Shown one piece after another: positions 1 to 42,698 of a stretch of 42,698 bases of DNA. The position numbers and the translations under genes were made by a program. Where the stretch lies: NCBI GenBank assembly GCA_945862035.1, contig CAMAXB010000001.1, forward strand, positions 1 through 42,698, in the 5' to 3' direction. Source of the stretch: Opitutus sp. GAS368. GTDB taxonomy: Bacteria; Verrucomicrobiota; Verrucomicrobiia; Opitutales; Opitutaceae. The notes below the pieces were generated by a model that had not been told where the DNA came from, did not search any database, and saw only the letters and a list, made by a program, of their open reading frames with translations. Positions within the stretch are counted from its first letter, which is position 1, and every line of letters starts with the position of its first letter.

Positions 1-60
1 TCGCTGACCCCGGTGTTTTGGGATTTCCACCCGGACCGGGGTCAGCGACCCCAACTACAC
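1..60. repeat. Palindromic repeat element, copy 1 (touches the window edge)
   Basis: TCGCTGACCCCGGT (1-14) is the perfect reverse complement of ACCGGGGTCAGCGA (35-48). The loop is 20 nt and the tail is CCCCAACTACAC. A second copy lies at 8407-8474. It sits just 3' of the minus-strand antiporter gene. Confidence 0.7.
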
Positions 61-85
61 CTTCATTTGAGATGCTCCTCGGCCC

Positions 86-1084
86 TCACTTCGGCCAGAG
101 AATCGCCACATAGGCCACGTAGCCCAGCATCAGAGCGCCGCCCTCGCGACGACCGATGCGATTTCCCGTCCAGGCGAAGACCAGCAGGAGGACCGAAACC
201 AGAATCATCACGGGATTGTCGAAACGCACAATCTGGGCGGGCACATCGGTCGGCGAGATCAGGGCCGTGACTCCACCGATCCCAAGCGTGTTATAGATGT
301 TCGAACCGAGCACATTGCCCAATGCCACATCGGAGTGCTTGCGGATAGCCGCCACCACGGAGGTGACCAATTCCGGCATGGAGGTCCCCACGGCAACAAT
401 CGTCAGCCCGATGACCGATTCGGATATCCCGAAGCCCCGGGCCAGCCGAATGGCGCCGTCGACCAGCAGGCCACCGCCGACCACGACCAAGGCCAAGCCC
501 GCGACGGCGATGCCCGCCGAGACGGCAATGTCCATTCGCGCCGACCGGGCGGGGGTCTTGCGGTGATGATCGACCACCTCATCGTGCGCTTCTGCCTTTT
601 CAAATGCTGCGGTGTGACCCTCGGTGGCGGTGGCTGGAACAACCTTTTCCTGTCGGTAGGCGTAAACGATGTAGGAGACGAGACCCGCGAGGAAGACGAT
701 CCCCACCAGCCGGTCGAGGACCCACACCCAAGAGACGGCTGCGAAGAGGATCGCAGACGCCAGCACGATGACCCCATCCCGCCGCAACGCCGACGGACCC
801 ACCTTGATCGGCGTGATAAGCGCCGAAAGGCCGAGAATGAAGAGGATGTTCGCGATGTTCGAGCCGACGATATTGCCCACCGCGATGCCCGGCGAGCCGG
901 CGATGGCCGCCTGCACACTCGTCACCAGTTCCGGCGTCGAGGTGCCGAAACCGACCAGCGTGAGGCCGATCAACAGCGGCGACATGCCGAAGCGCTCAGC
1001 AAGGCGCACCGCACCGCGCACAAGGAATTCACCGCCCGCAATGAGCAGAACCAGGCCACCGGCCAAAAGGAGGAACGTATCCAT
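86..1084 (-). CDS. Ca2+/Na+ antiporter, CaCA (YrbG-like) family
   Basis: 332-aa multi-TM ORF with two alpha-repeat motifs, GTSTPELVTSV and GTSMPELVTSV, typical of cation/Ca2+ exchangers. Confidence 0.9.
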   Translation of the reverse strand: MDTFLLLAGGLVLLIAGGEFLVRGAVRLAERFGMSPLLIGLTLVGFGTSTPELVTSVQAAIAGSPGIAVGNIVGSNIANILFILGLSALITPIKVGPSALRRDGVIVLASAILFAAVSWVWVLDRLVGIVFLAGLVSYIVYAYRQEKVVPATATEGHTAAFEKAEAHDEVVDHHRKTPARSARMDIAVSAGIAVAGLALVVVGGGLLVDGAIRLARGFGISESVIGLTIVAVGTSMPELVTSVVAAIRKHSDVALGNVLGSNIYNTLGIGGVTALISPTDVPAQIVRFDNPVMILVSVLLLVFAWTGNRIGRREGGALMLGYVAYVAILWPK

Positions 1085-1223
1085 GAAAATGAGCGCCGGA
1101 GTTTCTCCGGCGCCGTGGCAGGCGTATGCGTAGACCAGCCGAGCGCAAGCGCGGAGCGCCTCATTCCAAATTCACCGGAATTTTCGACTCGGATCAACGG
1201 ACCGGCCGGGATCGCACCGCAGC

Positions 1224-2486
1224 CTATTTCACCAGCGCTTGGTAGATCATGACCTTGAACTTCTGGTTCAGGTCCACCCCTGTGGCCGGCCGCAGCTGCG
1301 CCATGAAAATCGCGACCATACGCTCCTGCGGGTCGATCAGGTACTGTGGAAAGTAAGCGCTACCCCAGCCATAGGCGCCCTCGGAACTGAGTTCGCCAAA
1401 CTTCCCGAGATCCTCGGTCACCCAGAAGCCCAGGCCGAAGCCCTGGCGGCCGTTGTTGTGTTTCTCGCCGACGTGGTTGGCGCTCATGAGCGCCACCGTC
1501 TTCGGACTGAGCAGGCGGACACCGTCCAGCTCGCCTCCGTTGAGCAACATCTGCAGCAGGCGCGCGTAGTCGGTGACCGTCGCCATCAGGCCCGCGCCTC
1601 CGGAGAAGGCCTTGCGGGGACCGTTGATGTAATCGGAACGCTCCGAAGTCTCGTTGCGCACCAGCTGCCCGCGCTCGATTCCGTAGACCGGAGCGAGGCG
1701 CGCCTCCTTGCCGGGCGGCAGATAGAACGCGGTGTCCTTCATGCCGAGCGGGCCGGTGATGCGTTCGGCGATAAATCGATCGAGCGGCAGGCCGGACGCC
1801 ACCTCGACCAAGTACCCAAGCACGTCGGTGGAATAGCCGTACTGGTAGGCGTCACCCGGATGGCCGTGGAGCGGCAGCTTCGCCAAGCGGTTGATGAGCT
1901 CGCCGATGGTCTGGTCCTGATCAATGAGGTACCACCCGTGGAGCTTGGCCGCCTTGTAGTCATCCACGGCCAGCCCGTCGCCATAGGTCAGGCCGGCAGT
2001 GTGGGTCAGCAGGTCACGAATCTGGATCGGGCGCTTGGCCGGAACGGTCGAGTACTTCGTTCCCGCCGGCGAACCCGGTAAAGCGGGGATCGCGACGACC
2101 GGATTCTTGAAGGCGGGGATGTAATTCGCCACCGGATCGCTGAGCATGAACTTGCCCTCTTCGTAGAGCATCATAACCGCCACGGTCGTCACGGCCTTGC
2201 TCATCGAGGCGATGCGAAAAATGGCGTCGGTCGGCATGGCCTTGCCGGCCTCGATGTCCTGGTGCCCGTAGGCCTTGAGATGGGCGACCTGGCCATCGCG
2301 GGCCACGTAGACGATGCCGCCCGCCAGCTGCTGGCGCGCGATGTAGTCGTTCACGACCGCATCGAGGCGGCCGAGACGGGCGGGGTCAAAGCCGAGCGCG
2401 GCGGGCGATTGGGCGTGGGCGGGGATGGCCGCGATCACCGCGGCAAGGGTCACAAGGGAGGCAAACCGGCGAAGGAGGAAGGTCAT
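1224..2486 (-). CDS. Serine hydrolase, beta-lactamase (class C-like / esterase) family, secreted
   Basis: SxxK motif in FRIASMSKAVT. I chose the ATG at 2486, which gives the signal peptide MTFLLRRFASLVTLAAVIAAIPAHA. The ORF runs on to 2642, but the extra 52 codons look non-coding. Confidence 0.85.
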   Translation of the reverse strand: MTFLLRRFASLVTLAAVIAAIPAHAQSPAALGFDPARLGRLDAVVNDYIARQQLAGGIVYVARDGQVAHLKAYGHQDIEAGKAMPTDAIFRIASMSKAVTTVAVMMLYEEGKFMLSDPVANYIPAFKNPVVAIPALPGSPAGTKYSTVPAKRPIQIRDLLTHTAGLTYGDGLAVDDYKAAKLHGWYLIDQDQTIGELINRLAKLPLHGHPGDAYQYGYSTDVLGYLVEVASGLPLDRFIAERITGPLGMKDTAFYLPPGKEARLAPVYGIERGQLVRNETSERSDYINGPRKAFSGGAGLMATVTDYARLLQMLLNGGELDGVRLLSPKTVALMSANHVGEKHNNGRQGFGLGFWVTEDLGKFGELSSEGAYGWGSAYFPQYLIDPQERMVAIFMAQLRPATGVDLNQKFKVMIYQALVK

Positions 2487-2710
2487 GAGGGGTAGAGAGC
2501 AAGGGTGGCAAAACTTGCCTGCCGGGACAAACGCAAATCCTGCGGCCGGCGGGGAAAGCGAAGGACCCCAATCAGGAGATCGGCGGATCACGCTACGGGA
2601 GAACCCCTCGTGGCCCTTGCCATGGGCGAGCTCTGCGGCCACCCTCCCGTTCGGGTCAGCCCCTCGGTTTTGGCGGAACCCCGGCCATTGCCCGACGTCC
2701 CACTTCGCTG

Positions 2711-3316
2711 ATGAACTTCCCCAATCCTGCAGCGGTGCTTCGCCGTACTCTCGGCATCGCCGCTCTGCTGGTGCTCGTCACCGCCGGCCACGCAGCGGGT
2801 CTGCGTTACACCGACGGACTTGCTCCCGAAGCCCAAATCGCGGCCGGACTCCGGCGCGTCAGCCCCGCCCAGCTCAGCGCCCTGAATGAACAAATCGGGC
2901 GCGAACTCGCTCTGGCGCGCGCCGGGGATGTGCGGGGCTTTGCCGGCACGTTTTCTGGCCGGCGCACGGCCGCCGAGCGGGCCGCCGCCGGACTCGACCT
3001 GCTGACGGATACCGAGCGCGGGCGGATCGACGCCCTCGTGGTGACCCTACTGGCCAGTCCCCCCGCCACGTTCTGGCCCAGCCAGGCGGCGTCGCCCCGC
3101 GACCGCGGGCTCGAGCCCGTCAGCGAACGCCCCCGGATCCACGGATCGGTGACGGCGATGTATGGCTGGGGTAGCGGCGGCTCCTCCACTTACGGCGGTT
3201 CGCTCTCCACTCACTTTTACGATCCCGTCCGCAAGTTTTCCGCCGCCGTGGAAATCTCCGACTACCGCACCGACCACGGCAATCTGCCGCGCTATCTCAC
3301 CCGCGAGAGGAGATAG
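2711..3316 (+). CDS. Hypothetical secreted protein
   Basis: 201-aa ORF with an N-terminal hydrophobic signal-like segment (LGIAALLVLVTAGHAAG). I recognise no family. Confidence 0.55.
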   Translation: MNFPNPAAVLRRTLGIAALLVLVTAGHAAGLRYTDGLAPEAQIAAGLRRVSPAQLSALNEQIGRELALARAGDVRGFAGTFSGRRTAAERAAAGLDLLTDTERGRIDALVVTLLASPPATFWPSQAASPRDRGLEPVSERPRIHGSVTAMYGWGSGGSSTYGGSLSTHFYDPVRKFSAAVEISDYRTDHGNLPRYLTRERR

Positions 3317-3350
3317 GGCAAATTCCAACCCATTCAATCCATCAATCCGT

Positions 3351-3435
3351 TTACCACGGATGAACACCGATCAACACAGATAACGACCCTGCTAATCGGA
3401 TCGAATCGGTGACCATCGGTGGGCATCCGTGGTAA
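3351..3435. repeat. Intergenic hairpin, CACGGATGAACAC flavour
   Basis: TTACCACGGATGAACACCGATC (3351-3372) pairs with CATCGGTGGGCATCCGTGGTAA (3414-3435) at 19 of 22 positions, with a ~41-nt loop. It lies 3' of the 2711-3316 gene. Confidence 0.7.
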
Positions 3436-3525
3436 AAATGCCTTTCTCCGGTCGCAACCGATCATGTTGATCCAGCCGGTTGGCCGCTCGGCGCTTGCCA
3501 GTCGCGGCCGTTCGCGTGCTATGGC

Positions 3526-3957
3526 GTGATGAAACCGCTCCTACTGCTGGCTCTGGTGGCCGCCCTGTTCACGTCCGGCTGTGCCTCCTACCAGACCCAG
3601 GTCGATCGCAGCCAGCCGGCGGCGAATCACCGGCGGTACTTCGTTCAAGCCAATCTCAATGACAACCACGCGGTGGCGCAGCTGATCGCGTCAACCCTTC
3701 GCGCCCGCGGGCTCACCGCGGAAAGCGGACCGCTGACGATGATGCCGCCCGACACCGAAGTCGTCGTGACCTATCAGGACCGTTGGAACTGGGACTTTGG
3801 GCAGCACATGGTGTACCTCCGCATTGCGCTCCGCGACACCGCGACCAACGCGCCCGTGGCCAGCGCGGTGTTCAACGGTCCGGTCGCCATCAACAAGGAT
3901 CCGCCCGAAGTCGTCGCCCGCCTGCTCCGTGATCTGCTCGACCGCAACAGCCCCTGA
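3526..3957 (+). CDS. Hypothetical lipoprotein
   Basis: Signal peptide plus lipobox: MMKPLLLLALVAALFTSGC. 143 aa. Confidence 0.65.
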   Translation: MMKPLLLLALVAALFTSGCASYQTQVDRSQPAANHRRYFVQANLNDNHAVAQLIASTLRARGLTAESGPLTMMPPDTEVVVTYQDRWNWDFGQHMVYLRIALRDTATNAPVASAVFNGPVAINKDPPEVVARLLRDLLDRNSP

Positions 3958-3963
3958 AATCGC

Positions 3964-5145
3964 GTGAATCTTCCGGCGATTGCCTCACTGATCGCCGCAG
4001 GCCCAGCCCTGCGGCGGCAATTGATCGATTGGGCCGGGATCAACTCCGGTTCCGATCATCCGGCCGGGCTTGCCCGCATGGCCGAGGTCCTGGGCGATGC
4101 CTGTCGTGAGCTGACCCCGGAAGTTGCGCTCGAACCGCTCGACGCCGCCGGGCGGGTCGCGGTCCGCGCTCGCCTTCGGTCCACGGCCCCGATCCAGATC
4201 CTCTGCAGCGGACACTTCGACACGGTCTACGGCGCCACGCACCCCTTCCAAGGTACAACCGTGATTGACGGCGATCGGCTGAATGGCCCCGGAGTCGCAG
4301 ACATGAAAGGCGGTCTGGTGGTCATGCTCGCCGCCCTGGCCGCCTTCGAGCAAACGCCGGCGGCGGGCCAGCTGGGCTGGGAAATCCTGCTGACGCCGGA
4401 TGAGGAGACGGGCTCGCAAGCCTCACGTTCACTGATCGAATCGGCCGCTCCCCGTTTCGACGCGGCCCTGGTTTTAGAGCCCGCACGGGAAAACGGAGAT
4501 CTTGTGCGCTCGCGCAAGGGTACGGGGACCTATACGCTGACTTGTCACGGGCGCGAGGCCCACGCCGGACGCAATCCACAGGAAGGCCGCAATGCGATCG
4601 TCGCACTGGCCGCCATTCTGCTCGGCCTCCACCGCCTGCCGGACGAGGTGCCCGACCTGATGCTCAACATCGGTTCAATCCAAGGCGGAGGCGCCGTCAA
4701 CATCGTGCCCGCGCTCGCTTCCGCCGAGATCAATGTCCGGATTGGACGCACGGAGACCGCCACCGTCTTCCATGACCGCCTGCAGGCCCTGCTCGCCCCA
4801 TTCGAGGCGCAGGAAGGCTACCGCTTTGAGGTCGGGGGCGGCTTCAATCGCCTACCCATGGAGGCCGGCGAGGTCACAACGCGTCTGTTCGAGGTTTGGC
4901 AGGGATGCGCGCGGGATTTGGGCGAGCGCCCGTTCTCATGGGTGCATGTCGGTGGCGGTTCCGATGGTAATCTGCTGTCCGCGGCAGGCCTGCCCTGCAT
5001 CGACGGCGTCGGCGTCGTCGGGGGCGAACTCCACAGCGCACGCGAATGGATGGACCTCTCCAGCCTCACCGGCCGAGCCCGCATCGCCGCCCTCGCCCTG
5101 CACCGGATCGCCTCCGGCGAGATCGTCTTCCCGCAGCGGCGCTAA
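3964..5145 (+). CDS. M20/M25/M40 family metallopeptidase (carboxypeptidase G2-like)
   Basis: GTG start. Motifs HFDTVYG, GPGVADMKGG and LLTPDEETGS match the M20 metal-ligand regions. Confidence 0.85.
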   Translation: MNLPAIASLIAAGPALRRQLIDWAGINSGSDHPAGLARMAEVLGDACRELTPEVALEPLDAAGRVAVRARLRSTAPIQILCSGHFDTVYGATHPFQGTTVIDGDRLNGPGVADMKGGLVVMLAALAAFEQTPAAGQLGWEILLTPDEETGSQASRSLIESAAPRFDAALVLEPARENGDLVRSRKGTGTYTLTCHGREAHAGRNPQEGRNAIVALAAILLGLHRLPDEVPDLMLNIGSIQGGGAVNIVPALASAEINVRIGRTETATVFHDRLQALLAPFEAQEGYRFEVGGGFNRLPMEAGEVTTRLFEVWQGCARDLGERPFSWVHVGGGSDGNLLSAAGLPCIDGVGVVGGELHSAREWMDLSSLTGRARIAALALHRIASGEIVFPQRR

Positions 5146-5253
5146 GATCGATCCGATCCGGAAGTCGCGCAGAGACGCAGAGCCGCGGAGAAGACGACCC
5201 GAAAAGCCGAGCGCGTTTTCGATCTGCGCTGCGGCCCGACGCCTCCGCGCGAG
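5146..5253. repeat. Convergent-gene spacer: GATC triplet, periodic purine-rich arm and small inner hairpin
   Basis: GATCGATCCGATC lies at 5146-5158. The units GCGCAGAG/ACGCAGAG/CCGCGGAG lie at 5167-5190. An inner stem CGAAAA (5200-5205) pairs with TTTTCG (5216-5221). An imperfect partner arm CTGCGCTGCGGCCCGACGCCTCCGCGCGAG lies at 5224-5253. Confidence 0.5.
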
Positions 5254-5271
5254 TTCCTTGCTCGCGGCCGC

Positions 5272-5931
5272 TTACACGGACCGCACGAGCGTGCCGTACA
5301 CGGCGAAGTAGTGGCAGGCGCTTCCGCCGAGCACGAAGAGGTGCCAGACGGCATGGTGGTACGGCAGGCTGCGCCACAGGTAGAACACCGTGCCCCCGGT
5401 GTAGCACAAGCCACCGGCGAGCAGCAGCCAGAGTTGCGGCGGGGCGACCGCGGCCAGCATCGGCCGGGTGGCCACGACGACGAGCCAGCCCATGGCAAGG
5501 TAGAGGAGCGTCGAGACGATCGTGAAGCGGCCCGCAAACCAGAACTTCAGCACGATGCCCGCCACCGCCAGCCCCCAGATGATGCCGAAGAGGCTCCAGC
5601 CCCATGTTCCCCGCAGGCTCACCAGCAGGAAGGGCGTGTACGTCCCCGCAATCAGGAGGAAAATCGCCGCATGATCGAACTTACGCAGCAGACGCTTCGC
5701 CTCCGGCTCGCGAAAAGCATGATAGAGGGTAGACGCCGTATAGAGCAGCACCAGCGAGGTCCCGAACACGCAGGCTGCCACCACATCCCAAATGTCGCCG
5801 CGACGGGCGGACAGGGTCACCAATACCGCCATCCCCACCAAGCCCAGCAGCACGCCCGCAGCATGCGTAAGGCAGTTCGCCCGCTCCTCCGCCTCAGTGT
5901 ACACCGAAGGTGTGCTGGCAGGGCCGTTCAT
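5272..5931 (-). CDS. Hemolysin III / PAQR family membrane protein
   Basis: 7-TM profile, an N-terminal ANCLTHAAG motif and a C-terminal YHHAVWHLFVLGGSACHYF motif. I chose the ATG at 5931 (219 aa, typical length). The ORF extends to 6099. Confidence 0.85.
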   Translation of the reverse strand: MNGPASTPSVYTEAEERANCLTHAAGVLLGLVGMAVLVTLSARRGDIWDVVAACVFGTSLVLLYTASTLYHAFREPEAKRLLRKFDHAAIFLLIAGTYTPFLLVSLRGTWGWSLFGIIWGLAVAGIVLKFWFAGRFTIVSTLLYLAMGWLVVVATRPMLAAVAPPQLWLLLAGGLCYTGGTVFYLWRSLPYHHAVWHLFVLGGSACHYFAVYGTLVRSV

Positions 5932-6089
5932 GCGCCCAGCGTCAGACTCGAGCCCGAACTTGGCAACGGACTTTTCATGCGGTGCCGCGGGCCGGCCGTA
6001 ACCGTGCGAGGCTACGCAAATCCATCCACGCCTCGCGATTGCCAAATTCCCAGCCGGTCGCTTATCCTCCCCGCCTCCACCCGCCTCCC

Positions 6090-8303
6090 ATGATTCCATC
6101 CCCTGGACCCGCTCACGTTTGGAAATTCTACTGCATGGGTGGGCTCGACCAAGTTTCGCTGGAATCCGGCGCTGATCTGCTCGCGCTCGATCAGCTCGAC
6201 CAGAAGCTCTGGGTCGCCCTGAGCTGCCCGGTCAAGGGCCTCGAACTCGACGAGAGGACGCTCAGCCTGATCGACGGGGACAATGACGGTCGCATCCGCG
6301 TGCCGGAGCTGATCGAGGCGATCAAGTGGGCGGCGAAGCGCCTGAAGGACGCCGGCGAATTGCTTCGTGCATCCCCCGCCCTCCCGCTCGCGGCGATCGA
6401 CGACTCCACGCCAGAGGGCAAGATCCTGCTCGCCTCGGCCCGTCAGATCCTCGCCAACTTGGGCAAGCGGGACGCCACCGTCATCTCCGCGGACGACAGC
6501 GGCAACACCGCCAAGATTTTTTCCTCCAGCCCGCTCAATGGCGACGGCGTCATCCCGCCCGAGGCCACCGAGGACCCGGCGGCCCAGGCACTCATCAAGG
6601 ACATCATGGCCTGCCTCGGTGGCGTGCAGGATCGCACGGGGTCCGAGGGCGTGACGGCAGACAAGATTGCTGCCTTCTTTGACCAGCTCGCCGCCTACTC
6701 GGCCTGGGTCGGACTGAGTGCCTCCAAGGATATTGCGGTACTGGGGGAGGCCACCGATAAGGCTGTCGCCGCGCTGCGCGCCGTGCGGAGCAAGGTCGAG
6801 GACTACTTTGGCCGCTGCCGCCTCGCCGCCTTCGACGCCCGCGCCACCGCCGCCCTCAACCGGGCCGAGGGCGAGTACCTCGGCATCGCGGCCAAGGACA
6901 TGAAGATCACTGCCGACGAGGTTGCGGGTTTCCCGCTCTCGCGGATCGAGGCCGGCCGCGCGCTACCCCTGGTCGATAACGTCAATCCGGCCTGGGCCGC
7001 CGCGCTCGCGGCGTTGCACCAGACGGCGGTTGCTCCCGTGCTCGGAGCGGACAAGACCAGCTTGACCGAGGCTGATTGGATCGCACTTAACGCCAAGTTC
7101 GCCGCCTACGAAACCTGGCTCGGCGGCAAGGCCGGCAGCGCGGTCGAGAAGCTCGGCCTTCCGCGGGTGAAGGAAATCCTCGCCAGCCCAGCCCGCGAGG
7201 TCCTCGCCGGCCTGGTGGACAAGGACAAGGAGCTTGAGCCCGAGTTCAAGGCGATCTCGGACGTGGACCGCCTCACGCACTACCACCGGGACATGAGCAC
7301 GCTGCTCAATAACTTCGTCAATTTTTCCGACTTTTACTCGCCCGATCGTCCCGCGGTGTTCCAGGCCGGCACGCTCTTCCTCGACAGCCGCAGCACCGAA
7401 TTCTGCATCCAGGTCGCCGCACCCAGCCCGCTGGCCGCGATGAGCAAGGCCTACATCGCCTACTGCGACTGCAAGCGCTCGGGCGGGGAGACGATGAAGA
7501 TCGCCGCCTGCTTCACGCAGGGTGACAGCGATTACCTCTTCGTCGGACGCAATGGTGTGTTTTACGACCGCAAGGGCCGCGATTGGGATGCGACGATCAC
7601 GAGCATCGCCGACAACCCGATCAGCATCCGCCAAGCTTTCTGGTCGCCGTACAAGAAATTCATCCGCTTGATCGAGGATCAGATCGCGAAGCGCGCTGCC
7701 GCCGCCGAGGCCGACTCGAGCGCCAAGCTCGCCTCCGCCGCCGAGAAGACGGCCACCATGAACAAGGCCGCCCAGCCCGCCGAGCCCAGGAAGATCGATA
7801 TTGGCACCGTCGCCGCGATGGGTGTGGCGGTCGGCGCCATCGGTGGCGCCCTCGGGGCAATCGCCACGGGCCTCGCCCAACTGAACCCGATGCAGATCCC
7901 GCTGGTGCCGCTCGGCCTCATCACCGTCATTTCAGGTCCCTCGATGCTCATCGCTTGGCTCAAGCTGCGTCAGCGCAATCTAGGTCCAATCCTCGAGGCC
8001 AATGGCTGGGCCATCAACGGCCGCGTGAAGATCAACATCCCGCTCGGCACCAAGCTGACCGAAATGGCCGTCCTGCCCGCGAATGCCCGCCGCTCGCTCG
8101 AGGATCCGTACGAGGACAAGGCGGCGGCCGCCAAACGCCGGCAGATGATTCTTCTGGCCGTCCTCGTGCTGGCCGCCGTCGGCATCCGCTGGGACCACAA
8201 TCGCCACGGTCACTATTTCTGGCAGCCCGCTCCGGTTCCGGCTCCGATCGCGGTGGAAGCGCCTGCCGCTCCAGCGCCCGCGCCGGTCGAGGCCGCCAAG
8301 TAG
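6090..8303 (+). CDS. Large uncharacterised protein with an EF-hand-like loop and C-terminal TM / glycine-zipper segments
   Basis: 737 aa from the ATG at 6090. It has the canonical 12-residue loop DGDNDGRIRVPE and the glycine zipper GVAVGAIGGALGAIATG. Two further hydrophobic helices and a Pro/Ala-rich tail follow. An alternative start is at 6135. Confidence 0.75.
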   Translation: MIPSPGPAHVWKFYCMGGLDQVSLESGADLLALDQLDQKLWVALSCPVKGLELDERTLSLIDGDNDGRIRVPELIEAIKWAAKRLKDAGELLRASPALPLAAIDDSTPEGKILLASARQILANLGKRDATVISADDSGNTAKIFSSSPLNGDGVIPPEATEDPAAQALIKDIMACLGGVQDRTGSEGVTADKIAAFFDQLAAYSAWVGLSASKDIAVLGEATDKAVAALRAVRSKVEDYFGRCRLAAFDARATAALNRAEGEYLGIAAKDMKITADEVAGFPLSRIEAGRALPLVDNVNPAWAAALAALHQTAVAPVLGADKTSLTEADWIALNAKFAAYETWLGGKAGSAVEKLGLPRVKEILASPAREVLAGLVDKDKELEPEFKAISDVDRLTHYHRDMSTLLNNFVNFSDFYSPDRPAVFQAGTLFLDSRSTEFCIQVAAPSPLAAMSKAYIAYCDCKRSGGETMKIAACFTQGDSDYLFVGRNGVFYDRKGRDWDATITSIADNPISIRQAFWSPYKKFIRLIEDQIAKRAAAAEADSSAKLASAAEKTATMNKAAQPAEPRKIDIGTVAAMGVAVGAIGGALGAIATGLAQLNPMQIPLVPLGLITVISGPSMLIAWLKLRQRNLGPILEANGWAINGRVKINIPLGTKLTEMAVLPANARRSLEDPYEDKAAAAKRRQMILLAVLVLAAVGIRWDHNRHGHYFWQPAPVPAPIAVEAPAAPAPAPVEAAK

Positions 8304-8321
8304 GCGCGAACTCGTCGTGGG

Positions 8322-8370
8322 CCCGCGGAACACGCGGAGTACGCGGAATCGATCGGGAAACGATGGAGCG
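8322..8370 (+). repeat. Periodic purine-rich arm (CGCGGA units)
   Basis: CCCGCGGAACACGCGGAGTACGCGGAATCGATCGGGAAACGATGGAGCG has CGCGGA repeated with 8-9-nt spacing. The only partner is weak (TTCCGCGCG at 8430-8438). Confidence 0.45.
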
Positions 8371-8406
8371 TGCTGCCCTCAACGCGCTGGCTTGGTGGAA
8401 CTGGCC

Positions 8407-8474
8407 TCGCTGAGGCCGGTGCCTTAGCTTTCCGCGCGAGTCTTTCGGACCGGGGTCAGCGACCCCAGCCACAC
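8407..8474. repeat. Palindromic repeat element, copy 2
   Basis: TCGCTGAGGCCGGT (8407-8420) pairs with ACCGGGGTCAGCGA (8449-8462) at 12 of 14 positions. The tail CCCCAGCCACAC resembles the copy-1 tail CCCCAACTACAC. Confidence 0.7.
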
Positions 8475-8610
8475 GAGAGCAGGTCGAACCCGCGGCCATG
8501 AATCGTTGCCCCAACGGGAACGACCGGGCGCGGCGCCAAGTCGGCGATCTGGAGAGCGGTGTCCGGGAACGCATCGGAACCGCGCTCGGTCAGGTCGACT
8601 GGATCGTAGC

Positions 8611-8700
8611 TGTGTGAATCTGTGTTCATGGGTGGATAACGGATTGGCGGATCAAATCCCTTCGCGTCATTTCGCGCCCTTCGCGGTTATCTGATTGGTC
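8611..8700. repeat. Repeat-rich spacer: reverse-oriented CACGGATGAACAC-type arm plus three TTCGCG units
   Basis: TGTGTGAATCTGTGTTCATGGGTGG is the reverse complement of CCACCCATGAACACAGATTCACACA, which resembles the arm at 3351. TTCGCG recurs at 8661, 8671 and 8681. Confidence 0.45.
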
Positions 8701-8776
8701 GATCGTCTCGCCATCGTCGCGCTTACCCGGATCGCTTGCGTTTTACCTCATCTGGGACTGCTTAAGTCCATCTTTC

Positions 8777-9580
8777 ATGACCCGCGCTCGCCAATCCCTC
8801 CTCCTGTTTTTCGCCTACCTGATTCTCGCCGCGCTTGTGGTCGGTCTGTCCGGCGATCTGGGCGCACGGGACTGGCGCACGGCCAGTCGCGAGCCCGCCG
8901 GTTTGGCGCCCGACCCGGCGACAACGCCTGAGGCGGTCGTTCAGGTCTACGCGGCCCGTACGGTCGGCTGGCGTGGGTACTTCAGCGTGCACACCTGGGT
9001 GGCGGTCAAGCCCGCCGGCGCGCCCCAGTTCAGGGTGTATGAAGTCATGGGCTTCCGCCTCCGTCGTGGCGGGGGTGGCAGCGCGGTCTATGCCCGCGAG
9101 CGCGCCGCCGATGGCTATTGGTACGGAGCACGCCCGCAGTTGCTGGCGGACGTCCGCGGCGCCGGCGTGGGCGAAGTGATCGCGCGCATCGAGGCCGCCG
9201 TGGCGTCCTATCCCTATGCGGATCGCTACACCGCATGGCCCGGACCCAATTCCAACACGTTCGTGGCGCATGTGCTCCGGGCCGTGCCCGAACTCAAGGT
9301 CGACCTGCCTTCGACCGCAATTGGCAAGGACTACGTTGAACCCTATTTCGTGGCGGGCACTCCCACCGGCACGGGCGGACAGTTCAATCTCTACGGCCTC
9401 GCCGGCGTGCTGGCCGGCATCGAGGAAGGCTTGGAGTTCAACCTCATCGGTCTTACGCTCGGCGTGAATCCCAAGCGCCTGACCCTTAAGCTTCCGCTCA
9501 TCGGCAACATCGGCCCCGGCGGCGACGCCAAGGCCCGGACGATCACGGGCGCCACGCCGGTTGTGCTGGCCACCCATTGA
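8777..9580 (+). CDS. DUF3750 domain-containing protein
   Basis: N-terminal TM segment, then HTWVAVK...YEVMGF...YTAWPGPNSNTFVAHVLRAVPEL...AIGKDY. This matches my memory of the DUF3750 family. Confidence 0.75.
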   Translation: MTRARQSLLLFFAYLILAALVVGLSGDLGARDWRTASREPAGLAPDPATTPEAVVQVYAARTVGWRGYFSVHTWVAVKPAGAPQFRVYEVMGFRLRRGGGGSAVYARERAADGYWYGARPQLLADVRGAGVGEVIARIEAAVASYPYADRYTAWPGPNSNTFVAHVLRAVPELKVDLPSTAIGKDYVEPYFVAGTPTGTGGQFNLYGLAGVLAGIEEGLEFNLIGLTLGVNPKRLTLKLPLIGNIGPGGDAKARTITGATPVVLATH

Positions 9581-9644
9581 GCCGCCGATCACTTGCCCGC
9601 CAAAGACGTGCCGGTGTGATACCCCGGCAAGTTCCGATCCCTTC

Positions 9645-9899
9645 ATGAACCCCTCCGAAGAACCTCTCCACCTCATCGGCGCCTTCGACCCCGCCGACAC
9701 CCGGCGCGTGACCGAGGCCCTCGAAGCGGCGAACATTCCTTTCGAAGTGGAATCCGACCACTCCGCCCTCGCCCAACCCGGGCGCTGGGTCTCGCTGGCC
9801 TTGGGCATGCCGACCGAAGGCTCGAAGCTCGCCCTCTTTGTCCCAGAATCCCGCGTTGATCAGGCCCTCGCCGAGGTGAAGCGCTTGTTCCCGGTCTGA
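9645..9899 (+). CDS. Small hypothetical protein (DUF2007-like?)
   Basis: 84 aa from the ATG at 9645 (MNPSEEPLHLIGAF...). The family assignment is tentative. Confidence 0.55.
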   Translation: MNPSEEPLHLIGAFDPADTRRVTEALEAANIPFEVESDHSALAQPGRWVSLALGMPTEGSKLALFVPESRVDQALAEVKRLFPV

Positions 9900-9952
9900 C
9901 GATCGGGCGTCCTGGGCGAGACCTCGAAACAGAGGCCGGAAACCAGATTTTT

Positions 9953-10027
9953 CACCACGAAATACACGAAAAGCGGATCCAGGATTTCTCCTCCGGAGAT
10001 TTCGTGTGTTTCGTGTATTTCGTGGTG
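9953..10027. repeat. Intergenic hairpin, CACGAAATACACGAAA flavour
   Basis: CACCACGAAATACACGAAA (9953-9971) is the perfect reverse complement of TTTCGTGTATTTCGTGGTG (10009-10027). That gives a 19-bp stem and a 37-nt loop, between convergent genes. Confidence 0.85.
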
Positions 10028-10333
10028 CGAATCCGAATTCATACCCAACCCGTGATTCGCGGGCACCCTGCCGATCGGCTCGATTCACTCCGCAATCCGC
10101 CCACCGCAATTCAGCAGACGAGCCGGAAGGGGTCAGGCCGGGATCAGAGGAGCCCTTCCGGAGGTCTCCTCCGAATCCGCCGCCTCTTCCTTGATGACTT
10201 TGTTCACCTGACGAACCGGACACGGGGTGAGACCGACCCTAAGGTGACAGGTCGCCAACCGGCGGACCACGAGGCGCCGACCCGTTGTCCACCCGTCATC
10301 TTTGGGGGATGTCCGGTAGAAATTGGGGTAAAG

Positions 10334-11788
10334 TCAGCGGGCGCCCCAATGGTCGGCTCGTTTCCAGATCGCACTACCGTCGTAGCGCTTGCCGACCTCG
10401 TAGCGCGCATCCGGGGTGGCGGCCGTTCTCATGATCTCCCGAATCTCGCTCACGATTTCAGGATACTGTTCTGCGAGGTCCTGGGTTTCGCCGATATCCG
10501 CGCCCAGATAATACAACTCCACTGGGCCCTCACTGCCATGCCTCACGCCCTTCCAGTCGCCCAGCCGCACGGCCTGATGGTAAGCCTCCCGATTGTGACC
10601 ATAGTCCCAGTAAAGATAGCGGTGTCGCTGCAGCACCGGCTTCCCGCGAAAGGCATTAGCCACTGAAATTCCATCGATGCCCGCGACCGGCGCAGTCCCG
10701 GCCAGTTCGGCCAACGTGGGCAAAAGGTCCTGGAAAGCGATGACTTCCTGGCTCACGGCTGCAGCCGGCACCACGCCTTTCCACCGGGCCAGCAGGGGAA
10801 CGCGAATGCCTCCCTCGTAGAGCTCGCGCTTGCCGCCGCGCAACGGACCGCTGCTCCTGAATTGAGTGCTCAAACCCTCCCACGGCCCGTTGTCACCGGT
10901 GACGATGATCAAGGTGTTTTCGCCGAGACCCAAGTCGTCAACCAGCTTGACGATTCGCCCGACATCCCGGTCCAGGCGCGTGACCATCGCCGCGTAGTTT
11001 TTGGCCTGCTGACTCCACGAGCGGTCGGTGTAAGGGGCATCCGTCGGCACAGGGAGCTCAGTCGGATCTTCTTCCGGAGAGGCAAAGTGCGGCAACGTGA
11101 AAGCCGCGTACAAGAAGAACGGTTCGGAGGCCGAAGCCTTGATAAAGTCCAGCGCGCGCTCCGCAAATAAATCATGACTGTAGTGCTCCCGGGTGCGGCT
11201 GTTGCCGGGAAGCTCCAGCCGGCCCTCTCCATCATCGAGATACTCAGGGTAATAGTAATGCGCGTGATCCTGGTTCAGGTAGCCGAACCACATGTCGAAG
11301 CCCTGCCTGGTTGCCCGGCCCTCCGTGCCGGCATCACCCAAGGCCCATTTGCCCACGCCACCGGATCGGTAGCCCGCCTGCTGCAACACCTCCGCGACGG
11401 TCACGTCCGCATCGCTCAGATACGTCGGGTAGTGGGGAATATTGTCACGGGCGACCGCATGGCCCATGTGAAAACCCGTCATCAACACGGCCCGGGAAGG
11501 CGTGCAGACGCTCGCCCCCGAGTAGGCTTGAGTGAACCGCATCCCCTCTTGCGCAAGCTGGTCCAGATTCGGCGTGTGAATCAGTTCCTGCCCGTAACTG
11601 CCCAGGTCGCCGTACCCGAGGTCATCCGCCAGAATCAAGATGATGTTCGGTCTCTCCTGAGCCGGCCGGAGCGATCGATTTTCGCCGTAAGCCACCAAGC
11701 ACGTGCTCAGGAACAGCAGGACGGTGCCCAAACTAAATCCACGCGAAGAGATGCTCATCAGGCTTTTAGGGACGGTGCGATTGATCAT
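10334..11788 (-). CDS. Arylsulfatase (formylglycine-dependent sulfatase family)
   Basis: NIILILADDLGYGDLG and the CTPSR formylglycine motif (SVCTPSRAVLMTG), plus a signal peptide. The start is ambiguous between the ATGs at 11788 and 11758. Confidence 0.9.
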   Translation of the reverse strand: MINRTVPKSLMSISSRGFSLGTVLLFLSTCLVAYGENRSLRPAQERPNIILILADDLGYGDLGSYGQELIHTPNLDQLAQEGMRFTQAYSGASVCTPSRAVLMTGFHMGHAVARDNIPHYPTYLSDADVTVAEVLQQAGYRSGGVGKWALGDAGTEGRATRQGFDMWFGYLNQDHAHYYYPEYLDDGEGRLELPGNSRTREHYSHDLFAERALDFIKASASEPFFLYAAFTLPHFASPEEDPTELPVPTDAPYTDRSWSQQAKNYAAMVTRLDRDVGRIVKLVDDLGLGENTLIIVTGDNGPWEGLSTQFRSSGPLRGGKRELYEGGIRVPLLARWKGVVPAAAVSQEVIAFQDLLPTLAELAGTAPVAGIDGISVANAFRGKPVLQRHRYLYWDYGHNREAYHQAVRLGDWKGVRHGSEGPVELYYLGADIGETQDLAEQYPEIVSEIREIMRTAATPDARYEVGKRYDGSAIWKRADHWGAR

Positions 11789-12031
11789 TGGGCCGAGGTG
11801 TTGGTTGAGGGCGGTTGCGGGTGGACACAATTCATCAGTCTGGCGCTACAGTGATTGTTCATCGGGACGAGCAGAACTGAAAACGCTTCGTCGGCACAGT
11901 CGTGGATCTTTGACGCAGGTTAGCCGACCTCTTCATAACAAGCACGAGCCCGGAGAGTCGATCACTCCAGCATCGATCGGATGAGTCGCGCCGGCGATCC
12001 TCGCCGGGCGGTAGTCGCGACCCGTCGTCCC

Positions 12032-13939
12032 TCATTTGATCTGAACCTGGTCGACATGGTAGATGGCCGACTCAACGACTTCATCGGCTCCCGGGAGATC
12101 GGAGAGTCGCCCGTAGCGATCCGTTTGTCTCGTCGGCGTGTTTCGATACTCCCCGGTACGGAAGGAGAGACGCTCCACCGTCGCTGCCGGCTCGCTGAAT
12201 TCGGCGTCGCGCACGGCGGTGACTCCATTCACGTTCAGGCTGTAACGACCGCTCCCGGCATCGATTGCTAATTCAATCTGCAGCCATTCATCCGGCCGGT
12301 AGTTGCCCGCTGGGACCAGAGAGGCGCCCTGTGACGCGAGGAGCGCGCCTCCGGCGGCCAACACGAATCGGACCGGGCGCCGACCGGCGTGGTCGAGGAC
12401 CTCGACCTCAAGGCGGCCCGTATCCACCTGCGCGGCGTAAACCTTGAAGGCAATGGTGACCGTCTGCGCTTCGGCGAAGACGCGCACGGCCTTCGCGTAG
12501 TCGTAGGGATCCCGGTCCTCGATCCTCAGACTCTTGTCCGCGTTGCTCGGGAATGGCGCGACAGTCGTATCCGCCCAACGGGGACGGTAGAGGTTCCATT
12601 CAGGAACGGCCGCACCGACGTCGAGGCCATCAAACTGGTCATCGACGGGCCCCTCCACCCGGTGACGCACCGGCACGGGCGTCCGGCTGACCCACATGTC
12701 CTCCTTGTTCATGCTGTAGGTGATCCACAGGTCGGAGCCGGGAGGGTTGCCATTCCCTTCCGCAATGCCGCGCACATATTGCGGCCCAAAGTCCTTCGCC
12801 CGGCCCGTGAATCGGAGCGGCGGGACTTCGCCATTCACCACCAGCATGTTCTCGAAGCGAATCCCGTCTTCACCGGTCGCGATGGCCAGAGGCCAGCGAT
12901 GCGAACCGAAGTTGGCCGGGTTGTAGACGATGGCATAGCGGTCGTCGTCGGTGCGCTGACCCCAGGCCTTGGCGCCCGAGGTGATGATGCTGGGAACTTT
13001 GACCGGACTGCTCCACGTCTGCCCCTCATCCGGTGAGACCGCCGCCACCGCGTGTTTGAACAGCGCGACGACCTGGCCATCCCTGCGATGATAGATCGAC
13101 GGTGCGGCATGCGCGTCGTGCTGTCGAGGTGCGGCTGCAGGCACCGGACCGTCCCCCGGCGGATTGGTCGACGACGCGGAGGATCGATTGATTGCAAAGA
13201 ACTCATCGTTCGGGTCATCTTCCTCATCCCACCACTGCATGGTCTTGAGCTTGTCCGCGAGGAGGGCCTCGCACGCCTCGACAAAACCCCGATCGCCGGA
13301 TCGCGCGTAAAAGGTGAAGGCGGTGTTGCTCTCATTGAACGAGGACAGGCTGTTGTACCGGATAAAATGGATTGGCCCAAACGTGCCGTCCTTGAAGATC
13401 TCGCGCACCACGCGACCGATCCCGTTGGCCCCATAATAAACCGGGGCGCGTCCGTAGAAGCCGAGCGCGAGCAGACGACCATTGGGGGCCACGTAGAAAC
13501 CCATCCGCTGGTGCATCATGGCCACTCCGGACTCGACACTGGAAACGGAACCCGGACGCAGATGGTAAACGGGGAACAACAGCTGCGGCTTCCCCCAACT
13601 CCGGCCATCGCGGGAAGTCACCAGCATCGTATGGCCCGGCGGCAGGTGTTCCGCGACCGGATTGCTCAGGTAGTTGAGGTAGAACCGACCATTCCAGTAG
13701 GCGAGCGTCGGGGCATGATTGTAGGTCCACCCGTGGCCGTCGGAGAATTCACGCTGGGTGCGATTCGCCCTCATCACCTGAATGCTCTCCACGCCGATCG
13801 CCGGTCGAAGTCGCCCGTCGTGCACCGAGAGATCGATGCCGGGACTCTCCACGCGCACCGGTTCATCCGGGCCACCTGGCTGGGCGCAGAGCGCCGAGAC
13901 GACGAGCCATGAGCATACGATCAATCGGCGAGAGGACAT
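12032..13939 (-). CDS. BNR/Asp-box repeat glycoside hydrolase-like protein (sialidase-like), secreted
   Basis: Asp-box motifs SRDGRSW and SPDEGQTW. Signal peptide MSSRRLIVCSWLVVSALCA from the ATG at 13939. The ORF extends to 14209. Confidence 0.7.
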   Translation of the reverse strand: MSSRRLIVCSWLVVSALCAQPGGPDEPVRVESPGIDLSVHDGRLRPAIGVESIQVMRANRTQREFSDGHGWTYNHAPTLAYWNGRFYLNYLSNPVAEHLPPGHTMLVTSRDGRSWGKPQLLFPVYHLRPGSVSSVESGVAMMHQRMGFYVAPNGRLLALGFYGRAPVYYGANGIGRVVREIFKDGTFGPIHFIRYNSLSSFNESNTAFTFYARSGDRGFVEACEALLADKLKTMQWWDEEDDPNDEFFAINRSSASSTNPPGDGPVPAAAPRQHDAHAAPSIYHRRDGQVVALFKHAVAAVSPDEGQTWSSPVKVPSIITSGAKAWGQRTDDDRYAIVYNPANFGSHRWPLAIATGEDGIRFENMLVVNGEVPPLRFTGRAKDFGPQYVRGIAEGNGNPPGSDLWITYSMNKEDMWVSRTPVPVRHRVEGPVDDQFDGLDVGAAVPEWNLYRPRWADTTVAPFPSNADKSLRIEDRDPYDYAKAVRVFAEAQTVTIAFKVYAAQVDTGRLEVEVLDHAGRRPVRFVLAAGGALLASQGASLVPAGNYRPDEWLQIELAIDAGSGRYSLNVNGVTAVRDAEFSEPAATVERLSFRTGEYRNTPTRQTDRYGRLSDLPGADEVVESAIYHVDQVQIK

Positions 13940-14437
13940 CACGTTCACTTTCTTTTTCGAGAGGTTGCCGGACAGGCGCCGGAGGGCGTCTTTTGCTAAA
14001 ACGTTTTTTCTAAATCGGCCATTTGTCAAGCAGGATTGGCTGCGTCGTTCGCGAAGGGGGGCAGGCCGCGCGCTGTTGTATTTGGCTCTGTTTTCCAGGC
14101 GCTTTCCCGTTGAAACCAACCAGCCACGGCTGTCGCAGCGAAAGAATCGAATGGATCGAAGCACCGTTCGGGAGCGAGGTCTCTCCGTTCCCCCCACGAC
14201 CGGACTCAACGGTCGGAAAATACAACACTACGCGGCCTGACCTTCGAGAACCTCGGTGCGCGGCTCGCGACGAGAAAACCGAGCATATCGGAAAGAACGT
14301 AGTCCCTCGCCTCCTTCTGGTCAGCCGCAAGTTCCGCTGCATCATCGATCGAGTAATTCAGGACGATGCAGGAAGACAGGATGTTTTCGACTATCTCTGA
14401 CGGCTCAAGGGGGTAACGGGATCGCTGGCGTTTCAGC

Positions 14438-15127
14438 TTACGGGATCACGTAAAACGGGTTCGGCAGCTTGAAGGTCCGCTCAGCGTGGCCACCGGCGAG
14501 GTCGCTGTCCTGATCGCCGATGCTGGCGATGATCATCCAGCCCTCGCGGGCGAGCGCAGCGCGCTGCGCGGCCTTGCGTTGAGCGGTGGTCGGAAAATCG
14601 TCGGAGGCGGGCGCGAGCACGAGGCGGGCGTAGTCGCTCATGCCCTGGCGAAGAAGATTGGCCTCGGTGCCGGGGCGGTCGCGGGGGTCCTTTCGGCCCG
14701 TGACGAAGAGCACGTCCACCCCGAGACGGCGCGCGGTCAAATAAACCTCCCGCATCGGCGCAATCGCCGGCGCCACGCCACGGGCCACCCAGGCGTTCCA
14801 CACTTCGGGCACATAACCGAAATCCTGCGCCTTCATCTGCGGATAGCTCGAGAGCACGGTCTCATCGATGTCGACGACGACCGCCAGCCGCTCCCCTGCC
14901 CCTTTGCGCGCGGCGCGCTGCTCGATCCATGACCGGGCCTCCGCCGCCACGGTCGCAAGGTCGCGGTCGTATCCGCCGTTGTCCACGTAGGCCACAACGG
15001 CGGCCTTGGCCGCAGTGAGATTGACGAGCCCCGTTGAAGGCGCCGTACAGCCGGCGCCGAGCAGCCCCAGACCGAGCAGGAGTATCGGGTTCAGGATCCG
15101 GATTCGGGGACGGAGGGATGGCCACAA
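14438..15127 (-). CDS. HAD-superfamily class B acid phosphatase lipoprotein
   Basis: Motifs VVVDIDETVL (DxDxT), FVTGRKD and GDQDSDL. The lipobox LLGAGC has no nearby ATG, so I propose the TTG start at 15127. The ORF is open to 15283, with ATGs at 15214 and 15253 as alternatives. Confidence 0.7.
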   Translation of the reverse strand: MWPSLRPRIRILNPILLLGLGLLGAGCTAPSTGLVNLTAAKAAVVAYVDNGGYDRDLATVAAEARSWIEQRAARKGAGERLAVVVDIDETVLSSYPQMKAQDFGYVPEVWNAWVARGVAPAIAPMREVYLTARRLGVDVLFVTGRKDPRDRPGTEANLLRQGMSDYARLVLAPASDDFPTTAQRKAAQRAALAREGWMIIASIGDQDSDLAGGHAERTFKLPNPFYVIP

Positions 15128-15249
15128 AAAACACGAAGATCTGCCACCGCGCGCAGGAATGCTGTCCGGGCGCCCTCTAGGGCACCAAAAGGTGAACCAT
15201 CCAACCCCAGACATTTTTGTGTTCTTCGTGGCCAAACTCCGTCCTGCGT

Positions 15250-17358
15250 TCATCCCGCCTTCTTCACCTGCCGGACCGGCCACTGCGTGACGGTCAGACC
15301 CTTGGCGTTGCGGCTGCCGACCGTGAGTTCGCCCAGATTGAACTCGAACTCCTTGATGCGCGCGGAGCAGCGCCCGCTCAGGATAATCTCCACCTTTTTG
15401 GGCATGCCCGCTTCGGTCTTGGCAACGTCGAGGTAAACGACTTTCGAACCTTCGCTCGACGCGAGCGGGTAGAGCTTCTCGCGAGTGACGCCACCGACCT
15501 GGAAGCGCTTGGCGAAGGCCTTCCCACTGGCCTTGTCCTGATAGATCATGGTGTAGAAGGCCTTGTCCCCTTCCTTGGGCAGAATCGCGAGGTGGAGGAT
15601 TTCGCGTCCCATGAAGACCTTGTCGGCCACGCGCGCGACCTTCATCGAGCCATCGGCCATGAAGCAGATGACGTCGTCAAGGATGGTGCACTCGGTCACG
15701 AATTCATGCTGGCGCCAGTTGAGGCCGATGAAGCCCTCCTCGCGGTTGACGTAGAGGCGCTGGTTGGCGGACACCACCGCGGCCGCGCTGATCTGCTCGA
15801 TCTCATCGTAGGTCGTGCGGCGCTTGTGCGGCTTGCCGTACTTTTCCTGGAGGGTCTCGAACCACGAGATTGCGAACGGGGTGAGGTGCTTGAGGTGGTG
15901 CTTAACCTCCTTGATCCCGTCCTCAATCTTCTTGATCGCCTCGTCGGCCTGGAATCGATTGTAGGCGGAGATGCGCTTGATGCGGATTTCGGTCAGGCGC
16001 GTGATGTCGTCATCCGTGACCTCGCGGCGGAGCTGCTTGAGGAAGGGCTTCAACCCTTCGCGGATCTCCGCCAGCACTTCCTCCCACGTCTTCGATTTCT
16101 CGATCCGACGGTAGATACGCTCCTCGATGAAGATGCGCTCGAGCGAGTCCCAGTGCCACTGCTGGTCGAGTTCGCCCAGCTTGATGTCGAGCTCTTGCTT
16201 GAGCAGGTCGATCGTCTTGTCGACCGAGCGGCGGAGGATGTCGGACACCCCGAGGAAGACGGGCTTCTCGCCATCGATCACGCACGCAGCCGGGGAGATC
16301 GAAACCTGGCAGTCGGTGAAGACGTAGAGCTGCTGGATGATCTGGTCGGGATCGCTGCCCTGCGGCAGGTGGACGAGGATCTCGACGACGTCGGCGGTGT
16401 TGTCATCGACATGCTTCACCTTGATCTTGCCCTTGGCGTTGGCCGCGAGAATCGATTCGATGAGAGACTCCGTGGTGGTGCCGAAGGGCAGCTCGGTAAT
16501 GGCGAGGAGGTGCTTGGCGCGTGCCTCGATCTTGGCACGGACCTTCACCTTCCCGCCGCGCTCGCCGTCGTTGTACTCCTTAAAATCGGCGATGCCGCCC
16601 GTGGGAAAATCCGGGTAGATGCGGAAACGTTTTCCCTGGAGGTGATTGATCGCCGCCCGGCAGAGATCGTTGAAGTTATGCGGGAGGATCTTGGTCGAGA
16701 GACCGACCGCGATGCCCTCGGCACCATCGAGGAGCACGAGCGGAAACTTGGCGGGAAGCGTGACGGGCTCGTTCTTGCGTCCGTCGTAGCTGAGCTGCCA
16801 GGTCGTCGTCTTCGGATTGAACAGGACATCGCGCGCGAACGGTGTCAGGCGCGCCTCGATGTAACGGGGCGCCGCCGCGCCGTCACCCGTCAGCGTGTTG
16901 CCGAAGTTGCCCTGGGGCTCGATCAGGAAACCGCGCTGGGCGATGCCGACCAGAGCCGCGTCGATCGAGGCATTGCCGTGCGGGTGCAGGGCCATGGTCT
17001 GGCCGGTGACATTAGCGACCTTGTGGAAGCGGCCATCGTCCATGTCCCAGAGCGTGTGCAGGATCCGGCGCTGCACGGGCTTGAGGCCGTCGTCGATGTG
17101 GGGGACGGCGCGATCGAGGATGACGTAGCTGGCGTACTCGAGGAACCAGCTCTTGTAGTGCTTGGCCAGCGGGGCGTCCTCGGGATTGCGCGGTGCATCC
17201 GTGGCGACCGGGGCGTCCGGCGGCTCGCCGTCGGCGGGCGGTGCCGGGGGGGGCGTCGGCGAAGCCGGGGTGACCGATTCGTCCGCCGGAGACTCGGAAC
17301 CGCCGTTCAGGGGCAGCTCGGGCTGGTCGGAGGGCGTGGAATTTTTGCGTTTGACCAT
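15250..17358 (-). CDS. parC: Type IIA topoisomerase subunit A (topoisomerase IV ParC-type)
   Basis: DGLKPVQRRILH, HPHGNASI and the active-site Tyr context AAAPRYIEARL. I chose the ATG at 17358, which avoids overlap with the upstream S41 gene. The first ~62 aa are a Pro-rich extension. Confidence 0.88.
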   Translation of the reverse strand: MVKRKNSTPSDQPELPLNGGSESPADESVTPASPTPPPAPPADGEPPDAPVATDAPRNPEDAPLAKHYKSWFLEYASYVILDRAVPHIDDGLKPVQRRILHTLWDMDDGRFHKVANVTGQTMALHPHGNASIDAALVGIAQRGFLIEPQGNFGNTLTGDGAAAPRYIEARLTPFARDVLFNPKTTTWQLSYDGRKNEPVTLPAKFPLVLLDGAEGIAVGLSTKILPHNFNDLCRAAINHLQGKRFRIYPDFPTGGIADFKEYNDGERGGKVKVRAKIEARAKHLLAITELPFGTTTESLIESILAANAKGKIKVKHVDDNTADVVEILVHLPQGSDPDQIIQQLYVFTDCQVSISPAACVIDGEKPVFLGVSDILRRSVDKTIDLLKQELDIKLGELDQQWHWDSLERIFIEERIYRRIEKSKTWEEVLAEIREGLKPFLKQLRREVTDDDITRLTEIRIKRISAYNRFQADEAIKKIEDGIKEVKHHLKHLTPFAISWFETLQEKYGKPHKRRTTYDEIEQISAAAVVSANQRLYVNREEGFIGLNWRQHEFVTECTILDDVICFMADGSMKVARVADKVFMGREILHLAILPKEGDKAFYTMIYQDKASGKAFAKRFQVGGVTREKLYPLASSEGSKVVYLDVAKTEAGMPKKVEIILSGRCSARIKEFEFNLGELTVGSRNAKGLTVTQWPVRQVKKAG

Positions 17359-17380
17359 GGTGCGAAAGGAGGAAAAGGGA

Positions 17381-18607
17381 TCAGGAAGAGGGCAGGACGG
17401 GCGACGCTGCGAGGACGGCGAGAGCGGCGGCGAGGTCGACATCCCGACCCTGACGCAGGTCGTCGAGCCGGACGGTCACGGGGACATCGGGCACCACGCC
17501 GGCGCCTTCGAGCCGCCGGCCGTCGAGGCCCACATAGTCCTGAATCGCGAGCTGGAGCTGGCCCCCGTCCGGCAACCGGTAGTGACGCGCCGCGATGACC
17601 GCGCCGGCGGTGGTGCGACCGACAACGATCGCGCGGCCTTTTTGCTGGAGAACGTGGGAGAAAATCTCTGCGCTGCTGGCGGAGGCCTCGTCGACGAGGA
17701 TCACAACGCGGCCGCGGTAGCGGGCGGCGCCCAGCGTGAGCGACCCGGTCTCGCGCTCGCGTCCGTCCCGCCGCACAAAGGTTCCGATCAGGACCTCCGC
17801 CGGGAAGAACTCGGCGATGGCGAAGCGAACCGACATCAGCAGGCCGCCCGGGTTGCCGCGCAGGTCGACGATCACGGCGGGAGCGTCGCGTCGCGCCTCC
17901 AGTTCGGCGCTGAGCCAGCGGATAGACGCCGGGTCGAATTCCTCGAAACGCAGCAGGACGATCCCGCGGTCGAGTTCGCGCACCTCGCGGCGCGGGGCCC
18001 ATACGACCGGACCGGCCACGAGCGTAAGCGGGATGATGCGGTCGGCCGGATCGAGAAACTCCAGGCGGACTTCTTGGCCCGGCCGCATGGTGAAGCGGGG
18101 GGCCCGCTCGCCGACCGGACGGCCATCGCGGGAACGGACGATCCAGCCGGGCTGGACGCCGGCGGCCGCGGCGGCGGAGCCGGGATAGACGGTGGTCACG
18201 ACCCAGAGGTCGTCGACGCGGCGCATGATGAAGCCGGTGGCGACGCGGGTGTCGTGGCGCAGCTGGAAGGCGTCGCGCGGCGGGAGCGCGGCGTTGTGTG
18301 ACTCGCCGAGCTCGTTGAGCAACGTGTTGATGGCCGTGTAGAGCGCCTCGTCCGCGGGCGCGGCCACGGCGGCGGCGCGGTGGCGGGCGACGGCGGCGGG
18401 CCAGTCGATGCCCCGCATCGTCTGGTCAAAGAAGCGATCTGCCGCGAGCTCCGCCGTGCGGTCGAAGACCTGCGCGTTGCGCGCGGTGCGGGCGGCGGCA
18501 GTGAGGGCGGGCGGTTCCTGCCAGACGCGCGGCGCGGTCGCGCAGCCGCCGGCCAGGACGGCGGCGAGCAGCAGCAACCAGGAGGCGATGGGGCACGGGC
18601 GCGGCAT
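17381..18607 (-). CDS. S41 family peptidase (PDZ-containing) lipoprotein
   Basis: Lipobox LLAAVLAGGC, a DLRGNPGG motif, the catalytic-Ser region DEASASSAEIF, and a PDZ-like segment YPGSAAAAAGVQPGWIV. Confidence 0.88.
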   Translation of the reverse strand: MPRPCPIASWLLLLAAVLAGGCATAPRVWQEPPALTAAARTARNAQVFDRTAELAADRFFDQTMRGIDWPAAVARHRAAAVAAPADEALYTAINTLLNELGESHNAALPPRDAFQLRHDTRVATGFIMRRVDDLWVVTTVYPGSAAAAAGVQPGWIVRSRDGRPVGERAPRFTMRPGQEVRLEFLDPADRIIPLTLVAGPVVWAPRREVRELDRGIVLLRFEEFDPASIRWLSAELEARRDAPAVIVDLRGNPGGLLMSVRFAIAEFFPAEVLIGTFVRRDGRERETGSLTLGAARYRGRVVILVDEASASSAEIFSHVLQQKGRAIVVGRTTAGAVIAARHYRLPDGGQLQLAIQDYVGLDGRRLEGAGVVPDVPVTVRLDDLRQGRDVDLAAALAVLAASPVLPSS

Positions 18608-18619
18608 GCGGACGAGCGA

Positions 18620-20464
18620 TCAGACCTCGACCAGGTCCTTTTCGACCCGGAGATTGGCGATGATGAACTCCTGCCGGTCAGGTGTGTTCTTGCCCATGTA
18701 GAATGAGAGGAGCTGGTCGCTGTTGCCCAAGTGGGCGAGCGAGACGGGCTCGAGGCGGATGTTCTCGCCGATGAAGTCCTTGAACTCGTTGGCGCTGACC
18801 TCGCCGAGACCCTTGAAGCGGGTGATCTCAGGATTCACGCCGAGCTTGGCCATGGCGGCGTTTCGCTCCTGTTCGGAGTAGCAATAGATCGTCTGCTTCT
18901 TGTTCCGCACGCGGAAGAGCGGCGTCTCGAGGATGAAGAGATGATTGTTGGTGATCAGCTCGGGAAAGAACTGGAGGAAGAACGAAAGCAGCAGCAGGCG
19001 GATGTGCATGCCGTCGACATCGGCGTCGGTGGCGATGATCACGCGGTTGTAGCGCAGCCCGTCGAGGCCCTCCTCAATGTTGAGCGCGCTCTGCAGGAGG
19101 TGGAATTCCTCGTTCTCGTAGATGACCTTCTTGGTCAGGCCGTAGGTGTTGAGCGGCTTGCCCTTGAGGGCGAAGACCGCCTGGGTCTGGACATCGCGGC
19201 AGGCGGTGAGCGAGCCGGAGGCGGAGTCGCCCTCGACGATGAAGAGCGTGCTGTCCTCGGCGCGCTTGTCCTTGGAATCGAGATGGACGCGGCAGTCGCG
19301 CAGCTTGCGATTGTGGAGCGAGGCTTTTTTCGCGCGTTCGCGCGCAAGATTACGGATGCCGGAGAGCTCCTTGCGTTCGCGTTCGCTGTCCTCGATTTTC
19401 CGCTTGAGGGCCTCGGCCGCCCCGGGGTTGCGGTGCAGCCAGTTGTCGAGCTGCGCCTGCATGAAGTTCGTCACGAACTGGCGGATCGACGGACCGCCCG
19501 GACCGATGTCGTTGGAACCCAGCTTGGTCTTGGTCTGGGACTCGAAGACGGGCTCCATCACGCGGACGGAAACGGCGGCGACGATCGACTGGCGGATGTC
19601 GGCGGCGTCGTAGTCCTTCTTGTAGAAATTGCGGATCGTCGCGACCAGCGCCTCGCGGAAGGCGCCGAGGTGGGTGCCGCCCATGGTGGTGTGCTGGCCG
19701 TTGACGAAGGACCAGTACTCCTCGCCGTAGTGACCGCCATGGGTCATCGCGACCTCGATGTCGTCGGCCTCGATGTGGATCAGTGGATAAAGTGGCTCGC
19801 CGGTGAGCTTCTTGGTGAGAAGGTCCTTCAGGCCGTTTTCGGAGCGATAGCTCTTGCCGTTGAAGACGAGGGTGAGGCCGCGGTTGAGGTAGGCGTAGTT
19901 CCAGAGCATCTCCTCAATGAATTCAGGGCGGAACTTGAAGTCCTTGCCGAAAAGCGCCTCGTCCGGCGTGAACTCAATCAGGGTACCGTTCTTCTCGTCC
20001 TTGGCGGCGACGACCTTGCCATCCTTCTTGAGCTTGCCCTGGTAGAACTCGACGGAGCGCGTCTGACCTTCGCGATAGGCCTGGGCGCGGTATTCGAGCG
20101 CGAGCGCGTTGACGGCCTTCTGGCCCACGCCGTTGAGGCCGATCGCCTTCTTGAAGGTCTCGCTGTCATACTTGGCGCCCGTGTTGATGATGGAGACGCA
20201 CTCGACCAGCTTGCCGAGGGGGATACCCCGCCCGTAGTCGCGGACGCGGAGGGTGCGCTCGATCAGCTCGATCTCGACCTTCTTGCCGAAGCCCATGGTG
20301 TACTCGTCGATACAGTTATCGATCGTCTCCTTGAGCAGCACGTAGATGCCGTCCTCGGGGTGGACGCCATTGCCCAGCCGGCCGATGTACATGCCCGGGC
20401 GCAGGCGGATGTGCTCGAGCGGGGAAAGGGTCTTGATGGAGGCTTCGGTGTAGTTGGAGGCCAT
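18620..20464 (-). CDS. parE: Type IIA topoisomerase subunit B (topoisomerase IV ParE-type)
   Basis: [13 protein letters not shown], the GHKL region, Toprim [19 protein letters not shown] and [12 protein letters not shown]. Start at the ATG at 20464 (MASNYTEAS). Confidence 0.9.
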
Positions 20465-20495
20465 GGGAAAAGGTGCGTGAAGGGGAAACGGAAGA

Positions 20496-20927
20496 TCAGG
20501 GAGCAGGCGCAAGCACAAGCACGCGCTCCGCGGACGGCCCGGCGAGCGCCGGAATACGCGTGTCGAATGTGACCAGGCGGCCGCGATGGTACGCCGCCAG
20601 CGCCAGCAGGTAGGCATCGTTCACCTGCTGATGTCCCAGCGCACGGGAAAGATCCGCGGGCGTGAGCGCCGGCGCAGAATCCCAATAATGATGGCCCGCG
20701 TGCCCGGTGCAAAGGCCGAGCAGGCGGGCGGCCTCCGCGGGTGCCGCCGGAAAGCGCGTGAACGCGGGATTTGACGAGAGGCGGACGAACGCGAGCTGCG
20801 TCAACGCACAGGTGGCCCAGCCCCCACCCGCTTCCCGCGCGAACCAACGGTGGGCGGCGGCGTGGAACTGGTGATTGGGCCACGCGAGCGCGAGCAGCAC
20901 ATTGGCGTCAAGCAGGGCCTGACTCAC
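20496..20927 (-). CDS. vapC: PIN-domain toxin (VapC family)
   Basis: [12 protein letters not shown]..., [10 protein letters not shown] and VTFDTR give acidic residues spaced as in PIN domains. It overlaps the upstream antitoxin gene by 4 nt. Confidence 0.85.
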
Positions 20928-21154
20928 GTCGCCTCCTCCGCGAGGAGGCGACCGGCGAGGTCGCCCGGAATGATGGGGGCATCGTTCGGGACCTGAAAAA
21001 TCGGGAGGCCATTCTTGGCCGAGAAATCACGTTCGGCGGTAAGCCCCTTGCGCACCAGCGCGGACACGACGACGCCCAGATTCTCCCCCGAAGCATCGGC
21101 CAAGGTGCGCGCCGCTTCGTAAACGTCGGGATCGAGGCTCAGGGTGGTGCGCAT
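20924..21154 (-). CDS. vapB: Type II antitoxin (VapB-like)
   Basis: 76-aa ORF starting MRTTLSLDPDVYEAARTLA, a typical VapB-type N-terminus, with a start/stop overlap with vapC. Confidence 0.75.
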   Translation of the reverse strand: MRTTLSLDPDVYEAARTLADASGENLGVVVSALVRKGLTAERDFSAKNGLPIFQVPNDAPIIPGDLAGRLLAEEAT

Positions 21155-21209
21155 AACGATGAGTTGATACAGTGATACATCCGCACGGATACGTCAATGA
21201 ATCACTACA
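21155..21209 (-). promoter_or_regulatory. Candidate vapBC promoter/operator
   Basis: 55-nt spacer with three GATAC(A/G) direct repeats at 21166, 21174 and 21188. On the minus strand there is a TTGACG -35-like hexamer. No -10 element is clearly placed. Confidence 0.25.
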
Positions 21210-21593
21210 TCACCGCATCAATCGTGCTTCATCCTGATTAATCGACTTTTGTGCAATCCGGCGGTAGCGCACCATCAGCTGCATCGACCCCTTGCCGGTG
21301 GCGAACGCGACCGGTCGACGGTCGTCGCCGCTGACGTCATAGCAGAACTGAAGCAAGTCCCCGCGCAGGCGGAAGATGGCCCGGATGGTCTTGTTGCCAT
21401 GGGGTCCGGAGGTGCCCACGAGGTCCACGGTCGCGGGTCGGGCGGCGGCATCGATCCGGAGTTCCCCTTCATCCCGGCCGGCCTCGGATTCTACCACGTA
21501 GCGGGTTCCGGTGATCACCCAGCGCGACTCGGGTGCCGGCAGGGCTTCGCCGGAAAACTCCGCGCCATGCGGTATCCAGATCCCGTCAAGCAT
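21210..21593 (-). CDS. TIGR03067-type (Planctomycetes/Verrucomicrobia) lipocalin-like protein
   Basis: LDGIW...VITGTRYVV...ELRIDAAARPATVDLV...IRAIFRLRGDLLQFCY...RPVAF...MVRYRR matches my recollection of the TIGR03067 layout. It has no signal peptide. Confidence 0.65.
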   Translation of the reverse strand: MLDGIWIPHGAEFSGEALPAPESRWVITGTRYVVESEAGRDEGELRIDAAARPATVDLVGTSGPHGNKTIRAIFRLRGDLLQFCYDVSGDDRRPVAFATGKGSMQLMVRYRRIAQKSINQDEARLMR

Positions 21594-22440
21594 GGTTGGT
21601 AAAGCCCCCGACCCCATTCATCGGCGTGCGAATCTCGTGGCCCCTCGTCGCGAGGAAATCACTTTTAGCCCGGCTCGTTGCCTGCTCCTCCATGACGCGC
21701 TGCTCGGCCTGACGGGTGACGGCGGCCTGCAGCATGAGCTCGGCGCGCAGGCCGCGGTAACGAATGGCGAGCGCGAGCAGGAAAAGGACCAGATTGAGCA
21801 AGAGCGCGGTCTGAAAGGGCAGCAGCCGGGTGAAGCCGTTCCCGGTCTCATCGGCGACGAACGGGACCGCCATGAGCAGCCCGGCGATGGTCACCGGAAT
21901 CAGCGCCACGAGGAACCAACTGGCCCCCCGCGCGACCCGGATGACCGCATGAACCGCGAGCGCGGTGCAGCCCACCCGATTGACCAGATTCACGGCCCGG
22001 ATCGGCCTGGAGCTGGTCGGATTTCCGCCCCGCAGAAAATCCCCCGCGACCCGGAGCGCCACCGGCAAATCGGCGAAGCCGACCCCGCGCAGGCACCGCG
22101 CCCACCCCAGGAAATCGATCTTTACCCGGAAGTAATTCGAGACGAGGAGCAGGAAGAGGAAGGCGGAGGGAAGCGGCAGCGCATTGAGCACCGCCCCGCT
22201 GCGGTGCGCCCACGTGGCTTTAATCGTGGCGGCCAGGGGCTTGTCCGCACTTCCCATGACTCCCACCCGCACGACATAGCCCGCACAATCGATGTCGGTT
22301 CGGTCCCGCAGCGACCATCCGAGGGCCGCGACAATCACCGCCGCCATGCTCAACGCGCCCAACGAAAACGCGGTTTGCCCGGCGGAATCGCTGAGCACAA
22401 AGAGGAAATGAGCAGTGACGCAGGGGATGGACATCCTCAA
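21586..22440 (-). pseudogene. Sensor histidine kinase fragment (7TM region plus H-box only)
   Basis: A multi-TM region and coiled coil are followed by SDFLATRGHEIRTPMNGVGGFT (HisKA H-box). The ORF stops ~10 aa later. There is no HATPase_c domain, and the ORF overlaps the next gene. Confidence 0.6.
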
Positions 22441-22616
22441 CTTCCCACGCTCGCAAGGTCAGGGTCCGCATGCAAGCCCCCGCGCCGCCGCAGTTCCAAG
22501 GGGGCCAACACCGGCCGGACCCCGCCGACAGCCATCAGGCCAGGCCGGGTTGACTGCGGTTGTCTCGGCGCCCGCGCTTGGGGTGCAGCGGCCACCGCCG
22601 CACGCTTGGTACCAAT

Positions 22617-23249
22617 ATGGCCCTGGAAAAACGAATCCTGCTCCCGCTTGGGTTGGTCGGCCTCTTGGTGATCGGCGGCATCCTGGCCGCGAGCCTGACG
22701 GGAGCGGTGGTGCGCAAGGGCATCACCACCGTGGGACCACGGATCACCGGAACCCCGTGACGCTCGCGCACGTCCGCCTGTCCCCGCTCAGCGGCAGCGG
22801 TTCCCTGCCCGGCCTGACGGTCGGGCAATCCCTCCCGGATGGCAGAGCGAGCGCGTGTTCTCCCCGGGGTCATATCCACCTTGGTCGGGTGCCCCTCTCG
22901 CTGCTCAGCGGTGCGATCGTGATTGAGGAACTGTCGATCGACCGCGCCCACTTCGTCGACGAGACCAAGGTGGTCAGCAGCACCCGCAAGGAATTGCTGG
23001 TCGCCATCGAGAAGGCCACCGGCGGGCCCAGGGGCCCGCGTGGAGGCGAGCACGCAGGCCTTCCATGGCGAGCAGATCACTCAACGTCCGGCCTTCGTGC
23101 TGACGGATGCGATCGGCGACGAGGCCGTCTTCTCCGGGCTCGGGCGCGTCGCGCCCCTCGCCGCCACGCCGGACGCGATGCTGATGCTGGCTGACACCGC
23201 TGGCTTTGCCTCGTTTGCCGCCCACTGCGGCGCTCCCCCCAAGGCTTGA
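22617..23249 (+). pseudogene. AsmA/DUF748-like membrane protein gene, frameshifted
   Basis: MALEKRILLPLGLVGLLVIGG...VGPRITGTP stops at 22760. The family-like sequence continues in another frame (VTLAHVRLSPLSGSGSLPGLTVG..., SLLSGAIVIEELSIDRAHF). It then returns to the first frame near 23040. A further local shift is likely near 22826-22870. Confidence 0.45.
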
Positions 23250-23260
23250 AGACAGGGAGG

Positions 23261-23463
23261 AACCACGAAACACACGGAACACACGAAAAGAAATCCGTCG
23301 GCCGGGCCGTCGATCCCAAACAACGGGAGCTGATTTGCAGAAGGGAACGGAGAGAACCGAGGTTTGAGTCCGTCAGTCCCAGCTTTTTCCTCCCGCCTTC
23401 CTCCGTGCCCTCCTGTTCAAACGATCCGGGTATTCTTTCGTGTGTTCCGTGTATTTCGTGGTG
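23261..23463 (+). repeat. Composite nested hairpin element (outer CACGAAA flavour enclosing inner ACGGAGAG flavour)
   Basis: The outer arm AACCACGAAACACACGGAACACACGAAAAG (23261-23290) pairs with CTTTCGTGTGTTCCGTGTATTTCGTGGTG (23435-23463), about 26 bp with one internal mismatch. The inner stem 23337-23352 pairs with 23401-23416, 16 positions with 2 mismatches. Confidence 0.8.
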
Positions 23464-23515
23464 AAACGGATCGGGGGAGCTTTCCCCTGCGTTTGACGCG
23501 AGGGCCCGCGCGAGC

Positions 23516-24010
23516 ATGGATAGCGGGATGCAGCTCAAATGGCGCCTGTCGCACGCCCAAGGCTATCTCCAGCTCGGGATGGTCGACGAGGCTGCGGCCG
23601 AGCTGCGCCTGATTCCCGCGAAGGAGAGGGATGGGACGGAGGTGCTAGCCCTCCGGGTCGCCGTCCTGCAGGAGCAGGGACGCTGGCGCGCACTCCGCCT
23701 GGCCGCGGCCGAGCTGGTGCGCCGCCAGCCGGCGGAGCCTGCAGGCTGGGTGACCTGGGCCTTCGCCACCCGCCGGACGCGTTCGATCATCGAGGCCGAA
23801 CAGATCCTGCTCGAGGCCGAGGCCCGGCACCCGCGGGAGCCCACGATTCAATTCAATCTCGGGTGCTACGCCTGCCTGCGCGGGGACCTGGCCGAGGCCA
23901 AGCGACGGGTTCGCCGCGCGATCACCCTGAACAGCGTTTTTCGAGCGCACGCCAAGTCCGATCCTGATTTGGACGCGCTCCGTGCCGGGCCCAGCGGAGA
24001 AAAATTTTGA
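23516..24010 (+). CDS. TPR-like repeat protein
   Basis: 164-aa helical-repeat ORF (…QFNLGCYACLRGDLAEAKRRVRRAITLN…). Confidence 0.65.
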   Translation: MDSGMQLKWRLSHAQGYLQLGMVDEAAAELRLIPAKERDGTEVLALRVAVLQEQGRWRALRLAAAELVRRQPAEPAGWVTWAFATRRTRSIIEAEQILLEAEARHPREPTIQFNLGCYACLRGDLAEAKRRVRRAITLNSVFRAHAKSDPDLDALRAGPSGEKF

Positions 24011-24335
24011 CGCGAAACTTAGCAACCGTTGCCGGACTCGCGGGTCTAGACTTACGTGCCGCCTTGTCTCCTCCGCCGTCCCCCACCTGCGGCGTTGTCC
24101 GCCAGAGCGCGGTTTCAATCCGAACTTCCCCTTCAGGCAAAATCACGCCGACGAAGTTCCGTGTCATTCCGGTACTGCTGACCGGACTTTGGTTGGTGAC
24201 GCTGGGCGGCTGTTCGGGCTTCCTGATCTCGCTGACCACCGGTCGCTAAAAGGAGAGCCAAGCTTTTAGCGCGGGTTTGACGCCGCGCCCGCGGCGGACA
24301 ACAAGGATCCCGCCGTCAATCGCGGCCCTCCCGCC

Positions 24336-24953
24336 ATGTCCCTCCGCGCCTGGTTCCCCACCTACATCTATTGCGAGCCCCTGCAGTCCCGCGGGCTCCC
24401 TCAACTCAACGAAGACCTCGCCGCTGAATGCGCCCAGCTGCGCGATTTCGACCAGGCGGGCCGGCGCTGGTCCGCGGTGAATTATCCGGGTGGCTACACC
24501 AGCTACGCCTCGATGAATACCCTGCACACGTTCTCGAGCACGTTCGCTGCGTTGGAGCGCAAGCTCTCGCGCCACGTGAGGGCCTACGCCAAGGCGTTGG
24601 CCATGGACCTACGGGGTCGCACCATTCAAATGACCGACTGCTGGGTGAACATCATGCCACCGACGGCGGCCCACTCCCTGCACCTGCACCCCTTGTCGTT
24701 TGTCAGCGGCACTTACTATGTAAGGACGCCGAAGGGCTGCCCCGGCCTGAAGTTCGAGGATCCCCGCATGGATCGCTTCATGGCCGCACCGCCCAAGCGG
24801 CCCGATGCCGGGCCGGAACACCGGGCCCATGTCACCTACCCGGCCGAGGCCGGCAATGTCATCCTGTTCGAAAGCTGGCTGCGTCACGAAGTCGCCACCA
24901 ATCGCGTCGACCACGAGCGCATCAGCATCAGCTTTAACTATAACTGGAGCTGA
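24336..24953 (+). CDS. TIGR02466-family putative 2OG-Fe(II) oxygenase-like protein
   Basis: MSLRAWFPTYIY..., HLHPLSFVSGTYYV, GNVILFESWLRHEV and RISISFNY match the TIGR02466 / 2OG-FeII_Oxy_5 layout as I recall it. Confidence 0.8.
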   Translation: MSLRAWFPTYIYCEPLQSRGLPQLNEDLAAECAQLRDFDQAGRRWSAVNYPGGYTSYASMNTLHTFSSTFAALERKLSRHVRAYAKALAMDLRGRTIQMTDCWVNIMPPTAAHSLHLHPLSFVSGTYYVRTPKGCPGLKFEDPRMDRFMAAPPKRPDAGPEHRAHVTYPAEAGNVILFESWLRHEVATNRVDHERISISFNYNWS

Positions 24954-24981
24954 GCACGGCCGATCTGGCTTTACAGGATGT

Positions 24982-25064
24982 AACGGAGAGAACGGAGATT
25001 CGATCCTGCCCACCTGAAGTTTTCCCTCCTGCTTGCCTCTGTTCCCTTCTGTTCAAACCATCCG
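24982..25064 (+). repeat. ACGGAGAG-flavour hairpin with conserved 3' tail
   Basis: 24982-24988 pairs with 25047-25053, and 24990-24997 pairs with 25037-25044. That is 15 bp including 3 G.U pairs. The tail is CTGTTCAAACCATCCGG. It lies 3' of the TIGR02466 gene. Confidence 0.65.
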
Positions 25065-25134
25065 GTTTCCTTCTTGGTTAAGCCGGCTTGATCCGACTGA
25101 GTTGCGTAGTGAACCAAAGCGCTTTCCCTGAACC

Positions 25135-25389
25135 ATGCTCGTCATCCGCCGCATGATTGATCGCCGTCGCGCCTACACCGCGCTGATGCTGCCCGGCGAG
25201 CCGCCGAAGATTTTTCCAACCAGCGACGCGGAACACGCGCGCATTCTCCAGATTTACAAGCAGGACCGCGCCTATCCGGGCATCGTGAATGACTTCACTG
25301 ATTTCGATGCCCCGGCCCCTGCCCCGGAGCCAACGCGTAAATCGGGTTCCTCATCGCGACGGCGCACCGGTTCATCGCAGTCCGGTTGA
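25135..25389 (+). CDS. Hypothetical small protein
   Basis: 84-aa ORF directly upstream of the SeqA-like gene. I recognise no family. Confidence 0.45.
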   Translation: MLVIRRMIDRRRAYTALMLPGEPPKIFPTSDAEHARILQIYKQDRAYPGIVNDFTDFDAPAPAPEPTRKSGSSSRRRTGSSQSG

Positions 25390-25420
25390 AGCCTCCGCTG
25401 CGCCCGCTCACACCGCGCGC

Positions 25421-25927
25421 ATGAAAACGATCGATGTCACCGAACAGGTCCATGCCGAACTCCAGCGTCTGGCCGCAGAGTCCCGCCTGGCGCCCTCCGC
25501 AGTCCTGGCCGCGCTGCTTCATCTTCCCACCTCGCCCGATTTGGACCGCGATCCACTGATCGTCTTTCTGCTGGGGTCGGAGCTGCGGACCAAGTCCACG
25601 GATGCCGAGCGCTACGTCTCCCTCCTGAGCTGGGTCGCGGAGCGCCAGCCCAGCCGTTTCCGTGAGTACATCGAGGCCCTGACCAGTGGCCGCCGCTACC
25701 TGGGCCTGAGCCGCGAAGAGATCATTGCGCAGTGTCACCACAACCAGGCGCGTCCGATCCCGGGTACGACCTACTGGGCGATCATGAACCTCGACACGCC
25801 CACCAAGCGGCGGTTTCTCCGCCGGGTCCTGACGTTCTGCGGCTACCGCCCGGAGGTCGTGGACTTTGCGGGCCAAGTCTTCGGTCGTCCGCGCCTGGCG
25901 CTCGTGGAAGAGACCGCGGCCGCCTGA
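25421..25927 (+). CDS. SeqA-like protein (SeqA N-terminal oligomerisation-like plus C-terminal DNA-binding-like domains)
   Basis: 168 aa from the ATG at 25421. [35 protein letters not shown] resembles E. coli SeqA [43 protein letters not shown]...[22 protein letters not shown] resembles HGRTRVYF...PKHVPGTPYWVITNTNTGRK. The E. coli sequence is recalled from memory. Confidence 0.8.
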   Translation: [168 protein letters not shown]

Positions 25928-25997
25928 GCCGCGGAACTTCTGCGCGGGTTGGAAAGTTCCGGCTTCCGCCGGCCCCGAGTTTGGTCAACCTCGGGCC

Positions 25998-26414
25998 GTG
26001 TCCTCGTTCGAACCCGAGCCCAAGCGGCGCAACGTCCGCAATTTTTTCGCGGCGCTCCGGTATGCGATCGATGGGTTCTGGGCGGCCCTGCGCCATGAGC
26101 CCTCGTTCCGCGAGGACCTGCTCTTCGTGGTCCTGCTCGTCCCGTTCGCGATCATCCTGCCCGTCAACGCCGTCTCCACGGCATTGATGATCGCCTCCCT
26201 CCTGCTGATCATGATCGTCGAGCTGCTGAACTCGGCGATCGAGTGGACCATCGATTACCTGCGCCCGGAGATTCACCCGCTCGCCAAGCGGATCAAGGAT
26301 ATGGCCAGTGCAGCCGTTTTCCTCGCCTACATGAACTGCATCATCGTCTGGATCATCATGCTGTGGCCTTCGAATGACGTGTGGCGGCGGATCGAGGAAT
26401 GGTTGATACCATGA
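25998..26414 (+). CDS. dgkA: Diacylglycerol kinase (prokaryotic DgkA family)
   Basis: Three-TM small protein with the VELLNSAIE motif. I chose the GTG start at 25998 (138 aa). The ORF opens at 25866 but overlaps the SeqA-like gene. Confidence 0.85.
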   Translation: MSSFEPEPKRRNVRNFFAALRYAIDGFWAALRHEPSFREDLLFVVLLVPFAIILPVNAVSTALMIASLLLIMIVELLNSAIEWTIDYLRPEIHPLAKRIKDMASAAVFLAYMNCIIVWIIMLWPSNDVWRRIEEWLIP

Positions 26415-27187
26415 TTCCGCGCCTCTCCGCCCTCGTCACCGGCGCTTCCCGCGGCATCGGCGCCGCCATTGCCCGCGCCCTCGCTGCCCGTGGTGTGCGC
26501 GTCGCCGTGCACTACCAGCGCAACGAGGCCGCGGCTCGCGCCACGCTCGCCGCGCTCACCGGGTCCGGACACCGGCTGGTCAAGGGCGACTTGTCGGACG
26601 CCGCTGGGGCGGAGGCAGTCTGGACGGCCGCGACAGGCCACCTCGGCCCGGTCGGACTGCTGGTGAACAACGCCGGCATCTATGAAACACACCCGATCCT
26701 GACCTGCGACTTTGATGGCTGGCAGGAAGCTTGGACGCGCACGCTTGGCGCCAATCTCATCGGGCCGGCGCATCTGACCTTTCTCGCGGCCCGCGCCATG
26801 GCGGCGGCCGACCTGGCCGATCCCGGCCATGGCCGTGGCCGGGTGGTGGCCATCTCCTCCCGCGGGGCCTTCCGTGGCGAGCCCGAAGCCCCCGCCTACG
26901 GCGCCAGCAAGGCGGGCCTCAATGCGCTCGGCCAATCCCTCGCGCGAGCCCTCGCCCCGCAGGCGGTCTATTTTTTCGCGGTCGCCCCCGGCTGGGTTGC
27001 GACGGATATGGCGGCGGAACACCTCGCCGGCCCGGCCGCGGCCGAGATCCTCGCCCAGCACCCGCTCGGCCGCGTGGCTGATCCGGATGAAATCGCCCGC
27101 ACCGCCGTCTTCTGCGGCCTCGACGCGCCCGCGGCCATGACCGGTGCGATCATTGACGTGAACGGCGCATCGTATTTGCGGACGTGA
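26411..27187 (+). CDS. SDR family oxidoreductase (FabG-like)
   Basis: TGASRGIG cofactor motif and YGASKAG (YxxxK). The ATG at 26411 overlaps the dgkA stop (ATGA). Confidence 0.85.
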   Translation: MIPRLSALVTGASRGIGAAIARALAARGVRVAVHYQRNEAAARATLAALTGSGHRLVKGDLSDAAGAEAVWTAATGHLGPVGLLVNNAGIYETHPILTCDFDGWQEAWTRTLGANLIGPAHLTFLAARAMAAADLADPGHGRGRVVAISSRGAFRGEPEAPAYGASKAGLNALGQSLARALAPQAVYFFAVAPGWVATDMAAEHLAGPAAAEILAQHPLGRVADPDEIARTAVFCGLDAPAAMTGAIIDVNGASYLRT

Positions 27188-27212
27188 GCCAGGTAGCTCA
27201 ATCCGTTTTCCA

Positions 27213-27306
27213 GGAGGGAATAGAGAGAACGGAGGGAGTAACGCTGACGATCGGGTGGAGGAATCATTCCTCTCCGTTTCCTCTGTTTCTTCCTGTGAAC
27301 GGATCG
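27213..27306 (+). repeat. ACGGAGAG-flavour hairpin with related 3' tail
   Basis: 27213-27236 pairs with 27270-27293. That is 24 positions with 1 mismatch and 5 wobble pairs, most with the G on the 5' arm. The tail is CCTGTGAACGGATCG. It lies between convergent genes. Confidence 0.7.
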
Positions 27307-27323
27307 AAATCAGGTGAGATCGC

Positions 27324-28439
27324 TTACCGCACCCGCGTGAAAAAGCCAATGCCGACGCCCAGCATGGCGAGGTTGGGGACCAGCGCTGCCCAGAGCGGCG
27401 GGATGACCTCGCGTCCGCCCATCGCGGTGGACGCCTTGAGCAGGACAAAGTAGACAAGGAAGAGGCCGATGGATTTGGATACGCCCACCGCCGGGTTCAC
27501 ACGGACGCCGCTGATCGCAAAGGGAATCGCGATCGCCATGATGATCAGGGGACCGAGGGTCTCGGCTAGCAGGCTGTAGTAGCGGACGGCGTAGGCTGTG
27601 ACCTTCGGGTTTTCATCGACGGTAAAGTAGTCGATGATCCGGCTTAATTCGGAGAAAGAGAGGTCCACGGGCCGCAGGTCGAACACCAGCATGAGCGCGG
27701 GGTCCTCCCGGAAATGAGGCACGCTTTTCTCGGCAAAGGACACGGTGCGCACGACCTCGCCGGTCTCGGGTTCAAGCCAGGTTTCACGCCCGTCGAAGAA
27801 CACCCACGAGCCACGGGCGGCGTCGAAGCCCGCCTCGCGCGCCGTGAGCCGGGTCTTTTCGCGACGAAGGGCATCCAGCTCCGAGACGGTGACGCCGTAG
27901 CCGCGGCCGGTGAAGCGGCTGTAGCGGTTGAAGTACCACATCCGGTTCTGGCGCTGATTGTCGAAGGCGACCCCCGTGGTCGTGCCAATGCGGTCGACGG
28001 CGCTGTTGGCGCGGGCCTCCGACCGGAACTGCAGATTCTGCAGCAGCGAGCGGGACTCCTCCACCGACCAGGGAATCACCGTGGCATTCACGTACCACAT
28101 CACCCCGCAGAGCACCGCCCCGGAAAGCCACAGAACCCGCGTCAGCCGGAAAAGCCCGACCCCCGCCGCGCGCAGGGCCGTGATTTCATTGTTCCGATGC
28201 AGCTGCCCCAGCGTGTAGAGCAGGGAGATCAGCAGGGTCAGGGGCAGGACGATGGACAGGTAGCTGGGGAGCTTGACCGCAAAGTAAACCAGGACATCCG
28301 CGAATGTGGCGCCATCGTCGAGCAGGTCCCGGAAATCCTCATACATCGCCTGCATCAGCAGGAGCCCCAGCATCGCGCAAAGCACCAGGCCGAGCATTTT
28401 CAGCCATTCGCGCAGCAGGTAGCGGTCGATGAGGGTCAT
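27324..28439 (-). CDS. LptF/LptG (YjgP/YjgQ) family permease
   Basis: MTLIDRYLLREWLKMLG... N-terminus, six-TM layout and a large periplasmic loop. Start at the ATG at 28439. Confidence 0.85.
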   Translation of the reverse strand: MTLIDRYLLREWLKMLGLVLCAMLGLLLMQAMYEDFRDLLDDGATFADVLVYFAVKLPSYLSIVLPLTLLISLLYTLGQLHRNNEITALRAAGVGLFRLTRVLWLSGAVLCGVMWYVNATVIPWSVEESRSLLQNLQFRSEARANSAVDRIGTTTGVAFDNQRQNRMWYFNRYSRFTGRGYGVTVSELDALRREKTRLTAREAGFDAARGSWVFFDGRETWLEPETGEVVRTVSFAEKSVPHFREDPALMLVFDLRPVDLSFSELSRIIDYFTVDENPKVTAYAVRYYSLLAETLGPLIIMAIAIPFAISGVRVNPAVGVSKSIGLFLVYFVLLKASTAMGGREVIPPLWAALVPNLAMLGVGIGFFTRVR

Positions 28440-28687
28440 GAGAGGGCGGCCGAGACAGGCCATGCTGGCGGGGGGGAACCGGCGGCGGCGACTCAAAAAG
28501 ACCGGTACGGTGACACCGGCCTGATGGAGCGGAGTTCGCTGACCCCGAACCGCGGTGCTGGCCCTGCCTGAACAAGGGATGAAGCCGACCCGAAGCCATC
28601 CCCGGGCCGAAGGCGGCTGGATCGAGCGCCATGACCTGTACAGTTTGGTTGAAAGCGGGCCAAACCCTCCTCACGCTTGGCCCCCGC

Positions 28688-29815
28688 ATGCACTCCCTGC
28701 CCCGTCGTCTGGTTGCACTTTTCATTACGCTGGGCCTTGCCTCCATGCTGACGGCGCAAGGCACCATCAAGATCGGCCAATTTGCCTCCCTCACCGGCAA
28801 GGAAGCCAGTCTGGGCCAATCTTCCCACAAGGGCACCACGCTCGCCGTGGAACACATCAACGCGGCGGGTGGCGTCCTCGGCCTGAGGCTCGAGCTCATC
28901 ACCGAGGATACGCAGTCCAAGGCAGGTGAAAGCGGCACCGCGGTGCGCAAGCTCATTTCGCGCGACAAGGTCGTCGCCCTCTTGGGTGAGGTCGCCTCCA
29001 GCCGCTCGCTCGAGGCGGCCCCGATCGCCCAGCGCTCGCGCATCCCGATGGTCTCGCCCGCCTCGACCAACCCCCAGGTCACCGAGACGGGCGATTATAT
29101 TTTTCGCACCTGCTTCATCGATCCCTTCCAAGGCCCGGTAATGGCGAAATTCGCCAAGGACACCCTCAAGGCGAAGCGCATCGCGCTGCTGGTGAGCAAC
29201 TCGTCCGCCTACAGCGTGGGTCTGGCCAAATTTTTCAAGGAGGCCTTCCTTGCCGGCGGCGGCGAGATCGTCGCCGAGCTCAAGTACTCCGAGGGCGACA
29301 AGGACTTTAAGGCCCAGCTGACCAACATCCGCGCCGCCAATGTCGATGCGATCTTCAACCCTGGCTACTACAATGAGGGCGCCCTACTCGTGAAGCAGGC
29401 CCGCGACCTCGGCATCACCCTGCCCATCTTCGGCGCCGACAGTTGGGAGGCGCAGGCCCTGATCGACCTTGGCGGCAAGGCCATTGAGGGCGCCTTCCTT
29501 TGCTCCCATTACTCACCCCAGGATCCCTCCCCGCGCGTGCAGGATTTCGTGGAGGCCTACAAGGCCAAGCACAACGCCACGCCCGATTCCAATGCCTCGC
29601 TGGGTTACGACTCCGTCCTCGTTCTCGCCGATGCGATCAGACGCGCCGGCTCGGCCGATCCGACCAAGATTCGCGACGCCCTCGCCGCAACCAAGGATTT
29701 TCCCGCCGTCACTGGCAACATCACCATCGATGCCCAGCGCAACGCCTCCAAGAGCGCCGTGATCGTCACGGTCAAGGACGGCGCCTTCCAGTACGTGCAG
29801 ACCATCGCCCCCTGA
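28688..29815 (+). CDS. Branched-chain amino acid ABC transporter substrate-binding protein (LivJ/K-like), paralog 1
   Basis: A signal peptide followed by TIKIGQFASLTGKEASLGQSSHKG, a Peripla_BP_6-type layout. Confidence 0.9.
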   Translation: MHSLPRRLVALFITLGLASMLTAQGTIKIGQFASLTGKEASLGQSSHKGTTLAVEHINAAGGVLGLRLELITEDTQSKAGESGTAVRKLISRDKVVALLGEVASSRSLEAAPIAQRSRIPMVSPASTNPQVTETGDYIFRTCFIDPFQGPVMAKFAKDTLKAKRIALLVSNSSAYSVGLAKFFKEAFLAGGGEIVAELKYSEGDKDFKAQLTNIRAANVDAIFNPGYYNEGALLVKQARDLGITLPIFGADSWEAQALIDLGGKAIEGAFLCSHYSPQDPSPRVQDFVEAYKAKHNATPDSNASLGYDSVLVLADAIRRAGSADPTKIRDALAATKDFPAVTGNITIDAQRNASKSAVIVTVKDGAFQYVQTIAP

Positions 29816-29842
29816 GCCCCACCTTTCACCCCATCCTCCATC

Positions 29843-30964
29843 ATGAGCCCACGCCTACGCCTCCTCCCCCTGCTCGCCGCCCTCGGGTCGGTCGCGCTCG
29901 CCCAGGAAACCATCAAGATCGGCGAGTACTCGTCGCTCACCGGCAAGGAGGCCAGCTTCGGCCAATCGTCCCACCACGGCATCGTGCTCGCCGTCGAGGA
30001 AATCAACGCCGCGGGCGGCGTCCTGGGGAAAAAAATCGAACTGATCACCGAGGACAACCAAACCAAGCCCGGTGAATCCGCCACGGTGGTCAACAAGCTC
30101 ATCTCCCGCGACAAGGTCGTCGCCCTGATCGGCGAAGTCGCCTCCGGCCGCTCGCTCGAGGCCGCCCCGATCGCTCAGCGCTCGCGCATCCCGATGATCG
30201 CCCCGGCCGCGACCAATCCCAAGGTCACGGAGACCGGCAATTACATCTTCCGCGTCTGCTTCATCGATCCCTTCCAGGGCACCGCGATGGCCAAGTTTGC
30301 CGAGGACACCCTCAAGGTGAAGAAGGTCGCGATCGCCTCCAGCGTGTCCTCCGCTTACAGCGTGGGTCTCGCGCGGTTTTTCCGCGAGACCTTCACCGCC
30401 GGCGGCGGCACCATCACGGCCGAGCAGAAGTTCTCCGAGGGCGACAAGGACTTCCGCGCCCAACTCACCGCCATCAGGGCCTCCGGCGCCGAGGCGGTCT
30501 TCGTCCCCGCCTACTACACCGAGGCCGCGCTGCTCATCCGCCAGGCCCGCGATCTTGGCATGACCATGCCCTTCTTCGGCGGCGACGGCTGGGAGGCCCC
30601 GCAGCTCCTCGAGATCGGCGGCGCCGCGATGAACGGCACCTACTACTCCACCCACTTCTCCGCGGAGAATAAGGAGCCGGTCGTAGCCGACTTTGTCGCC
30701 CGCTACAAGGCCCGCTGGGATGGCGAGGTCCCCGGCGCCTTCTCGGCCCTCGGCTATGACTCCGTGTATGTCCTCGTCGACGCGATCAAGCGCGCCGGCA
30801 CGACGGACGGTCCCAAGCTGCGCGACGCCATCGCCCAGACCAAGGGCTTCGCCGGCGTGACCGGGATCACGACCATCAACGCCCAGCGCGACGCGACCAA
30901 GCCGGCTGCCATCATCGCGGTCCGGGACGGGAAACTCGAATTCCTCAAGACCGTCGCCCCCTGA
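29843..30964 (+). CDS. Branched-chain amino acid ABC transporter substrate-binding protein (LivJ/K-like), paralog 2
   Basis: Collinear with paralog 1 (TIKIGEYSSLTGKEASFGQSSHHG, IFRVCFIDPFQG). Confidence 0.9.
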   Translation: MSPRLRLLPLLAALGSVALAQETIKIGEYSSLTGKEASFGQSSHHGIVLAVEEINAAGGVLGKKIELITEDNQTKPGESATVVNKLISRDKVVALIGEVASGRSLEAAPIAQRSRIPMIAPAATNPKVTETGNYIFRVCFIDPFQGTAMAKFAEDTLKVKKVAIASSVSSAYSVGLARFFRETFTAGGGTITAEQKFSEGDKDFRAQLTAIRASGAEAVFVPAYYTEAALLIRQARDLGMTMPFFGGDGWEAPQLLEIGGAAMNGTYYSTHFSAENKEPVVADFVARYKARWDGEVPGAFSALGYDSVYVLVDAIKRAGTTDGPKLRDAIAQTKGFAGVTGITTINAQRDATKPAAIIAVRDGKLEFLKTVAP

Positions 30965-31059
30965 TCCGGGTTTGACGTCCGCCAGATTTCGCGCGCAGCC
31001 TCAACGCTGCGCGCGCCTGTTTTCCCGCGCCGCTTGGGCGCCGCGCCCGATCCTCCTTT

Positions 31060-31950
31060 GTGACCGAATTTCTCCAGCAACTCCTCAACGGCCTCTCGCT
31101 CGGCGCGATCTATGCCCTGATCGCCCTCGGCTACACCATGGTGTACGGGGTTTTGCGCTTCATCAATTTCGCCCACGCCGACGTCTTCATGGTCGGCGCC
31201 TTTGCCGGATACTACCTCGGGCAATTCCTGCCGGAGGACACCCTTTGGGGGGGCTCGATCGTGCTGATCGGCGCCATGGCGGCCTCCGCGGCCCTCGGCA
31301 TGACCATCGAGCGCCTCGCCTACCGTCCGCTCCGCAATGCCCCCACGCTCAATGTACTGATCACCGCGATCGGCGTCTCCCTGCTGCTCCAGTACAGCGG
31401 GCAGGTCTTCTTCGGGGCCGCCCCCCGCACCTTCCCCCCGGTCCTGCCCTCCCGTAATTTTGAGATCGGCACGCTCACGCTCTCGAGCAATCAGCTCGTG
31501 GTGATCGGCGTAGCCATCGCCTTGGTCGTGGCGCTTCAGTTCATCGTTTTCCGGACCAAGATGGGGACGGCGATGCGTGCGGTCTCGCTCAATCCGAAGG
31601 CGGCCCAGCTCGTCGGCGTGAACAACAACGTGGTCATCACATTCACCTTCGCGCTTGGCTCCGCCCTCGCCGGCGCCGGCGGCATCCTCTATTCGCTCAA
31701 CTACCCTTCGATCGATCCGCTCATGGGCGTGATGCCCGGCCTCAAGGCCTTCGTCGCAGCCATCCTGGGCGGCATTGGCAACATCCCGGGCGCGGCGCTG
31801 GGCGGGCTCCTGCTCGGCACGGTCGAGACCTTCGTGGCCGGCAGCCAGTATTCGACCTATAAGGACGCCATCGCCTTTGCGATCCTGATCATCATCCTGC
31901 TCTTCCGGCCGGCCGGGCTGCTGGGACGCTTCACCGCGGAGAAGGTCTGA
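31060..31950 (+). CDS. livH: Branched-chain amino acid ABC transporter permease LivH
   Basis: GTG start. LNGLSLGAIYALIALGYTMVYG is the typical LivH N-terminus. Confidence 0.9.
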   Translation: MTEFLQQLLNGLSLGAIYALIALGYTMVYGVLRFINFAHADVFMVGAFAGYYLGQFLPEDTLWGGSIVLIGAMAASAALGMTIERLAYRPLRNAPTLNVLITAIGVSLLLQYSGQVFFGAAPRTFPPVLPSRNFEIGTLTLSSNQLVVIGVAIALVVALQFIVFRTKMGTAMRAVSLNPKAAQLVGVNNNVVITFTFALGSALAGAGGILYSLNYPSIDPLMGVMPGLKAFVAAILGGIGNIPGAALGGLLLGTVETFVAGSQYSTYKDAIAFAILIIILLFRPAGLLGRFTAEKV

Positions 31951-31951
31951 C

Positions 31952-32890
31952 ATGCCCCGTCCGCATCTCCTCCTGTTGCTCGGCTTTGCCTTTGCCGCCG
32001 GCATCTCGGCCCTCTCGGACCGGATCGATCCCTACTTCCTCGATGTGATGACTGGCATCGGGATCAACGTGATCCTTGCGGTCTCGCTCAATCTGGTGAA
32101 TGGCCACACCGGTCAGTTCTCCCTCGGACACGCCGGCTTCATGGCGGTTGGCGCTTACCTCTCGGCCGCGGTGACCGTCTTTCTCGGTCCCCGGCTCCTC
32201 GGCGACGAGCCCGGTCTGGTCGCCCAGAATGCGATCTTCCTCGCCGCCCTCGTGGCCGGCGGCCTCAGCGCCGCCTTTGCCGGCCTGCTGGTGGGCATAC
32301 CCTCGCTGCGGCTGAAGGGCGACTACCTCGCCCTCGTGACCCTCGGGTTCGGGGAGATCATCCGCGTCATCTTCCAGAACGTCGAGGTCCTCGGCGGCGC
32401 GCTCGGCCTCAATGGCATTCCGTATTACACGAACATCTTCTGGGTGATCGGCTTCGTCGTCCTGACCATCTTTGTCATCATCTGCGTGGTGAACTCGACT
32501 TATGGGCGCGGCTTCATCGCCACGCATGACGACGAGATCGCGTCCGAGGCGATCGGCCTCAACACCACGCGCTACAAGATCGTCGCCTTCGTGATCGGCG
32601 CCTTCTTTGCGGGCATCGCGGGCGGCCTCTACGGTCACTTCAAGATGACGATCACGCCCACCGGCTTCGATTTCACCAAGAGTATCGAGATCGTGGTCAT
32701 GGTCATCCTTGGCGGCATGGGCAACACGATCGGCGTGGTGCTCGCCGCGGTCCTGCTGACGCTGCTGCCCGAGGTCCTCCGGCCGATCGCCGAGTACCGC
32801 ATGATCCTCTACTCCTTCATGCTGATCGTCCTGATGATCCTGCGACCCCAGGGCCTGTTCAACTTCAAGTTCGGGAAGACCCGCTTCTGA
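31952..32890 (+). CDS. livM: Branched-chain amino acid ABC transporter permease LivM
   Basis: GHTGQFSLGHAGFMAVGAY motif and a multi-TM profile. Confidence 0.9.
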   Translation: MPRPHLLLLLGFAFAAGISALSDRIDPYFLDVMTGIGINVILAVSLNLVNGHTGQFSLGHAGFMAVGAYLSAAVTVFLGPRLLGDEPGLVAQNAIFLAALVAGGLSAAFAGLLVGIPSLRLKGDYLALVTLGFGEIIRVIFQNVEVLGGALGLNGIPYYTNIFWVIGFVVLTIFVIICVVNSTYGRGFIATHDDEIASEAIGLNTTRYKIVAFVIGAFFAGIAGGLYGHFKMTITPTGFDFTKSIEIVVMVILGGMGNTIGVVLAAVLLTLLPEVLRPIAEYRMILYSFMLIVLMILRPQGLFNFKFGKTRF

Positions 32891-33678
32891 TGGCGACGCT
32901 GCTCCAGCTCCACCAGGCGACGATCCGCTTCGGCGGCCTGACCGCGGTCAACGCGGTGGACTTCACCATCGGCGAGAATGAGCTCTGCGGCCTGATCGGC
33001 CCGAACGGTGCGGGCAAGACGACCGTGTTCAACCTGATCACGGGGGTCTACCAGCCGACGGACGGCACGGTCAGCTTCCGCGGCCGTAATCTCGCCGGGC
33101 TCAAGGTCCACTCGATCGTCGAGCTCGGCATCGCGCGCACCTTCCAAAACATCCGGCTCTTCGGCAGCCTCAGCGTCTTCGACAATGTCCGCGCCGCCTG
33201 CAATCTGCACCGGGGCTCCAGCCCGTTCCAGACCCTGGTGCGACTCGCCTCCTACCAGGGTGATGAAGCCGCGATTGCGCGCCGGGCCGAGGAGTTGCTC
33301 GATATCTTTAACCTCCGCCGCTTCCGGGACGCACCCGCGAAGAGCCTGCCGTATGGCGAGCAGCGTCGGCTGGAGATTGTCCGCTGCCTCGCGACGAAGC
33401 CCCAGCTTCTCCTGCTCGACGAGCCTGCCGCCGGCATGAATCCCTCGGAGAAGATCGAACTGATCCGGCTGATCCAGCAGATCAAAACCCAGTTCGGCCT
33501 CTCCATCCTCCTCGTCGAGCACTCGATGAAAGTCGTGATGGGCGCCTGCGAGCGCATCGCCGTGCTCGACTACGGTATGAAAATCGCCGAGGGCACCCCC
33601 GCCGAGATCCAGCGGGACCGGAAGGTCATCGAAGCCTACCTCGGCGAGGACCACGGAACCAATCTGTCGCACCACTGA
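32890..33678 (+). CDS. livG: Branched-chain amino acid ABC transporter ATP-binding protein LivG
   Basis: Walker A GPNGAGKTT, signature LPYGEQRRLEI and Walker B LLLLDEPAAG. Confidence 0.9.
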   Translation: MATLLQLHQATIRFGGLTAVNAVDFTIGENELCGLIGPNGAGKTTVFNLITGVYQPTDGTVSFRGRNLAGLKVHSIVELGIARTFQNIRLFGSLSVFDNVRAACNLHRGSSPFQTLVRLASYQGDEAAIARRAEELLDIFNLRRFRDAPAKSLPYGEQRRLEIVRCLATKPQLLLLDEPAAGMNPSEKIELIRLIQQIKTQFGLSILLVEHSMKVVMGACERIAVLDYGMKIAEGTPAEIQRDRKVIEAYLGEDHGTNLSHH

Positions 33679-33682
33679 TGAA

Positions 33683-33792
33683 ATTTTCGATTTTCGAATT
33701 TCGATTTTCGAATGAGGCCGCGACGGAACGGTTTCCTGCGAACGTCGCGGTCCGGTCTGAAATCGAAATTCGAAAATCAAAATTCGAAAATG
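33683..33792. repeat. AT-rich nested palindromic element between livG and livF
   Basis: The outer arm 33683-33707 (ATTTTCGATTTTCGAATTTCGATTT) pairs with 33760-33784, about 25 bp with 1 mismatch. The inner perfect 8-bp stem is CCGCGACG (33718-33725) with CGTCGCGG (33743-33750). The element's 3' edge (33784-33792, TCGAAAATG), which contains the livF ATG (33790), can pair with 33683-33690 in an alternative register. Confidence 0.85.
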
Positions 33793-34497
33793 CTTAAAGT
33801 CACCGATCTCTCCGTCTCCTACGGCGCCATTCAGGCGCTGGGCGGTGTCTCGTTTGAGATTCCGGCAGGCGACATCGTGACGCTCATCGGCGGCAACGGC
33901 GCGGGCAAGACCACCGCCCTCCGCACGATCTCGGGCCTGCTGCGGCCGCTCGCGGGCACAATCCACTTTCGCGGCGAGGAGATCACCCGGCTGCAGCCCC
34001 ATGACATTGTCGCCCGGGGCCTCTGCCATGTGCCCGAGGGCCGCATGATCTTCGCCAATCTGACGGTGGACGAGAATCTCGCGATGGGCGCCTACCTGCA
34101 GACGGACAAGGCCAAGGTCGCCGGCATCCGCGATTATGTTTTCGGAATTTTCCCCCGTCTGAAGGAACGCCTGAAACAGGTCGCAGGAACACTGTCGGGC
34201 GGCGAACAGCAGATGCTCGCCATCGGCCGCGCCCTGATGGGGGACCCCAAGTTCCTCATGCTCGACGAGCCCTCGCTCGGCATCGCGCCGCGCCTGATCA
34301 GCACGATTTTCGAGAAGATCGTGGAGATCAACCGGAAGCAGGGCATCACGATCCTCCTCGTGGAGCAGAATGCCAACCTCGCGCTCGAGGTCAGCCGCTA
34401 CGCCCATGTCCTCGAGACCGGACGCGTCGCGGTCCATGGGCCCAGCCAAGACCTCCGCCAAGACCCGCAGTTGAAGGCCGCCTACCTCGGCGGCTGA
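33790..34497 (+). CDS. livF: Branched-chain amino acid ABC transporter ATP-binding protein LivF
   Basis: MLKVTDLSVSYG, Walker A GGNGAGKTT and signature LSGGEQQMLAIGRAL. The ATG at 33790 fits the family length (235 aa). Confidence 0.9.
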   Translation: MLKVTDLSVSYGAIQALGGVSFEIPAGDIVTLIGGNGAGKTTALRTISGLLRPLAGTIHFRGEEITRLQPHDIVARGLCHVPEGRMIFANLTVDENLAMGAYLQTDKAKVAGIRDYVFGIFPRLKERLKQVAGTLSGGEQQMLAIGRALMGDPKFLMLDEPSLGIAPRLISTIFEKIVEINRKQGITILLVEQNANLALEVSRYAHVLETGRVAVHGPSQDLRQDPQLKAAYLGG

Positions 34498-34502
34498 GGA
34501 GC

Positions 34503-34585
34503 CCGTCGGGTAATCGCATCGGAAGCCTATCGGTCCCATCCGTCGCATAGGACCTATACGACGGAGAGGACGGAAGACGATCCGG
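34503..34585 (-). repeat. Imperfect hairpin with the pyrimidine arm first (reverse-oriented ACGGAGAG-like arm)
   Basis: CCCATCCGTCGCATAGG (34535-34551) matches CCTATACGACGGAGAGG (34553-34569) at 14 of 17 positions. Periodic CGxxTCGG units lie upstream and GACGATCCGG downstream. It sits between convergent genes. Confidence 0.45.
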
Positions 34586-34593
34586 CGGCCCCC

Positions 34594-36624
34594 TCACGCG
34601 GGCGTCGAGCCGGCTGAAGCCGCGTCCTCGCTGCCTTCGCCCGCTTCCTTCGCTGCGGCCGGTGTCCGCGGGGGCGTCGCCGTCGATTCCGTCGCCCCGC
34701 GCAAGCGCGCCTCACGGTCGGGGGCGAGGCGCCGCAGCTCGAGCCGCGCGAGCCGGAATTCGATCATGCCCGTCATGCCCGTGCTGATACAGGACTCGAG
34801 GTGGGCGACGGCCGAAGCCTGGTCGCCGGACGCTAGGCTCGTTTGGGCTAGCAGAAAGTAGGCCTCGCTCAGCTGGGATGCCACCGTGAGCTCGCCGCCT
34901 TCGCGCGCCCGGCGAAGGAGATTCTCCTCATTGATCCCGCCCTGCAGATAACCCAGGCAGTGGGCGTCCCACGAATCGGGCGAGACCTGCTCCAGCGCCT
35001 TCGCGACGAGGCGGCGCTCGGTACCGCCCGCGCGCCGGGCGGACAAGTCGGCGAGGATGGCCGGCCGGCCGGTGGCCGGATCGCGCTGGGCCTCCGTGCG
35101 GAAATGCGTGCGCGCCTCCTCGTACCGCCCCTGGCCGAAGCGGAAAGCGCCCAGCGCAAGTTCCGCGCGCTCGCGGTCCGGGCGGGTGCGCAGGATCTCC
35201 TTGAAGGCCGCCTCGGCCTCCTCGTCCCGCTGCAAATCCCCAAGGACCACGGCCCGGGCCATGCCCAGGACGGGATCCCGGTGGGGTAGCCGGGCCGCCG
35301 CGGCGAAGTCCGCGAGCGCCGCCTCGTGCCGGCCCGCCCGGCCATGGAGCTGCCCACGCTCCCGGTAGGCCTGGGCCAAGGCCACCGGCTGGCCGCGCAG
35401 CATGTCGATCCGGAAGTCGCGCTCGCCCAGCTCCCGGTCCAGCTGGTGGCGAAGAATCGGATTGGTCGCCACGTCCCCCGTCCATTCCAGTTCCTCCGGC
35501 TCGGGTCCGCTCAGCGCAACCGTGGTGATGGTGCCTTCACTCCAAGCGGTGAGCAGTGCGTCGGCCTCAGCCGGATCCAGCAGCTTGGGCAGGAGCCGCC
35601 GCCAGGTGATGGCATCGCCCGGGCTCGCAAAGCCGCGGGCGACCACCAGCAAACGCTGCAGGGTCAGGGCGAGTTCAGGCGCATCCGCCTGCTCCAGTTC
35701 CTGGACGATCTCACTGATTTCCTTGTGCCCGAGCGCAACTCCGCGATCGCTCAGGCGCTGCCAGTTGGCCAGCAGCTTCTGGCCGGCCAAGCGGGCCGCC
35801 GCATCCCCCCGAAAGGAGGCCGCATTGATCGGGTCGAGGGCATGCAGCCGGTCGATTTCCTCCCGGGACGACTCCAAGGCTGCGGTCCGCCGCCGGGCGC
35901 TTTCCTCGGTCAGCACGCGGCCGCCGTCCCTCCCCGGACTTCCCCGCGCCGCCCGCGCCCGCAGCTCTATCAGGGCGGACAGCACGAGGGCGTTTCCCGG
36001 CCAGACCGCCAGGGCATTTTCATAGACCGCCTCCACTTGCGTCAGTTCGGCCCCGGCAGTGCGGGCATCGATTCCCTCAATGCTGTCAAGAATCAGGGCG
36101 CCCAGCCCATAGGTGTGCGCCAGGTAGAGCGGGCGCGTCCGCGCATCGATCGGCAGCAGCTGCGTGGTGGCCATCAGGACGCGATTCGCCCGCCAGACCT
36201 CACCGGCACTGGCAAAGAGCATGGCCTGCAGGAGGAGCAGGCTCCCGTCCGTCGGGGCAATCTCCAGCGAGGCCCGCCAGAAATTGGCGTTGCGCGTCAC
36301 CAGGGCATCCACGTCCAGTTCATCGAGGCGGGGCCCCTCGCCGCTGGCGATGCGGCGGCGGGCGGCGTCGATGTCCTTCACCCAGGCGCTCACGCCCGGG
36401 CACTGCCCCGCCGGGATTTGCGCATAGACCCGGGTCAGATCGAGCACCGTCTGCCAGGCGCGCAACCGGGCGTCCCGCAGGTCCTCGCCGAAGGATTCCG
36501 GGGCGGCTGCCACCACCGCCGGGGCTGGCGCCACGCCGGGTGCAACCGTCCGGCAGCCCCCCAGTAAAAAGGCGGCGGCCAAGGTCACCCACACGACGGG
36601 TTTGTAGGGCACAAAAGACAGCAT
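34594..36624 (-). CDS. Large TPR-repeat lipoprotein, function unknown
   Basis: 676 aa from the ATG at 36624, with signal peptide and lipobox [27 protein letters not shown]-like helical repeats run throughout. The ORF extends to 37095, but that part overlaps two plus-strand genes. Confidence 0.7.
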
Positions 36625-36738
36625 GGGGAAGTGACACCGAGTATCCGCCGGGGTCGCCTGAGACGAACAGAAAATGCATGGGTACGGACTGGTTTTAGCC
36701 GTTGCGAAGGCGTGGGGGCAGGATTCGATCTCCTCCCC

Positions 36739-36993
36739 ATGTCCGCTGGTTCCACTCCTCCCAATCCGTCCCCCGGCTCCAAGGATCCGCTCCATGGCGT
36801 GACGCTGGAGCACCTGCTGACAGTGCTGGTTGAGCGCCACGGCTGGGAAGGGTTGGCCGCGCGGGTCGACGTTCGCTGCTTCAAGTTTGATCCCAGCATC
36901 AAATCGAGTCTTCAGTTCCTGCGCCGCACCCCTTGGGCCCGAACCAAGGTGGAACAGATCTTCCGCGAAGAGGTCAGGCGTTCCGCCCCTTGA
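36739..36993 (+). CDS. DUF2132 (VF530-like) small DNA-binding-fold protein
   Basis: [57 protein letters not shown] matches the DUF2132 signature as I recall it. Confidence 0.75.
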
Positions 36994-37070
36994 TTTTTTG
37001 GCGAAGTTGCTAAACTCAATTCCCTTTCGGCCCGACCGGGCCGCCTTCACTTCATCCCATTCCTCCCGCC

Positions 37071-38924
37071 ATGTCCACGCCAACGCCCACGCCACAGACC
37101 TACGAGTTTCAAGCCGAGATCAAGCAACTGCTCGATATCGTCATCCACTCGCTCTACACGGAGAAGGAAATCTTCGTGCGCGAGCTGGTTTCCAATGCGT
37201 CCGATGCACTGGAGAAGCTCCGCCATCTCCAGCTCACGGAGAAGGAAGTCTTTGACGACCAGGCCACGCTGGAGATCAACCTCACGACCGACGACCAGGC
37301 CAAGACGCTCACGATTCAGGACTTTGGCCTCGGCATGACCCGGGAGGAGCTGATCGAGAATCTCGGCACCATCGCACACTCCGGATCCAAGGCCTTCCTC
37401 AAGGCCCTGAGCGAGGGCGGCCAGAAGAACGCCAGCCTCATCGGGCAGTTCGGCGTCGGCTTCTACTCCGCGTTCATGGTGGCCAAGTCGGTCAAGGTCT
37501 ACAGCCACTCCTGGCGCGCGGGTGAACCCGCCCATGTCTGGTCCAGCGACGGCTCCGGCAGCTACGTGGTCGAGCCGGCCGAGGACCAGCGCCGCGGGGC
37601 CAGGATCGTGATCGAGCTCAAGGATGACTGCGCGGACTTCAGCCAGGAGTGGAAGATCAAGGAGATCCTCGAGCGCTACAGCGCGTTCGTATCCTTCCCG
37701 ATCAATCTCAACGGCAAGCGCATCAACACGGTTCAGGCGCTGTGGCTGCGCTCGAAGTCCGAGATCAAGGACGAGGAGTACACCGAGTTTTACAAGTTTC
37801 AGGCCCACGCCTTCGACGAGCCCCGCCTGCGTCTGCACTTCAGTGCGGACGCCCCGCTGCAAATCAATGCGCTGCTCTTCGTCCCGAAGGAGAACGTGGA
37901 GAAGTTCGGCATGGCGCGGTCGGAGCCCGCCGTCTCGCTCTACTGCCGCAAGGTCCTGATCGACGCCAAGCCCAAGGATTTGCTGCCGGAGTGGCTGCGC
38001 TTTCTCAAGGGTGTCGTCGACAGCGCGGATCTCCCGCTGAACATCTCGCGTGAGACGATGCAGGACCGCGCCCTGATCGAGAAGCTCAACAAGGTCATCA
38101 CGAAGCGCTTCATCAAATTCCTGTCCGAGGAGGCCAAGAACCGCCCCGAGGCCTACCATGAGTTCTACGGTCAGTTCGGCGTCTACCTGAAGGAGGGCGC
38201 AGCCCTCGACTTCACCCACAAGGACGAGCTGGTGAAGCTCCTCCGTTTCGAGTCCTCGCTCACGGAGAAGGGAAAGACCACCTCGCTCACCGACTACGTC
38301 TCGCGGATCGGCGCCGAACAGAAGGAGATCTATTACCTGATCGGGCCCAACCGCGAGGCGATCGAAAGCGGGCCGTACCTCGAGGCCTTCAAGGCGCGCA
38401 ATCTCGAGGTGCTGTTCTGCTACGAGCCGGTCGACGAGTACGTGATGAACAATGTGCGCGAGTTCGACAGCAAGAAGCTCACCGCCGCCGACCACTCCGA
38501 CGTGAAGCTGTCCGATCTGCCCAAGCCACCCGACGAGGGCGGCCTGACCGCGGACGAGACCAAGGGCCTCGCCGAGTGGCTCAAGGCTACGCTGGGTGAG
38601 CGGGTCGCCGAGGTGAAGGCCAGCGACCGCCTCGTCGATTCCCCCGCCCTTGCGCTCAATGCCGACAAGTTCATGTCCCCGCACCTGCGCCGCATGATGA
38701 AGGCGATGAATAAGGACGGCGGCGATGCGCCCCTGCGCGTGAATCTCGAGATCAACCCGCGTCACCCGCTGATGAAGCGCCTCGCCGCCTCCCGCACCGC
38801 CGCGCCCGACACGGCGGCGCTGGTCGCGGCCCAGGTCCTCGACAACGCCCTGATTTCCGCCGGCCTGCTCGAGGATCCGACAACCATGGTCAAGCGGCTG
38901 TATCAGCTGCTCGAGCAGGTCTGA
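37071..38924 (+). CDS. htpG: Molecular chaperone HtpG (Hsp90)
   Basis: YEFQAEIKQLLDIVIHSLY, ELVSNASDALEK and GQFGVGFYSAF. 617 aa. Confidence 0.95.
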   Translation: MSTPTPTPQTYEFQAEIKQLLDIVIHSLYTEKEIFVRELVSNASDALEKLRHLQLTEKEVFDDQATLEINLTTDDQAKTLTIQDFGLGMTREELIENLGTIAHSGSKAFLKALSEGGQKNASLIGQFGVGFYSAFMVAKSVKVYSHSWRAGEPAHVWSSDGSGSYVVEPAEDQRRGARIVIELKDDCADFSQEWKIKEILERYSAFVSFPINLNGKRINTVQALWLRSKSEIKDEEYTEFYKFQAHAFDEPRLRLHFSADAPLQINALLFVPKENVEKFGMARSEPAVSLYCRKVLIDAKPKDLLPEWLRFLKGVVDSADLPLNISRETMQDRALIEKLNKVITKRFIKFLSEEAKNRPEAYHEFYGQFGVYLKEGAALDFTHKDELVKLLRFESSLTEKGKTTSLTDYVSRIGAEQKEIYYLIGPNREAIESGPYLEAFKARNLEVLFCYEPVDEYVMNNVREFDSKKLTAADHSDVKLSDLPKPPDEGGLTADETKGLAEWLKATLGERVAEVKASDRLVDSPALALNADKFMSPHLRRMMKAMNKDGGDAPLRVNLEINPRHPLMKRLAASRTAAPDTAALVAAQVLDNALISAGLLEDPTTMVKRLYQLLEQV

Positions 38925-38942
38925 ACCGATCCCTGCAGACCT

Positions 38943-39011
38943 CACCACGGATGGACACGGATGAACACGGATTCGGTCGGGTCGGATTCCCTATCCGTGC
39001 GAATCCGCGTT
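38943..39011. repeat. Imperfect hairpin, CACGGATGAACAC flavour
   Basis: The units CACGGATGGA / CACGGATGAA / CACGGATTCGG lie at 38946-38976. Helix 38966-38972 pairs with 38993-38999, and helix 38955-38962 pairs with 39003-39010. It lies 3' of htpG. Confidence 0.55.
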
Positions 39012-39026
39012 TAACTCTGATTAACT

Positions 39027-39723
39027 TTGGAATCATCCCCAGGTGCCCTCGCCTTTGACCTATCTTTTTTCTTAGTTTTGGGATTGGCGAGGGGCCTCGC
39101 TGCGCAGTCGCCTGGCGCGGAGCTTTATCGCGACGATTTCAGCGGCGATCTATCGCAGTGGGTGGTCGAACAACAGCCCGGCGGCACGGTCCGGATCCGG
39201 GACGGTGCGCTGGAGATTGATGACGCCGCAGGCTGCACCGGGTGGTTCAGGACCAAGCTGACCGCGCCGGTGGTCATTACCTGTGAACTGACCTTCGTCA
39301 CCTCCGGCGGCCCGAACGACCGTTGGTCGGATCTGAACGGTTTCTGGATCGCCAGCGGACTTGTTCGCTGCGGGCCACGGCCGCAACGGGCTCTTCGCCA
39401 CGTACGATCCGCTGCGCACCTCCTACGTGGGCCACGGGGCAACACCCCTAAGACGACGCGCTTTCGCCGCTCCGACGGCACCGGGGCCCGCCCCGTGCCC
39501 CCGGAAATGAGCGCACAGGAGCGGAAGACCTGCTGACTGCGGGAGTAACCTACCAGATTCGCCCCGAGGCCAGGCCCGACGGTACAGTCCGCTCCAGCGC
39601 CAATGGACGAGTAATTCTTTATCGTTTTACTACCAACCGCTTAAGGATGTTTTGCTTGGCTTTCGTCCGATGGAAAGCCACGAGCGGATCCGTCACTTCC
39701 AGATCCTTCAAACCCGTCACTGA
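39027..39723 (+). pseudogene. DUF6250/DUF1080-like (LamG-fold) secreted protein gene with multiple frameshifts
   Basis: TTG-start ORF with RWSDLNGFWIAS. The family-like sequence then moves to another frame (NGLFATYDPLRTSYVGHG) and returns (GNTPKTTRFRRSDG). After the TGA at 39534-39536 it continues in two further frames (DLLTAGVTYQIR..., LGFRPMESHERIRHFQILQ) to the TGA at 39721-39723. Confidence 0.6.
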
Positions 39724-39744
39724 GCCGCATTCTCCCTGAAAAAT

Positions 39745-39772
39745 TTGCAAGGGTTTCGAGCTTCTTTATCGT
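39745..39772 (+). promoter_or_regulatory. Candidate sigma70-type promoter for the anti-sigma/ECF module
   Basis: TTGCAA (39745-39750), 16 nt, then TATCGT (39767-39772). This would give a near-leaderless transcript for the ATG at 39783. Pattern match only. Confidence 0.2.
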
Positions 39773-39782
39773 ATCATGAGGT

Positions 39783-40091
39783 ATGAAAGACCCACTCCAA
39801 GACCTCCTCCAGCGCTGGCGCCACGAGCCTCAGGCCAGTCCCGACTTCCAGGCCGGGGTGTGGGCGCGGATTGGGCAGGCGGACGCGGCACCTCGCAAGG
39901 TGACGGTGTTCCCCTTCCGCCTGATCCTGCCGCTCGCGGCGAGCCTCACGCTCATTGCCTCCGTGGCCGCAGGGGTGAGCACCGGCCTGTCGGTGGCGCG
40001 CAGCCAGACAGCGGATCGCATGGCCGCAAACTACGCGCGCTCCATTGATCCGCTCCTCAAGGCCTCCAACGATCACGTGCACCAGCCGTGA
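39783..40091 (+). CDS. Putative membrane-anchored anti-sigma-factor-like protein
   Basis: 102 aa with a single central TM (FRLILPLAASLTLIASVAAGV). It is co-directional with, and start/stop-overlapped to, the next gene in an ECF sigma module. Confidence 0.55.
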   Translation: MKDPLQDLLQRWRHEPQASPDFQAGVWARIGQADAAPRKVTVFPFRLILPLAASLTLIASVAAGVSTGLSVARSQTADRMAANYARSIDPLLKASNDHVHQP

Positions 40092-40522
40092 AGATCCTGC
40101 TTTCCTGCGCGCTGATCGCCCTCGCTGCGGGCCTGACGTCATTCGGCCTGACGCGCTGGGTCGCGTCCCAGCGGGCCCCGGCCGACGAGATGGCGTGGCT
40201 GCGCCAGGAATTTGCCCTCAACGCCCAACAGGCGGAGGCCATTGCCCGCCTGCACGCCCGCTACGGCCCCGTCTGCGATGAGCACTGCGCAAACGTCATG
40301 GCCACGCGCCAGCGTCTGGCCGGGCTCCCGCCCGGGACCCCCGCCCACGTGGAGGCCGCCGCCGAGATGGAAAGCCTCGCTCGCGTGTGCTCGGAGTCGA
40401 CGCGCCGTCACCTCGAGGCCGTGGCGGCCTTGATGGACCCGGCGCAGGGCGAGCGCTACCTCGCCCTCATTGGCGGCAAGCTCGCTGCGCACAACCACGC
40501 CGAGCCGCTGGGCTTGCGATGA
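40088..40522 (+). CDS. Periplasmic Spy/CpxP-like (heavy-metal-sensor-like) helical protein
   Basis: GTG start overlapping the previous stop (GTGA). It has a signal-anchor and a helical Ala/Gln-rich body. The family call is tentative. Confidence 0.55.
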   Translation: MKILLSCALIALAAGLTSFGLTRWVASQRAPADEMAWLRQEFALNAQQAEAIARLHARYGPVCDEHCANVMATRQRLAGLPPGTPAHVEAAAEMESLARVCSESTRRHLEAVAALMDPAQGERYLALIGGKLAAHNHAEPLGLR

Positions 40523-41067
40523 GCGATTCGCTCGACGCCGCCGACCTGCAGGCGCTTCAACGCGGCGAGAAGGCCGCGCTCGATCGCCTGATGGTGCGCT
40601 GGCAGATTCCGCTCCGCGCGTTTCTGTACCGCCATCTGGGCCACGACCACGATGCGCTGGACCTTGCGCAGGAAACCTTCGTCCGGATCTACCGTCATCG
40701 GGATCAGTTTCGGTCCGGGGCCCGTTTTTCCACCTGGATGTTCCAGATCGCGCTTAACCTCGTGCGCGATCAGGCCCGCCGCAGCCGTCGCCGGCCGACG
40801 GACGCCCTCGACGCCGGGCCCGAGCCGGTCTCGGAGTCCAGCCCGCCCGCCGACCTTGAGCGGGCGGAGTCCGTCGCCGCGGTACGCTCGGCGATCGCCG
40901 GCCTCCCGCCCGACTTGCGCGAGGCCCTGATCCTCTCCGAGTATGAGGATCTCTCCCACGCGGAGATCGGTGCCGTGGTCGGAGCCACGTCCAAGGCCGT
41001 GGAAACCCGGCTCTACCGGGCGCGGGAACTCCTCAGAAAGCAGCTGCAAAAGTGGATTCGGACCTAG
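40519..41067 (+). CDS. ECF-type RNA polymerase sigma factor (sigma-70 family)
   Basis: Region 2 DLAQETFVRIYRHRDQF...FSTWMFQIALNLVRD and region 4 LSHAEIGAVVGATSKAVETRLYRAR. The ATG overlaps the upstream stop (ATGA). Confidence 0.9.
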   Translation: MSDSLDAADLQALQRGEKAALDRLMVRWQIPLRAFLYRHLGHDHDALDLAQETFVRIYRHRDQFRSGARFSTWMFQIALNLVRDQARRSRRRPTDALDAGPEPVSESSPPADLERAESVAAVRSAIAGLPPDLREALILSEYEDLSHAEIGAVVGATSKAVETRLYRARELLRKQLQKWIRT

Positions 41068-41128
41068 GAGAGAGCGCATTGCGCTTCCGCCGCTTGCGCC
41101 GCCGGTCCGATCCGCGCATTTTCGCCCC

Positions 41129-42496
41129 ATGCCGTTTGTCTCGACCAATCCCGCCACCGGCCAAATCATTCGTCGTCACCGGGCGCACACGCCGGCTGAG
41201 ATTCAGGCGGCGCTAGCCCACACCCACTCGGCCTTCCTTGGCTGGCGGGAGCTGGCCCTGTCCGCGCGGAGCAGGCATATTTCCGCGCTCGGCCTGCAGT
41301 TGCGCCGCAACGCCGCCCCCCTCGCCGATCTCATCGTGGCCGAGATGGGCAAGCCCGTGGCCCAGGCCCGTGCGGAAATCGAGAAATGCGCGGCAACCTG
41401 CGACTACTACGCCCGTCATGGCGCCCGTTTCCTGAAGCCCGAACATCCGGTCGGCTCACCGCGCCACGCGCAAATCGTCTTTGAGCCGGTCGGCGTGATC
41501 CTGGCGATCATGCCGTGGAACTTTCCCTTCTGGCAGGTCCTGCGGGCCGCAGTCCCAGCGCTGATCGCGGGCAATACCTTTCTGCTCAAACACGCCCCGA
41601 ACGTGGCCGGCTGCGCCCTGGCCATCGAGGAGCTCTGCCGGCAGGCAGGCCTGCCCGCCGGCGTCCTGCGGACGGTCCTGGCCGAGACCCGGCACATCCC
41701 TCCCCTCATCGCCGACCCCCGGGTACGCGCGATCACCCTGACCGGCAGCACGCGCGCGGGACGCCAGGTCGGTGCGCTGGCGGGCGCCGCCCTGAAGCCC
41801 TGCGTCTTCGAACTGGGCGGATCGGACCCCTACCTCGTGCTGCCCGACGCCGACGTGGCCCACGCCGCCGCCCTCTGCGCCACCTCCCGGCTCATCAACG
41901 GCGGTCAGAGCTGCATCTCGGCCAAGCGCCTGATCGTGGTCGAGTCGCGGCGCGCCGAGTTCGAGGAATGCATCGTGGCCGAGTTCTCGCGCCGCCGTCT
42001 GGGCGATCCCACGCGGCCAGACACCGACGTTGGCCCGATGGCCCGCGCCGATCTGCGCCGCACCCTTCACGCGCAGGTGACCGCCAGTGTGCGCCGGGGT
42101 GCGCGCGTGCTCCTCGGAGGCCGGATGCCCAAGGGCCCGGGTTTCTTTTATCCCCCCACTGTTCTTTCGCAGGTGCAGCCCGGCATGCCCGCTCACGATG
42201 AGGAACTGTTCGGTCCTGTCGGCGTGATTATTTCCGTCCCCGATACCGAAGCGGCCATCGCCCTCGCCAATGCGACGCCCTATGGCCTCGGCGCGGCCGT
42301 GTTTACCCGCGACCGGCGCCTCGGCGAAAGTATCGCCCGGGAGCGCCTCGACGCGGGCATGGCCTTCGTGAACGACTTCGCCCGCTCCGACACCACGCTG
42401 CCCTTCGGCGGCGTCAAGGACAGCGGTTATGGGCGGGAACTGGGCCAGTATGGCCTGCGGGCATTCGTGAACACCAAGACGATCTGGGTGCGCTAA
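41129..42496 (+). CDS. NAD(P)-dependent aldehyde dehydrogenase (succinate-semialdehyde dehydrogenase-like)
   Basis: 455 aa from the ATG at 41129. Motifs WNFPFWQV, FELGGSDP (catalytic Glu) and GQSCISAKR (catalytic Cys). Confidence 0.9.
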   Translation: MPFVSTNPATGQIIRRHRAHTPAEIQAALAHTHSAFLGWRELALSARSRHISALGLQLRRNAAPLADLIVAEMGKPVAQARAEIEKCAATCDYYARHGARFLKPEHPVGSPRHAQIVFEPVGVILAIMPWNFPFWQVLRAAVPALIAGNTFLLKHAPNVAGCALAIEELCRQAGLPAGVLRTVLAETRHIPPLIADPRVRAITLTGSTRAGRQVGALAGAALKPCVFELGGSDPYLVLPDADVAHAAALCATSRLINGGQSCISAKRLIVVESRRAEFEECIVAEFSRRRLGDPTRPDTDVGPMARADLRRTLHAQVTASVRRGARVLLGGRMPKGPGFFYPPTVLSQVQPGMPAHDEELFGPVGVIISVPDTEAAIALANATPYGLGAAVFTRDRRLGESIARERLDAGMAFVNDFARSDTTLPFGGVKDSGYGRELGQYGLRAFVNTKTIWVR

Positions 42497-42591
42497 GCTC
42501 CTCCTCCGGTGACAATTGGGTGCCCGGGTCAGTTCTTTCTGGTTCCGCCCAAGCGGTCGGTTATGGTCACTGCCTTTCCGGACTTTCGGCC

Positions 42592-42698
42592 ATGGCCAAG
42601 CGCACCCCCCGTACTCCTGTCAGTTCTCCGCCCGTCGATGAGACCGGGGTGTCGGTTCCGGACTGCCTGACCACCAGCGTCAGTCCGCCGGAACTGCC
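42592..42698 (+). CDS. Possible 5' end of a gene running off the window
   Basis: An ATG at 42592 opens the frame MAKRTPRTPVSSPPVDETGVSVPDCLTT... to the window end. It is too short to evaluate. Confidence 0.2.
   Translation, partial: MAKRTPRTPVSSPPVDETGVSVPDCLTTSVSPPEL

Follow-up and report, generated by a model that had tools for sequence, protein, structure and literature searches.

Arrays of short tandem units lying close behind open reading frames have been described in Xanthomonas, where GGGAATC heptamer arrays number ~185 per genome, 70-75 of them as inverted pairs, lie a mean of 28 nt after the ORF end and commonly hold ~4 units, though up to 26 (Rehm et al. 2015, PMC4692102). These arrays are mostly transcribed, have no associated transposase and represent one G-rich flavour, mostly unpaired and studied as a G-quadruplex former (PMC4692102). 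The TAACTGA repeats of Beggiatoaceae sit just upstream of start codons, with one of 170 sets being an indirect repeat (MacGregor 2015, PMC4679880), while REPs and REPINs, mobilised by RAYTs, are palindromes tagged with GTAG or CGTC (Di Nocera et al. 2013, PMC3733652; Bertels and Rainey 2011, PMC3116915).

We analysed a 42,698-nucleotide stretch of DNA (the window), which forms contig 1 of an Opitutaceae (Verrucomicrobiota) MAG of 2.85 Mb, 86% complete. An earlier note had described intergenic hairpins in it with arms of tandem units and knew of no formal description of the class. This was too strong, as the inverted GGGAATC arrays of Xanthomonas had been described (PMC4692102), and with these and the cyanobacterial STRRs as precedents the kind is already known. 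We found no published account of such elements in Verrucomicrobiota, nor of a repertoire with several flavours, and the whole window gave no Rfam match at gathering score.

The genome was scanned for inverted repeats of at least 16 paired bases, with dinucleotide shuffles as the control. Intergenic DNA contained 243, compared to ~2.3 in the shuffles, and these were ~28 times denser than those in coding DNA. Arms were periodic (arm periodicity of at least 0.65) in 128 of the 243, versus 1.6% of shuffled arms, with periods of 7 (58 hairpins), 9 (33), 10 (32) and 8 (3). A tandem arm consists of 2-4 units of 7-10 nt each; element arms measure 25-36 nt, are 80-100% complementary and enclose loops of up to 180 nt, giving stems of 25-35 bp with internal loops (median predicted RNA fold ~-51 kcal/mol) and whole elements of ~70-250 nt. 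At least 13 flavours were distinguished genome-wide, which bears out the view of one architecture in several sequence flavours rather than one duplicated sequence. The CG core ascribed to every unit is not universal: AATGACC, CAGAAGC and GTCAGAA are without it. The units referred to below are:

F1: CACGGATNNN / CACRGATNNN, e.g. ACACGGATGR; period 10
F2: CACGRAANN; period 9
F3: TTTCGAW; period 7
F4: GTAGCGA
F5: TGCGGAW
F7-like: GGACGGA-type
F8: GAACGGAGA
F12: CGCRGAGN; period 8

Similarly to the Xanthomonas arrays, these elements are built of tandem units (commonly ~4), are ~90% intergenic, lie near or overlap the stop codon of the preceding gene (at a median of 14 nt here, as against the mean of 28 nt there) and are rare between divergent genes; the 70-75 convergent pairs among the ~185 arrays there can also make stem-loops. 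As in heptamer arrays, we found at least two head-to-tail units of ~7 nt with degenerate positions, at post-stop, intergenic sites that are scarce between divergent genes; periods of 9-10 extend that definition. Unlike the Xanthomonas arrays, the present ones come in at least 13 flavours (periods 7-10), none of them G4-prone (a run of at least three G in each unit is seen in none), hairpin pairing is usual in the best-sampled flavours (F1, F2, F4 and F12), and nesting and insertion polymorphisms are documented. STRR and TAACTGA repeats are likewise intergenic tandem heptamers with several flavours per genome, but those are mainly direct arrays, whereas here inverted pairs follow stop codons. 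The AATGACC flavour has the STRR2 unit (TTGGTCA, reverse complement).

REPs and REPINs resemble the present elements in their high copy number, their extragenic palindromic form and their sites at gene 3' ends and in operons, with fast turnover and nesting (PMC3733652, PMC3116915). In these genomes, REPINs and tandem-unit hairpins replace each other at orthologous sites and occupy a common niche; however, REPs are single palindromes with stems of 20-40 bp and no tandem units, and most flavours here are untagged. Another point of comparison is the Correia elements of Neisseria, MITEs of 80-200 nt with inverted repeats of ~25-35 nt that lie near gene ends, are co-transcribed and fold as long hairpins. 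Many MITEs are mobilised by IS630/Tc1-type elements, which duplicate a TA target. The likeness here consists of terminal inverted repeats (25-36 nt) bounding a short non-coding element and of gene-end placement; F1 and F8 are bounded by TA or TTAA, which may belong to the palindrome. The difference is that the inverted repeats are internally periodic and the internal sequences highly variable.

The elements of the window, together with the state of the orthologous sites in related genomes (G003, G005 and L001-L003), are as follows:

3350-3436: F1 hairpin, arms 3350-3381 and 3405-3436, 34 nt past the stop of gene 2711-3316; dG -44/-49, z -4.8/-6.1; orthologous F1 hairpin in G003 and G005
5160-5250: decayed F12 hairpin with its left arm at 5167-5190 and a degenerate right arm; fold of -51.7 on the minus strand (z -2.7); right arm complete (CTCTGCGGCTCTGCGTCTCTGCGCG) in the sister G005
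8318-8352: CGCGGAA-type tandem array of 3 units, directly past the stop of gene 6135-8303; array also conserved in both G003 and G005
8611-8635: solo F1 right-arm fragment (ATCTGTG units); z +0.4/+0.8, fold not significant
9953-10027: F2 hairpin, arms 9953-9971 and 10009-10027, 19/19 complementary, z -7.0/-5.6; within an F9 hairpin in G003
10028-10064: right-arm remnant (CCCGTGATTCGCGGGC) of the outer F9 hairpin, left arm gone in this genome; both F9 arms kept in G003 and G005
23262-23462: F2 outer hairpin, arms 23262-23297 and 23427-23462 (36 nt, 86% complementary), enclosing F8; F2 around an F1 hairpin in G005
23330-23425: F8 hairpin inside the F2 loop, weak alone (z -0.2/-1.4)
24972-25062: F8 hairpin, weak fold, 20 nt past the stop of gene 24336-24953; F1 in G003, F1 with F2 inserted in its loop in G005
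27205-27300: F8 hairpin in the spacer of the convergent genes 26399-27187 and 27324-28463; fold of -54.9 on the plus strand (z -5.8); without right arm in G003
33683-33791: F3 hairpin with GC-rich inner stem, filling the livG-livF spacer, z -5.7; F5 hairpin in G003 and G005
34535-34580: short GGACGGA-type (F7-like) hairpin past livF, z -3.4/-5.8; long F7 hairpin in G003, GTAG REPIN in G005
38943-39011: F1 hairpin, right arm partly decayed, 19 nt past the htpG stop, z -1.6; orthologous in L001-L003, with F2 nested in G003

Among the hairpins previously listed for the window, those at 3350, 9953, 23262, 27205, 33683 and 34535 proved strong, and those at 23330 and 24972 (F8) and 38943 (F1) weaker but recognisable. 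Four descriptions had to be revised: 8611-8635, read as a reversed F1 hairpin, has no partner arm; 5167-5190 belongs to a decayed copy whose right arm is intact only in G005; 8322-8350 has no convincing partner, with a possible duplex with 8655-8685 (-32.7 kcal/mol) going unused in the full MFE fold; and 34535-34569, read as reversed F8, has the GGACGGA-type unit with the pyrimidine arm first.

We consider it probable that these elements make up 13 or more families of dispersed repeats, small, palindromic and non-autonomous ("tandem-unit palindromes"), with a REPIN/MITE-like turnover and a REP/BIME-like effect at mRNA 3' ends. Several observations bear on their descent. A 22-nt loop, caaaccatcggattctggatcc, is common to F1 copies at unrelated loci in both orientations. 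Arm order is fixed in every family, the complement array never being solely upstream, and F4 is strictly oriented (14/14); F1 arms number 65 in G000, versus 0 with a reversed-pattern control. Across the phylum, hosts ranging from 38 to 65% GC have conserved F1 termini, TTAACCACRGAT. Because arm order is fixed, loops are shared and termini are conserved phylum-wide, the families descend by copying and not by convergence, and the sequences favour the view of each flavour as a multi-copy, mobile-like family. The earlier proposal of selection or generation acting on structure thus fares less well, since nested elements, insertion polymorphism and non-covarying linkers also speak for copying. As to the claim that the arms stay complementary, it holds for the F1 core positions, which are paired in 78-97% of copies versus 50-56% expected, and which include a G-to-C / C-to-G double change at position 3351, but not for linker positions 18-19, paired at chance level (27-30% of copies).

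Turnover was evident between close relatives. G003 and G005 are ~95% identical in aligned DNA, and their large differences fall mainly in intergenic spacers and involve tandem-unit hairpins or REPINs; orthologous spacers of sister genomes carry different flavours or a REPIN. The sole clean insertion event seen between the two is an 82-nt F2 insertion in an F1 loop, with TCA(CC) on both sides versus GCACC at the empty site. Inner inverted repeats occur at 0.54 per kb in loops, compared to 0.14 in the remaining intergenic DNA. Such presence/absence polymorphism is that of REPs and REPINs, i.e., of high-copy, extragenic, polymorphic repeats.

With respect to genes (called with a rough custom caller, which makes distances to start codons approximate), a hairpin lay a median of 14 nt past the upstream stop codon. 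Hairpin density per kb of spacer was 0.55 in convergent, 0.43 in co-directional and 0.12 in divergent spacers, the last being four times poorer and holding 11 copies, and called CDS had almost none, which upholds the 3' bias noted before. The hairpin filled 69% of its spacer. Elements flank nuoK, sucB and tatC, another lies between livG and livF, and the nuo, suc and liv operons contain them internally; 6 of 13 doubly flanked genes carried the same flavour on both sides, versus ~1.8 expected.

Whole elements are probably copied to new intergenic sites, chiefly just past stop codons and into existing hairpin loops, and the copies then decay by point mutation, arm deletion or arm replacement. 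Co-transcribed with the upstream gene, an element would form a very stable stem with small internal loops at the unit linkers, which may act as a barrier to 3'-5' exonucleases or as a site for processing by double-strand-specific RNases, altering how stable the mRNA upstream is relative to that downstream. A REP/BIME-like effect on mRNA 3' ends is the most likely one, rather than termination, because the elements have no U-tract and occur inside essential operons. Intrinsic terminators are also stem-loops shortly past stop codons; however, the stems here span 25-35 bp with internal loops and lie between co-transcribed operon genes. The six bases downstream of the hairpins are 26% T, showing no T enrichment, and in F1 and F8 TTTT precedes the stem and AAAA follows it. 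Efficient intrinsic termination is therefore unlikely, and we rejected classical intrinsic terminators as a candidate given the missing U-tract and the elements within the nuo, suc and liv operons.

An alternative is that the host keeps a strong hairpin after genes, as terminator, attenuator or mRNA stabiliser, with interchangeable flavours that were recruited or arose on site. Each of the three sister genomes indeed has some hairpin at the corresponding position even where the flavours differ (F3/F5; F7/REPIN), and the region after htpG, F1 here, has F8 in L010 and GC-stem plus T-run terminators in more distant Opitutaceae. Classical terminator motifs are rare (7.3% of 3' ends versus 3.0% on the antisense strand), and the covarying core positions fit this explanation as well. 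Nonetheless, we think it unlikely: it accounts neither for the marks of copying nor for the linkers without covariation, and arms are lost rather than replaced (in G003 at the 27213 ortholog; in the window at 5167 and 8611). Moreover, in 54 of 81 co-directional cases the sense strand folded less stably than the antisense strand, which is not what selection for a sense-RNA hairpin predicts, termination would do harm in the nuo, suc and liv operons, and divergent spacers also hold copies.

Beyond this genome, F1 occurs in 46 of the 149 Verrucomicrobiota genera sampled as well as on viral contigs, with none for the reversed-pattern control in 301 genomes. Neither a transposase nor a parent element bearing these ends was found, and eight loci in six genomes with F1 arms 0.4-2 kb apart held no autonomous parent between them. 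Two RAYT genes (Y1_Tnp, PF01797; C25:6250 and C43:5965) are flanked by ordinary non-tandem GTAG REPs, with no tandem-unit hairpins beside them in this 86% complete genome. A GTAG/CGTC tag occurs only in F4 and is absent from F1, F2, F3 and F5-F13; the inner end of F4, GTAGCGAGCAT, is similar to the REP that flanks RAYT, GTAGCGGGAGCAT. This gives a lead to a single-strand, hairpin-targeting HUH/RAYT-like route for F4 only, and for the families at large we infer a REPIN/MITE-like spread. A more speculative reading, to which we assign a low probability, is that of a hitherto undescribed phylum-wide superfamily of mobile hairpins, also on viral contigs, mobilised via the short repeated units without a recognised cognate transposase and targeting single-stranded hairpin loops and post-stop sites, in which the strictness of F4 and the weak sense fold would stem from strand-specific ssDNA transposition or from host selection on mRNA behaviour.

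Conceivably, the units, such as ACACGGATGR of F1, are instead arrays of binding sites for a sequence-specific DNA- or RNA-binding protein, the complementary arm masking or regulating access. The conservation of the F1 unit and termini across such a range of host GC and genera could be read this way, as could the G162 lineage, in which F1 units form direct arrays with no complementary arm, and the F1 unit matches the CsrA/RsmE consensus, (A/U)CANGGANG(U/A). CsrA (PF02599), considered as the binding partner of a sponge or target, was detected in 32 of 301 genomes, and this candidate fails because it is missing from G000 and from 15 of the 22 F1-rich genomes (at least 5 F1 arms). A large set of factors would have to serve the thirteen unrelated flavours, the overlap of F1 with TTCGA-type heptamers (3 genomes shared versus 1.5 expected) does not exceed chance, and recognition by a transposase equally predicts conserved termini, all of which makes binding-site arrays very doubtful.

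Finally, the idea that the pattern is an artefact, produced by chance or low complexity in a GC-rich genome or by MAG assembly, has nothing but the low complexity of the arms to recommend it. It is refuted by the excess over dinucleotide shuffles, by the empty reversed-pattern controls, and by independent assemblies and single-contig genomes that carry the elements at orthologous sites. The low-complexity ORF reported at 10006 was confirmed and reads VFRVFRG.

The window constitutes the entire contig C1 of a metagenome-assembled genome (2.85 Mb in 331 contigs, 65% GC, 86% complete), and its HtpG shares 94-95% identity with proteins of MAGs that go under the names 'uncultured Opitutus sp.' and 'Opitutaceae bacterium', which places the organism in the Opitutaceae of the phylum Verrucomicrobiota. 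We scanned this genome for inverted repeats (16 or more Watson-Crick matches within 300 nt) against ten dinucleotide-preserving shuffles, using rough gene calls from a codon-usage caller, in which stop codons are exact and start codons approximate. The intergenic DNA (397 kb) held 243 inverted repeats vs ~2.3 in the shuffles and the coding DNA (2.45 Mb) held 53, an intergenic enrichment of ~28-fold per kb. In 128 of the 243, the arms were internally periodic (self-match of 0.65 or more when shifted by 6-11 nt), vs 1.6% of shuffled arms, with periods of 7 (58 cases), 9 (33), 10 (32) and 8 nt (3). The scan, which the earlier note had proposed, thus established an excess over chance, and the observation made there is real, though a few of its sites are decayed or mis-assigned. 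Its description of one architecture in several sequence flavours also held genome-wide, where at least 13 flavours could be told apart by unit sequence.

Flavours of tandem-unit palindromes and their units
F1: TTAACCACGGATGNACACGGAT
F2: ACCACGAAAYACACGRAA
F3: GATTTTCGAWTTTCGA
F4: (GTAGCGA)n
F5: TGCGGAW
F6: AATGACC
F7: GGACGGATR
F8: GGGAACGGAGAGAAC
F9: CGCGAATCA
Listed between F9 and F12: CAGAAGC
Listed between F9 and F12: GTCAGAR
F12: CGCRGAGN
F13: CGAATGACGAA

The same genome also carries ordinary, non-periodic palindrome families, GTAG-tagged REPs among them. A 25-nt inverted repeat in the window (14059-14083 / 14218-14242; GGGCAGGCCGCGCG...TGTTGTATTT) belongs to one non-periodic family, GGGGTCTGGCCG...TGTTACATT, that is present on many contigs; further such families are AGGTGGAGCG..TTGCCCTCAAC, CCATCAAGTAACCTATTGGGTTAC and GTGTCACGTAWTACGTGACAC.

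Within the window, sites were assessed by RNA folds with shuffle controls and by a repeat finder.

Sites in the window
3350-3436: strong hairpin
9953-10027: strong hairpin, 19/19 bp
23262-23462: strong hairpin, 36-nt arms, 86% complementary
27205-27300: strong hairpin
33683-33791: strong hairpin
34535-34580: strong hairpin
23330-23425: weaker hairpin
24972-25062: weaker hairpin
38943-39011: weaker hairpin
8611-8635: lone right-arm fragment, no hairpin in the window genome
5167-5190: decayed right arm, no hairpin in the window genome
8322-8350: array without a convincing partner, no hairpin in the window genome

Six of the sites previously read as hairpins were therefore strong and three weaker, and the last three did not stand; an outer hairpin pairing 8322 with 8655 is possible as a duplex and was unsupported by the full fold. 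All sites lay 10-40 nt downstream of a plus-strand gene's stop codon, and Rfam returned 0 matches across the whole window.

It had been suggested that these hairpins are selected or generated at the level of structure rather than by duplication, and here the evidence favoured copying. A 22-nt loop, caaaccatcggattctggatcc, is common to F1 copies at unrelated loci, in both orientations and with unrelated flanks. Moreover, every family keeps to one arm order: the listed array comes first and its complement after it, and the complement never occurs only upstream. This speaks for copying, as a pure structural need would permit either order. Two genomes of the same genus, G003 and G005, have contigs syntenic with the window; they share ~95% identity with each other in aligned DNA, and their large differences fall mainly in intergenic spacers and involve tandem-unit hairpins or REPINs (GTAG-tagged palindromes). 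Comparing orthologous spacers for gain and loss, as had been proposed, showed that they can hold different elements.

Elements in orthologous spacers
livG-livF: window, F3; G003, F5; G005, F5
After livF: window, short F7-like hairpin; G003, long F7 hairpin; G005, GTAG REPIN
After 24953: window, F8; G003, F1; G005, F1 enclosing F2
After 23249: window, F2 enclosing F8; G003, F8-like remnant; G005, F2 enclosing F1
After 9899: window, F2 (F9 right arm only); G003, F9 enclosing F2; G005, F9 enclosing decayed F2 enclosing REPIN

Between G003 and G005 we also found a clean 82-nt F2 insertion within an F1 hairpin loop, the empty site reading GGATTGG-GCACC-TCC and the filled site GGATTGG-TCACCACGAAATAC...TTTCGTGGTT-TCACC-TCC. 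Genome-wide, the density of inner inverted repeats was 0.54 per kb in loops vs 0.14 elsewhere in intergenic DNA (7 observed, ~1.9 expected), and genes with tandem-unit hairpins on both sides carried the identical flavour in 6 of 13 cases (~1.8 expected). Taken together, these results point to families arising by copying of elements rather than by structure-level generation. In Opitutaceae genomes that are otherwise 95% identical, the tandem-unit palindromes change the most. Of a different kind are two genes of G005 contig C25 (~4986-5212 and 26090-26563; loci L099 and L100) that are interrupted by N runs and low-complexity C-rich sequence; these interruptions appear to come from scaffolding or assembly rather than from biology.

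The claim that the two arms of each copy stay complementary was borne out at core positions and failed at the inner linkers. With 37 F1 copies placed in register, the variable core position (CAC-R-GAT) of the three units formed a pair in 97%, 78% and 78% of cases, where 50-56% would be expected of independent arms; the outer linker co-varied weakly, and the two inner linker positions were paired in 27-30%, i.e., at chance. With cores paired and linkers unpaired, F1 stems are 7-8-bp helices with small internal loops between them. Orthologous sites differ at the core in both arms: the window has CACGAAA/TTTCGTG where G003 has CACGGAA/TTCCGTG, at 3351 a G-to-C change is accompanied by C-to-G on the other arm, and in G003 one arm was homogenised independently of the other. 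The paired cores and these double changes indicate that core co-variation is real; it would also be expected from whole-element copying and correction within the palindrome.

Across 301 sampled Verrucomicrobiota genomes, the three-unit F1 pattern occurred in 59 (46 of 149 genera), commonly in closely spaced plus/minus pairs (the window's genome has 65 arms), and the reversed-pattern control gave 0 in all 301. Hosts ranged from 38% to 63% GC with the termini TTAACCACRGAT unchanged. In a 43% GC verrucomicrobial genome, F1 units form a ~90-nt direct repeat without a complementary arm (AAGAACACGGATGGACACGGATAGTCACGGATGGGGGCTAGGG...; L176, G162:C66:179000-180000, 356-600). F1 arms were also present on 67 stretches of IMG/VR viral contigs, several of which carry 5-7 copies (loci L102-L168, e.g., L157 and L119); these could reflect a route of spread between lineages or host DNA in prophage calls. 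TTCGANN heptamers occurred in 49 of the 301 genomes in other variants (TTCGATG, TTCGACG), sometimes in arrays of at least 11 units. F1-rich and TTCGA-type-rich genomes overlapped in 3 cases vs 1.5 expected, and this chance-level overlap marks the flavours as independent families; a single generator for all flavours was accordingly rejected.

As to what moves these elements, the genome encodes two RAYT (Y1_Tnp transposase) genes, at C25:6250-6576 and C43:5965-6195, each flanked by its own REP type. About 50 intergenic copies belong to a canonical REP/REPIN family with the GTAG tag, TGTAGCYGGSSTCGCTGASSCCGG (in the window at 1-48 and 8407-8474), and REPINs insert into tandem-unit hairpin loops and replace such hairpins at orthologous sites. 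The F4 inner end, GTAGCGAGCAT, resembles one RAYT-flanking REP, GTAGCGGGAGCAT, a sequence likeness that offers a weak lead to RAYT as a possible mobiliser of F4. As mobiliser of every flavour RAYT was rejected, its genes being flanked by ordinary REPs only. One REPIN insertion (G005:C25:36530-36680 vs G003:C18:52320-52360) duplicated a ~13-nt target (CCCC(G)CCTGATCCGG); target duplication is unusual for RAYT-type elements, for which none is expected. The F1 unit ACACGGAUGA matches the CsrA/RsmE consensus; despite this fit, we rejected CsrA-binding arrays because CsrA is absent from the window's genome and from 15 of 22 F1-rich genomes. No autonomous parent element was seen between distant F1 arms in the eight loci inspected.

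Among known systems, the GGGAATC heptamer arrays of Xanthomonas share both the architecture and the niche of the Opitutaceae hairpins: they number ~185 per genome, are 89-93% intergenic, lie on average 28 nt from the end of the upstream ORF, with only 7-8% between divergent genes, include 70-75 in convergent pairs able to form stem-loops, and are mostly transcribed, with no association with insertion sequences (Rehm et al. 2015, PMC4692102). Related direct arrays are the STRR heptamers of cyanobacteria and the TAACTGA repeats of Beggiatoaceae (PMC4679880). Uninterrupted TTCGATG arrays of 9-11 or more units in other Verrucomicrobiota (G065:C29:7659-7747, G166:C11:93703-93777, G169:C5:98004-98071) are likewise STRR-like simple repeats, not hairpins. 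In behaviour, REPs/REPINs and MITEs come nearest to the tandem-unit hairpins, and we found no literature on such elements in Verrucomicrobiota. The best reading is that these are several mobile-like families of palindromic repeats, their arms built of tandem units, whose mobilising mechanism and any RNA-level function are inferred and whose effects on mRNA are probably REP-like. New here are the coexistence of many flavours, an F1 family that spans the phylum, nesting in loops and the bias in orientation. Many palindromic repeat families side by side, none with a recognised mobiliser, make a tractable case, and their clean insertion, nesting rules and orientation bias lend themselves to mining in hundreds of genomes. 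On the practical side, the elements create spurious low-complexity ORFs and are useful as strain-typing markers.

Tandem-unit hairpins occurred at 0.43 per kb in co-directional, 0.55 in convergent and 0.12 in divergent spacers, and arrays almost never within called genes. Co-directional copies lay at medians of 14 nt from the upstream stop and 30 nt from the downstream start (starts being approximate), and 63 of 81 were closer to the stop than to the start; the proposed intergenic and gene-3' bias was thus confirmed, divergent spacers being the poorest. Essential operons contain them too: nuoK, sucB and tatC each have one on either side, and another separates livG from livF. Copies take up a median of 69% of the co-directional spacers that they occupy, some of these within operons for respiration and transport, and hence probably influence the 3' ends of mRNAs and how strongly genes of an operon are expressed relative to one another. 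To our knowledge, the transcript-end biology of Verrucomicrobiota is essentially unstudied.

Since the palindromes are imperfect (a perfect one has no orientation), their orientation could be measured. The antisense fold was the more stable in 54 of 81 co-directional tandem-unit hairpins (binomial p = 0.004, Wilcoxon p = 0.0004), consistently for genes on either strand, and non-periodic palindromes showed no strand bias (21 antisense vs 22 sense). Stem mismatches comprised 83 antisense vs 54 sense wobbles. F4 was strict: all 14 co-directional copies (contigs C31, C55, C60, C103, C250 and others) read, in the gene sense, (GTAGCGA)n-GCAT, loop, pyrimidine arm. These data argue against selection for a stable sense-RNA hairpin, and selection through G.U pairs on the sense strand was rejected, as wobbles and fold stability both ran opposite to its prediction. 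The bias fits strand-specific insertion or selection weakening the sense fold. Given its period of 7, three F4 units put a TAG stop codon into each reading frame just past the gene; AATGACC arrays likewise put TGA into each.

Classical terminators were also rejected, the downstream T-run being absent (the six bases past stems are 26% T, and F1 and F8 have T-runs before the stem and A-runs after) and elements sitting within operons. Classical stem-plus-T-run motifs were present but rare, marking 7.3% of 3' ends (antisense strand, 3.0%; upstream of starts, 4.6%), and the window's first 20 kb showed no enrichment of them. Where the window lineage has F1 after htpG, Opitutaceae at a greater distance carry classical terminators. 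Co-directional spacers without inverted repeats were pyrimidine-rich on the sense strand (C>G in 712 vs G>C in 204; T>A overall), which could stem from Rho-dependent termination or mutational asymmetry. F4 C-rich loops as Rho-loading sites were dismissed, this C>G skew being general to sense-strand intergenic DNA and not element-specific.

Follow-up and report, generated by a model that had tools for sequence, protein, structure and literature searches.

The SeqA-like gene and its neighborhood

The window, that is the whole stretch of 42,698 nucleotides of Opitutus sp. GAS368 which was analysed, contains an open reading frame of 168 codons that is referred to here as the SeqA-like gene. This gene and the neighbors which serve as synteny anchors are located as follows, the counts being taken from 80 related loci, many of which are incomplete at their ends.

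24336..24953, plus strand: gene of a 2OG-Fe(II) oxygenase (PF13759), upstream synteny anchor, found upstream in 52 of 80 loci
25135..25389, plus strand: orf84, a small conserved open reading frame of 84 aa, syntenic partner, placed by tblastn in 42 of 80 loci on the upstream side of the SeqA-like gene
25421..25927, plus strand: SeqA-like gene, 168 aa plus stop (ATG start, TGA stop), PF03925 with 47.2 bits, matched in profile and fold by SeqA alone
25998..26414, plus strand: dgkA (prokaryotic diacylglycerol kinase), downstream synteny anchor, PF01219 with 111 bits, found downstream in 34 of 80 loci
27324..28496, minus strand: LptF/LptG permease gene, downstream synteny anchor, present in 42 of 80 loci

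An in-frame ATG upstream at position 25289 would extend the product to 212 aa. Nevertheless, position 25421 is the true start, because all of the more than 100 homologues begin at the sequence MK(T/N)IE. The gene is separated from the 3′ end of orf84 by a gap of 31 nt. For orf84 itself no match was found in any of the family libraries searched, and it is not always adjacent to the SeqA-like gene, as the two are often separated by a small, unrelated minus-strand gene. Judged by the reading frame, dgkA probably starts at the GTG at 25998 rather than at the TTG at 25866; the PF01219 domain starts at residue 65 of the long dgkA reading frame. The positions given in an earlier note on this DNA, with the 168-aa reading frame following the 84-aa reading frame and preceding dgkA, are confirmed, and the PF01219 match supports the identification of dgkA.

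Family membership and fold

The product matches the Pfam model of the SeqA C-terminal domain (PF03925) at residues 51–148 with 47.2 bits compared to a gathering score of 25.5 (E = 2.6e-12), and the same model is matched by 93 of 93 aligned homologues. A phmmer search of the PDB returned SeqA chains only (E = 1e-5). The family profile, made from the alignment of these 93 homologues of the window protein, matches the nearly full-length E. coli SeqA(Δ41–59) (3FMT) with an E value of 1.2e-13 over the profile positions 1–153, and hhalign aligns the profile end to end with residues 1–181 of full-length E. coli SeqA with a probability of 98.5%. An AlphaFold2 model calculated from the 93-sequence alignment (pLDDT 85.9, pTM 0.75) was compared with the PDB using Foldseek. 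Significant matches were obtained for SeqA structures only, the next match having an E value of 3.7. Among them are 3FMT over 163 columns, 1LRR_A with a target TM of 0.85 and an rmsd of 2.5, 1IU3_C with an rmsd of 1.9 and the V. cholerae structure 3SK7; over the full length the linker-deleted 3FMT matches best.

The earlier note had aligned the protein with E. coli SeqA over the entire length and had named the Pfam C-terminal model and a predicted structure as checks. The hhalign result bears out this alignment, and both checks gave the same answer. Thus, the window protein is almost certainly a DNA-binding protein of the SeqA family. Its identity to E. coli SeqA is 19%, and the NCBIfam equivalog model of SeqA (NF008389) is scored with 45.8 bits, well below its cut-off of 185, with the C-terminal domain alone matching. 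Judged by this score, the protein is not an equivalog of the enteric SeqA.

Domains and DNA-binding residues

The protein has the two-domain architecture of SeqA, namely an RHH-like N-terminal module and the DNA-binding C-terminal fold of SeqA, joined by a linker of about ten residues.

25421..25525, plus strand: N-terminal domain (aa 1–35), RHH-like, presumed dimerisation module equivalent to SeqA-N (profile match to 1XRX, ungapped alignment)
25526..25558, plus strand: short linker (aa 36–46), about 10 residues compared to about 30 in E. coli, the alignments leaving about 27 residues unpaired at the E. coli linker
25559..25882, plus strand: SeqA C-terminal DNA-binding domain (aa 47–154; Pfam SeqA at 51–148, Foldseek matches 1LRR_A and 1IU3_C)
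25691..25696, plus strand: Arg91-Arg92; Arg91 is invariant in the clade and aligns with the DNA-contacting Arg118 of E. coli SeqA
25733..25753, plus strand: clade-specific motif C105-x-H-N-Q-A-R111 with invariant columns, aligned to NGNQTKPK of E. coli and without counterpart in E. coli SeqA
25775..25813, plus strand: DNA-binding loop and start of the next helix, Trp119 to residue 131, by alignment with E. coli SeqA

The family profile matches the isolated N-domain of SeqA (1XRX, SeqA 1–50) with an E value of 0.004, and in the hhalign alignment residues 1–35 are paired without gaps with residues 1–35 of E. coli SeqA; helices are found in the AlphaFold2 model at residues 8–21 and 25–32. The Pfam model SeqA_N (PF17206) does not match the window protein at E ≤ 1 and gives weak matches in 23 of 93 clade members (best E = 3.6e-4). 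Weak matches of the first 35 residues to VapB, FitA-like, RHH_10 and other RHH families occur in 10–27 of the 93 members. The residues Thr18, Ile21 and Ala25, which are involved in oligomerisation, are fully conserved in all SeqA proteins compared in PMC6225831. At these filament positions the window protein has Ala18, Ser21 and Pro25. Within the clade positions 18 and 21 are variable; Pro25 is not.

In E. coli SeqA the DNA is contacted by Arg116, Thr117, Arg118, Asn150 and Asn152 (Fujikawa 2004, as cited in PMC6225831), the two Asn residues being the landmarks of the DNA-binding loop (PMC2691817). Asn123 and Lys129 of the window protein correspond to Asn150 and Lys156 of E. coli, and both are invariant in the clade. 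In place of Arg116 and Thr117 the window protein has Ser89 and Gly90; at these two positions accepted SeqA proteins of Gammaproteobacteria differ from one another too (PMC6225831). The position of Asn152 is occupied by Asp125, which is invariant in the clade as well, so that the N-L-D loop was read correctly before, with the first Asn kept and the second changed to Asp. An Arg-rich helix, KRRFLRR, which is also without counterpart in E. coli SeqA, follows the loop.

Distribution and inheritance

A search of a database of 5.8 billion proteins yielded 101 homologues at E ≤ 1e-3, all of which carry PF03925 and have a length of 156–200 aa; the named ones are from Actomonas aquatica and Opitutaceae MAGs. 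IMG labels many of them as "negative modulator of initiation of replication", and both IMG and UniRef automatically label the Opitutaceae proteins as SeqA. In a scan of genomes, one per GTDB species, there were 81 matches, all in Opitutales (Verrucomicrobiota), the carriers including Opitutaceae, Cephaloticoccus, Pelagicoccus mobilis and strain DG1235. The genome had been guessed to be PVC-like from the letters alone, and as a member of the Opitutaceae it is.

Thus, no fewer than 80 species genomes of the Opitutales have an orthologue, in most cases with the same neighborhood. The recurring order is 2OG-Fe(II) oxygenase, orf84, SeqA-like gene, dgkA, (SDR), lptF/G and liv ABC transporter, with the synteny counts as given above. 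The protein is intact in about 80 species with identities of 40–99% and an invariant core, and purifying selection acts on the gene in at least 80 species of the Opitutales. In the closest loci, three from Opitutaceae (L001–L003), the SeqA-like protein has 75–77% identity and a ParE-like neighbor 96%. The GC content of the gene is 66.1% compared to 65.0% for the window, and its GC3 of 0.82 is like that of the neighbors. No true copies of the gene were found in plasmid and phage collections, the sole match in the plasmid collection being a canonical seqA-pgm locus on an Aeromonas replicon of 4.9 Mb, and PADLOC and PHROG gave no matches for the gene. Because of the neighbor-like GC content, the conserved neighborhood and the lack of plasmid or phage copies, we conclude that the gene is old, chromosomal and vertically inherited and that it is genuine and functional. 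The synteny across about 80 species rules out a recent transfer from enteric bacteria, against which the earlier note had argued from the GC content; GC, GC3 and synteny all bear out this argument.

Operon or guilt-by-association reasoning gave no lead to a function, as Opitutales loci with broken synteny have unrelated metabolic neighbors and orf84 is often not adjacent; neither a conserved divergent target gene nor a conserved operon partner was found among the Opitutales loci. Genes for ParC- and ParE-like proteins lie 5–10 kb upstream and are syntenic in the closest relatives only. A link between SeqA and Topo IV has been reported in E. coli.

GATC sites, Dam and MutH

Previously, ten GATC sites had been counted in the first 1260 nt, and about four were expected. 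The count is exact and the mononucleotide expectation correct, but the excess is an effect of composition, as the earlier note had suspected: in the window 372 GATC sites are observed compared to 138 expected by base composition and 373.5 expected by a second-order Markov model (ratio 1.00). TCGA shows a similar excess in the window (2.4-fold, GATC 2.7-fold). Since the excess vanishes under the Markov model and TCGA behaves alike, GATC enrichment was rejected as evidence for Dam. Likewise, an oriC-like cluster of GATC sites was rejected, as the maxima in windows of 60–500 bp are within random expectation, and so were helically phased GATC pairs, as 1.32 Mb of Opitutales sequence shows the 3-nt coding periodicity only, the same as for TCGA.

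E. coli Dam and MutH were used as tblastn queries (E ≤ 1) against the window (42.7 kb) and the 80 related loci, each up to 20 kb long (1.42 Mb in total); neither gave a match, and Pfam scans of most of the long open reading frames of the window gave nothing Dam- or MutH-like. This is in agreement with the earlier statement that neither gene is present in the window. Published methylation data are available for Verrucomicrobia which are not established as carriers of the gene: of two freshwater Opitutae vadinHA64 MAGs one has ACGAG methylation and the other none, and GATC methylation was found in neither (PMC6329791), and in five marine Verrucomicrobia MAGs, likewise not established as carriers, neither methylated motifs nor methyltransferase genes were found (PMC8919816). 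Our literature search found no paper which joins SeqA to Opitutaceae, and those naming both SeqA and Verrucomicrobia are unrelated to this question.

A wider SeqA-like superfamily

An exhaustive HMM search with the clade profile against 1.84 billion representatives at 50% identity gave 533 SeqA-like clusters (50% identity) at E ≤ 1e-3, 281 at E ≤ 1e-10 and 25 at E ≤ 1e-30, the latter being the Opitutales-like core. The earlier note had called the finding of a SeqA in such a genome unexpected; with 533 clusters, SeqA-like proteins are far commoner among environmental bacteria than the textbook range would suggest. In about 130 full-length representatives, a sample which was ranked by similarity to the Opitutales profile and is hence biased, the loop states are N-x-D in 58, T-x-D in 16, N-x-S in 15, N-x-P in 9 and N-x-N in 9. 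At the position of Asn152, Asp is found more often than any other residue among the sampled SeqA-like proteins. The Asp had been taken as a hint that the specificity may differ; as it is so common and not restricted to Opitutaceae, it is alone no such sign.

One group of these proteins (P0133) has Asp at the Asn152 position, yet keeps Thr18, Ile21 and Ala25 and is recognised by both Pfam models, SeqA_N and SeqA. The genes of the Asp-loop proteins of this type lie in anaerobe-like, non-enteric contexts. Methyltransferase genes are found near some N-x-D-loop relatives, PF01555 in the loci L081 and L082 and a type I enzyme in L083; they are absent at the loci L085–L087. We tentatively propose, while rather doubting it, that the Opitutaceae protein is a branch of a large unstudied class of Asn-x-Asp SeqA-like proteins found across several non-gammaproteobacterial lineages, which would read another hemimethylated motif, made by lineage-specific orphan methyltransferases, or unmethylated DNA. 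If this were true, the enteric SeqA would be a specialised offshoot and the reading of post-replicative DNA by the SeqA fold would be much wider than thought.

Possible mode of action

As overall best explanation we suggest a divergent two-domain SeqA-family protein whose likeliest activity is the transient binding of hemimethylated N6-methyladenine sites on new DNA; we give this explanation an even chance of being right. The N-terminal domain would dimerise and thereby set two C-terminal domains on two nearby DNA sites. As the residues of the E. coli filament are absent, the protein probably forms a dimer or uses another oligomer interface. E. coli SeqA without the linker residues 41–59 does not bind hemimethylated GATC pairs that are more than one helical turn apart (PMC2691817). 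By analogy, the natural linker of about ten residues suggests that the sites might be limited to about one helical turn. The DNA contacts would be made by the invariant loop Asn123-Leu-Asp125-Thr-Pro-Thr-Lys129 together with Arg91, and newly replicated hemimethylated sites would be bound transiently so that the new DNA is organised or sequestered. Taken by itself, the assumption that the protein reads hemimethylated DNA, made by homology to E. coli SeqA, has in our estimate a chance slightly below even. By the same homology GATC would be the default candidate for the site, a choice that we consider doubtful. Several observations stand against the reading of hemimethylated DNA: no Dam or MutH in the window and the related loci (1.42 Mb in total), no GATC signal in the sequences analysed, no GATC methylation in the two freshwater Opitutae MAGs and neither motifs nor methyltransferase genes in the five marine ones, Asn152 changed to Asp, the loss of Arg116 and Thr117, the absence of the filament residues and an equivalog score of 45.8 compared to 185.

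It might also be that the protein binds DNA independently of methylation, with the RHH-tethered SeqA fold acting as a sequence-specific regulator or as a nucleoid-associated protein and with the reading of hemimethylated GATC being a gammaproteobacterial specialisation. RHH domains typically occur in transcriptional repressors, and weak matches of the N-terminal domain to VapB, FitA and other RHH families were obtained as well. The lack of Dam, MutH and of a GATC signal in the window and the related loci fits to such a binder, as do the small share of the canonical N-x-N loop, which 9 of the about 130 sampled relatives have, and the invariant CxHNQAR motif of the clade, which E. coli SeqA lacks. 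In addition, verrucomicrobial MAGs are often without methylated motifs or methyltransferase genes (PMC8919816, PMC6329791). On the contrary, the equivalents of Arg118, Asn150 and Lys156 are invariant, the negative results for methyltransferases cover the window and the fetched loci rather than whole genomes, and a conserved divergent target or operon partner, as a local repressor would have, was not found. Moreover, the binding of hemimethylated GATC is to our knowledge the only biochemical activity of the SeqA fold, which also speaks against such a binder. In view of this evidence a role independent of methylation is possible and clearly less probable than our preferred explanation.

The protein could, on the other hand, be a reader of hemimethylated DNA whose motif is not GATC and is written by an orphan methyltransferase particular to the lineage, with the change of Asn152 to Asp and the loss of Arg116 and Thr117 re-tuning the base recognition. 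Asp125 is invariant in the clade, Arg116 and Thr117 are exchanged to Ser-Gly, a freshwater Opitutae MAG methylates ACGAG and not GATC (PMC6329791), and non-Dam methyltransferases are sometimes neighbors of N-x-D relatives (L081/L082, L083). These neighbors are however anecdotal and absent in L085–L087, and Asp is found in many canonical-looking SeqA proteins, so that it may be compatible with GATC; we regard a motif other than GATC as quite unlikely. It is next to impossible that the gene was recently acquired, is decaying or is carried by a mobile element and is thus of no function for the host. The unexpected taxon, and nothing more, speaks for it; about 80 species have an intact gene with 40–99% identity and an invariant core, chromosomal synteny is kept, the composition is host-like and phage, plasmid, defence or PHROG matches were not obtained. 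A mobile or defence origin was rejected because of the lack of phage, plasmid, PADLOC and PHROG matches.

SeqA is the textbook hallmark of the module of Dam, SeqA and MutH in enteric and related Gammaproteobacteria, where it recognises freshly replicated, half-methylated DNA. The SeqA family extends well past this range. As the databases already annotate these proteins automatically as SeqA, it is the biology that is unexamined and not the gene that is unrecognised. New here is the breadth, a whole verrucomicrobial order with the gene in synteny, as well as the features of the subfamily, namely the short linker, the Asp loop and the CxHNQAR motif. A SeqA homologue kept in synteny throughout this order would imply either that new DNA is handled in a methylation-timed manner in a distant phylum, with an unrecognised orphan methyltransferase as partner, or that DNA binding independent of methylation is a role of the SeqA fold which is older than the enteric system. 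Since hundreds of further environmental SeqA-like clusters share the Asp loop, this question reaches well past the Opitutales clade.

Comparison with known systems

A first system for comparison is E. coli SeqA, for which structures are available of the C-domain with hemimethylated GATC (1LRR, 1IU3, 1J3E), of the dimer on tandem GATC (3FMT) and of the N-domain filament (1XRX). The window protein has the same order of domains and the same C-domain fold (target TM 0.85, rmsd 1.9–2.5 Å), its N-domain aligns without gaps, and the equivalents of Arg118, Asn150 and Lys156 as well as the P-G-T-x-Y-W segment are kept. In contrast, the identity is 19%, the linker has about 10 instead of about 30 residues, Thr18, Ile21 and Ala25 are replaced by Ala, Ser and Pro, Arg116 and Thr117 by Ser and Gly and Asn152 by Asp, and the invariant CxHNQAR motif and the KRRFLRR helix are additional. 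Furthermore, the gene is not adjoined by pgm, and Dam and MutH were found neither in the window nor in the related loci. The seqA-pgm arrangement of the gammaproteobacterial Dam, SeqA and MutH system is absent here, the neighbors being orf84 and dgkA instead.

SeqA from V. cholerae (3SK7) has the same fold and belongs to the same family, and its C-terminal domain is scored by the Opitutales profile with an E value of 1.6e-10. The seqA-pgm locus of Aeromonas caviae (L088) is matched over the residues 2–142 by a plain tblastn search (E = 6e-5). These gammaproteobacterial SeqA proteins have an N-x-N loop (NNN or NTN) and the seqA-pgm arrangement, whereas the Opitutales clade has N-L-D and another neighborhood.

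The environmental N-x-D proteins, for example the P0133 group, resemble the Opitutales proteins in the Asp loop, in their short length (156–180 aa) and in being encoded by stand-alone chromosomal genes. They score 70–100 bits with the Opitutales profile compared to 54 bits for E. coli SeqA. The P0133 group differs from the Opitutales proteins in that Thr18, Ile21 and Ala25 are kept, Pfam SeqA_N is matched and the gene contexts are anaerobe-like.

Finally, the weak matches of the first 35 residues to the N-domains of RHH antitoxins and repressors of the Arc/MetJ type fit to an RHH-type dimerisation module as in SeqA-N. RHH antitoxins and repressors bind DNA via the RHH sheet and are devoid of the SeqA C-domain, whereas the conserved DNA-binding determinants of the Opitutales proteins are in the C-domain.

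Genes adjacent to the SeqA-like gene

The two nearest open reading frames of the window are:

25135–25389, plus strand, 84-aa ORF located 5′ of the SeqA-like gene
25866–26414, plus strand, dgkA as mechanically listed, with start codon TTG 25866

Searches of Pfam, NCBIfam, PADLOC, and PHROGs gave no hit for the 84-aa ORF. Its residues ∼1–57 are conserved at 60–96% in 42 of the 80 Opitutales loci, where the ORF lies 5′ of the SeqA-like gene. In roughly half of those 42 loci, the two are separated by a gene on the minus strand that encodes a small glycine-zipper-like secreted protein, and therefore the 84-aa ORF is not an obligate operon partner of the SeqA-like gene.

With the TTG start dgkA would overlap the 3′ end of the SeqA-like gene by 62 nt, and the Pfam domain of its product begins only at residue 65 of the long ORF. 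The in-frame GTG 25998 is the more plausible start.

The minus-strand region 15250–20617, 5–10 kb distant from the SeqA-like gene, contains a pair of type IIA topoisomerase genes:

18620–20617, minus strand, ParE/GyrB-like gene
17381–18607, minus strand, S41 peptidase gene between the two topoisomerase genes
15250–17442, minus strand, ParC/GyrA-like gene

Beyond the closest relatives (L002, L003), this closeness is not retained.

Regarding the composition of the whole window, GATC and TCGA each exceed the mononucleotide expectation ∼2.5-fold, yet both are at or near the Markov expectation. CTAG is ∼4-fold rarer than expected (9 observed vs. 38.9 Markov-expected) and GTAC mildly so (62 vs. 94.7).

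SeqA-like loci outside the Opitutales

Non-Opitutales SeqA-like loci of the environmental P0133 group combine the N-x-D loop with a canonical SeqA_N domain. Neighboring genes in L081/L082, L083 and three further loci (L085–L087) are:

L081/L082, 6296–7675, minus strand, PF01555 N6/N4 DNA methyltransferase gene, 2.3 kb upstream of the SeqA-like gene
L083, 10565–17765, minus strand, fragmented type I R-M system directly downstream
L085, 8660–9092, HicA-toxin gene pair directly downstream
L086, 8592–9058, HicA-toxin gene pair directly downstream
L087, 1–30, HicB-like antitoxin gene at the locus edge, ∼8 kb away

No methyltransferase gene was found near the SeqA-like gene in L085–L087, and the Hic genes there may be a coincidence.

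The Aeromonas caviae replicon NZ_AP026896.1 is listed as “plasmid pKAM479_3” in the plasmid collection, has a size of 4.9 Mb and bears no more than 18 annotated features; its positions 3349228–3355650 (L088) comprise the canonical chromosomal seqA-pgm locus. The replicon is probably a chromosome wrongly labeled as a plasmid.
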